A stretch of 57,245 nucleotides of DNA, the filler included, from Sluysia triapertura (taxonomy: Eukaryota): the NCBI GenBank assembly GCA_046118255.1. It is 4 parts of 4 records of this genome, joined end to end, with 100 filler letters (N's around TTAATTAATTAA, not from the genome) between each part and the next. Parts side by side here need not be neighbours in the genome. Positions count along the whole stretch, not along the records: positions 13,305 to 28,403 come from JBJNIA010239550.1; positions 28,504 to 42,426 come from JBJNIA010014533.1; 2 more parts are not named here. The stretch is one strand, 5' to 3'. This document shows positions 1 to 57,245 of this stretch, one piece after another; within the stretch, counting starts at the first letter, position 1; each line of letters begins with the position of its first letter. The notes below the pieces were generated by a model that ran no database searches, had not been told where the DNA came from, and was given only the letters and a program-made list of their open reading frames with translations. A program made the position numbers and the translations under genes.

Positions 1-1308
1 CTATATTTGATAAATTAAATTTGACAAGAATAGATAAAATTATAAAGTTCTATATTTTGAAAACTGAATTCATATTGCAACCATATGTAATTTCTTTTTA
101 TATTTTATATATTAGTTATTATTATTATTACTTTACGGAAAATTACGGAAAATATTGGGTTGTGAATAAGAGGCTATTGTTTTTGTATCAAAAACAAAAG
201 CTTAATTATTTAGAAACTTTAAAATTAATTACTTTCCATTCTTTATTTAATCAAAATTTTTCAAATTTTTTAAATGTACAAGCCAATAAATCAATATTAT
301 GTTTGTAATATTCTGTTCGAAAGAAGTTAGAATAATTTCAAATAATTAAATATTAATCAACCAGCATTGAATCAATTTTGTCAAACTTATTTAATAGACC
401 AACGTTGATATTTTGACTACTGAAGTCATTGTTTTCTTGTAATATTTTTTTGGAATATGAATTATCGAAATAAATTATAATTGTAATAAAGTTTTTATGC
501 CGTAAATGTATATGTTAATGTAAAATTCTCTTTGCTTCTTCTAAGTCTTTACAAATTTATGCGTTATCTCTTTATTTTTATTTTATCAAACATTTATCAA
601 ATTTACATATATCTGGATACTGTTTTATACTTTAAAAAATTCTTGTTCTTTATTATTAATTCAAATCTTTTTATGGAATTTATAATTATTCTGAACTTCT
701 CAATTAATGTTATCACTTTATATTAAACTTAACTGGAGGTATGAATTGATATACTCGTCCTTGTTGTTCAGGATAGAAGTAATTATCTAATTAAACTTTT
801 GGTACTAAATGCCAATGACAAATTTGTATAATTATGATTTTTATAATTATTATTCCCAACCCTAAGTCTATCAATAAGCAATAACAATAAAAACAATGAA
901 TTATATTTTAATTTAAATTTATATTTTATAAAAATTTAAAAAATAGTGGTAACTATATATAATAGACAAACCTGATGTACAAATAAAAACATATGATGTT
1001 CTGGATATAATATATTTTCGCTGGATATATCTTCTCATCTTTATAATATTCTAATTTTTCTTCACTTTCGATTTGCAGCTTTCCAAGTTTTCCATTTTTC
1101 AGATTGCAGATTATAGATTGTCCACTTGTTACACCGTATTTATAGTCAACAGTTAATTAATTCCATATATCGTAACAGTCAAAGTAAATCAAAAATAGTT
1201 AATATAAGTCAAAAATTAATTCTGTCAATATAGACTAAAATTTACACAATTAACTATACAAATTGTAGCCAATATTTAATTTTATAATCAATAATTTTTA
1301 AGAACAAA

Positions 1309-1310
<2 letters not shown>

Positions 1311-1359
<49 letters not shown>
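1311..1359. repeat. (ATT)n microsatellite
   Basis: perfect ATT run. Confidence 0.95.
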
Positions 1360-1360
<1 letters not shown>

Positions 1361-2452
1361 TAATTTTACATATAAATCTTTACTTTAAGTTAATTTTGAT
1401 CGAGTTTTATACTATTAAATTTTGATTTCAGATGGATTCTCATTTTGAGATAATTTTTTGACTATAATAATAAGATTTAATATATATAAATTCTAATTTC
1501 ATATTAACTTTATAGAATCTAATTTTAAAATAATTATTTCTACATTTTCACTTTGAATTTAATTGTTGTTTGTTATTAAATTTTGAATATATATTGATTA
1601 TATGTAATCTCATTTTAAATTGATATTAAGTCATTATAATAATTTTAAAAATTAAATTATTTTATAATAATTTTAAAATGGATTGTTTTATTAAATGAGT
1701 ATTATGTTTCTATACATTTTACATAATCAATTTTCGTAAACAAATATTGTTTAAAATCAAACATTAAGAAACAAATCTTTTGATTTTACTTTTTTGGCTA
1801 AATTTCGTCATAATGTAAGAACTAATCATTAAAAAGTATATTTTCATATAATATGATACAGAAAATAAAATTTTGATTATAATCTGAGATTATGAAATAA
1901 AATACAACATTAAATATGTCCCACACACTTCGTTATTTTGTAAACAATTAATAAATAATCGATATATCAATTTAGTAAATGAATAATGAGAAAAATCAAT
2001 AATTCAACAAATTTTACTAATAGGTTCCACCTTTATTTTTATAGATAAATCGTTTATAAATCGGATTTTAGAATTAAAAAAATAAATTAACGATATATTT
2101 AATTTTTTTGTACAAATATTAAAATAAATGATAATGCAAATTTTTTTTAGATTCTGATGAATTCTAGATTATCGATCATTCATGTTACATTTTGTTGTAT
2201 TTTGTATGTAACATTAATTCGTTACTTCAGTTATTTTCATAGTTGTATTTTGTATTTTTATATAATAATTTTAGATTTATGCTTTCTACACATTCTTTTT
2301 AAAATGAAGTTCATTTGCTATTGTCAAAAGATTATCAGAATTGAAACTTATTTTATTTTTAAAAAAATGAAGTTCATTATTTAATGGATGCTCAGAAGGC
2401 ATAATATATTGTTTATTTCTGGTATTTGAAATTATAAATGTGAAGATAATAA

Positions 2453-2489
<37 letters not shown>

Positions 2490-2566
2490 AAAAATTTAAT
2501 AAATCCTTGTTTTGTTTATAAATTAAAAATGTGGTCTATTGATAAGATTTTAATTGTTTATTCTAG

Positions 2567-2670
2567 GTTGAACATATACAAGCTTTACAAGCATTTATTG
2601 ACGCCCAAGTTGATTATCATGAAGAAGCCAAAAAATTACTAGTAGAATTAAGTGAAGGTCTTAAAACTAA
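2567..2670 (+). CDS. EndoA: Endophilin-A, internal exon (C-terminal helix of N-BAR domain); upstream exons not identified in the window
   Basis: ttctAG acceptor; reads VEHIQALQAFIDAQVDYHEEAKKLLVELSEGLKT, resembling the end of the endophilin-A BAR domain; GT donor at 2671; phase 2 fits the next exon. Confidence 0.85.
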
Positions 2671-5600
2671 GTTCGATTTATATTTTGTATTTAAATTATT
2701 TTTATTTATTATTTTACTAATGGTTTATTATTACTTTTAAAACTAACATTTTAATTAAACTCTAACGTAAATAAATTTGAAATATAACTTCCTTGAAAAG
2801 ACTATTTCTGCTTTGGTGTCAGCAATTATGTTTTTAAAACGAAGGTGATCAAATCTTACAAACAAAAAGAGGATAAGTATTTTATCAGCAGAACAAAAAT
2901 GCAAGCTACGGTCATTTTATTGATAAAAGTTATCAAAATAATTTTTAGCACACGAAATGACAAATACTTTAATTATTCAATTTTAATTGGTCTTTTCATA
3001 CAACTCTATCAAATTACATTGTCGACATACACAGGGCCGCGATTCTATATTGAGAGATTTTATTTAACATTTGAATTTTGATACGAAACAGAATCTCATT
3101 ATCTTGAGTAAGTTTAGTGTTCATTTTTAATACAAAAGAATATAGACTACCTAAATCGCAATCTAAACAGTCGTGCACTACCACTGTTGAGATGCATGTT
3201 CTAAGATGATTAATTATTATCTAAATGATTAAAACTTTAGAACAAATTTAGAAATAAAATATTAACACTTAGTTTACATGAGTCTGCTCTTTTCTTTACC
3301 AATTTCTTATCAAAAGAACAATAGATGAAAAATAAATAACTTTATTTCGGGTAAAATTTGCATTATCTACCCGATTCTTCTCTGGTTTTCAATAATAAAT
3401 ATCAAATTCATCAACAGGTTATCTCTTTCAAATAGCGTACCTTAAACAAAACAAAATCCTTAGAGAAACAAAAGGTATAAATACGAAATTTTATCATTAA
3501 AACAACATGGATATAAAATGTTTATTTTTCGATATAATTTCCATTTACACTAAGACACGTTCTTCAGCAGCTAATTTTGAAGAAATCCGATCCTTTTACA
3601 CTTTTCTTCAACTTGTCCTTACACTCAAAATCAAGAAGTATTAAGATTGAATAATGCTATGAAATTAAACAATGCAGCTAAAAACCGCGTGATTAGTTAG
3701 ACAAAATTTTGTTTTAATTGGAATTATGTGATAAAAAAATAATTTTTTTAATATATAGGTTCAATTAGGTCATCTAATAATATTATAATTACATTGCTAT
3801 TCCTATTTAATGTATTATTATTTAATGTTTCGATCATATTGCCGATACTAATTGAGTTTCCAGCATTATTCGCCGTTATTGATAATATTATCAGTCATCG
3901 GCAAAAATAATAATTAATTATGTTGATTTTTATAATACAAAAAATAACCGAATCATAAATTTATCATAGATTCGACTTCGAATCTATAAAGATTTATTTT
4001 GTGCGCCGAAAAAAAGTAATATTTCATGACTTAATTTTTTAGAACTCGATAGTGGAGTAAATTCTGCTATATATTTCTAGTGTAACTCATCGCAACCATC
4101 TGACTTAAAAAATATAAAATATTTTCTAAAAAAGAAAAACCAATTTCGAAAATAGAAAAGGTTATTCTAGAAAATTTTACAATATTTACTTCATTTTGAT
4201 TAGTTACTGATTAGTCCAAGTATTCGTTTCAGTTATCAGTGTCTTCACACAATTTAATTTTACTAATTTAGTTTGCTGATCATGGAATATTTCTTCGTAG
4301 TCTATTTAAAATTTAAATTTAAAATATAATAAATTTGTATTTTTAAAGATGATTTCTTATAAACAAATCTCATAATACACTCAAACTTTATATTTTAATA
4401 TTTTGTTGCCCGATTTAATATCATGAATAAAGATTCGAAACTTTCAATCATTATTGTTATTTCTCTTTGGTATAAACACTTATTACACTAAACTTTTTGT
4501 GTTTGTCTACAATATATTCTCTTTTTAATGCTTTATTGAGCTTGTTTAAAATATTAATTTCTTTTATTAGTCATATTTTTGATTTAAGAGTAATGTTTTT
4601 TACTTAAAACAGACTAAGGAAGTTTTTTCGAATGTCAGTTATTTACATTGTGGAAAATTTTTCTCAATGCAACTTCGAATTTTTGAACTTTCTAGATCTT
4701 ATTTGTTTTTTTTTTGGATAAAATTTTGTAACAATATGAGTTTTTACTTGGTTGTGGGTAGGTAATTCCCTCTTAAATTTCAAAATTAAAAAGATCCGCT
4801 AAATTGAGTAGTTTACTGAAAATCATGTTAATATAGAAACGAATGTAAGAATTTCAAGAAATTTCTGTCATTCTTACCTATCGAATATTGAGGTTGAATG
4901 AAACTGCAGTCCTATTACTAAGCGGCTAAAATTTAAAATTAATTATAACACATTTTATGTACATTCCAAATGACATAACTTAAAAATTCTGAGTCACGGT
5001 GTCAATATCGGTACAAATTCTACGGCATAATCTATGGTAATACTCTAATACTAAACATAGAACTTCAAATGATTAAAGGCGTAAAAAATCCGCAATGATT
5101 CATAATAAGATTTCTCAATAATTGTTATCAGGTGGCACACAAGTTACTACTTTTATTCTACACACTGTATATTCCAGTTTTTCTCTTGGTTTTCGGATCT
5201 TATTCGACAAATTTCTATGCAAATCTTTAATTTTTGTCAAGTTTTATCTCAAAATTTAAATCGTTTTTTACAACAAAATTTGAAGTGATTTCAATTGATT
5301 TCACATTTATGCGTAGAAGAAATATGGATAGGTGGAACAAAACATAAAAGAGAATATGCAATTACTTATAACTCATGTTAATACATAATTCATAAAAGTG
5401 TGTGTTCATAAATAATAATTTTTCTTAGACTTCTTAATGTAGAATATTTCCTCAAAAGAAACTGTCTTGATTGATTTATGAAATTCGTTATTTATAGTTC
5501 CACAAATTTTGTCTACATTTATATAATTCTTGATTACGTAGAGCAAATTCTAATTTTTCATAATAAATGGGCAATCTTTTTCCACTATATTGTCATTATA

Positions 5601-6699
5601 TGGTTATCACACCTTATTTGTGTATCGCATCTTTTAGCTTATTTAGTCCGATTGTTACCAAATATAAATTATTTTTTACTTGACAATTTAGATCAATCGG
5701 CAATAGGTATAAATTTAACAAAAACAGGACTTCATTGTAAACAGGACTTCTTTCGTAGTTTATTTCAGTGAGTTCTTTTCTTTTCGCTATTATACATACC
5801 AAAACATTTTTTTGTGTAAAATATGAAATCACAAGACTTTTTTAAACTGTCTTTAAGTGAAACTAAAATTTAACTAAACTCTTCTAGTTTATTATAACAA
5901 TATCTAAGACTGTATAATCTAATAAAATTAAAAATATTAAAGTTTTATTAGGAATAAATCGGTAATTCAAACAAACTGAATAAAAAAAACCTGTGACAAT
6001 AATATAAAATAATCAGAAAAAACAATTTATATTTTAAAATAATGACATTATGTAATATTATAGTTTTATCTGCATTTTTTTAAATATTGTCCCTGCTACA
6101 AACTTTTTGTCGTTAGTGTATCTGAAAAAAACAACGTAAACGAGAAAAATGTTTTATTTTTTTATATAAATGTAAGATGATTAACTTTGTCTAAAGAAGT
6201 ATGTCTTAAAGATACATTAAAATTTTAACATTGATTAAATATTAGAAAACTTTCGTTGGTTTTTCTCTAAATTTTGTGAATTTTTTTCACATTTTACTTT
6301 TATATAAATTCTTTTTATTTGTTATAATTTGATACGTATATTTATCTGAAAAAAATTTTAAACATTTGGAGCTCAATATTCCACATAAAAACAAATTTCA
6401 CTATCATTGTTTGGTCATATTCGAAAAATTTATTGAATAAATTTATCATTGTCTTTTGCTATTTATAAGTTATAAAAGTGGTGAAAAATCATTCTAAAAA
6501 CAATAATTTTTCTGTTTGCACACGACTAAAGACACTAAGTTGAGTATTTCAGATATTAATATTATTTAAATATTATGTTAAAGTCATTCAGATATCTTAT
6601 TCTGTTCTGACATTTACAAAATTACAAAGTTCTGACATTTAGTGTCATTTAATATTTTATTGCTATAAATAAAATTAAAAATAAAATGAATTAGTGTAA

Positions 6700-6844
6700 T
6701 GTTGGGGTAGAGATCTAAAGTGCCATTCAGGATAATGAGAGTGTAATTGACTACAATAAAGTAAAATAATTAGACACGGCTGTACAGATTTGAGGTAAGA
6801 GGGCTTAGGTTCGAATCCAGGTCAGTCCATTTAATGAGGTGACA
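6700..6844 (+). mobile_element. Degenerate copy of the short TGTTGGGG...ACA element with tRNA-like 3' half (in EndoA intron)
   Basis: shares the tgttggggta..ctaa.gtgcc..aattgacta.aataaa leader and ggttcga.tcc.ggtcagtccat (B box and acceptor strand) with 30532-30690. Confidence 0.7.
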
Positions 6845-7048
6845 ATAATTAGTTAAATGAAAGAACTTCTGATTGTATTTCGACCATCTTAAGTGATTTT
6901 TGGAAAACAAAAGTGCTCTACAGTTTTCATTTCGCGATTGATACAAATGTGTGGACTAATAAATTTTCATGTATTGCTTTTTTAAATTTACCATACGCAT
7001 TTTTGATTAATATTTGTAAAAATATTAGATTTTGAATTTTATTTGTAG

Positions 7049-7218
7049 ACGCGATAAAGCTAGTTTGAAACCGAAGCCTCAACCAATGCCCAAACGGTCT
7101 ACGAGTAGTAGAAGTTTGTACGATGAAGCTACTAATGCAAATTCTACTAACAGTGCTGCTTCTTCATTGTTCAAATCCAATACAGGTCAATTTCCAACTA
7201 CAAACGGGTCTTTAAGAG
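7049..7218 (+). CDS. EndoA: Endophilin-A, linker exon between BAR and SH3
   Basis: tttgtAG acceptor; (K)RDKASLKPKPQPMPKRSTSSRSLYDE...NGSLR; GT donor at 7219; phases join the flanking exons in frame. Confidence 0.8.
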
Positions 7219-8419
7219 GTAGTCCTATAAAAACTAATATACTAGTGACGCTCTTAATTAAGTTTTAACAATGTAAATTAATATGATGAACTTTTTCAAT
7301 ATTCTTTGTTTTGGTAGGTTATCATTACAATCCACAAAAATCATACAAAAAACTTATTTTCTAAAAAAGAAATTTTATTTGCCAAACAGAAACTTATTTT
7401 TTTATAAAGAAATATGGAATGTTCTATAACATACTAGAATTCTATCCGTTTTTGATTGGTTGCAGCTAAATCACAAAGACACAATTTAGTAAACAGCCAT
7501 TGTATTTGAAAAAAATTTTTTTGATACGAGTCAGCTATCTTGTTTATAACCATTATTTGAACAATTCGGAAAAAATTATTATTTGTTATCCAGTTCATAA
7601 TGTGTTCCTTCGAAAAATATATTATTTGTTAATCTATTCTGAAGAAGTTATTTTGGAAAAATTCTCTGTTTTATGCAATCCATGTTTTTATAAGTTTCTT
7701 ATTGATGAGGATGTTTCAACTTTCGAAATTTAAAGTGTAAAATCTACGCAAATTATTGAATATATAATTGTTGTTCCCGATTTATTGAGGAGTAAATTTT
7801 AATATTACATAGCAATTACATGAAATTAAATTATTTTAATTCTAAAATAACATTTTGCTTTTAATTTATTTTTCAAGACCCTCTACGAGGTATACGGATA
7901 GATATCTAAATATTTTTAAAGTGTTTGCGTGCTCAATTTTATTTTGTCGTAAGTTAAGAGTTAAGGAAACCTCAGCAGTTTTGTGTATTTCAGTTTATCT
8001 TTAAAGAGTTTTGATTGGACTTTTAATGTTTTTTAATCTTTTATGATCTTTTATTTATTCTACATTACTGATACCAGAAATTTTTACAAAGCTAACAAAT
8101 TACAAAAACTAAGTTTTATAATAATCTATTTTTATACAAAAATTATCTCAACCAATCGAAATTTTAATAATAATTTTTTCTTTAAAAAGTATGAATTATC
8201 TTTTTGGTTTTGTATAACTAAAAGTTCTTTTTAATTCTTGATATTATGTTCACAAATTATACTAAACTAAAGATATATTAAAATGTATAAATATCAAATA
8301 AAATAGATATGTATATTTATATATATAATTCTAAAATCGACGTGAATGTTTAAATAATCCCAACTAAATTATCTTTCAAATATAATCAAAATATACATTA
8401 ATCATTTATAATATTTTAG

Positions 8420-8601
8420 AACCTAGTGCTCGCGGTATCTATGATTTTGATGCTGAAAATGACACAGAGTTGGCTTTCAAAGAAGGTGATATATTGAAAT
8501 TGATTCAGCAAGTAGATGAAAATTGGTATGAAGGTGAATTGAACGGCCGACAAGGATACTTTCCTGTTAACTATGTCGAAGTGATTGTTCCCTTATCATA
8601 G
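8420..8601 (+). CDS. EndoA: Endophilin-A, terminal exon (SH3 domain)
   Basis: ttttAG acceptor; EPSARGIYDFDAENDTELAFKEGDILKLIQQVDENWYEGELNGRQGYFPVNYVEVIVPLS-TAG, a typical endophilin-A C-terminal SH3; missed by the ORF track. Confidence 0.93.
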
Positions 8602-11600
8602 ATTTAAATTAATTATATATTGATTGTTAAGCTAATTTCCTATTTTTTCCAACACAAGCATTTCTATGTTTCATGTGTATTTTATTATACAACAAAAACT
8701 CATAATTATAATACTTATTGCTGTTGTTTGTTGTCTGTTAAATTTAGATTATAAAATAATGAAAGTGTGTGTGTGTGCGTGTGTGTTATTGATTTAGTTG
8801 TAGAAAGAAACATTTAAAATAAATTAAACCGGTTTTTACATTCCAAATAAAAAACATTTTCATAAATTTTTATATTTTTATTTACTTATGTAACCTTAAT
8901 TGAAAAATGTTTTTTATTTTCAATTAGTTTTAGAAAAATAAAGTAATGTAAAATAATGGTTGTATTTACAAAATTAGGAATCGATTTTCTCTTTTTGTAA
9001 ATTTCATTAAAAGTATTTTAGAAAATTAATTTTTTTAATAAATGATACGTGTTTCTTGGTAAATATTTAGATAAATTGTGCTTTTCGGAAATTGTATTTG
9101 GCAAGAGATTCTTTATTATCAATCACATTTGTAATGTATCGCGAAGATGCATTCAAAAATAAATTTAAATTAGACATGCTTACTGTTAAATTTAACATGT
9201 ATGGACATAATGGCGGAAATTTAAATAGATCGAAAAATTTTTTATTCATGGAACCAAATACATAAGAAAAATCAATATTTTAAAATAAGTTCGTAAACAA
9301 TATTATCGTTTTTATACTCACATATCACTTTTAATTATGTTATGTATTTAATAATTATAATAATAATAATTTCTTGAAATATTCATTAAAACAAAAATTC
9401 GGAATAAATTATTTTATAAATTCATAAAATAAATTAACTTTTCAACATTTTTTCAAGTATGAGAAGTACTATAATGAGAAATATTTATAATTAATAATGG
9501 AAAAGAAATATTTTTTAATACAGTTTATAGTTTTATTTAAATTTTATTGTATTAATTAATTAATATAATTTTACACTATCTTAGAGAAACTAATATAATT
9601 GTTTGGCATTCATTTTTACTAAACACTTAAATAAAGAAGGGAATCTCAAAAAGAATGTCTGTCAAGAAAATATCTGTCAAGAAACGCGTTTATGTTTTTC
9701 AACTTTATTTTAAGACGATCCACTAAATTTGTTGAAGATTTATTTATTGTATATTTCAATAGAACTAAAAATTTTATTTATTGTGATTTTTGAAATTGTT
9801 ATTGATAAATTCATCTTCAACATACAAAAAAATCAGCTTTACATAAATGAATGGTCTTATTCCAAAAATTATGGCCATTCGAAGGTTGAGAAAATATTAC
9901 GACAATGTTTACATGTTTATTTTTTCTTCATTTAATTTAGAAAAAAGAAAAGTGAACTATCATTTGGTGTACCGTAAAAACTGGACGGCATGTTAATTAA
10001 AATATAAATCACTTTATTAAATTGTCATTTTTTGATAATATATTTATGTTTCATATAACTTTTTATTTTGTTTGAATTCAAATTGTATGATAAAATGTTG
10101 GTGATATTTGTGTGTTTGTGTGATTGATGATCATTCTTTTATATTTTTTTTAAAAATTCATTAATGTCTAAAATAAATGGTATATTATTGGTATAAAATT
10201 GAGAATTATATCAGTAAAATTAATAAAATATATACTTTTGTAATTGAAAATTAATTTTAATTAAATTAATGATGAATAATTTTGTATGGATCGAAACAAT
10301 AAATTGTGTGTTCTTATAGAGTAATCTTTCGAAGCCAAATGATCTAATAATAGTCCAAAAAAGGTTTTTAATTTTATTAGTAATAATGTAACATATTTTT
10401 GTTTATACAGATTTTTTTTCTTATGTTACGTATTATATATACGTTATCCTTCATTTTTAATTTATAATTGTTATAAAGGAACAAGATAGCACAAATGAAT
10501 ATAAGAAATAATTAATTGACTCGGTAACCATGCACAACGAAGCATTGCGTTTTGTAATTTATAAAAGTTTCATTTTTAGTTTCACTGAAATTATCAAAAG
10601 ACTTTATTTTTTGTTTCAGAAATTAGTCCACCCTCTGAAACGATTGACTGTGTTTATTGTTATAAAGTAATGTATAACCGTAGCAAAAATTAATTGATTT
10701 TTAAATTCGATCTCACAGTTTCATGGAAATCTTAAATTAGACCATGTAAACTAAAGCTTAACATATATGTCGTATAATAAAATTCAACATTTTATTATAA
10801 ATTTTATTCATTGGTTTTGTAACGACTTTACATTTAGTGATTTTTCTTTGCATAATAAAAATGTTATTTTCTATTAATTATATTAAAATATGCCATTTAT
10901 GAAGCACTACTGAATCATTACAGAACCATTTTAACCAATACTGTGATACTATAGACTGGCATTATTATTATCATTATTATTATTATAAAACCTAATTTTT
11001 AGATATACTTATTTAAGTGTTAATTTTCTTCGGTATAAATGTTATTTTTAGTTGTGTTTTTTATAGAAAGTAGTTTAAGATAGAGTCGGATTTTCCTTAT
11101 TAATATTATTATTATTATTATCATTATCATTAAATATATATTTAATTGAATGTTTATTTTTGTTTAATTTTTAATAAGATACTGAAAGAGGGATACTGGA
11201 TCATAGTGAATGATGTGAAATCTAATATTATGTTATAAAAGTTTTATTAACTGTAACAAAAATAAAAGGTTACATAAGGCTGGTGCATTCTAACATTTTG
11301 AAATGTTTCTATTTTAATAGAGAAATAGTATTATTTGAGTTTCGTTTATTTTTAAATAAAACCCTGAGTTTGAATTCTTGTTTATGCAGTGTGGATTTGT
11401 ATGTCACTGAATAATAATGTGCCATTAATTTAAATAGTACAATAAGAAACTATGACTAATTTCAAAGTTTATTGAAAGAATTATTATTGTGCAATATTGG
11501 ACTTATTAAAATTAAAATCCTAATAAAATAATTATGATGAATGTGCCAACGGATTACGTGGATTGCGCGGAAAAATCGTATTAATTAAATCCCATATTTA

Positions 11601-13130
11601 TTGCACTAATACATCTAAGTGTATATTAATTCAATTTACTCATTGTTGGGGTTGTTAAAGAATGAGACATACATAAGAATGTCGTAGCTAGTGAGGTGAA
11701 ATGAATTTTTACAAAAAAATAATTTAATTATTTATTTACAAAATTATTATTTATCAAGTAATTAAATCATTTTTGCTCAATAACCTTGTGTTTTGTATTT
11801 GCGATGAAACACAATTGTGGAAATTTTTCTTAAAGCCTATAGAATAAAGTAAAACTTTTACGTGAGTTCACCAACGTACTAGGCTTATCAATTAGGGCCA
11901 GCCGTTGAATTTTGTTTGCAATTGAAAATTTATCTCAATGCTTGCCTAAAAGCTTGTTAGTCAAATTAGGTTGAGTTCTAGAGGTATTTTAATAGCAATA
12001 ATATATTTATAAAATCCTATGAAAATGATTTTAAAACAAATGATTTTGCGTTTTCAGAATTATACTCTGAATAAAACTTTATTATACGGATGATTTTACA
12101 AATTTAAAAACTATAGAAATTAATATCTGTTCAATGATGAAAACTTATTTAGGTAATTTATATTTACAAAATGAAATATAAGCAAAAACAGTTATACAAC
12201 AATAGAATTATAAATTTTACAATAATTGACTATTAGTTAATTCTTAGAATAAAGTGATTTTAAAAATAGATTTTTCGAGGAAACTATTAAAAGTTTCTAA
12301 AAGTTTTAACAAATGATATTTTACCAGTATTTTATGGGGATACTTAAAATCTTAATAAATAAACTAACATAACAATTATTTTACGAAAGAGCCAAGATCA
12401 ATTTAATAGGTCTGTAATTCTTTTTACTCATCCAGAGTTATTCAAAAAATGATACACAAAAGGGATCGTACTGAATCAATTGTGGAAAAATTTTAAGAAT
12501 AATTTATCAGCAATATTGCGTTAGAAAATTGTTTGTGTTTGCTTGGTTGTGCTTAACTTGTGTTAAGATAATGTATTTTTGCAGAGCTTTTATATGTTTT
12601 AAATTGGCCTTGTTCAAATTTGATTTATAAAAACAATTTAATATTAAAAATATTAAAATATTTAAATACCTAAACTATTTAAACACTTAATTAAAATATT
12701 TACATACTCAAAGATATTAAAATGTTTAAATATTTAATAATATTTACATTTATTGTTTTTAATAATCCAATAATAATATTGTATAATAATATTGTTTTTA
12801 ATAATCCAAAATGATAATCAATTAATAATATAGGTTAAATGATTATAAAATAAAATAATGAAGTCAATAATTAAATAATCAATAATTAATCACAATTCAT
12901 GTTTATTTTTTGATGTGTCAATAATTAAAGTTCAACAATTACACAATGATGAAATTTATTGGTGTTAAAAACATCGACATAATGCGAAACATATGGACAG
13001 CATGTTAAAATTATTAAAACTTAAGATAACGTAAAATTATTAGTTTTAATTAATTTTCTTCATTATAAAGTTAAATTTTTACCTATTATTATTATCATGG
13101 GTATCAAAGTCGATATCAATTTAATGATCA

Positions 13131-13204
13131 TTAACCCTTTGAGTGCCAACATGATTTTTAGAGAATTATCTAAAAGTGCCAGGATGCTACACAAAAATGA
13201 AAAT
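13131..13204 (+). mobile_element. piggyBac-like element terminus running into a gap
   Basis: TTAA followed by CCCTTTgagtgcc; only one end is visible. Confidence 0.4.
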
Positions 13205-13304
13205 NNNNNNNNNNNNNNNNNNNNNNNNNNNNNNNNNNNNNNNNNNNNTTAATTAATTAANNNNNNNNNNNNNNNNNNNNNNNNNNNNNNNNNNNNNNNN
13301 NNNN
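13205..13304. other. Artificial assembly linker (N44-TTAATTAATTAA-N44)
   Basis: identical 100-bp structure at three places; the core gives stops in all six frames. Confidence 0.97.
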
Positions 13305-13381
13305 TTTAATAACGCTCTACTTATCATATTATTCCAAGTTTTGACCCTTATATCAACCCTTATCCTTCACTAATCCCAACA
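13305..13381 (-). repeat. Terminus of a dispersed TGTTGGGATTAGTGAAGG repeat (LTR-like), cut by the gap
   Basis: reverse complement of 28329-28403; diverged third copy at about 43340-43417; identity stops at the TG/CA end. Confidence 0.8.
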
Positions 13382-14198
13382 GTACGATGAAATATATTAT
13401 GAATGATGAATTTTGTAAATTGAAGAGATTTTTAAACAATGTCTTTAATTAATATTAATTATATTTAATGTAGATGTCCGTCTGATAAAATAGGTTCTAG
13501 AATAGCATAAGTGAACGTTATTCAGTGATTGTGTAGAGTAGATGATTAACATTTTGTTAGTAATGGAGTGGTAAACAAATAAATTTCTGTTAGTTGTCAA
13601 TAGTTTATTGGTTATAATAATTAAAATTAAAATGTAAATTTGGAAAATTGCCCTTTACGTGTTTAAAACGTTCAGTAAAGGAAAATAAATCTCGAGTTAT
13701 GAAATTCATATGAGTCGGTCTGAATGCAAGGTCGACTTAATGTCATATGATACAGATTATCTAAATGATAATGATGATTAAAAATAGGATTTTTCCGTTT
13801 TAGGAACATATCTTGCAATGATTTTTATCAGAAAATTAATCCTTTTATTAATAAAAAATCAAATTGAAATATTTCTTATATATATGTGTGTATCTGTGTT
13901 TATATTATATTTCAGATCTTTTACATCACTTTTTCTTATATTTTAAATTCTTTTGACTTTTTATCTACTTTCTTACACTAACTGGACAATCCCAACACAA
14001 AAACAACTTAGTTATTTTATATTGGTGCATTATTTTATATCTCTAATTGATGCATTAATATTTCCTGATGTATGCGAAAGTTTTTCGTTACAAACGTGAG
14101 TTTTATACGAATTTTTTATGAAATTATCTTGTTCTTTATCACGTAATGTACATATCAAAGTTTTATTTATATTTTTTTTATGTTTTATTTTTCATTAA

Positions 14199-14670
14199 TT
14201 GATGTTACGGTCCTTAAGAACAATAGACATATTAAACATGCATCAACAACCTCTCTACGCAATGAATGATTCTTCTTCCAACAGCCAGAAATTCAATACA
14301 ACAACAACCAATAATGAAACACAGAATCTTCTCTTGCAAGTCCAAAATCTTACGAAACAGGTCGCTGACCTTACAAAAATTCTATGTTCAGAATCAAGAG
14401 AGAACTCACCAACAAGAAGAGAAAGTTCTCCCACATTTTCAACGAATTCTTCTAACTCAAATAAATCTGTAAAAAATTTGCTACTATCACAAAATATTCC
14501 AACAACAGGCTAAATCCTGCCTACTAGAATGTAGATTTCCAAATAAATCTACAAGCCTAACAGTTAAAAACTTGTGCGTGTACCACGCACATTTTCAGAA
14601 AAGTTCCAAAAGATGCATGGACGGTTGCACCTACTTTAAACAAAATCTAAAACCTCCTTCAAAAACCTGA
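14199..14670 (+). pseudogene. gag: Gypsy gag, C-terminal part (5'-truncated, frameshifted), with two Cx2Hx9Cx3C knuckles
   Basis: coiled segment LQVQNLTKQVADL and RS-rich tract, then in a shifted frame CYYHKIFQQQAKSCLLEC (14479-14532) and CVYHAHFQKSSKRCMDGC (14575-14628); aaaaac just before the TGA is a candidate -1 frameshift site. Confidence 0.85.
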
Positions 14671-17555
14671 AATTGTCAACGGTCAAAGTGGCTAGACCGA
14701 AACAACTGGCAATTAATGGTACCTTAACCGTGCCGCTCACCTTTACTGATTTTAAATATCCCAAACTGGATTTTCTAATAGACACTGGAGCTGCTGTGTC
14801 CGTAATCCCTCAACGTATTTAAAATAACAGCACAGACACGCTCTTTTCTTACAGCAGCTATGGCTGCAGAAAGCTACAATTTAAATTGCCACACTTCAAT
14901 AAAATCTTCGAATGGACTTTCTTAATTGCCGCAGTCCAGCAACCGATAATAGGAGCCAATTTTCTAACGCATTACAAAATCCTAGTCGATTGCCACAATA
15001 AAACCTTATTAAAGTCCATCGAAGAACTTAATCATATTAAAATCAAACTTGAGGATCTCAATCACAGCAACATAGCTCAATACTTACAACAGATCCATCC
15101 CAAACTATTACTTGAACAATTCAACGCAGAATACGTTCCTAAATCAGAACACTTTATAAAAACTATACCTACATCATCGTACAGACAAAGACGACGAGAA
15201 CTCGCACAAAAAATACGCAGAGACAGAATTCCTTGAAATGGAAAGACAAGGAATAGTGCGACCCTCTTCTTCTTCATGGGCCGCACCTGTGAAAATCGTC
15301 AAGAAGAAAGATGGAATAATAAGGATATTCAGTGACTACAGGATGCTTAATAAACTCACTGTTCCAGACGCATATCCTATGCCACTCATAACAGACATCT
15401 TTCACAGATTCACTGGTTGCACAATATTCTCTTCAATAGACCTCGCAAAGGCTTATCATCAAATCCCAGTACATATTGAGGATATACCAAAAACAGCCGT
15501 AACAACTCCTTCCGGCCTGTTTGAGTATTTACGCATGCATTTCGGTCTACAGAAATGCAGCACAAATATTTCAGCGTCACATCGATCAAGTTCTTCAAGG
15601 CCTAACCTTCACCACAACTTATATTGACCTCATCATAATTGCCTCCAGAGATTTCAAACAACATCAAACATATCTGGAACACGTATTTCAATGAATTTCG
15701 GACAATAATTTAAAAATCAAAATCAACAAATGTCAATTTTTCAAAAATAAGATCACTTTTCTAGGCCACAACATTTCTGTTGACGGGATAGAACCACAAC
15801 AACCATAAGAGACTTCCCTCAACCTAAAACAGTTACACAATGAGGGGTTTCTTAGGCCTAGTTAATTATTGTCGGCGTTTCATCCCGAAACTATCAGAAA
15901 CAATAGCACCACTAACTGCACTGTCATCGAGAAAGAAAAATCAACAAATCAATTGGAATACCAAATCTCTGGAATCCTTCGAACAAACAAAACAAGCAAT
16001 TATGAAGATGGAAAGTTTAGCATTTCCCCAACAACATTTACCGTTCTCCTTAACAACTGATGCTTCAAATACAGCAATAGGTGCGGTATCAAAATCAACA
16101 AGCGACAACCAGACCAATCGAATTTTATTCCCATAAACTTTCTGCTCGACAAACTAGATATTCGACATTCGACCGTGAATTATTAGCAATCTATCTTTCC
16201 GTTAAAAATTTTGAGTATCTATTACTCCCAGCACAATTCACGCTCGGAACAGACCACAAACCGTTGTTGCATATCTTTACAATGAAAAACCTCACTCCAA
16301 GACAACAACGACACATCAGCTACTTGTACCAATTCAATTTTAATATAGAATTCATCCCAGGACAATAAAACGTGGTCGCTGATGCACTATCACGTGTAGG
16401 TTTAAACAGCATCGAATTTCAATCAATATTCACTGTCGAGGAGTTACAAAATAATTCTCCATCCAGTCTAGAAATCTCCAAATTTTCAACAAAACCACCA
16501 TTACAAAATAGAATTTTCTATGACTATCAATTATCCGGTACTTCTCGACCAGTACTAGGAATGTCAACTCGGATAAGAGCTTTTGAACATATTCATAATA
16601 TGACACACGCCGGAGCTAAGGCCACATATCAATTACTACACTCAAAAGTAGTATGGCCTTCAATGTGCCAAAACATCAAACACTGGTGTAAAGCCTGTTT
16701 GACTTGTCAATCGGTGAAAATTCACAAAAACATAAAACCTCAAACGCTTCACTTTCCCACAGGCCAACTCTTTGATACCATACATATGGATATAGTCGGA
16801 CCACCACCACAATCTCGTGGTTACACTTACATCTTAACTATACTGGACCGACACAGCAGATGGCCCGAAGCGTTTCCAATCAGATCATTTACAACGGACA
16901 CCATATCCAGGATCTTAATAACAAACTGGATTTCACGTTTCGGTGTACCCAAAAGAATTATCACCGATCAAGGAGCTCAATTCGAGTCTAGCCTCTTCGA
17001 CAGTTTACTCAAACAACTCGGCAGCGCTAGACTACGAACAACTTCATACCACCCGCAATCTAATGGTATGATAGAAAGAACTCTCAAAAACTCCTTGCAC
17101 GCATTATCAATAAATCATAATTGGGTAGATGCTTTACCCCTAATTTTATTAGGCTGGCGCAATATCCCTCATTCTTCAACAGGATATTCTCCAGCTCAAA
17201 TTGTATTAGGAACCAACACCAGAATACCTTCGAATTGTTCGAAAATGATAACCCTTCAGAAAAAATATATTCACCTCACTTGCGGCGATATTTTAACGAG
17301 CTAAACAAATCAACACTTCACATCGAGATTCCTCATATTTTCACACCAAAAAATATATTAGACAGCAAATTCGTGTGGCCCAAATCAGAAAATCCAAAAT
17401 CTCTTCAACCAGGATACACCGGTCCCTACAAAGTCATTCAGTTTAATCCAAATAACAATACAGCTTCAATTAATATCCATGGACAGTCTAAAATAGTAAA
17501 CTGGTGTAAACTAAAACCTGCAACAATGCTAGTTGAACAACAAAAAAATCAGTAA
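14671..17555 (+). pseudogene. pol: Ty3/Gypsy pol (PR-RT-RNaseH-IN), multiply frameshifted
   Basis: protease FLIDTGAAVSVIP (14772-14810); RT YPMP..FSSIDLAKAYHQIP..KTAVTTPSGLFEY; RNaseH LTTDASNTAIGAV..YSTFDRELLAI..TDHKPL; integrase HHCC, IHMDIVGP..ITDQGAQF..NGMIER and GPY/F module YTGPYKV; Gypsy domain order. Confidence 0.97.
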
Positions 17556-17660
17556 CCTTTAACAACACTGCTACCTTACTAAACGAACAAAGATTACATA
17601 TAATTCAACTGAAGATACCAGACCCAATCTGTAACTAAACATATATGGCTCCGCATCTTC

Positions 17661-17672
17661 AGAGGGGGCTGA
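17661..17672 (+). other. Polypurine tract (PPT)
   Basis: agagggggctga immediately before TGTGGTGG, about 100 bp after the integrase end. Confidence 0.8.
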
Positions 17673-18746
17673 TGTGGTGGCCAACACTCATAATCATTAA
17701 AAATTTATTAAAATTTCACAACATACAAATCATAATCATACTCAACATTATCAATTTACAATAGCTATTTCATAAAAACATAACTCAATATTCACAATAA
17801 TCAAACAATAAACTCATTCGAAATAATATATCTAATACTCCCAAACCATTCATCTTACACTACATTTTGACATTTAATATCTAACAATCCATAACATTCA
17901 TTTAATAGTTTATTCTCTCAAACCAAACCACAATCACAACTTATAACATACAAACCACAAATACATTTAATACCATTTCACAACATCAATAAATTTACTC
18001 GAAACATATAAAATACTTATGTCACACCTTTGAATCAATTACAACACTCCAAACCCACTTTTCATCTACGCATAACCATCATCAACATTTTACAACAACA
18101 TTGTAAATATGCCAAGATTTATTTTGTAATTGCCTTTTAAATTCAATAAACTATAACCTTTTCAACAAGCCTCTCAAACCATTATATTCAATGCATAAAT
18201 CGTGTTTTCAACTATAAACCTCAATTAAATCTCAAGAACTTATTCTAACATTCTTTATTTCACTTTCAACTCAAATCATTCTATATCTTCAAAAGTTTAA
18301 AGTAAATCTAATACAGCTTTAAAGAATTCAATTTCATAAAATGAAACAGCAACAATAACTCGAGCATAGTATGCTCCGTTATCGTTGCTCTTTCATACAA
18401 TATCAGCAATCTTTATTTTATTTTACATTTTTATATGTTAGAAAGCAAAGGATTAAAAGAAAAGTTCATGTGTTTTTAAAGAAAAGATTTATGTATTATG
18501 TCATTAATAATAGTATTAACAATATTATTATTGTTATTGCTATTATTATTACCTCATATTAAAAAATTGAATTCAATTAATATTAATCAACCTGATCGCT
18601 ACCATCACCAGTGTTGACACAATGTATAACAATTCTCATTAATGTGTCAACACTGATGATGACCAATCATCGGCACTAACACTTTTTGCATACCACCCAA
18701 TCAGAGTTCATACTATTAAATATTCTTTCTTAGGCTCTGATTGGGT
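17673..18746 (+). mobile_element. LTR-like unit, copy 1 (G-poor body plus terminal two-hairpin region)
   Basis: starts TGT after the PPT; colinear similarity to 38181-39284 (gtggccaacactcataat; ttattttgtaat; tcaaaccatt.tat.caatgc.taaatc.tgtttt; ttattctaacattctt.atttcactt; both hairpins). The true 3' end is uncertain (about 18360 or about 18652). Confidence 0.8.
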
Positions 18747-19303
18747 AAGCTAAAAATAATTATATGGAGTTAAAAATAAAAATGTTACAATATCAAGAAC
18801 ACACAAAAATAAACTTTATGTATTTAATTTTTATGATCTCTTTTAAAAATGTTATATGTTTTGGAATATTTCACATAATGTTAGCAACAGTTATCGTCAC
18901 ATCATGGGAAACATTCGTTAATAATACTATTATAGCTATAATACGTTATTTTTTAAATTTTCATGTCAATTTCTCTGCTAATACAAAATCAAAATTAGAT
19001 TATATTATCAATACGATAAATTCAGAATAAAGAAAAGATTTTATATTTAACATTAAAGAAAATTTCATCTATTTTGATCATGCTTCAATGAATAATATTT
19101 ATAATACCTTTATATTACGTTTAATAATACCTTAATTAGTTCAAAAATCTATCACCTTAAGTAATGAGGTACAAGATTATTTTATATATTTCTCAACTTG
19201 TATTTTCACAATTTCAATTTGTGTTACGACAATTTATGGATGTATTCAAGTAAAACCGTCACGTATTATTTTATACCTTTGCATTGAAGTTTTTTATTTT
19301 ACA

Positions 19304-20246
19304 ATGAATACGGTAACAATTACAACTGAATATTCAGGAATAGCTTTGAAAATTGAATATGATAAACAAAATCGGCATACAACCTACTTCCGATCGAATT
19401 ATCGAACGCGTCACAGTAATGCAGTAATATTTATACTTGAATCAATGCCATTGTTTTTAAGTTTCTACATTCTAAATGTTATTTGGGTTTGTTACAAATT
19501 TCGCTCAAGAATAAAACGGCTCAAAACTCGATTCTGGTTTCTCAATGTTAAACACTTTAGTAGTCGAAAGATTGTCAAATTTAGGATTTTGTCGTTGCTT
19601 CCTAAAACGAAGTGGAGATGAACAATCACCGTTATTTATTGTAGATAATTCTGTTATATTTAATGCATCTAATCCAACTAAGCGATTTAGCCATATAGAA
19701 TCATTAGAAAAGAATAAATTTCTCAAATGTTTTTATAAAGTTAAACAAGTAAATATAGAAATTGATAATCCCATTGAAAATACACATAGTGTTAAACGAA
19801 CAAATGTTAAAACGAAGAAACGAATTACTAATTTGTCAAAGTACGCTTGGTACTTGAATCTAAAAGATGACGTCACTATTCCGAATGGAACTTCACGATC
19901 ATTTAACAAAATTAACCAGCAACAACATCCATTCATTCAAAGATTTGTAAAGTTATCCCTAAATTGTCTAAACTCTAATGCAATGGAGATAAGAAAGACA
20001 CAAGTTCTTAACCAATTCCAATTATATTTTCAAATTTTAGTCGCAGATCTAGTGGAAGATACAGATGGTGGTTATCACTTAAAGAAGATAGCAATAGAAA
20101 AATTTTATTCTTTTTCTTATCATTACTTTAACCATGTATCTTATTTAGAATTATGTTCCAGACCTGAATTTGGCGATATGCCCAGCGATGCAGTCGAGAA
20201 AATGTTTGTGTACAAAAAAATCAGTTTCCGAGTTATTAAATTTTAG
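19304..20246 (+). pseudogene. Intronless orphan ORF, probably one frameshifted gene (105-aa and 233-aa pieces)
   Basis: long overlapping same-strand ORFs in very AT-rich DNA; no motif recognised. Confidence 0.5.
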
Positions 20247-20593
20247 TAACAAATTTCTTAAATTATTGAATATGTTAATAAATATTAGTTTAGTTATATT
20301 TAATCAATTATTAGTTAATAAAATTATATATAAATTTCAAAACTTTGTATATTTTAAAAAGATAAAAGGCTCAATGATTTATTTCGCCCCCAACAATCCA
20401 ATAAATAAAAACTCAATCTATTATTCAGTAATACTAATTAAAATTTCGACATGTGTATGTCGAAATCTTAAACAAATGATATTTTTAAACGCAAAAAAAT
20501 TCGGGATACTCAAAATTTTACGCTCAGAGACAATAATCATTTAAATTCGTTCTACAAACGCGATAACACTATACAGATAAATTTGATAATGTA

Positions 20594-20863
20594 ATTGTCA
20601 TAATAATATTCATGTCATAATAATATTCATAATAAAATGTATTGGTATTTTAATTTAATATTCATGCCATAATAATATTCATAATAAAATGTATTGGTAT
20701 TTTAATTAAATAATATTCATGTATTGGTATTTTAATTAACAGAAAAATAACATTAATATTTTAATTTAATTTATAATATTTATTTTCGTTTTTCATAATA
20801 TAATATTGGTATTTTAATATTAGTATTCATTTATTTAGATCTAGGAATAAAGTAATAAATAAA

Positions 20864-20907
<44 letters not shown>

Positions 20908-21270
20908 ATTATTATTATTATTCAATTAATATTGTTGTAGAAAAATTATTACTATTCAGAAAATTGTTAGAAAAGTATATTAACAGAACAAAATTTGTAT
21001 AGAAAAATTGTACCAATTAAAATTATTAAATTTTTGTACTGCTTATTTTATTAATTGTTGTAATAAAATATTTAGAAAAGTATATTAACAGAACAAAATT
21101 TATATAGAAAAATTGTACCAATTAAAATTATTTAGAACAGAATTAAATTCTATTTTTGTACTGTTTATTTTATTATAGAATTAAATTTTAACTATTTTGT
21201 ACTGTTATTAAATAATTATCAAATAAAATTATATATAGAATTAAATTTTAACTTTTTGTACTGTTATTAT
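20594..21270. repeat. Local tandem duplications and (ATT)n tract
   Basis: repeated cataataatattcat and aataaaatgtattggtattttaatt units; about 60-bp direct repeat at about 20968 and 21073; ATT run at about 20868-20922. Confidence 0.8.
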
Positions 21271-23237
21271 TTGTCAGAATTTTATATTTATTGAAAGTGG
21301 AATTGAGTATAAAAAGAGACATTAATCATATTACAAGCATTATTTGTGGATCAAGCTACTATATTGTGATTCTTGATCGAGTTATCAGTCATTTTTTTGG
21401 TTGATCGAATTACCAAACATAACAAATCATTTCTTGTTACCAGTCATTTTTCGTTGATCGAACTACAGACTATTGCAAATTATCTTCAACCAGTATACTA
21501 ATAAAGGAATTTCGAAACTTGTTAAAATTGACTGTGAGTAACTCTTTATTGTTTTATTTTTATTTCTACGATCTATTAATAAAATTAAATATATTTAATT
21601 AATCATTAATAAATAATTTTTTGATTTTGTTTTGTTTTTTAATTTTGCATAAATTAAATCTGAACTTAAAAACACTTAAATAAAGTTAAAATAAACAATT
21701 TATTAATCTTTTAATAAACTAAACCATCCAAGTAAGAGTGACACCATAGATAAAGATTATTACTATCAAATTTTGAAGCACTTTCATCCTGATCAGCAAG
21801 GACGAGTATATTCACCCATACCTCCAGTAAACTCTACGAATAGTAAACAAAGTTAACATTAAAAATATTCGAGTTTAGTATCAGTTGAAATATTGTATAA
21901 GTATATATAAATAAACTTATTACAGTACTATTACCTTTAATCAAAAACTTATTAACTAAATTTAACTTATATTTATTCAAATCAAAAAACAAATAAAGCT
22001 AAAACTAAATTCATCTATTTTGATTATCTTTAGATAAAAAATATCTTTACACATAGTTTAAACAACTTTTGAATATGCTTGGATAAGTTTTCATGTGTTC
22101 TAAAAAAATATAAGTATAAAAATTGATTTAAATCAAAATAAATTAAGACAAAATTTAAAATCACCTCTAACTCATCTCGCATCACTAAATCAGATGGCAG
22201 GTTAATACAGTTATAGTTAGTAATACTAGCAGCACTAATAGATAAGTTCTTCATTTCAGGTATGAAACATGGTTTTAGTGGATCTGGAAAAAATAAAATA
22301 TGAAAAAGGTTTTGATAGAATGTGGTTTTATGTGAGATATTAAATTAAAATGTTAAATTAAATTTAAAACGTTTTGAATTAATTTTTTAAGTATATCTTT
22401 GATGAATTTCGATCTTGAGTATGATCTTGATGCTATGAAATTTTATGTATAGAATGTTTGAAAGTATTAAGAATTATGAAATGTTCTGAAGAGTGATTTT
22501 GTTTTGTATTTTGAAATAAAATTTTTAAAATATTGGGTTGGTCACCACAACAAAAACTAATTAAAATTTAAAGTGAATTTTTTATATTTCTTTTAAAATA
22601 AAATTGCTTAAACGAAATTTAAATAAACTAACGAATATGTAATTAAATATTGTTGTAAAAATGATTGCTGTAATTCTTGTCTTCAAAATATAATTATTAT
22701 TGTTACTACTATCGATTTATAAATATTAAATATTAAATATTAATCCGTAAAATGAATCTCAAAATTTATAAAAATGTCTTTCAAAAATGATTCACAAGTT
22801 TGTGATGCGTAATTGTGATATACTTTTTTACTAATGGATGATTTAAAATTTATAGTTATTTTTCTGTTAAGGTCATTTGATCTTTGATGCTAAATTGGTG
22901 TGATGACTCATGCTTAATACTAGGTTCAATAGTACTTAATCATAATAACATTAATGTTTCTAGTAATATTTAATAATTTTGTTTTTTTTATAATGAAAAT
23001 AATATAATTTTTAATAAATAATTTAGTAATACTTTTAATAATAAATTTAATAATTTAGTAACTAATAATTAGTTATATAACAAATAATATAATGTTAATA
23101 ATAATAGTAATCAATAATAACCATTTAATCATTATTAGATTTAAAATATTATGTTAATTACAACACTAATGAAATTATTACATTATGAAATATTACATTA
23201 TAAAATCAAATTATTACATTAACAGTAACAAACTGAA

Positions 23238-24130
23238 ATGGGAATTTTAGAACGACGCCTAATAACCCTGGTAATATCAATATATTCATGAAGAACATTT
23301 ATTTGGGACATATTCAACGATGTCGACTTAAATATAACACATTCCATATTGAAAATCATTTCAAAACTTTTTAAACCTTTTCTTTCAATTTTTATACAAA
23401 ATTGGACAATTCATTGGAATTATTATTTAACAATTTTTTGAAAGGATCAACATTGTACATAATTTTAAAACAAAGCACAAAATAATTATACTTTAAAGAC
23501 TTTATTATTTTTGATTTTTCATTGATTCCCGTTATGTAAAATTAAAAAAGTCTACCAATTTAGGTTAAATATTTCTTTAAAAAAATTCAAATGTTTCTAA
23601 ATGCTCATACGTTCTATAAATTTTATACGTACTTATAATGACTAATAATTTAAATTTCCTTGTAAACTTGTGTTCCTAATAATATTCAATATCCTTACTT
23701 TGTTTTACTTTTAACTATGCCAAATTCTAAATTCTTTAATGTAACATTCACAAATTGTTATTACTCTTCTAATATTTCTGAATGGCTTCTTAACATTTGC
23801 TAATACGAACTTTCGGTTTGTAATGATAATCTAGATGTCTTTACTTATTTTACTTTTTATCAACTAGTAGTAACAATTATAATCCTAAATGGGTTCGCCT
23901 ATGATATACGGTTTGTATCCCAAGGAAGACGTATTCAAGAAATTCCTTCGTAAAGTAACTTTAATAACTTAGATGCGTAAAGAATCTATAATTATATAAA
24001 TTCTCTAAATGATATATCATATAATAAGTTTTTTCCTTTTAGAATGACTATTCTAACACTGATTTATTACTAAAAATTCTTATTAATTTTATTTGTAATA
24101 AACTTTACTTTCTTTAAAGCAATTTAAGAA
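23238..24130 (+). pseudogene. Decayed hydrophobic ORF, related to 37560-38143
   Basis: frame from 23702 reads ...FNVTFTNCYYSSNISEWLLNIC*...VVTIIILNGFAYDIRF...; nucleotide match gatatacggttt...agacgtattca with 37690-37727. Confidence 0.4.
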
Positions 24131-24192
24131 ATGTATAATTCACAAAAAATATTTATTACTAAAGAAAAACAATCGTATAAAAAATTTCAATG

Positions 24193-24194
<2 letters not shown>

Positions 24195-24246
<52 letters not shown>
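24195..24246. repeat. (AAT)n microsatellite
   Basis: perfect AAT run. Confidence 0.95.
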
Positions 24247-24247
<1 letters not shown>

Positions 24248-25653
24248 GATATTAAATAACAACAAAATAGTAAAGCAATATTTCCTAGTACTTTTAATAA
24301 ATACAAATTTTAAAGAGATTTTAATCCAGGCGAATGCTTTTATGTTTTAATTTATAATATTTTACGTGGATTTTAAAGCTATCAAAAGTGAAGCTAAACA
24401 CTTAATAACAATCAGCTTACTTATTCATGGAAAATAATATAAGTTTCCGGTTTGGTTAATAAAAGTTTTTCACAAGTTTGATTTGAATAAATATTCTACC
24501 AAGTAAACTATTATTTCAGTTAAGTCTAATTTCCACTAATTTATCTTATCGAAATGTTCGACGAAATGAACGATTATTCCAAATATCTTCTTTGTAGTAG
24601 TAAGAATTGTAAGGTCAGAAAAATATTAGTAGTTATTAATTGAATAATTGTAACTTATTCAATTGTCTGGAGAATCAAGCTATAAAGATACTTGGAGATT
24701 TTACTGCTCAAATACCAACTCATTTCTCTTTGATTCAAGATTTTTTAAAATTTATCCAAAAGTTAATTATTGTTAAGATTCTTTTCTTTTAAAATCAAAT
24801 CCCACGGAAATATCCGAGATAATTTTAATCTTTTGGGTAATTACTCATAAAATTTATGAAATGTTCATTATCAAAAATAAAACTGTAAAACATGGGCTTA
24901 TGGTCTAGCCCACTACTACGTACACACCACATAAATCACAACAATCACCTCATCACAAAAATACAGGTTGGTGGTTGACTGCGTTGCTCGTGATGCTATC
25001 TTGCATCGGTTTGAATGTTTAACTTTTGATTTCGTTGTCTTTTCGGTTTCGTGTCTTGTAGTGAATGAATTTAAATTAAAATTATCAGATTTAAGTTTAC
25101 TATCATTAAATTTTTTTGATTTTGTTGAGAGAGAGGGTTTGTTATGTAGTGTAAGTGGTGAAGTGTTATATGTTGGATGTATTTGTGTGGGGTATGTGTT
25201 CATTTTGTTTGTGAAAGTTTGTCTAAATGTGGTATGTGTGATTTATTGTGTCGGATGATTTGTTTCGAAGTGGTGGTTGTGCAGTATAAGGTGTTGTGTA
25301 GTATAAGTGTTTTGCCTTGTGATCTTGCAAGTGTGCTGAAGTATTTTGTATTGATTCTGTAGGGTTTAGAATTGTTTTGTTGAGGTTAGTGCATGTATAG
25401 TTGACAGGTGATTGACTTGTTTTTAGCGAGATGTTGTTATTTGTTAGTGTATAACCTGCATATATTTCAGATATGAATCTAACAAAAAATCGCCAGATCT
25501 ATTTATATCCATTACTATCTATTTTCTTGTTTTGTAAAATATATAAATATTAAATATATAAAAATTACAAATAGTTAATTGTCAAAAACTACTAAAAATT
25601 ATAAAAATGATGGTTAGAATGTTCATTAGAATTATGAAAAATATAATTTTATT

Positions 25654-26325
25654 TCATTTATTGAAAGTATCAGTTTGGTGTGGTTGGGTTTGACACTGTT
25701 TTAGTTTGCATGGATTATGCCACAGATTTAAAAGTGATAGTATTTCATAAATTAACTTATTATTAGCCGACTTTATAGATGAAGGATTAAACCATGTGTC
25801 TATGTTTAAGATGTGCGTCAAAGTTGAGGACGTATTATTAATTTCAATAGAGCAATACTTATTAGACATTAATTTAAAGGGTGAAAGTATGCATGAAAAA
25901 TTGACTTTGTAGTTATAAAGTTTAAGTTTTAATGTTTTACTAGTTAATACATTGTTTTTCTCATTTAATGTACTCATTGAAACTAGTATTAAACTTTTAT
26001 TTAAATTATAATAACAATAATTCGTAGTTGTTGAATCTTTCAACCTAATGATTTTGATGCGTCTGGTTTGTGATGGCCGAGGTATGTTTGTGTAGATATC
26101 AAAATAAATTTTTATGTAATACAAATCGAAAATTAAAATTCCAGTATTAAGAAAATTGGACTTAAGGTCCTTGTAACTAAAGCAATTATGCACTTTAAAT
26201 TGATTAAAGAAATTAACATCGTTATTAAACTTTATTTTACGGGTTAACAATTTAGAATTATTAAAGAAACAATAATGTAAACACATATATTTAACTTGAG
26301 TCATAATTTTATAAAAATAACACAA
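25654..26325 (-). CDS. Intronless orphan ORF (223 aa, likely start MTQVKY)
   Basis: open 670 bp, co-oriented and about 60-80 bp downstream of the 343-aa ORF; no family recognised. Confidence 0.45.
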   Translation of the reverse strand: MCYFYKIMTQVKYMCLHYCFFNNSKLLTRKIKFNNDVNFFNQFKVHNCFSYKDLKSNFLNTGILIFDLYYIKIYFDIYTNIPRPSQTRRIKIIRLKDSTTTNYCYYNLNKSLILVSMSTLNEKNNVLTSKTLKLKLYNYKVNFSCILSPFKLMSNKYCSIEINNTSSTLTHILNIDTWFNPSSIKSANNKLIYEILSLLNLWHNPCKLKQCQTQPHQTDTFNK

Positions 26326-26384
26326 ATGAGTATTTTTTACTACAACAAAGTATTGATAGTCGTCACAGATCTCAAATAAATTAG

Positions 26385-27646
26385 TCAGTTCATTAAAAAG
26401 AATATAAAAAATTGTTTATCTAACATTCTCATTTCTTTAAAACCGCCATTATCGTTTATTTCTTTGAGTCCGCTGGCCACCATATTCCACGACTCTGGTG
26501 TCGTCTTCTTCCACTCACCACATGCGACGTTTTGACCAATCGTAATAAACACTCGAAACCTCGACGAGATCAATAGTGATTTAGCTGCAAACGATTTGAA
26601 CAACGAGCTGATAACAGTAAGAGGTTGGCACGTATTAGAAGTTATCGAACATTCGGTATTATGATCGTAACCTATATATCGTTGCAAAAGATTTTTATAA
26701 TTATCTAGAAGTAGGAATGAAAATTCCTTCTTAAAGTATAATGTAAGTTTTTCAAATGTAATATATTCATTCTTAGATTCGTTTTCAACTGTTACACTGC
26801 TAACTAATAAATTGTAGCAGATGAGTACCCTTAATTTAGGGTGCTTATCGATTAAATCATAAAACCAACGTAACAAATGAATAAAATAGTTTTGTAAAGT
26901 CACAAATTTCACATTATGTATTCTATTTAGCAGTTCTTTTCGTATCTGTCGTTTAGAAGTGTGCAATGCAACAGATCTATCATCATGATCAACGCTATTA
27001 GCTAATACAATTGTGATATTTGTAGATCGATCAAGACAACAACGAAACATAAGTATTACTTGATCGAAGTTATGATATTTGTTGTCGTATAACATTAAGC
27101 ATACTTTATCACAGCTTCTAGTTGGATCAATAAATTTGACAAACCACCTCTCGCGTCCTAATTCACCATTTCTCTCACTTGAACTACATCTACATAATGG
27201 TCTCATAACAATCTCTTTAAGCTCTGATAACAACACTTGGCAAAACTTTAAAATGTCAATTTGAATTTCCAAAGGTATATTCTTCATGTAAAAGGATAAA
27301 TCACCCGTTTCTTCTTCATATTGTAACTCATCGAGTTTATTAAAACGTTCGTTTTGCTTATGCGAGCTACAGTGAAATAGAAAGCACGCTGAAACACCAT
27401 CTCCACATATCTTCACGCAATGACCATAGCATCATATAAGCGATCCAAAAGATAAAAAGATTCATCACCAATTTCGATAAAACAGATGAACTGGACGTTC
27501 ATTACTTCATTTGGTATTATATCTTTATCACTATTAAGTAAAGCATCTTTAGCATGACTCGATCTCAATGCATAACAAGAACCACACATCTCCTTTCGTG
27601 CTTTAATAACATCATTCTTCTCATCGTTGTTATTAGGTTCGTTCAT
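26385..27646 (-). pseudogene. Intronless orphan gene of about 420 codons with one frameshift near 27415-27435; shares a Cys motif with the 35070-36323 ORF
   Basis: the 77-aa ATG ORF overlaps the 343-aa ORF by 4 nt; PLCRCSSSERNGELGR versus PECVCSEDSEVSNSGR. Confidence 0.6.
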
Positions 27647-28328
27647 AGCTTATTTCTATAATCAAATTGTTTTTGAAGTTGCCAAATAATTTTTGAAATG
27701 ATATTTTTGAATTCATTTGAATTATGCTTTATGTTTTTAAACTGTCTCGAATTTTATATTGACCTTGTGTACGACATAGCTTTGATAATTTATTTACACG
27801 TAAGTGAATTTGACCTTCAAGGTCGGTCATGTAGTTTGAAAAAAATTTTTTTTGCACTCTATTCCGATATTTTATTTCACATATGCTTCATTAAAAATCA
27901 AATTTTAATTCTTCAATATTACTCTAAAAAACTCTAGAACTGCCTCAAATTATATATGATCATGTCCAAAAGATGCATTAAAATAACATTAGTCAAGATA
28001 ATTAATTTAAAAAACATTATATATAAATATATAGTTCGAGATATAATATATATAGAAAATTCAAGATATAACAAAATAATATTGTTTATTGTTCTTTTCT
28101 TGTTCGATAGTGTTGATTATTTTTCAATAAATTAATCATTGTAGATATACACTACTATTTACTATTGTTATCAACTAGGGCTATACTTTTGTGAATTATT
28201 CAAATCATCAATTACATAGATCAATCAATTTCAACATATAATTATAAACATGAGGTGTCTTTATCTGGAAAACAAATTGCTTATAGGCAAATAAACAAAC
28301 AATTGAAACAATATTTAATTGAACATAT

Positions 28329-28403
28329 TGTTGGGATTAGTGAAGGATAAGGGTTGATATAAGGGTCAAAACTTGGAATAATATGATAAGTAGAGCGTTA
28401 TTA
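28329..28403 (+). repeat. Terminus of the TGTTGGGATTAGTGAAGG dispersed repeat, cut by the gap
   Basis: inverted copy of 13307-13381. Confidence 0.8.
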
Positions 28404-28503
28404 NNNNNNNNNNNNNNNNNNNNNNNNNNNNNNNNNNNNNNNNNNNNTTAATTAATTAANNNNNNNNNNNNNNNNNNNNNNNNNNNNNNNNNNNNNNNNN
28501 NNN
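28404..28503. other. Artificial assembly linker
   Basis: N44-TTAATTAATTAA-N44. Confidence 0.97.
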
Positions 28504-30531
28504 GTTTGGTATAAAACGTATATACTAAGCGAACTGACCCTACAGATAATTTGTTAGGAATAAGGAAAAATCTAACAATTTTTTCTTCGTATTCTATTCG
28601 TGTTCTATCTAGTAATACATTCCAGATGTCTGTATATTTTAAATTATTTTCTCATTATTTTGAATTCTTAATATCTCCTTTGTTTGGACTAATATACCTG
28701 TTTCGAATGCATTCCGACAATTACTTGGTAATATTTTGATTTGTTCTATTATTGATGAATGACTGTTGTGTCCGCATTATCATATAACCACCGATCTTTT
28801 AATTGAGCATTAATTGAGATACTAATAGACATTTAATATTTTAGTATCTTTTATTCTGGCACTTTTCTGTTCCTGATAGCGAAAATTTTTTTCTAATCAA
28901 AGTTGGCTAAAATCAAACACCTTATTTCCGTTTGTCCCATTTATCCTAAATATTGCTACTAAAATTATTATAAATAACATACTATTTACAGACGTTCCCA
29001 AGTATGGGACAAATACGGGATATGTCCGTTTAATATTTTCTTATTGATGGGTAAATTTGTAATCATACTAAACGACTCATTTAAATTGTTATTTTTCTTT
29101 AATAATATTTTTCATCCTCTTTAGTCATTTATCCAAATATCAAGTTTCTTTTCTACGAAATTTAGAATTTTATATGCACTTAGTTAAAAGTGTAGCCTTT
29201 TTGCTGTGGAAGATAATGTAAGCTACTATAATTTTAAGTCATTCTTAGCTTATTTTTCCACTGCTTTAATTGTTTCTATTAAAGAAATTCTATAACTTTT
29301 TCGTTTAGGCAACAGTATTTTATACTTATCTAAATAAGAAAACTGATAGGATAATATCGAATAGATTAAATTTTTGTTTCTATTTCATTTTTTATACTAT
29401 TAAAAGTTATTTTTTGTTAAATCAATGGCATTTTATATATTAGCTTTGAAACTACTAAGTCATCATGACACTTATTTTTTCTGTGTCTCCATGGTTTTCA
29501 TTTAAAAGTGTTCATTTCCTTAATTTCCATTTCAGTATGTGGGCTTCTATTTAAATCTATTGTGTAATCAGGTTTTTCTTCCTAAAAATCACCATTTATA
29601 TTAATAATTTTAACTAGTCTTTGTGTTTCATTTTCTAAAGGCATTACTGCTATCGACATAAGATTAATTAATTTAATATTACATGATGTTCTTAGTGTTG
29701 CATGTGTGGTTATTCGTTTCACAATTGTTGTCAAATGTGCAACGGACTTTAGACATTGTGAAAATTGTGAAAAAAGAAACATGGAAATTCAGTAAGTAAT
29801 ATACTTTGAGAACGTTCATCATAATGTTTTAAATTATCTTGCAAATTAAGCAATTTGCTGCAATTTAACTTGATTACTAATGTCTCTAATAATATTTTGA
29901 ATTCCTCTAAAATCCTTCACGTATTACATTCTGAGAAATTGTTCATCTCTGTCAACGTTAATTCTGATAAATGTTTCATCTCTAACAACGTCGTAATCTA
30001 TTCTAAATCTATTTAAAACTTGCATAAGAAAACTCATAATATTTGAAATTAAAGTCTCATTGGCTTTCATTGTGAATAATGATCATCTGAGGAATACACT
30101 GCATATTTGGCTATTTTTAGAAAACACAAAAATATACTGATAAAATATATAATAACAAAATTAAATTTGATAATTTTTGAATATTAAAAATTAAAATTAA
30201 AAATAAAAATTAAATTAAAATTAAATTATAATAAAAATAATATAAGAAAAATAATAAAAATACTATTATAGTTGTGTAGGGAAATCATATAAAAATCACA
30301 AACACACCTCATCACATAAGAACATTTCTTACATACATAGAACATTGAACAAACTACTTGACTCATTTAATAACAAACATAGTCGTTGTATATAATTATC
30401 ATAAGTTATAGTTATTATTATTATAAACCCATTTGTAATAATAATTCTTATAATAATATCACAGCATCAGCAACCTCATCGTTTTAAAATATATAATAGT
30501 TATAGTATTGTTGTCATTATTATGATTATTA

Positions 30532-30690
30532 TGTTGGGGTAAAAAGGCCTAAGGTGCCTTTTGGTAAAATTGACTATAATAAAATAAAATTGTTAGAAGG
30601 GGCTGATAGCTCAGTGGTAGAGCATCGAACTACGCAGCTAGAGGTCCCGGGTTCGATCCCCGGTCAGTCCATTGTATGAAAAGTCTAACA
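30532..30690 (+). mobile_element. Short TGTTGGGG...CTAACA element carrying an internal tRNA-like cassette
   Basis: three copies share an approximately 65-bp leader upstream of the tRNA-like part and have TG/CA termini. Confidence 0.75.
30600..30671 (+). pseudogene. tRNA-derived sequence (intact A/B boxes, broken anticodon stem; nominal anticodon ACG)
   Basis: acceptor GGGCTGA/TCAGTCC, D stem GCTC/GAGC and T stem CCGGG/CCCGG pair; anticodon stem TCGAA/GCTAG does not. Confidence 0.8.
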
Positions 30691-31884
30691 ATCGTATAAT
30701 AATTCTTAAAACAATGTCACAACGTTATCAATATCATCATATTAAAATATAATAATGATATTATTGTAATCATTATGATTTCTGTTTTTACACTTCATCT
30801 TCCTTTTATTTTTACCACCAAACTTCCTTATATTCTTTTGTCTGCTTGAGTTGATATGTATATTTACGTACATATGTATATTTATGTATGTGTGATTCTG
30901 ATCCAGTGTCGGAATCATTTTGGACAAACGCTTGGTGTAAATTTGCAAAAAACAATATGGACACATTTGAACATTTGAATACTGACGAATAAAATAGAAA
31001 GTTTTACTGAATCGCATGAATATGTTAACTTGCACAACTTTACTGAAGACAATGACAGACTACATAGGGAAAAGGAAGTATGCAGAAACGCCTTTAAAAT
31101 GTTTAAACTTCGAAAAGAATTACTGCGAATATAGCATGCCATGTCTGTAACCAATAAAATTCGATAAATAAGTATGTGCTCATCAATTCTGCATTGACGA
31201 ACTCGAAATTAATTGGCATTATAAGAAAACAATTTATTTTGTAAGAGCAAAGTTCAACTTTATAATGGTATGAATAATAATTAATTACGAACAGCTCAAA
31301 TTTCAATGTTATACACCAAAATTATGAAACAAAATTATTATCAACTGCAAACAAAACTTATGATTCTTCGAAAGAGACAGAAATTGACATATATAATCCA
31401 AAACATACAAATACAGTTTTCACATTTTATCATCAAGAAAGTATTATGAAAGCAACAACAATAATATATTTCAAAACGATAGCCATTTAATAAATGATGA
31501 AAACCTTTAAAACATTTTTAGACAATTCAATTAAAAATAATATGATGCTTGAAAACAAAATAGCACTCAATTATTCAATTGATATTGTTTTAACATTTAT
31601 CGGTAATTTTGATGATTCACCAAATAAATATATTTTACCAAAAACAAAGAGAAGTACTTTTAGTGATGATTCAAGTGCATAGTATAATACATATGCTAAT
31701 TCAAGCTTCTCTTTTAATATGTTTGGCAATGCTTAAATTTAAACTATAGATGTAGAGCAAATAGTGCGTCAACCAAAACCTGAAATTATATAAAATAATG
31801 TTAAAATTAATAGATACTAATTAATTGCTAACCTAAAAAATATGTTATCGATTGTTTTAAATCAAGCTGTTTTATATTTATGAT

Positions 31885-32492
31885 ATGTTTCTCCTTAAAC
31901 ATTTTATAATAGTACTTTTACTATGTTTGCTATTATGTTATGTAAATGGGTTGTACAAACATTTACATTCTTCGACAGGGGAATCAAACCTCAGTAACAA
32001 TTTAAATGTCAGAACGAAGTATCTACAACCATTTGAAGTGCAAATAACGAATTCAGAACGTTCATGATTTATTATTTACTATTCATATTTGATGATTTAT
32101 CAAAAACTAATAATATTATGTACTTTATGTACTACGGTACATTATTAGGTTCATATAGATATCGTGATTTTGTACTGTTGGATGATGTTATTAATATAAT
32201 AGTAGTTTTACATGATACAGAAACTGTAAAATGCTTGTTCGGAAAATTATCGTCCGAATATTTATACGTTGCAACTTGTATCCGCCACAAATTCTTTCAC
32301 AATTCAGCTAAACCTATTGAAAATTATGAACGTGGTTGGCTAGTTATTGATATTTCTTCTTACATTATTAATGATTTAGATTATTACGATATCATAAGTA
32401 ATAACGATTTGACTCTTGCTTCAGTAATCATTTTTATCAGGTATGATATAAAATATTTGAAATATAATAATATAAGCATAAATAATAAATAA
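31885..32492 (+). pseudogene. LicD/fukutin-family nucleotidyltransferase pseudogene (intronless, frameshift at about 32064)
   Basis: N-terminal signal/anchor; NNIMYFMYYGTLLGSYRYRDFVLLDDVINI matches the LicD GTLLGxxR....PWDDDxD motif with the acidic motif degraded; GWLVIDISSY resembles WPFVDIFFY. Confidence 0.75.
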
Positions 32493-32719
32493 TACCTTGA
32501 AGTTCCAAAGACATATGTAGGGTATTGGGACCCTTATGAAGAGTTAAGTAAGGTTTGGAAAGATGTCTTGAAGCATGGAGGTACCTTTGAACTTCTGAAC
32601 CTTGGATCATTTGAGACTTTGTTGATATTCTGGAACCTTTGAGACCTTAACAAACTTTTAAGATTTTCGAGTAACTTGGTAAAATGCTTGGAACATTTGA
32701 AATGTTCAATAATTAAAAT

Positions 32720-32858
32720 TGTTGGGGTAAAAGACCTAAAAAGTGTCAAGTAGTATAATTGAATATATTAAAAATGATAGCTCAGTGGTAGAGCATTCGA
32801 ACTGCGCAGCGATGGTACCGGGTTCGATCCCCGTCAGTCCATTTTACGAAGTCTAACA
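32720..32858 (+). mobile_element. Second copy of the short tRNA-bearing TG...CA element, with 4-bp TSD
   Basis: aaat|tgttgggg...tgatagctcagtggtagagca...gggttcgatcccc...gtctaaca|aaat. Confidence 0.75.
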
Positions 32859-35069
32859 AAATCATGGGTAATGATATTAAAGATAAATTTGATGCATTAA
32901 TAATGAAAATGAAAAAGAAAAAGGAATCAGAGTGGTAAATGTGAAAATATCTAGAGCATCCTGATTACCTTATAAAGTATTTAACAACTTTATAATCATA
33001 ATAACCTTTTAAATTTAGAATAAAATAAGTTGAAATAAATAAATAATTAGTTAAAATCTTAATAAACTTAATAAAGAAAAATTACATTTGTGTGAATTAC
33101 TTTTGAATGAGGAATGCTGTTTTAAAACTGTAATGGTGTATGCATGTGTTTTAAAGAGATAATTAAAAAATGCTGAATTTTCATATTCAGAATGATGAAA
33201 AGATTGCTATGAAAAAGGAGAATTCGAAAATGAGAATGTTTTTGAAATGGTTTGTTTATAATGAAAATATTAATAATTTTCCATTAGAAAATTAATTAAA
33301 TTACAAAAACTAAAGTTAAATTCATTATTTTTAAGTAAGTCAATAATAATAACAATTGTTATTTTAATGTAAGAAGTGATTCATGAAAAATAGATCTAGT
33401 AGAGTAGAAGAAAAAATAAAATTTGGTTTTAATCAAATTTTTGCGTTCTGCTTGACAGTTTATACCATATAAGTATCAAAAGCATTATGATCGGTTTAAT
33501 CTTAACAGGAGTTTTTTATGATTTGTGTAAGAGTTATTGTTGATTATGAATTTGGGAATGATTGGACAACACAAAAGTATAAAAGAGAATAACAAAATGA
33601 TTTAAGTTAACCAAAAAAGGAATGATGATAAATAAATCCATGCGAGTAATATTTTTTAGTTTGATTTTAATTTAAGTTTTTAAATATTTGAATTTAATAA
33701 GATTATTAATTTCTTGCATAAAATCACAAAATGTTAAAATACTTTTACTTTAACTGATATTATATTTATTATTCGAATAAAATTTAAGCTTTTTTTGTGT
33801 TTATTGACTTTTTCAAATGAGAAAATAGGGATTGAAAAATATTAATTGCTGACGAATATTAATTAGCACTTCCATCTATAAGAACAGAGATGAGTATAGA
33901 ACTCAATCTCCAAAATTAAATTCATCATAAATTAAGCAAAAAGTTATTTAAAATAAAGTTATAAAAGTTTAATTTTAATTTAGAAGCTGGTTAAAAGTAA
34001 ACGAAAAAGAGTAATTTGTTTAAAAAGGAATTAGCAAGTATATAGAGATTTAGGTTAAAGCTTGCAATAACTATAAAAATTATTATTAAAGTTATGTTTG
34101 TGCAAGAGCATAAAGCTATAAATTTTATTATTTTGTGTTATAAATTCTAACACAAACTATAGGAACTATATCTTGAGAAGAGCTCACTAGGAAAAAGACT
34201 GGAGTCTAAATATTATATGCATTAATAATAAAATTTTACATTAAAGTAAGAAGTCAAAAGTCTCACATTATCGGTAAAGGAACCATAAAGAACAAATTTT
34301 GAGAATCAAAGTCAAAGCCTACTATTAAGACTTAAAATAAAACAAAATTAAGCAGAGTTATTATTTACACCTACAATTCTCAAAAATAAGCTTTAATTGC
34401 TCAGGAATCTATTTACGGGTTCCATCACTTTTATACTTGGAACCCATTCTTGATTTTATACTTTGACACATTTTATATTTTAGTGAACATTTCAATTAGA
34501 TTCACTGTTTAATGCCAACCTGTTATAGTTCTAGTGTGAACACATATTACAGTTTCATAAGTATCCTTACATAACATTAATTATGGTCCAAACACAAATT
34601 CAATCTAAAAAACTGGTTCCAAGTTGGCATATTTTTTGGATTAATGTACACAATTTAATTTAATATATATCACTAATTATTGATCTAATACATTTGCAAT
34701 AACATTTTCAATCTTAAAAAATAACTTCACACATTATCTATAATTTTTAAAGATATTAAATATAAATTATTTTACTTTCATGTTATCTACTCACTATACT
34801 TATAAAATGCTTTCATTTATAATGAACCATGACATCATAAAATAAATTTCGTTTATAAATATTTAATTAGCGCACATAGCGGTTGATAGAATTTATAGAC
34901 ATCGATAAAAAATCATACACATATTTTTATAAAGTTTAAATATATTACTTCATAAGTTAAGATATTTTTTCACAAATTAAATCCATAAAACATTTAAATA
35001 AGGAATAATATCAATAATTCCATATATTTGTATACACTCTGAAACACAAATTTGTTTTATATCACCGTA

Positions 35070-36323
35070 TTATTTATTTGCATTTAAACTTTGAAAAATT
35101 TGTTTGGGTTTACACGTTATCGTTTTAATAACTGGTTCACTTTTATGAACTGTCTTAACCACATCGATAACGACTTTACCATTTGAAAGAACTAGTTTTT
35201 TAGGTGCATTTAATACAAGAGAATTGTTTACCATTTCATTCTTTTTTATTTCTTTCGAATTGTCATTTGTAATATTTAGTTCAATGGGAACATGAAGTGA
35301 GTTTGAGTTACAGCGCTTTAAGACTTTTGATTTAGATAGTGGAACATTTTGATTCCATGACCACTTTTTATTTTCACTATGTGGTTGATTAGATACTTGT
35401 GGTTTGACAATAAAATAATTTCTTTCAAGATAGCCTTCAACTGAAGGAACTAAGTGAGAATTTTTAATCTTACACGAATTTTTTATACAAGTTTTCAAAG
35501 TACAATTTTTAGATATCTTCTGAGGTACTTCTTTATTGAGCTCGTATATAGGATTAAAAAACTGATTTACTTTAATGTTTTCTTTAAAACCCATAGTTGT
35601 ATTTCTTTCACTATCAGTTGCGTAATCTGTACTATCGTCATCTTCATTTAAGTTAAATGAACTTGTGTCTATATTTTCATTAATTAGTGATTTTGGGCTT
35701 ATATAACGTTTTTCAGATTTTTTCACAGAATCGTTGAGATCATGGCCGTTACCATTACAATTATTGGTCATAAGAGCTATTAAACAATTTACAAATTTAG
35801 TACGACCTGAATTACTAACTTCGGAGTCTTCACTACACACACACTCAGGGATTTGTCCTATAGCAATAAACATAAAATGCTTAACCAGAAATTTAGACAG
35901 AGGAATAAGAACATCCTCAGTGAATTGTAACTGCTTATTATCCATACTTTTTTTAATACAGTTTGTTATTTTAGTAATGTCAGATAAAAACTGCAAAGCA
36001 TTTTCACCAAGAACATTAAAAAGCTCAAATAGCTGGTATACATTCAAATTATCAAGCCCAGTCATTATGAAGTTATCATTTGGTACTATACTTTGGAAAT
36101 TATTTATTTCTTTTTCTAAAGACTTTAATGAATCACACTTAAATATAGGTCATAATATTAAAAAGAAAATTACTTCACATTGGAAAGAAAACCCAATTGC
36201 ACAAACAATACATCTGGAATCAGGAGTTAAATTTTGTTTAGTACAATCATTACAAAATATTCTATTACATATATCACAATTAAGTAAATTATCATCTTTT
36301 AAGCACCAATAACACCTTTCCAT
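35070..36323 (-). pseudogene. Intronless ORF of 417 codons with an N-terminal ADD-type (all-Cys) PHD finger; one in-frame TGA at codon 58
   Basis: ATG at 36323 is in frame with the 331-aa ORF: MERCYWCLKDDNLLNCDICNRIFCNDCTKQNLTPDSRCIVC; TGA at 36150-36152. Confidence 0.75.
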
Positions 36324-36444
36324 ATCTTCGATTATATTTTAAAACTGTTATTATTAAGGCATGAATTAAAAGAAATATAATTAAAACAAAACAAAATATT
36401 TTCAATTAACCAAGACACATTTATTGATGTCAGTAAAGCACTAA

Positions 36445-36687
36445 CTAAATTCTTTTAGACCTCTGATGTCTTTTTTCTTTTGATTTGATAAATTTATTGA
36501 TTATATTTATTAATACAATTAATCCACCGAGACAGCTATAGCTAATTATCACAGCAATTGCACAATGATAATTATTGTTCATAAAATTTTCATCATATTT
36601 TATAAAATACTTAGCATCTTTTTTAGCATCCTCTAAATTAATACAGTGACATAATTTAATTAATAATAACAAATAAAACAATTTCAT
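36445..36687 (-). CDS. Small putative type-I membrane protein (80 aa)
   Basis: signal peptide MKLFYLLLLIKLCHC, short ectodomain, TM AIAVIISYSCLGGLIVLINII, basic tail KFIKSKEKRHQRSKRI. Confidence 0.55.
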   Translation of the reverse strand: MKLFYLLLLIKLCHCINLEDAKKDAKYFIKYDENFMNNNYHCAIAVIISYSCLGGLIVLINIINKFIKSKEKRHQRSKRI

Positions 36688-37559
36688 ACCAATTTCTGAA
36701 TATTTATAATGTATATTCTCATTAAAGTAGCTTATAAATTATTTTAAATTAGGCATGCAGCATGAATTACATAATTTAGCATAAAACTAAACAAATTGTG
36801 AATTTATTATTCTATTGTTGTAAATGTGCTTCAGGTGACATTTTAATTTTCACAAAATGTGAAAAAGGACACTGAAAATAAATAAAGACCAAAATTTTTC
36901 TTACAATACAAATAAATTAATCAATATATGATATTATTTTGAAATTTAAGCAAGAGAGCAAATGGGAAAATATACTAAATTACATAAAAAAGTATATTCA
37001 GCACAAGAATAAGATTAATTGCTTATCTTATTATAATACATACATCCCTTAGTTTATTTATATTTTCATGATAAATTTTATTTAAAAATTGTGTATTTAT
37101 TTAAAATTATTAACAATAACTTATTAATTAAATTAGGATGAAACCTCGCTATATTTTCAATAATCACAAATCAGATAAAAATTATTACTTATTCTGTGAT
37201 CACAATATACTCTCAATATTGTCAAATAACAAAATATAATACTAAAATCCAGAGTTAAAACAAATATGGGTTAACTAACAACAATAATAAAAATTTTGTT
37301 ACAATATTTAGTCAGTTGCAGAATGTTGAAGCAGCTTTCTTATTGGAAGTTTCTCTTTACTAGTTTATTCTGCTACTTATGTCTGAATATTTAACAAAAA
37401 TATGAACGCTTATAATTTCTGAGGAGATTAACAAAGGAATATTGAAGTAATTACTTAGTGAATTACTTATTCCTTTAAGTCGGTTGCAATCTGACCAATT
37501 TTAATAATTAAATTATGGGGATGATTTCCGTCGACTTCAAATTTATCATATCATAGCAA

Positions 37560-38143
37560 TTACCCAAAAATAATAGTGTTATCTTATTAGCTTAACAATA
37601 TCAAAATGTAATATGACTATCATATTAATGTTTACTGTGCTGGTATTTTTCTTAAGCTTAGCAAAATGTAATTACTAATGAAGGTCAGTCTACGATATAC
37701 GGTTTAAACCTAATGAGACGTATTCATAAGTAACAGCACTTATAAAATTTAAGGTCACGTCTCTTTACTCGTATCTTATATTTCCTCAGTTTATTAACAC
37801 AAATTATAACCTTAATAGTATTACGTTTCTTGAAATCTTATTATTTACTATGAAGGGTTATTATGTAATCAAATTTAATGAGAGATTCTTTGACTTTTAC
37901 AATTATTCGTCTATATTTTTTAACCGATATGACTTTACTCGTTGTTCACGATTTTTAAAGTTCTGTTTGACTTTAAATATCATTTCGCTCACTTTATTAG
38001 GGTTAGTTCACGAGCGCCAACAATTAATATGCTTAGTTTTGTATTGCATAAATAAATTTTATTTAAATTCAGAAATATGTTTTGGATGTATACTTTTACA
38101 AACCGTTTTAATATACTTTCTACAGACAAGTAAGTTTGTTTGA
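37560..38143 (+). pseudogene. Decayed hydrophobic ORF, related to 23238-24130
   Basis: VYDIRFKPNETYS*VTALIKF... continues in frame into the 97-aa ORF 37850-38143 with a hydrophobic, Cys-containing C-terminus. Confidence 0.4.
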
Positions 38144-38180
38144 TACTTAAACAATACTTATCATTAATATCAATGCCTAA

Positions 38181-39284
38181 CGTAGTGGCCAACACTCATA
38201 ATTTAAAATTAATCAAAATCTCATATTTGACATACACAAATTAAATTTAACCGAAACTCAATTTTCAATATAATCACACTTTTTACTATCGAACTACACC
38301 AACACAAACATCATAAAAACAACACGCGATATTTATAACACCTCATCAACTCACACATATCAACAAATCAACTAACATTTATAACCATCCATAAGACAAC
38401 AAACCCCGACATTTAATCTCGAATAACTCACAACATTCACTCATAAGATATTTTAATAAACAAATCACAATCGCAATATAAATTACACAAATCATAAACA
38501 TAATAGCATTATTCAACAACCCTAACAAGTACCTTAGAAACATAAATCATTTAAATCAACTACACCAACCTAGATCCACTTCATGTACGCATATTCATCT
38601 TTTACACTTACTAGTAATAACATTATAATATACTAAGACTTATTTTGTAATCGTCATTCAAAATTAAGACAACTTCAACCTTTCATTAAGCATTTCAAAC
38701 CATTCTATCCAATGCGTAAATCTTGTTTTTAAATTATAAATCTTCAATAAGTTTCAATAAATTATTCTAACATTCTTCATTTCACTTACAACCTAAACCA
38801 TTACATCTTTCAAAAACAAATTTAAGATAACTTTAAAGGTTTCATTATCATACTGTGAAGCAACAACTACAAATGATACATTATATACTTAGTTATTGTT
38901 GTTCCTTCACAGTATAACATTTGTTTTCCTTTTTATTTCATTTATATATAGAATAAAAGATTACCACAGAAAAAGATCATGTTCAGGCTTTTTAAAGATT
39001 TCATGCGTTTTTTTATTAATAACAATAATAATAATAATGTTATTATCGTTATTATTATCATTGTTATTATTATTATTTTTACTATCAAATGCACTTTAAT
39101 AATAATAAATTTTATTAAACTAATTACCGCCGTCATCAGTACTATTTGTGCTGATTAAAATTGTCATTAGAATGACAACACTGGTGACGGTGGTTGTTTT
39201 GTCATCAGTTAGTAAAAATCAATTTTATCATCACCCAATCAGAGTGCATATAATCCTCAATATATTTAAAACACTCTGATTTGG
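38181..39284 (+). mobile_element. LTR-like unit, copy 2 (no PPT upstream)
   Basis: cgtagtggccaacactcataat start; colinear with 17673-18746 including both hairpins. Confidence 0.8.
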
Positions 39285-39406
39285 CAGTCCAAGAAAACAC
39301 ATTACTATCTCAAAAAAATTTTTGTACTAACAAAAATAGATAGACAAAATAAAACAATTAATTAAACATCAGTTAGCGAAACTTTTACCACACGAAAATT
39401 TTGAAA

Positions 39407-40452
39407 ATGTATCAATTACGTCAAAATTTCAATTCCGAAGGTGTAACACTTAGGAAAAGGAAATTAGTTAAAAAATGTGGTGAAAACAAATGTTTATCAA
39501 CTTTGCCATTACGATTTTTGCATGTTATTCAAGAATATTCTGATTCTAATTTGAAATGGTGTCAATTCTTAAATGGTAAACCTATTTGTAATACTTCTAT
39601 GAATAAAATAACATCATCCTTCAATTATGATATACAGTGCCAAGAAATAATGAATTGGAAAAATGAATGGATTACGAAGACACATGATAACAGTTCGATT
39701 AATGATTTCATTTCTAATAAGTTACTGTCTGTTTGGTGTCGATGTGTTCAATGTAAGAAATGCAGACGAGTTAAACTGTCAACGGAAATAATGCCTACAC
39801 AATTAGAAAACGTCTCATGTAGTTTTATAATGAGACATACCCAAGATCCTTGTAAAGTGGTTGAAGATAAGAGAATTCAGTATATAAAATCAAATCTCGA
39901 AAAATTTTTGTTTTCTTTAGTTTATGAACTGCCGTTAGAATCTTCAATTAATTTCGAATGTTTCAATAATTCAGCTTTAAATATTGTCGAAATAAACCCA
40001 ACTGTAACTGCATTAGATTTTTCTCTACCTGTAAATTGTAAAGAAGTTTTCGAAATTTTCATGCTTTTAAGCAGGTGTCATACATTAATTGTGTTGCAGA
40101 AGCTATTAATCCTGTGATTTTGGATGATTGTGAAATGAGCGCGTTTCTAGAATTTAAAGCTAATCAGAAATACTTATGTCTTAGTTTTCGAAATCTTATG
40201 TTATTTTTATGTGTATCTGATCCAAAGATTTTAAAGTCCAACCCAGATATCGGCCTAAAAACAAATAAAAGGTTCGAGTTGAATGTAGATGTTCTAAGAA
40301 ATTACTTTTTTGTCGACAGAAAATATATAAATCTTTTTCATAAATTAGAGCATGTTAATTTAGTTAAAACATTTATTAAAAAGACCGGTCTATTTAATAA
40401 AGATGTATTGCCAACGGGCAGATTAAGGATTTTAAAATTACAAAAAAAATAA
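39407..40452 (+). pseudogene. KDM1B: Intronless LSD2/KDM1B-like fragment: degenerate zinc finger, CW finger and SWIRM; frameshift near 40050; no intact amine-oxidase FAD motif
   Basis: KKCGENKC..; WKNEWI..FISNKLLSVWCRCVQCKKCRRV..SC..DPCKVVEDKRI (cf. LSD2 WKKIWT..FMADQQLPYWVQC..CRKWRQL..RC..DHCSLPEDLRV); second frame INPVILDDCEMSAFLEF..LSFRNLMLFL..FIKKTGLFNKDVL (cf. VRPDVMELDELYEFPEY..LALRNLILAL..FMTRKGLINTGVL). Reference strings recalled, not searched. Confidence 0.8.
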
Positions 40453-42426
40453 TCATAATGAAATTCAAGAGAGTCTAAGAGGTCCCATGTTCATCAGTGA
40501 AGAGATAAAGACTTTTAGGAAGTATAAATGCAATTATGAAAAGTTAATTACATTACATGCCGATAATGGTACTCAAACACTTTCTACAAACCACGTTTTC
40601 AATGTAGATCATCATATTATGGTTCAATTTTAGTTATCCCTGTGACGTCAAAAGGTTATTATTGCACTATGTCGTTAAACAAAGACATAATATCAACTGT
40701 TGAGTTCGTTGATATAAATTTTATTATACTTTATTCTGTTTATATATCTAGATGATTATTTTTTAGTTGATAACCAACCACTCTGGATCAGTGAATTGCA
40801 ACGAGAATATTTCAGCAAATATGAGGTCAAATTTTCACAAGTAAAGAAGATTAATAAACTGTTTTCGAAAGTTAATCTTATCCAATTTTTTAGTTACATA
40901 ATAAATTATAATGATAGTCTTGTTCTAATTATGATTCATTATTTCAATATTAAGTCATTTAAGTATTGCGAAATATGACATATAAATCTAAATTAAATTT
41001 TACTATACCTTTCAAAATGTTTTGTATAATCCATAAAATAAATAAAGTTATACAACTTTACACGTAGATATGAATTATCCTTTTAATCCAGAACCAAAGC
41101 TAGAAATAGTTATTTACGAAATGAAATTATTACTCAAATACACGCACTGTATAATAAATTTAATTTTTAAATTGCTTAATAATAACAATTAAAATAGGCT
41201 CTTAACTAGAATCAAATCTGCAGATCTATATATTAAATCTCTTTTTAAACACTATTTTACAGTCTATGCCTCGGCCACGACCACCACAATTTTGATAAAG
41301 GTTAATAAGTCAATCACTTTCACGTATTATTAACTTAAAATCCCATTTTAAATCCACATTATATAATCAAGTTACTATTAATTTTGTTTATTGATCTTAA
41401 GCAAAATCATTATTTAAAATCGTCACTGCAATAAGACGAAAAACAAATCACTGACACTATTCTATTAGATTTTCTTTGTACTTTGACCTCCAATAAGTTA
41501 AAAAAATTTGTCAACAATAATAATTGTTATATTTAACTAATCTTCTTTTATACGCCACTTACGTGTTAGTCCTTAAGTGATTAAGGGACTCACTTTAACT
41601 TAAATTTATTTAGCTATAATACACATAAAAACTTACATATATATTTTATGTATTTATAACTATTTAAAATTAATCTTTAATACAAATGTAATAATTTTAA
41701 ACGAGAATTTATTATTGGCTTAAACAAGCAGAAAAGTAGTGATCGTTTGAGTATGAATTTATATCATGAATTTATATATTAAAAGTTTAAAACCCTAACA
41801 ATAGCAACTTACGAATATTATTGATTTTTTCTTTGAAAAACTCTTCCGCTATGGAAAATTGATCTGGAAACTGTTGGAAAACACGAAATGAGTAGCTACC
41901 AAAAAATTCCTCGTCTGGATAAGTTTACAAGACTATAAAAAACTCTGTTTTTTAATTTTTTAAGCTTCGCGGTTGTGATATTTATTATTAATTAGTTAAT
42001 TGTTTATCAATTATTTTTGTATTTGTTATGTAATATGATTTAACATACTATTTCGTTTCATTGTTATTAATAAATTGAGCTTTAAAATTTAATATTTTGT
42101 AAACATTATTTTAATTTTCTAATTTTAAAATGATATAATATTCCTTTTTTTCATTTTTAATGTTTTATAATTTCAGTTTTTAACTTAGCACATAAAATAA
42201 ATTTACTCTGATAGTATATAAAAGATTGAGAATTGTATGGCGACTTCACTCACTTATAAGTTGAATACAATTATAAGTTAAGATCTACATGAAATAGTTA
42301 CGAAATAAAATCATTTTACAATGTGATTAGTTTTATTTAACAATGTATTTATTTTGCTTTTGAAAAATTATAATAATTATAATGAAAAACATTATTATTA
42401 TTATTATATTATTATTATTTATTATT

Positions 42427-42526
42427 NNNNNNNNNNNNNNNNNNNNNNNNNNNNNNNNNNNNNNNNNNNNTTAATTAATTAANNNNNNNNNNNNNNNNNN
42501 NNNNNNNNNNNNNNNNNNNNNNNNNN
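42427..42526. other. Artificial assembly linker
   Basis: N44-TTAATTAATTAA-N44. Confidence 0.97.
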
Positions 42527-43339
42527 CATCTGTTACTTCTCATTAATTCTTCCTTCATTTGTAACTCTACATGTCTTTTACTCATCTCTTAATCCAAAGT
42601 TGGGCAATCCCAACATCTTCCAGAAATGTAACTGCTTATATAGCAGTTTTATGATAATTAGAGAAATTAAAAATCAGAAATTGAACAAGAAGGAAATTAA
42701 AGCTGTCGACTAATTTCGCTGATTAAATATCGATAGCAATTTCCATCTATTTTGAACTTCATTATCATTCTAATTATCTAAAGATAATAGGATTTGTGGT
42801 AAACAATCCCCTTATCTTCTTAATATCATCTAATTACAATTTAAAATCATTGTTACATTACTTTTGTAACGTAATTTATCAACTTAATTTAAGGATAAAA
42901 TTAATGAAATAATAAATTTATTTCTCACAGGAATACGTTATGCGTCAGCCGTACGTTGCACCTCAAGTTCAATAACATATTTGAATTAGTATCTTTATAA
43001 GCATCAATTTGATAAGTCGTTTATTAATACTTTAAATTATAAAACTTGATTAAAATGGATAATTGTTACGTTATCTATCTTGACTTGTTTCGCGATACTT
43101 CATCATTAGCAACACTAATAAAACTCAATATTATACATTAGATCTAATATCATTATATCATGAGCAAACATCTTTACTGAGTTATCAAATTAAATAAATT
43201 AACAAATGTACTTTAATATTTCAACAAATAAAACCTTGTAAAAGGTTATTTATTCATATTTCTCATTATTTTATTTTAATTTAAGTATTTTATATACTTA
43301 CCTTACCATTACACTTCTTCACAATACCTCATCTCAATT

Positions 43340-43417
43340 CTTTAATAATGCTGAACTTATTCTGTTATCCTGAGTCCTGACCCTTACATCTACCTTTATC
43401 CTTCACTAATCCCAATA
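43340..43417 (-). repeat. Diverged copy of the TGTTGGGATTAGTGAAGG repeat
   Basis: tttaataatgctgaacttat...tgacccttacatctacctttatccttcactaatcccaata matches 13305-13381. Confidence 0.7.
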
Positions 43418-46400
43418 TTACTATTATGAGTTGTTTTATAATCGTTTCATTATTCTACTAATTATTATTATTGTTGTTTCTTCCACTTTTCCTGTTGTCG
43501 CTACTTTATTACTTTTTGTATTGTTTTTTTTATTGTTTCTCCAAAATGTGAATGATACGAATAATGCAGCTTAATGGAAATCATAAATAAACGTCTATAA
43601 GATTCTGAACTGGTTTTAAAGTTTGTATTAAAGAAATATTCAATTTGAATTCTAATCCGTACCCCATTTTGATATTAATTTGATTTAGGTGGAGTATAAG
43701 AAGTTGTGAATATCATTTTCATTATTCTCATTATTTTATTAATGTATTACATGGTATTATTATACTAATAATATTATACCAATAACCTTTTGTGCTAAAT
43801 CAGTAATTATAGTTACGGGAATATTCGGAGTAGCATACACTGCTTACATCGTATCGGTGATATCTTGTTCAAGAAAAACTAAATCAGAGTATAAGCATTA
43901 TATCAGCAATCACAATACAAAATTGGTAGCGTATTAAAACATTAATATGAAATTCGACACAGAATATCAAACATGATCCATCTGACAATTTGACAAAATA
44001 CTGCCGCGGTTTTTTTCCAAAAACCTATCTAACATAAATTTTACTCAGTTTAGAGCTTGCCTATAGGGTTTTGATTTCGAGGTCGCTTACTTAATTTTAC
44101 TATCACTTAAGCTATTTACCAATTATATTATGTGATTTATTTATTAAATATTTTATTTAAAATAGGACTGCAACAACGTATTTTAAAGGCTTATTTAAAA
44201 TAACCTTTTCAAAAACTTTATTATGAAAGGTTTTAACTATATTAAAATTATCAAAATCAATAATGATTTATTATAAAATGACCAGAACTAAAAATGAATG
44301 TAATAAATAACCGTCAGTCTACTAAATTAAAGCTGTCTAAACATTGACTGAATTATTGATAGTTTGAAGAATTTTTTTAATTTACAAACATGTTTAAAAT
44401 GGTCTTTCGAAAAATATTAAATTTTAAAGCTTAATTTAACACCGTCTAATGGTATGAAAACTTATTTAATGAATCTAACGTGATTTCAAATTATCAATGT
44501 ATCCTTTGGTCAAAAATTGATCTTCGGTTGTCCAATTAAGATTCTGAGTAATGAATTAAAGTTATCTTCGTTTGTTTTTGACAAAATTATTTTCTACATT
44601 TTCGTCACAAAGACTTTAAAATTTTCGATTAAAAAAACTTATCTAATATTAAATGTTTGTACTAACTGAACCTGCTTATATACTTGAATGATTTCTTGTC
44701 TCCGATGATAATATTTATGTTCAAAATTCTTAGATTTTTTTAAATATCCGTTTCTTGTTATAATGTTGTAATATACTAATATTCAAAATTCTTAAAATTT
44801 TTCTAAATATAATTTAAAATGCATTTTTGTAATATTACTTCAAAATCAATTAATTTAATATTAAATTTTACTATTTTTCGCATTTTACTTATTAATTTAA
44901 TAATACTAATAATTTCTTATCATTTTATCTTATTAATTTATTTAATAATTAATTTATTTATTCTTTAGTTTTATTTATTTACAGTATCAATTAAAGTTGT
45001 ATTGAAATACTCGTGAATTAAGATTGCATTTGATGGAAAATCTCAAACAAAATCAAATTTACTCGAGTTACTGATATTCGTTTCAAAGTTATCGGAAAAT
45101 AACACAAAATGATAATATATAAAAAACTAAAATATGTTGGGTTCATTATGCTGAATTGAACACTATTGAATCTTTTATAGTGGATTCAATAGTATTATGA
45201 AATTATAAAAGATTCATTGTTTTAAATTAAACAACTAATGTTTATGACAACCTTAAACGAAAAGATATCGATGGCAACATAAGATTGCGGTAATTTTACA
45301 AATGAACTTGATTCTGAAACTGTAAAATAAAAATATTTAAAACCAGATTTTACCCATATTAAATTGTAGATGTACTAATGATAATGATGAATTCACCAAT
45401 AGTATTTCAACAAATGTACAAACTGAAGTCTCAATATTAACAGATGAATCATTTTCTACAACTTATAGTGAAAATGAATTTATATCTTCAGCTCGAAACA
45501 TTAGCAATTTCATTGAATATCTTGAAAGAAAATATTCATTTTCTGATATAACATTAAAGTAATTTTTATTTTTAAATAGAATTTTATTTGTGATTTTATA
45601 ACTAGCGATAAGGTAGCTTATGAAAATTAAATGATTTTTTCTCAGATTTTAGTCCTTAATTAACTAAGGAAAATCTTACAAAAAATAAACACACAAATTC
45701 TTTATTGTAAATAAATATTAATTGGATTATAAATTGATACTGTTGACGTGATTCTCTCTGAATGATGACATACAGACTGATAACCCGGTTATGAGAGTGT
45801 TAATTTTCCAATTTACCAACTAGTGTTGTCTAACTCGATCCATTTTTGTCCACAAATATTGGCTATCTTTCTACTATTTATGTTCCTTTTTTGAAATTTT
45901 GCGTCAATTTTTTATTTGAAACATACTGTAAAACTAAATATTTTAATTTTATCTTAAATAGTTTTGCGACAAAATGAAATACAAATACCGTCAGTGGTCA
46001 TATTTCTAAAGCTGGAAGCCGATGATATTCAGCAGTAGCTCCGAGAAGTTTATAAATTTCCAAATAAATAATCGAGAGATAGTTCAACTGTAATTGGTGA
46101 AGAAAGGATAGTGTAATTAAGAATAAATCTGTAAATGTTTCACAGAGTATCACTCAAATTTTGGTTAAAAGCGTTTGAAAATTTAATAAAACATGGAAGT
46201 ACATTACTGAAAACTGATTGTACATTAAAAATTAAACTATTTCACTTAGAAATTTCAATTTTGCTTTCTCATGAAATATTAAAACATGTACTCTTACAAA
46301 TATATATTTCTTGATAAAATTATTTCGCATTTCGGAGAAAGAGCACTGTCATTCCTCCATCATTATTACTATTTTTCTTGTTTTTTTTCAAATCCATTCT

Positions 46401-46891
46401 ATTTTTAACAATATTTTCGATCTTGAGGATAGCGATCATAATATTTTGAGTGAGAACATCTCAATGAAATATTTCTTTTTCACATTGATGCCAATTTTAA
46501 ATTGTCTTCGTTTTGTAGCATAAAATATTTTATATTTTCATAAACTTAATCACCAACTCATTTGAACAGTGCTTTTACTTGCAAAAATTGCCTATTTTTC
46601 ATTAAGAGTCTTTAGATCTAGATCTATGAAGATTAAAACGATCTACATAATTATTTACAGTTGCTTCTTTTTGTGTAAAATCATGCTATTTAAACAATCT
46701 TCACTGAAGAGTAAAAATCAATTTTCAAAGTAAATAATTGTATTGTGTTGTCTAAATATCCAATTGTATTGTCAATTTGTTGACCAACTTTTATAATTAA
46801 TCAAAAAATTAATCCATTTTTAAAAATTGGAGAAATAATTGATGAGACATAATCAATAATAATATAAATTTTTAATTATAATTGTCTAACA

Positions 46892-47368
46892 CACTCATTC
46901 CGAAAGTGGTCTCTATCGACCACCAAGGGTCGATGAAATCCTGCAAGTGGTCTACGTGGGTGAAAAAAATTGGAGGTCTATGGCATTAAATTTCAAAAAT
47001 TGACATAAACAGTATAATTGATATAGTTTTGACATTAAAAAAATTACAAAAATATAAAATTGTTAATATAATTAATATCGTCGGTCTAAAACTTGGAGTA
47101 TTTTATATGCGTCTCACTCCACAGAGCTGTGAGTCTTCTAAAAGGGAAACAACTATCGGTGCTTTCACTAAGGCCGCGCGAAAATAGCATCGCATCGACT
47201 CATAAATTTTAAATTTAATTAATAAATGTGTAAAAATGTGTTGTTTCTTTACTTTGTCACACTATAGGTACTTCACTAATTTTAGAAATTTAAATCTTTC
47301 AAAGTGAATAGCAGGAGTCTATCTAAAATTGAAAAACATGACGAGAGTAAAAAGTTTGGGAATCTCTG
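46892..47368. mobile_element. Non-autonomous hAT (Buster/Charlie-like) MITE
   Basis: imperfect TIRs cactcattccgaaagt / agtttgggaatctctg; 8-bp TSD gtctaaca / gtcgaaca; repeated gtcta/gtcga subterminal motifs. Confidence 0.7.
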
Positions 47369-48240
47369 GTCGAACACATAATTGATAAATAATGATACTC
47401 TGGCAATAATAATTACTATAACAATGATAGTGACGACGATAATAATATCATCATCCTGAGAATAATAACTATCATAATTATATTAATAATAGTGATGAAA
47501 ACGATAACTATTTAATGTGTTCTTGCATCGAATGGAAAGAATTTATTAGTGTATGTGTAATGAAGTAAAATTTTAGTATGCGTATAGTCATATTCTAGAA
47601 GTAATGTTAATATAATAGAGTATGAAGTATGTGATTGTTAAAATGTAATAAGTTTTGATTTGTGTGTGAGTTGTTAAGTTTTGATTGTTTTTTAATTGTA
47701 GGTTAGAGTTTTTGTATTTTGTGTTATATTATAAGGCTGAATTCACTAGAGAAGGTCAAATATAAGTAAATAAATTTTATATGAATTTGATATAAATCTA
47801 AAATACCATGTATTTAAGTTTCTATTTAAAATGGAGCTTGAAATTGAGCAAAGTATTTTATAAGGGTGGTATTTTAAACCAAATGTTAAGTAATAAAACT
47901 AAAGCACTGAGATTCCGGTAATAAGATTAAATAGCTTAAAGATAATATTAATTATCTAAAGAAATTATTTTCTTAAATAAAGTGATCAAATATTTTAATG
48001 TGCTATTTCAAATTTCAAAATAGACTCTTAGCGGATTTTTAAAAAGTTTGTAACTTAACATTTGAAAACCTAACGGTTTAGATTTTATGGTTAGCTTGGA
48101 TATTTCTGTTAATTTCGATTGTTTAGTAATATTATTCCTTATTTATGTTGATTTTCTCGAATATGTGAACGTATATTATGTGATCAGTTTGTCAGACTTA
48201 GTTAAGTTATTTTTCGAAGCAATTTTATGTTTTTTAATAA

Positions 48241-48283
<43 letters not shown>
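48241..48283. repeat. (AAT)n microsatellite
   Basis: perfect AAT run. Confidence 0.95.
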
Positions 48284-49369
48284 GTATTAAAATTGTCTTT
48301 AAAATATTTCAATTTACTTTAATTTATTGTAATAAGTAGTCAAAGTCCACTTTACATGGTCATTATATATTTATTAAAATGAATACATTTACCTGTATTT
48401 TGAATATTTACATAAAACATTAATATTATGTTATTTAAGAATATCTAATTAAAAGAATTACGGATCGTTACAAAATTAAATATTAAAAGATTAAATGTTT
48501 ATTATTAAAAAACATTTCTAAATATAAATATTAAATAATATTATAATAGTTTTTAAATTTATATGTTAAATCAAAATTTGCTTAATTATAAAGAACGAAG
48601 GTCGGACTTCTAAATGGTATAAATATATGATGACAAATTACAACTTCACACAAAGAAAAGTTTAAATATAGTTTCACGTTCGATTTTTGAAAATATAAAC
48701 AAATAGTTTTAGACAAGTTTTCTGGATAAAAAATGTTGGTGTTTTTCTTAGCAAAAAAAGTAAATTAGAGTCAAAGTGAAAAATAAATAATTAATTGCGA
48801 CTTTCATTCAAAAATTTATGATTGCTTTTCCGGATGTTGAATGCATTTGAAAATCAGGAAAATCAGTATTGATGATATAGAAATCATATTTTGTATTTAC
48901 AATTTTATAAAGCGATCTTCACTCTATCCTTAATCATAAATTTTAAAGAATGCTTATAATTACAACCATAAATATTAGAATTTTGGATCTTTGACAAAAT
49001 TTAATTATTATCAAAAACTTAAATTTTCTTTTACATAACTTTTTACGATACTTGCACTATATTGTTGTTTTTTTCGACTATTATATATAAAATTATTACA
49101 TTTAATATAATAAGAAATTGATTAAATTTTATAAAATTTATTTAAATAAATTGAAGCCGTAATGCTAAAATTTGATAATTAATAAAGTCTTATTTTTATA
49201 CAATTTACAATCACTAATAACAATAAATCTCTTGATATATACTAAATCTAATGAAAACAAACAAATCAATACTTTCAAAGTGACTATACAGAATATTAAT
49301 TGATATATCGAATTTGAAGGGAGAAAGTAAAGACAATACGTATGATGATATGTAAATAACGTAATTTTT

Positions 49370-49859
49370 CTATGACGAATGTGGTTTTAATAGAAAATTA
49401 GAATTATTTGAACTAATGAATTTTGACTGCTGTTGCTGGAGAAATTCGTAGAATTGTATGGGAAGAATACTAGAATAACTGGAAAGAAACAATGGTGTAG
49501 AATTATTGATATTATTGTTTGTGATATTAGTAGAATTAGAATCGGAATTATTGTATGTTGAGAAAAACTTAGCTTGATCCGTCGATATTTTATGTGAATT
49601 ATTATGGTTTTGTAAAATATCAACTACATTAAATGTAGACTTTTTCTGATTGGAATTTGATAAAACTGGATCGAGATCTGGAATGTGAGATTCCGGCAGT
49701 GTACTTTCATTATCTTTTGATATTGGAGAAAGAACGGTATTAATTCGTTCATGTTCTTTGGAAGATGGAGTTGGTGAAAGAGTCTGTGGTGAATTAAAAG
49801 ATTCATCTAGATCATCATCATCAGCGAATTTACTATCATCAAGATTCATTAATTGTCTT
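49370..49859 (-). CDS. six3: Six3/6 exon 3 (low-complexity C-terminal region, stop)
   Basis: tttAG acceptor at 49860-49861; phase-2 join gives ..AKNG-RQLMNLDDSKF.., in frame with the 159-aa ORF. Confidence 0.85.
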
Positions 49860-50728
49860 CTAAATATAAAATTTAATTTTTTATAATAATGAATTATTGC
49901 GATAAATTAATGCAAATTAAGCATCAAATGCACAGATTATATTTTACAGATTACAATTATTTAATAAATTTATTAATTAAAAAATTTTAAACACTTTCCA
50001 AGTGGTATGATTATTAAATTAAGGAAGTAGTACAGATTATCATAAAAATTTTTAAACAATTATATGTTATTAAAATAATCTTGATTACAAATGAATTTCA
50101 CAATTTTCTCTATATTACTTTAATTGACCTACATTAAAATTATGCGTATTATTTACGGAAGTTGATTTTAATGGCGTTATATATACATTTCATTTATTAA
50201 AATTAAAATGTCAATATGAAGCCTAATCGATAAAATTATATCATTGTTGATTTCGTTAATTACAAATTTTAGATAAATGAAATATTAAAGATAAAGATTA
50301 TGATAAGTTTTAGTTTAATATTTAATTTTGTGTCATTTACTACAAGATATAGAATAGCTTCCAATACTGATGCCTATGTGACGAGACGATTTAATCGAAT
50401 TATTGTTAAATACGATCTATTGTCAATCATTAGAATCGATATTTATAATATCGTGATAATTTTGAGTAAGAAAAGATCAAATTCGGATAAGGAATTATTT
50501 CGATTACACAATTCATTATTAAGTTAATAATTATTGAAATGAGTATTTTAATATTCAGATAAAAATCATTCAAAGATTTTTTCAAATTTTTTAAATTACT
50601 AAGTTTTATATGAAAAATACAATATGTTTTGTTCATCTTAAATTTTGTTACTGTTTTATTGCATTCTGTATGATAAATTTTCTAAATGATTTTTTATATG
50701 AATCAACCAGTCATAATATTTCATTGCT

Positions 50729-50987
50729 TGGCACAGGCGTTATTTCTAATGAACATCGAACTGCACAGGAAAATGTTTAAGGCTTCGAATAGGGATTTAT
50801 AAAATAAAAAAGTTGCATAAATTAATTTGTCTTCAAAATGTCAAAATGTAACCTATATAAAAATTTATAAAATATATAATACAAAGTAGGAAATATAAAA
50901 GTTATATTTGACATTTCTAAGACAAAAAATTAATCAACGAAACATATCAGATCATGGTTGTACCTAGGAGAAATAACTCTGTTACCA
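50729..50987. mobile_element. Palindromic (foldback) MITE in Six3 intron 2
   Basis: outer arms tggcacaggcgttatttct / agaaataactctgttacca; inner arms tttgtcttcaaaatgtcaaaatgtaac / gttatatttgacatttctaagacaaa. Confidence 0.55.
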
Positions 50988-51067
50988 ATAATTGTTTTTT
51001 TAAATAAATAATTGTAAATTATGAAATCATTTATTTGTAGAAGATTTCTTGTTGAAGGTATTATTTA

Positions 51068-51532
<465 letters not shown>

Positions 51533-51988
51533 TTACTAATAATAAATTTATAAATTTTCCATACAAATAATATCAAGCAAAAAGAAAATAATCATTTTTG
51601 TTCAAATTATTCTTTATATTGATTAAATTAATTAAATTTTTATTATTCTTTTAACGTTTGATTTATTTGGAGTAAAAATGTCTAACTTATATAAGCATTT
51701 ATTTCAAATTATTTTTAACAATACAAGGTTTTTTAAGAAAAATTAAAATTTATATTAAAAATAGAACATTTTGTTACTTACATTTCAGAAGTTAGAAAGT
51801 TAGAAAAATTCCCGTACAACAAAAAACAAAGTTGTGAAATAAAATAATTTTAAGCATCAAAAGTATCTGGCACAATTACAAAAATGTTATTCAAAATTAA
51901 TAAAATTTCAGTAAAATGAACGACGATTAAACTTAATATTTAACTTGTCCATGTATGTAACAATATTCATACACAATTTTTCTATAAC

Positions 51989-52215
51989 CTGTGGCGTGCC
52001 GAGGTCGCGTCCCATGTAGGAGCGCCCCTGAAAATGTATAAACTAAAAAGTCTAAATAAGGTCTAAATAAATAATATGTTTATTATATATTATACATATT
52101 ATATGTATTATATTAGATCCATCCACGTGGGTAAGGCAGATAATTATTTATTGCTTTCTCTAGAAGCAATTTTTTCGCCCCGGGGTACATGCCCCCACTT
52201 TGTTCGGCTACCGTG
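51989..52215. mobile_element. Small GC-ended non-autonomous DNA element in Six3 intron 1
   Basis: GC-rich ends (ctgtggcgtgccga.. / ..gcccggggtacatgccccc..tcggctaccgtg) around an AT-rich core. Confidence 0.4.
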
Positions 52216-52446
52216 TATAATTTTAAATTATATGAATATGTTTGGAAATTATATTCTTAAATGTTACTAGAAAAGTTAAAGTGAAGATAAATATACACTT
52301 AACCTAACTATTAAATCAAATAAAATATCATACGTTGACAAATATCAAAATATAATCATAAAATAAATAAATTTAGATAATTTTATTAAAGTTTAGTAAT
52401 AACTTAAAATAAAATATTTTACATTACATTTAGCAATTAAAACAGC

Positions 52447-52522
<76 letters not shown>
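52447..52522. repeat. (AAT)n microsatellite abutting the exon-1 splice donor
   Basis: about 25 perfect units; source of the poly-Tyr in the ORF track. Confidence 0.95.
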
Positions 52523-52524
<2 letters not shown>

Positions 52525-52525
52525 C

Positions 52526-52996
52526 CTGATAATGTGCTTCTAGCCATAAAGCTTGAAGTCTTCCATGACTCACTTTACTAAATCGATGCTTTTCTATAAT
52601 GGAATACAGTTCCCGAAAATCTCCAACATGAAAAGCCACAATAGCTCTTGCACGTAAAATCGATTCTCGTCGACCTAGTCCTTCCCAGAAATGACTTCCA
52701 AACGAAGGCAATGACCAAAGAAACCTTGCTAAACGTTCTATATCTCCAGCTTCTTCTAATGTTTCACAAACTCGAGAAATTTGTTCAATCGAAAACACAT
52801 TAGTTAGTCCTGAAATGGAAGAATCTATTGCTGCTAACGAAGTAGTAGGATTTCCTGTTTGTGTTGATGATGCTGTATTTGATGGCGTAGCCGCTATAGA
52901 TACACTAGCTCCGGGCATAGATGGGTTAATATTTCTTAACATCAACAAATTGTTCATGATTTCTTTCATAGTAACAATATCCATATTAACAACCAT
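52526..52996 (-). CDS. six3: Six3/6 exon 1 (SIX domain); start codon uncertain (ATG 52996, 52984 or a later one)
   Basis: [30 protein letters not shown]...[36 protein letters not shown]; GT donor at 52525, phase 0. Confidence 0.95.
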
Positions 52997-53216
52997 ACAA
53001 AATTGTTTATAATGACAATATAAAGAATGTAAATTGTAATAAATTACTTTTTCAATAAACAACCGCAGTATTCATATAAATATAAAAGATACCATTGTTT
53101 CTATTGGTTATAGTATTTCTTTATTATAATTTGTAGATAAATTTGCGCTTTCTTGATATTTTTGAAATCACTGATGCTATTTGATGATAAAAATGAAATT
53201 TATTTTTATTTTAATG

Positions 53217-53217
<1 letters not shown>

Positions 53218-53268
<51 letters not shown>
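53218..53268. repeat. (ATT)n microsatellite upstream of Six3
   Basis: perfect run. Confidence 0.95.
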
Positions 53269-53269
<1 letters not shown>

Positions 53270-56200
53270 TGTGGTTAGTGATGATTATTGTTGAAGACTT
53301 TGATTGACGTTGTCACATTGTAATAATGATAATTGTTAAATTTATTTTAATTTGAGTTTTTTAACTAAATCTAAGTGTTGAGGTCAATATATAAAAACAT
53401 TTAATTAAGTATTGTAATTATACAAATTCTAGTTTTGAAATATTCTGTAATGTGCAGGAACATGTTTACATATATATAAAGATTGGAACCAATATATTTA
53501 TTATTCAATTAATGAATTTGTAGCAAAGAAAATTTAAGATATTATGTAACTTTAACTTCAAGATTTTAATAAAGTTTGATTTTTAATTATCATTACTCAC
53601 TTCATCTTACTTTATAACAATATTCTATACTTTAAATTTTACGAAAATACATCGAATTATAATGTTAGGCTTTATAACTATTTAATCATTAATTGTCGTG
53701 AGTATTTTTGTCTCAATTTCGCCTAATTAAATCTATATTACTTTTAGATTAATAAAACTTTTGCTTAATATATAAATTAAGTTATTAAGAAACAGCATTA
53801 TTTTAATTTTAAGTTAATTTAACTTTTTAGTTAAACATTTTTATGCTAAATTTAAATAACACCAAATTTAATAATTGAAGAAAATTGAATAAAATTGCAC
53901 AGTTTTTCTAATTTTCCATAATTTAATTTAAATAAAGTTTCATAATTTTGCAGTCTCTTTCACCAGTTATTTTAATGCTAAAATCCTCGATCAATATTCA
54001 TTAAAATTTGGTTCTGTTCGTGTCTATGTTTTTTATTCATAAAATTGTGTCATTTCTGTGGTATTTTTGTTCACAATCACTTATGGACAATAATTATTCA
54101 ATTTTCATCTCATAACTTTTTTATTACAGTGTCATGTCACTAATTTTGTGTTACTAATTTTCAACCTAGTAGGGCACACTTATTTGATAATTTTTTACAT
54201 ATATATTCAATTTATAATCAATAATATGTTAATTTTAACTTAATTTATTTTTATTTAGACAATATTTAATTATTTGGATATTTGGATAACATTTATATTT
54301 ATGTGAGTAATTAATTTTATATTTTATTTTAAAATAAATTTGTGTTTAAAAGAAAATTGATTAACATTTTTCTAAAATTTTTTTGTTTTAATAAATTAAA
54401 ATTAAATAATTAAATTAATGTCACAAAAATAATATAAAAAAACATAACTTTCACAATAAAAAATATACAATCCTTATGTACAATTCTCATATATGTCTGG
54501 ACAAGTTCTTGATAAAAGTTGTATTTATTCGCAATCAACACATATACGTTTAATCTTTGGACAAGGTTCCTGATAAACAATTCTATTTCATCTCGGTCAA
54601 ATCCTCGACACAAAATTATGCGAATTTATCGATTTATTTTGAGTATTACGTTAGTCAATTTTCTATTTTATTAGTTGTAAAATAGACTTTAACATTAACC
54701 GTTTAAATTGTTGAAGAAAAATAACTTCATAAAAATAACTTAACAAAAAATTATTACTCTTCGTATAATTTTTGCAAACTGTATAAATTCTTATTATATT
54801 AAATTCATTGATTCGGTATCTGAAATTTTTTGTTAATACATATTTATAATGTTCCTCCTATTTTTGCAGTTATAAAATCCTTATATCTTCGCGACATTTA
54901 TAAAATTACCCATTTAAGACGTTATAATCATAAAATCAAAGTTTTACAGATTATTCTTCGGAGATCTGATGTAAATTATATAGCTATAAATTGTCATTGC
55001 AAGAAGACAAAAAATAAATAGTGACACTATCGCATTACCTCTTTCAGTTATCAGTAACACATTTTTATAAACCTCCAAGAAATCTTACAGCCCTTAAGTG
55101 AGTAAGCCTAATATCGTAAAGGATTCGTGCAAAATCTAAATAAACCATTTGTATTAAGTCTTAGCAATAGTAAACTTCTTCATATTATAACAGTCTACTT
55201 CTTATATTTATAGTATGTACACACATATATATCCACTACTCATATATGTATCCTATCTTACACTGTGGTTATATAGACATTCTCCATATTTTGGTTGTGG
55301 ATTTTCTCCATATTATTATTATTCATTTTATAATTCTACATACTTGATTCAATTATATCCGCCTTGTTAGTTATCATTTCTCAATATTTCTTTTCAGCGG
55401 ATTTTTATTATTTTGTTGGAATCTACGTTTGATCCGTGTTATTTTCTGATTGCTAATCAAGTATGATGGTTACTTGCCTTCTTCTTTCATGTTCATTTTC
55501 AAATTTCTAATTTTTGCCTTGTTATTTAAAGATGTTTTGACCGCTTTTAGTTGTTTAAGAGGATATTTTCTTAATAATATCCGCATAATGATAATATATA
55601 TCAAATAAATTTATGTTTTAAGTGTTTATGGATTATTTGTTTAAAGATTTTGAAAAATTATGTTCATATAAAAATGCTGTTACACTTGGAAATAAGTAGT
55701 AAAATTAATATAATTGTTTTTTCATACATTATTGATTTAATATTAATTTTGTTTGTTTAAATAGTGTAATAATAATTTTTAACTTCATTATAAATTTTTA
55801 TAAATTTTAATATATTTAACTCTTAAATCACGTTCATTTATATTAATTTCTACAAAATATTAATGATTTTTACACAAAAAATTAAACAAAAAGAAAATTA
55901 TTAAATATTTTTATTGTTTTCGGTAATTCATTTTATATTTTTATTAATATATAATATAAATTCAAATAAATATTTTATAACATAATTTTATTGGCAATTT
56001 GATCGTATATATAAAAAGAGTAAATGATGAAAAAATACTTAATAACAATTCTAAGGAGTTTTAAAGACGATAACTCACTATTCTACTACGATTATAATAA
56101 AAAAGAGCAAGAAAACGTTCACGACGACTGTAAATGAAACAAAGTATTCGGTTATTTGATTACGATTGATACAATATATATTTGCGTATATATGATCGAG

Positions 56201-57169
56201 ATCTGACTTTTATTAGAAAGCTATTTTTAGAGAAAATAATACATAAGTTTTTTAACTATTCAAATTATAATAATTAATATGAGTAAAGATAGATCAGTTT
56301 TTGAAACAGAAGCGTTGATTTACAATTTTAAAAATGACAAAAGTCGAAATTTAACGAATTGTAAACCCTCATTAATATACCTACACGTCATATTAAGCAT
56401 AAACGGTGGAACGTAAGTGAACCCAGAACTAATTATTTGTTTAAGAAAATATATTTTATTCGGTTATCTCTATTCCATGAGAAATCATAAGTTTCGTTAA
56501 TTTAAGGTATTTCTTAAGTAAGAATTAAAATTCACTTAAAATATAAATTTGTTTTCGACTATTTTAAAGGCAGCCACAAAATCAATATTAAATTTATTGG
56601 TTAATATTTTCAATTATATATTTTCTTCTTATAAATTGTTCTGTTTGTTTCATTACCGTAGTATTTACAATTTTGTTGGATAATTATTTTATAAAGAGAT
56701 ATTTTCTAAGAAAAAAGATGTTATAAACGTGTAAACAACAATAACATAAGTATCACGTTAGAAAGCTTAGAATAAGCAGGGATCCTCTAAGATAAAAATT
56801 TTGGACATAAAAGCATAGATTAAAAAATTCCTGTAGATAAAAAACTGAATATTATAATCTTATAAGCATTATAATACGCCAACTTTTATCTTAGATAAGT
56901 TTTGTTTATTATTTCGTTAGAGTTTTTTATTTTATTTTATTTAGGTATTAAATTACTAAATTAGTACCCACTGAAATTTGTATATTTAGGATTTAAGAAG
57001 TTATGATTTTATGTAAATCTGAAAAATTATTAATCTTCCGATTGTAGGAGGAGCTTTTATGCTGAGTAATTTTTATTCCAAGTAAATGTTTTAATCATTT
57101 TTATTCTCGATGATATCTCTAAATTTGTTTCTAATGTCGTTTTTTGTTATTAAAATATTCAATAAATAA

Positions 57170-57245
57170 TACTCCCTCTGTCCGAAAATAAGAGTCCCAT
57201 TTCAATTTTACTGTGATTTTCGAGATTAAAATAACTGATGAAAAT
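57170..57245 (+). mobile_element. Tc1/mariner (Stowaway-like) MITE terminus at the window edge
   Basis: TA + CTCCCTCTGTCC, the characteristic Stowaway-type TIR start. Confidence 0.55.

Follow-up and report, generated by a model that had tools for sequence, protein, structure and literature searches.

CsRn1-clade LTR units in Sluysia triapertura and a highly repeated LSD2/KDM1B-like fragment beside one of them

Animal LTR elements are already known to pick up pieces of host mRNA, and the formation of LTR-flanked retrocopies through template switching is established in animals (Tan et al. 2016, PMC5131818, in the part accessible to us). Among the Gypsy elements, the CsRn1 clade is defined by a gag with the CHCC motif CX2HX9CX3C, according to the available sections of PMC2582038. 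The planarian element Burro, as described in PMC6431247, has a CCHC gag, an env and BIR, BCL2, MATH and ankyrin domains in one polyprotein of 4,873 aa, and exceeds 30 kb. We have analysed a window of 57,245 nucleotides of Sluysia triapertura DNA (filler included), in which a decayed CsRn1-type gag-pol and two related LTR-like units occur among closely packed ORFs (Table 1). Five of these ORFs have 243–359 codons, while the maxima in shuffled DNA are 108–138. The range under study consists of two unjoined contigs (B, 15.1 kb; C, 13.9 kb) and is not one element, so that the "giant" element proposed by the sequence-only reading in fact runs across an artificial linker. Its caveat that the two blocks may be two related elements agrees with the two contigs and with the 64% identity of their LTR-like units.

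Table 1 Features of contigs B and C, in positions of the whole window
Feature	Position	Strand	Evidence
gag remnant, C-terminal part, two CHCC motifs	14202..14667	+	motif search, tblastn of relatives' gag
Decayed pol, PR-RT-RH-IN	14763..17552	+	Pfam, alignment to relatives
Polypurine tract (PPT)	17661..17668	+	sequence; same junction in L002, L015
LTR-like unit B incl. hairpin leader	17673..18756	+	nhmmer, sequence comparison
Two hairpins of unit B (18603-18661; 18696-18745)	18603..18745	+	folding
Membrane-protein-like ORF, two in-frame stops	18764..19621	+	Pfam, sequence
233-aa ORF, no family	19545..20246	+	Pfam, sequence
YDIRF motif, copy B	23891..23938	+	nhmmer, shuffles
216-aa ORF, no family	25654..26304	-	Pfam, PDB
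Intronless fragment resembling UBR1/UBR2 N-terminus (ClpS domain region)	26385..27431	-	profile, PDB
Artificial N-linker, contig B / contig C	28404..28503	no strand	sequence
ADD-type PHD gene, one in-frame stop	35070..36323	-	ATRX match, depth
80-aa ORF, one hydrophobic segment	36445..36687	-	depth, sequence
YDIRF ORF with breaks, copy C, in a repeated region	37600..38143	+	sequence, depth
LTR-like unit C, not preceded by PPT or pol, of very high depth	38181..39295	+	nhmmer, depth
Two hairpins of unit C, same positions as in B	39127..39284	+	folding
LSD2/KDM1B zinc finger-CW-SWIRM fragment, multi-copy	39407..40452	+	PDB, profile, shuffles, depth
Repeated tail, about 24-45 times baseline, no identified gene	40516..41901	no strand	depth

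The gag-pol of contig B resembles the CsRn1 clade in several details. Two exact CX2HX9CX3C motifs (14479-14532 and 14575-14628) stand in the gag remnant, a doubling that is also found in the relatives L002-L004. When the relatives' gag was used in tblastn, the match was confined to the C-terminal part, and neither the capsid part of gag nor a 5' LTR was detected upstream in contig B by tblastn and sequence comparison. RT, RNase H and integrase pass the Pfam cut-offs (14.2–17.55 kb), and the order is PR-RT-RH-IN with a C-terminal GPY/F, colinear with an ordinary relative of 999 aa. Compared with the intact relative P0145, the pol has eight breaks, i.e., five frame changes and three in-frame stops. 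The PPT stands directly 5' of an apparent 3' LTR that starts with TGTGG at 17673, a junction common to L002 and L015. The previously read arrangement of a CsRn1-type gag-pol and PPT before an LTR-like unit of ~1.1 kb is thus borne out by the Pfam domains, the CHCC motifs and this junction. A canonical tRNA-Trp PBS was not found in contigs B and C, the gag-pol copy having no detectable 5' LTR; the candidate TGGTGAC occurs once in unit C, where 52 contigs show another letter, and B has none. Outside the animal, 79 metagenome loci that surround related integrases yielded no match to the LTR unit or to the ORFs other than pol, and an integrase relative in IMG/VR was not confirmed.

Unit B recurs as unit C (nhmmer E 2e-50), with 64% identity over all columns and 74% when ungapped. 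The right-hand limit given for unit B is the end of the LTR-like unit, and the true LTR edge is not fixed by it. Each unit has two hairpins (folding z of -3.4 to -5.1); their positions match between the units and their stem sequences differ, the arms of the hairpin at 18696-18745 containing CCAATCAG. In both units, a sense ORF follows hairpin 2, after 19 bp in B (the membrane-protein-like ORF, with Pfam Mtp at E 0.045 only) and after about 120 bp in C. Overall, the LTR/hairpin unit is indeed common to both blocks, as had been proposed. No PPT precedes unit C, no closing LTR was found downstream within contig C, and no clear TSD was seen around the unit; likewise, neither contig shows an LTR pair, a 4-bp TSD or an element of >30 kb. 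A 21-nt LTR-start pattern had no matches in viral or metagenome contigs. A C/A-rich stretch at 24.9–25.7 kb has no similarity to unit B or C. The sole significant match in an Rfam scan is tRNA-like, at 30600, and the hairpins match no ribozyme; a bacterial promoter scan was set aside, as the host is an animal. The termini of contig B are 91-bp inverted copies, and intronless LicD-like host genes were observed nearby.

The ORF behind unit C is of LSD2 type. Its zinc-finger/CW part (39407-40117) matches LSD2 in the PDB (E 3e-5) and by profile (E 2e-26), and the SWIRM piece (40042-40452) is a weak match, yet scores above 500 of 500 shuffles; the identification as an LSD2/KDM1B fragment therefore holds. 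One reading region spans the three domains, with a single frame break near 40.05 kb that looks private to this copy in the read contigs, and it stops where the catalytic amine-oxidase domain would begin. The three domains are colinear with LSD2 without intron-sized gaps. When the 246-codon open frame is aligned with LSD2 sequences, its identity to the seven longer ones is 18–24%. Among 1.84 billion representatives searched, nine of 11 matches are credible, all of them ordinary LSD2-like proteins; the other two are unrelated repeat proteins. A word-indexed protein search scored none of its 98 candidates, but it is insensitive and does not imply absence. An exact-pattern search of IMG/VR, which covers close relatives, found no relative of the LSD2 or the UBR-like ORF. 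A structure model is of low confidence outside the CW part, and as it was built from LSD2 relatives, the Foldseek match obtained with it is not independent.

CW domains can bind H3K4me3, according to the part of PMC13632499 available to us. In the present fragment the CW domain retains its four cysteines and the first of its two conserved tryptophans, the second tryptophan is replaced, and three of the eight C4H2C2 zinc-finger ligands are left. The two conserved tryptophans presumably form the cage of a methyl-lysine reader. Since five finger ligands and one of these tryptophans are lost, the proposed role as an H3K4 reader is doubtful. Structural work reportedly argues that LSD2's own CW does not bind H3K4me.

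Depth was taken from one run (X1), the sole run with this DNA, which may be the source sample. Unique contigs in it have depths of 9–28. The LSD2 bins reach 3106, 6010 and 1908, or ~100–300 times single-copy, these depths being sums over the contigs of the run and not copy numbers; among the sites listed, up to 21 distinct contigs cover single sites of the LSD2 region. The hairpin sites have depths of 5500–7900, of one order with those of LSD2, as expected if both travel together. The LTR bins have 72,000–79,000, which is 10–50 times that of the flanks, and the YDIRF-side bins 1500–5700. Loose ends were observed at 37549, and another repeat may account for some of the depth on the YDIRF side. 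In the spacer that separates hairpin 2 from the start of LSD2, the depth falls to 68, with a further dip to 29 inside the ORF; the spacer may evolve fast, or other copies of LSD2 may lack the LTR, and the drop to 68 is compatible with both.

As the LSD2 fragment behind a CsRn1-type LTR is highly repeated, this LTR family is likely to have captured and spread pieces of host mRNA. We consider it somewhat probable (roughly 0.55) that the two blocks represent related elements of the CsRn1 clade, in which host fragments, retro-captured and amplified, are carried behind an LTR with its hairpin leader. The host mRNA pieces would have been captured during reverse transcription and then spread as cargo, the LTR and hairpin leader may serve as promoter and leader of the next ORF (the membrane ORF in B, the LSD2 fragment in C), and cargo units without their own pol could be copied in trans. 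B and C may go back to two subfamilies, as old copies that each preserve a junction with one LTR unit between two cassettes. The fragment might be retained as a protein, possibly a catalytically dead decoy or scaffold with CW fold and SWIRM rather than a methyl-H3K4 reader. Since no second copy is readable, the linkage of LTR and cargo is drawn from one junction per contig and the summed depth; the ORFs of contig B lie downstream of the apparent 3' LTR, outside a textbook element. The sequence-only reading had named single-copy cargo as grounds for rejection. For LSD2, which is strongly multi-copy, that objection fails, and the claim of cargo beside a CsRn1-type LTR is supported. If this is true, an LSD2 piece at the order of 100 copies would be an immediate candidate for a modifier of host chromatin control that is encoded by the element itself. 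In open-access literature listings, no paper was found that describes LTR elements with LSD2 or UBR as cargo.

On the other hand, the same objection holds for the ADD-type PHD protein, which had been counted as cargo. The PHD itself stands (36153-36323, minus strand; ATRX E 8e-4). In ATRX and DNMT3 a GATA-like finger precedes the PHD finger; here the match covers the PHD part only and the ORF starts at the PHD. Its bins have depths of 22–34 (single-copy), in one unbroken 3,446-bp contig without differences, and the ORF is broken once, by 36 nt of the form GTAA..AG (about 36135-36170) that contain the in-frame stop and from their sequence may be an intron. Given the single-copy depth and the possible intron, this is probably a host gene neighbouring the unit. 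The description of the ORFs as intronless is therefore kept for the LSD2 fragment and questionable for this ORF. For its long frame, a PDB search gave no hits and a word-indexed protein search scored none of 2146 candidates, the latter being insensitive and not implying absence. The 80-aa ORF in the same unbroken contig has about 11 times baseline depth.

The remaining ORFs link the two blocks less well. The supposed PxCxCS..GR family is not supported, as its two ORFs match each other at E 0.56 at best in BLASTP, and the member in contig B matches UBR-box/ClpS proteins instead. This UBR-like block lies on the strand opposite to the LTR unit, 7 kb from it. With a shortened query its PDB match weakens to E 0.82 and Pfam ClpS improves to E 8e-4, still under the cut-off; a single-sequence model is unusable (pLDDT 33). 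The shared YDIRF ORF, whose copy in C ends 37 bp before the LTR-like unit, is marginal: the copies match at nhmmer E 0.032 and one of 200 shuffles reaches the score, and nine of 126 background tiles score higher and three tie. The 216-aa ORF had no PDB hits, and the Atlas matches of the 233-aa ORF to viral RdRp clusters are discarded, as they stay below the reliability marks.

In Maverick/Polinton elements, long TIRs enclose genes for pPolB, integrase, ATPase and capsid. The ORF blocks may instead be a separate multi-copy DNA element of this kind, a Helitron, a Pack-TIR or an endogenous DNA virus, or a segmental duplication, into which CsRn1 copies were inserted, truncated in B and as a solo LTR in C; this is unlikely but deserves serious weight. 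ORFs occur in both orientations and flank unit C left and right, this unit has neither PPT, pol nor PBS, the LTR depth far exceeds that of the flanks, the relatives L002-L005 are plain gag-pol with none of these cargo ORFs, and the ends of contig B are inverted copies. Dugesia has expanded Mavericks of 15–40 kb, according to the accessible part of 10.64898/2025.12.11.693146. Yet 41 Pfam-scanned frames contain no polymerase, transposase or helicase family and no pPolB, integrase, ATPase or capsid family of the Maverick set. The end repeat of contig B also occurs by itself in contig D, where its inner edge is unchanged, and so looks like a common short repeat. The absence of a clear TSD around unit C, the sense ORF close behind both units and the lack of close relatives of the LSD2 and UBR-like ORFs in the exact-pattern search of IMG/VR also speak against this reading.

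A modular multi-LTR family, whose LTRs with their hairpin leaders would each drive a separate cassette of captured host regulators, is distinctly improbable. Such cassettes, chained to gag-pol units, would encode a catalytically dead decoy of LSD2, a UBR fragment of N-degron type and small membrane proteins, and selection would keep them for their interference with host chromatin or ubiquitin control.

It is very unlikely that host retrogenes, or the expansion of a gene family of the host, explain the ORFs, with LTRs as chance neighbours in a repeat-rich genome. The ADD gene fits this as far as depth tells, the LTR family is abundant enough for chance adjacency, and the LicD-like genes show that intronless host genes occur here. 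However, without a mobile vehicle it is difficult to account for the depth of a truncated LSD2 fragment and for its many variant contigs, and the LTR-hairpin-ORF layout is seen twice. We likewise give little credit to a single Burro-like giant (>30 kb) to which both B and C would belong, with ADD among its numerous accessory ORFs: short-read contigs of 14–15 kb could not show it whole and the UBR-like fragment fits Burro's ubiquitin- and apoptosis-related domains (PMC6431247, available part), but the contigs differ, their units are merely 64% alike without TSD, the ADD region is single-copy, and a CHCC gag with an ordinary-length pol contrasts with Burro's CCHC knuckles in a long polyprotein with env.

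Returning to captured fragments in CsRn1-clade elements, the comparison with known systems is as follows. Within what the accessible text of PMC2582038 describes, the locus resembles CsRn1, PwRn1 and AgCR in its gag motif, PR-RT-RH-IN order, GPY motif and PPT directly before a TGT-start LTR; it differs in the doubled gag motif, a unit of about 1.1 kb against the 381 bp of PwRn1, and host-derived ORFs behind the LTR where that paper found neither env nor chromodomain, and no canonical tRNA-Trp PBS was found. With Burro/GYPSM1 it shares the Gypsy superfamily, an AT-rich animal genome and host-like accessory domains including ubiquitin-pathway ones, but it has a CHCC gag, an ordinary pol and separate ORFs instead of one polyprotein of ~5,000 aa that includes env, BIR, BCL2 and MATH, and its LSD2- and UBR-like content is absent from the Burro domain lists in the available part of PMC6431247. 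The fragment follows the N-terminal region of LSD2/KDM1B (PDB 4GU1, 4FWE) in domain order, CW cysteines and first CW tryptophan, and departs from it in the absent amine-oxidase domain, an identity of about 20%, the reduced finger ligands and the second tryptophan. As in LTR-mediated retroposition (PMC5131818, accessible part), an intronless host-gene piece lies in sense beside an LTR. Retrocopies of that kind are framed by LTR-element sequence on either side and show microsimilarity at the junctions; for the LSD2 fragment an LTR unit was found upstream and none downstream within contig C. Those retrocopies are young, whereas the LSD2 fragment is very diverged and seems to have reached copy numbers of the order of 100.

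The window holds a CsRn1-type element, two diverged versions of an LTR-hairpin unit with an ORF after each, and a piece of LSD2 that is amplified, lacks introns and has no catalytic part. Since the range read as one system from sequence alone (14199..40750) consists of pieces of contigs B and C, there is no physical link between its two blocks. To judge from its sequence, the host is an AT-rich animal; it has a Six-family gene whose match to SIX1 scores E 1.5e-27.

Contigs (separated by N-linkers) and features of the window
Feature	Position	Strand
Contig A	1-13204	
Contig B	13305-28403	
Contig C	28504-42426	
Contig D	42527-57245	
Spliced host gene, endophilin-like BAR/SH3 (by eye)	2567-8601	+
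Spliced host gene, Six-family homeobox	49370-52996	-
TGTTGGGG...ACA elements	6700-6850; 30532-30690; 32720-32858	
Contig B end repeats	13305-13397; 28313-28403	
Copy of end repeat, contig D	43341-43424	
LTR-like unit B	17673-18756	
LTR-like unit C	38181-39295	
Membrane ORF	18764-19621	+
YDIRF copies	23891-23938; 37600-38143	
C/A-rich stretch	24900-25700	-
UBR-like ORF	26385-27431	-
LicD-like decayed intronless ORF (Pfam LicD E 0.015, under cut-off)	32064-32640	+
Unannotated repeat	33124-33585	
ADD ORF	35070-36323	-
ATRX-like PHD	36153-36323	-
LSD2 ORF	39407-40452	+
LSD2 zinc-finger and CW region	39407-40117	+

In the contig B element, integrase, RT and RNase H all lie above the Pfam cut-offs, and the 2.75-kb pol shows 3 stops and 5 frame changes against P0145, an intact 999-aa relative with 34-71% identity, segment by segment. 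Its gag carries two exact CX2HX9CX3C motifs, doubled likewise in the related loci L002, L003 and L004; PMC2582038 describes this motif as the defining mark of the CsRn1 clade. The PPT/LTR junction is that of L002 and of another related locus, L015. Upstream of the gag we found neither a match to the capsid region of relatives nor a copy of the LTR-like unit, and the element is therefore 5'-truncated or eroded. By eye, the gag ORFs of L002 (~1050-1290) and L003 (165-300) have an apparent ubiquitin-like start ending LGG.

The LTR-like unit does recur on contig C as had been noticed, units B and C aligning at E 2e-50. At 64% identity across all columns (74% ungapped), they are by sequence too diverged for two ends of a single insertion. 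Two hairpins close each unit (folding z -5.1 and -3.8 for the B pair, -5.0 and -3.4 for the C pair), corresponding in position and differing in stem sequence, and Rfam has no family for either pair. From hairpin 2 to the sense ORF there are 19 bp in B and about 120 bp in C. No PPT or pol was found upstream of unit C, and no PBS, TSD or true right LTR end could be fixed for either unit.

After the zinc-finger and CW region of LSD2/KDM1B, SWIRM continues in the next frame beyond 40117 (11.1 bits, a score that none of 500 shuffles reached); the LSD2 profile score rises from 88 to 101 bits when the frame break is read through with X, and the fragment ends at the expected start of the amine-oxidase domain. 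All 4 CW cysteines are kept; of the 8 C4H2C2 zinc-finger ligands 3 remain, and the CW domain has another residue in place of its second conserved tryptophan. Searched exhaustively, 1.84 billion representatives yielded 11 matches (9 LSD2-like, 2 unrelated repeat proteins), none of them close. Because a long open frame and the CW cysteines persist at about 20% identity to the longer LSD2 sequences compared, we lean towards long coding constraint. Methyl-H3K4 reading seems unlikely, and a putative decoy or scaffold role ranks above it.

Amplification was gauged in X1, a public sequencing run, perhaps of the source sample, in which 71% of the words sampled from 33000-42400 occur. The X1 contigs were aligned to contig C only (28504-42360, 80% likeness); the difference rows examined number 40 (of 1085) and the loose ends 6 (of 3509). 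Over a baseline of 20, ADD stands about 1.4-fold, LSD2 about 95-300-fold and the LTR core about 3,600-3,900-fold, where summed contig depth is no copy number and the ratios are orders of magnitude. Unique contigs have depths of 9-28 and the three ADD bins 22-34. The LSD2 bins reach 3106, 6010 and 1908 (up to 21 contigs per site, among the sites listed), the tail after the fragment 477-895 up to 41.9 kb, the YDIRF side of contig C 1531-5704, and the hairpin sites and LTR bins of unit C 5500-7900 and 72,000-79,000, respectively.

With a probability of roughly 0.55, we consider that a CsRn1-type element would have captured a host mRNA by template switching, and that the fragment, placed behind the LTR and hairpin leader, would then have multiplied as cargo. 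The main rival, ordinary CsRn1 elements inserted into a separate cargo-bearing repeat, is doubtful. Depth along the LTR of unit C varies from 1,700 to 134,000 and falls to 68 in the spacer preceding LSD2 and 29 within its ORF; other copies of LSD2 may therefore be linked to the LTR or not. A single giant element that includes the ADD gene is improbable; one 3,446-bp X1 contig spans 33672-37117, ADD region included, with zero differences. A host gene family with LTRs as chance neighbours is just as improbable. Upstream of the single-copy ADD region, the unannotated repeat has a depth of about 140,000.

The PHD in the ADD ORF is ATRX-like and comes without the GATA-like finger, and the sole stop of this ORF falls within a 36-nt GTAA..AG stretch; comparable stretches occur by chance at 461 of the 9291 stop codons of the window (5%). 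Flatworm short introns are reported to peak at about 36 bp (PMC5036155), the flatworm placement of the host being an inference of the sequence-only reading. The ORF families noted as shared by the two blocks are poorly supported: the supposed PxCxCS..GR pair, the UBR-like and ADD ORFs, is unrelated (E 0.56), and the YDIRF match comprises two exact words, collinear and 12 and 11 nt long (E 0.032), no better than background tiles. The UBR-like ORF appears to resemble the UBR1/2 N-terminus in three tests, each weak but all in agreement: Pfam ClpS (E 8e-4, under cut-off), PDB (UBR2, E 0.016) and Atlas (UBR clusters, score 0.86, 181 shared features, 10 of 10 best matches in one family). No reliable family was found for the membrane ORF, the 233-aa ORF or the 216-aa ORF. 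The C/A-rich stretch has a strand bias as at the LTR start, without sequence similarity to it, and is perhaps what remains of an ORF with a hydrophobic segment at its end.

The TGTTGGGG...ACA elements, about 140-160 bp with an internal tRNA-like part (at 30600, Rfam tRNA E 9e-8), reach X1 site depths up to 950,000, and the 32720 copy has AAAT at both flanks; they have the look of a highly abundant SINE derived from a tRNA, or of a miniature LTR element. The end repeats of contig B are inverted copies, 93% identical, of one short repeat, with an 80% copy on contig D that has the same inner edge; rather than TIRs, they probably mark places where the assembly broke at a common repeat.

For the LSD2 cargo and its amplification, no earlier description was found in the literature listings. 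The vehicle, a CsRn1-type element, and the capture route are already known, and template-switching capture of host mRNA by animal LTR elements has been described (PMC5131818). The proposed giant Burro-like Gypsy is not supported: PMC6431247 gives Burro an env, a polyprotein of 4,873-aa length and CCHC knuckles, so the contig B element, whose gag bears the doubled CX2HX9CX3C, is not Burro.

Follow-up and report, generated by a model that had tools for sequence, protein, structure and literature searches.

Does a minus-strand reading frame of Sluysia triapertura that is interrupted by a single stop codon encode an intact protein, and is the Cys-rich finger at its start an ADD-type PHD finger that reads histone tails, as a first-pass annotation had proposed? 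The frame lies in a 57,245-nucleotide stretch of AT-rich animal DNA with many repeats (18-39% GC; four parts of four records of assembly GCA_046118255.1 joined end to end with filler letters), hereafter the window, within the part taken from JBJNIA010014533.1 (28,504 to 42,426). It starts with an ATG at 36323, meets its only in-frame TGA at 36152-36150 (codon 58) and ends with a stop at 35070, for a total of 417 codons, 86 of which precede the Met of a 331-aa ORF; this layout, together with the Cys-rich peptide quoted in the first-pass annotation, was re-derived exactly. The 359-codon open frame of the gene is far beyond chance (the longest frame in 1000 base shuffles had 141 codons), and a 3446-nt contig of run X1, possibly the window's own source, spans the gene with zero differences; hence, the TGA is present in the DNA of run X1. 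We hold, at about even probability, that this is an intact two-exon gene whose stop lies inside a predicted 36-nt intron, and whose product of about 405 residues would start with a finger closest to the PHD half of ATRX's ADD domain and would bind chromatin or proteins but not read H3K4me0/K9me3 in the manner of ATRX.

The predicted exon 1 (36174..36323, minus strand; 50 codons, GC by codon position 0.28/0.40/0.14) comprises the Met and the Cys-rich finger, and the predicted exon 2 (35070..36137, minus strand) is an open frame for a predicted helical region bearing Cys and His, then an Asn/Lys/Ser-rich tail, with an AATAAA immediately 5' of the stop codon (35073..35078, minus strand) as a possible polyadenylation signal. 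Between them lies the candidate in-frame GT-AG intron of 36 nt (36138..36173, minus strand) holding the TGA; the segment starts with GTAA, ends with AG, keeps the frame and has a GC content below that of its flanks. Such a segment alone is modest evidence, since 634 of the 9379 stop triplets of the window (6.8%) sit in a comparable in-frame GTAA...AG segment, and 3042 (32%) do so when any GT is allowed as the donor. Stronger support comes from another contig of run X1, 2519 nt long: it aligns to 36241-36309 and to 36092-36137, and between these two blocks it has 69 letters, compared with 103 in the window. Its alignment stops precisely at the AG (between 36137 and 36138), the donor side not being delimited, and across 36309-36138 it measures 133 nt, compared with 136 nt for the spliced and 172 nt for the unspliced form; an insertion in the window copy would leave the same picture.

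The host may be a flatworm, an impression that we take from the protein of an intron-bearing SIX-family homeobox gene in the window (49370-53071, minus strand; Pfam), which by the start of its homeodomain we take to be of the Six3/6 type; the host introns visible in this gene are long, unlike the 36-nt candidate. In flatworms, according to a published study, introns near 37 nt are common and are enriched at the 5' ends of genes (PMC6530080). Judged from the DNA, the TGA probably sits in an intron and read-through is improbable, with a spliced 405-aa product likely favoured over a 417-aa one. The read-through or repaired 417-aa protein of the first-pass annotation was not borne out because the TGA falls in the candidate intron, and the short in-frame GT-AG segment explains it better; as for the sense codon that another copy was expected to carry at 36150-36152, the 2519-nt contig lacks roughly that much DNA there. 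That is, the apparent premature stop at this locus is probably a micro-intron, and annotating the gene as a read-through product or a pseudogene is unwarranted without RNA.

The finger itself, by sequence, resembles the PHD half of an ATRX-type ADD most closely, over residues 2-33 only. A phmmer search of exon 1 against PDB sequences gave 32 matches, the top three of which are ATRX (E 8e-4, residues 2-33; 36225..36320, minus strand), at 22.9 bits vs. 18.0 for PHF21A (E 0.03), with ZMYND8, SP140, EEA1 (E 0.09) and BRE1 also ranking below ATRX. The matching segment holds six Cys ligands and an Asn-Leu; these first six zinc ligands have ATRX spacing, and the Cys at ligand 5, Trp6, Phe23 and Asn31-Leu32 are all ATRX features. 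A single copy of the motif C-x-W-C-x8-C-D-x-C-x3-F-C-x2-C is present in the window, vs. none in 100 shuffles, and metagenome contigs were scanned with it for comparators, yielding at least 120 loci, at least 96 of them unique. Among the matches listed (96 unique loci), all but about two are ATRX-type by eye, and the closing W-x-C-x2-C is in frame in 41; in most of the others an intron seems to interrupt the frame. Among the at least 120 loci, 49 fingers were full-length; filtering at ≤80% identity left 33, and a profile built from these natural ADDs matches ATRX (E 3e-28) and also DNMT3 (E 4e-9). On this profile the finger of the window reaches 25.9 bits, a score that none of 2000 shuffles preserving the Cys attain and that 20 of 2000 attain when every motif position is preserved; the match therefore extends past the motif, modestly, and part of the score is circular because the natural set was chosen with the motif from the window finger. 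Aligned with the 33 natural ADDs by hhalign, a comparison that is likewise partly circular, the finger reached 96% probability over 35 columns. The six residues following Cys6, outside the motif, match the natural ADDs at p 0.007, and the profile match ends at residue 34-36.

Pfam, in contrast to the PDB search that ranks ATRX first, gives no ADD row. Its ADD PHD model (PF21255) has no match to the window finger at E 1, and the same model matches five of five natural ADD pieces of 61 aa at E ≤0.21 and two of two pieces of 33 aa at E <1. The best rows are weak (RING 0.036, FYVE 0.11, PHD 0.21, and an AN1 row as well) and below the curated cut-offs (14.8 bits vs. 27.3 for zf-RING_2, 12 vs. 24 for PHD, 13.1 vs. 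27.8 for FYVE); natural ADD pieces likewise fall below the Pfam PHD cut-off. The proposed ATRX ADD likeness holds for residues 2-33 (PDB match, shuffle nulls and hhalign) and was not confirmed for the remainder of the finger. We would describe the finger as a degenerate ATRX-type PHD half and, since three defining ADD features fail, neither the label of ADD domain nor that of demonstrated histone reader is appropriate for it.

As for the closing ligands, Cys7 stands 19-23 residues after Cys6 in all 41 of the 41 natural ADDs among the matches listed, whereas C38 and C41 of the window finger, previously counted as ligands 7 and 8 of an eight-Cys finger, begin 10 residues past Cys6, lack the Trp, and are out of ADD register. 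C49 lies 21 residues past Cys6 with a Phe two before it, i.e., at the Trp position; none of the 19 Cys fits the closing block better, although its p of 0.07 is not significant, and splicing would set C63 (read-through numbering) two residues from C49, giving C-x-C vs. the C-x2-C of ADDs. The finger is expected to bind zinc, and C49 and C63, joined by splicing, may form the last ligand pair. The sequence after the intron gave no significant match to the ADD closing helix (p 0.24; 0.2% probability), and a helix is predicted at 66-79 in one structure model only (pLDDT 35). The GATA-like half of the ADD is indeed absent, as had been noted: the protein begins three residues before Cys1, an in-frame stop lies six codons upstream of the Met, and no C2C2 pair of Cys pairs of the GATA-like kind occurs upstream within the window, although a distant upstream exon might encode one.

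For the rest of the protein, no whole-protein homologue was found with the full read-through product, with residues 1-203, or with exon 1 against longer proteins, and the exon 2 region matched no known family or homologue in Pfam, the PDB or the protein collections searched. Single-sequence structure models reached pLDDT 56 and 35, and four fold searches from them returned noise only. A bromodomain reading of the helical region is unsupported, there being no Pfam or PDB sequence match for a bromodomain after the finger in searches that are insensitive for a single sequence. Scans of viral contigs gave no relative of the finger, its motif, or the LSD2-like and UBR-like ORFs described below.

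Could a finger of this kind read histone H3? In ATRX, a published study reports that a combined D207/D208/D212/D214/D217/E218 mutant loses binding to an H3K9me3 peptide and that Y203A, H189N and E252L weaken it (PMC12900699). In the register of the ATRX alignment, Met1 corresponds to D217 and E2 to E218; Y203, H189, D207, D208, D212, D214 and D217, which fall at or before Met1, have no counterpart here, only the E218 counterpart is kept of the six acidic residues, and E252 is not kept in register. Of the 33 natural ADDs (from the matches listed), 29 have Gly at -5 and 26 have an acidic residue (Asp or Glu) at -3, and a Gly-Gly that is invariant in them is Asp-Asp in the window finger; the Asp of C-D-x-C is retained. 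Dual H3K4me0/K9me3 reading in the ATRX style, on which the histone-reader claim was modelled, is unlikely because most of the residues needed in ATRX lie before the first Met. Because the counterpart of E218 is kept, the finger may retain some affinity for an unmodified H3 N-terminus, though with less than even chances. Weak binding of the free H3 N-terminus, in the style of the PHF21A-type fingers that recognise unmodified H3, would be one form of it. A distinct ATRX-like finger paralogue with a basic or polar loop before Cys1 was seen at several metagenome loci (L001, L003, L009, L019-L021, L028 and others); hence, the finger gene is not the only ADD-like gene to have lost the acidic loop.

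The finger gene is low-copy: 32 contigs align on its 1.85-kb stretch, of which one is identical and two partly match the finger, summed contig depth being a rough guide and not a copy number. The two partial relatives, both of the same run (the 2519-nt contig and one of 152 nt), have frame-breaking gaps of 1-4 nt within the finger and for this reason may be decayed or loosely aligned. Upstream of the gene by 121 nt is an 80-aa ORF (36445..36687, minus strand) with two hydrophobic stretches, one signal-peptide-like and one membrane-spanning-like, and a basic tail; it has no Pfam match, an AATAAA comes after it, and repeated DNA starts just past its start. Beyond it is a probable LTR (38181..39299, plus strand, ends by eye), represented by many contigs and 68.7% identical over 702 columns to 17869-18551, in the 3' LTR of the gypsy element described below, to which it is related and with which it shares a start motif; it looks like a solo LTR separate from its neighbours. 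Taking the two LTR-like units for the paired ends of one young element was rejected because they are only about 69% alike and no primer-binding site is seen by eye after the second.

On the far side of this LTR lies an N-terminal fragment like LSD2/KDM1B (39407..40452, plus strand, in two frames; PDB E 2.4e-5), the start of which is 3084 nt from the finger gene. No amine oxidase domain was seen with it, and the frames that follow have no Pfam match. Run X1 has the fragment as a repeat: 14-20 contigs cover it and differ from one another at several single positions. A multi-copy, enzyme-less LSD2 family may be of more interest than the finger gene. The pairing of finger and LSD2 fragment that the first-pass annotation drew is right in its geometry (3 kb apart, divergent, an LTR between) and unproven as to their being one unit; the copy patterns differ and the LTR looks solo. 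A third fragment, resembling the N-terminus of UBR1/2 with a ClpS-like domain (26385..27646, minus strand, in two frames), has weak matches throughout: Pfam ClpS at E 0.006, UBR2 at E 0.016, and ESM Atlas clusters for ClpS (0.88) and zf-UBR/ClpS (0.76). A degenerate UBR box is visible by eye, and a 216-aa orphan ORF with no usable ESM Atlas match follows it (25654-26304).

Elsewhere in the window, a broken gypsy element (14199-18760, plus strand) comprises pol at 14.2-17.6 kb, a purine tract and a 3' LTR from about 17674; a matching 5' LTR was not found in the window, nor were enclosing terminal repeats around the cargo-like ORFs, and none of 107 short frames searched matched a mobility or capsid gene family. 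A contig joining 32534 to 37221 was too weak to use. AATAAA stands at the stop of 3 of 12 hand-picked ORFs vs. 4.6% of all stops of the window, too weak a signal for calling the region viral. The last exons of an SH3-domain host gene lie at 7050-8601 (plus strand), and orphan ORFs of 142-243 codons at 19136-20246 and 31885-32492 (both plus strand) have no significant Pfam match; the run contains repeats of the DNA around 32.0 kb. A tRNA-like repeat (30600-30671, 32775-32859, 6798-6837), one copy of which passes the Rfam tRNA model with no anticodon assigned, is probably a SINE, and a short repeat in three copies (13205-13397, 28313-28503, 42427-42526), partly N and with central TTAATTAATTAA, is probably a MITE.

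How do these observations bear on whether the gene is intact and what it does? It is doubtful, in our view, that the window contains a recently broken copy, an accessory gene of a mobile element that is decaying and yields no full protein, its TGA being a nonsense change or the product of a short insertion. The LSD2-like and UBR-like neighbour ORFs, each divided over two frames, the brokenness of the adjacent gypsy element and the 1-4 nt gaps of both partial relatives would fit such decay, and an insertion of 36-42 nt accounts for the 2519-nt contig as well as an intron does; however, there is a single stop in 417 codons, it lies inside canonical in-frame GT-AG ends, the contig breaks exactly at the AG, and an AATAAA is located at the terminal stop. 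The model of the first-pass annotation, in which a read-through or repaired 417-aa protein reads unmethylated H3K4 and is paired with the LSD2 fragment across the LTR, we consider very improbable. It draws on the ATRX match in the PDB, the equivalence of E2 to ATRX E218, the kept Asp of C-D-x-C and the divergent LSD2-like ORF 3 kb off, and the repeated DNA that starts right upstream of the 80-aa ORF may mean that the intergenic stretch belongs to one large element; against this, the 12 added codons look intronic, the finger has neither the acidic loop nor Y203 nor the GATA half, and a low-copy finger gene sits opposite an LSD2-like ORF covered by many differing contigs.

The identity and origin of the finger can be read otherwise as well. 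Instead of deriving from ATRX, it might be a PHD, RING or FYVE-type finger that has diverged and that uses C38/C41 as its closing pair, and a PHD-bromodomain fragment might begin with it; we find this rather improbable, given that ATRX is ahead by 5 bits in the PDB search, that Trp6, Phe23, the Cys at ligand 5 and Asn31-Leu32 are ATRX-like, and that zero bromodomain rows appear in the Pfam and PDB searches (insensitive as these are for a single sequence), even though the Pfam rows are RING, FYVE, AN1 and PHD with none for ADD, PHF21A, ZMYND8, SP140, EEA1 and BRE1 stand lower down the PDB list, C38-x2-C41 is a well-formed pair, and the helix pattern at 95-156 of the pLDDT 35 model is bromodomain-like by eye. 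Under the reading that we prefer, an intact, spliced gene with an ATRX-like finger, a fragment of ATRX would have been captured and then fused to new sequence, and the gene may belong to a small family residing in old mobile-element DNA, in which the LSD2-like and UBR1/2-like fragments, each lacking its catalytic domain, also lie. The presence of three enzyme-less, host-like recognition modules in 14 kb suggests that an old mobile element captured them as cargo. A bolder form of this idea, that an undescribed large mobile element collected the recognition halves of ATRX (PHD finger), LSD2 (zinc finger-CW-SWIRM) and UBR1/2 (N-terminus), enzyme-less, and uses them as decoys or tethers to counter silencing and protein degradation by the host, with the finger gene as intact spliced cargo, seems unlikely to us.

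Compared with the PHD half of the ATRX ADD (PDB 2jm1, 3ql9), the finger shares the C-x-W-C-x8-C-D-x-C-x3-F-C-x2-C spacing with Cys at ligand 5, a Glu two before Cys1 and Asn-Leu after Cys6; unlike ATRX, its protein is without the GATA-like finger, the acidic loop and the SNF2 ATPase, and the finger has Asp-Asp for Gly-Gly, no W-x-C-x2-C at 19-23 and no closing-helix match. The ADD of DNMT3A/B/L (PF21255) has an all-Cys, PHD-like finger in common with it, but PF21255 gives no match at E 1 and no DNMT3 chain is among the 32 PDB matches. PHDs of the PHF21A/BHC80 type, the second-best PDB family (E 0.03), share the spacing of the first four Cys and have, as here, an acidic residue two before Cys1, while the window finger differs in having Cys for the His ligand and no Trp before the last pair. 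Among the literature and protein collections searched, an ADD PHD half apart from the GATA-like finger and fused to new sequence was not found; a free-standing half of this kind would offer a natural experiment on the function of that half by itself. The planarian Burro gypsy elements are giant transposons with host-derived cargo domains, which according to a review are related to apoptosis and ubiquitin and for the most part belong to a single gag-pol polyprotein; ADD, PHD and histone have zero whole-word mentions in the review (PMC6431247). A Burro reading of the present locus was a poor fit, as the 3' LTR that terminates the visible gypsy element reaches only to about 18.7 kb, short of the finger, LSD2 and UBR ORFs. 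What the two systems share is host-like regulatory domains inside mobile DNA; unlike Burro, these are separate ORFs here, on both strands and outside the visible gypsy element, and, if the LSD2-like and UBR-like fragments travel with the finger gene, they would represent animal mobile DNA that carries enzyme-less chromatin regulators.
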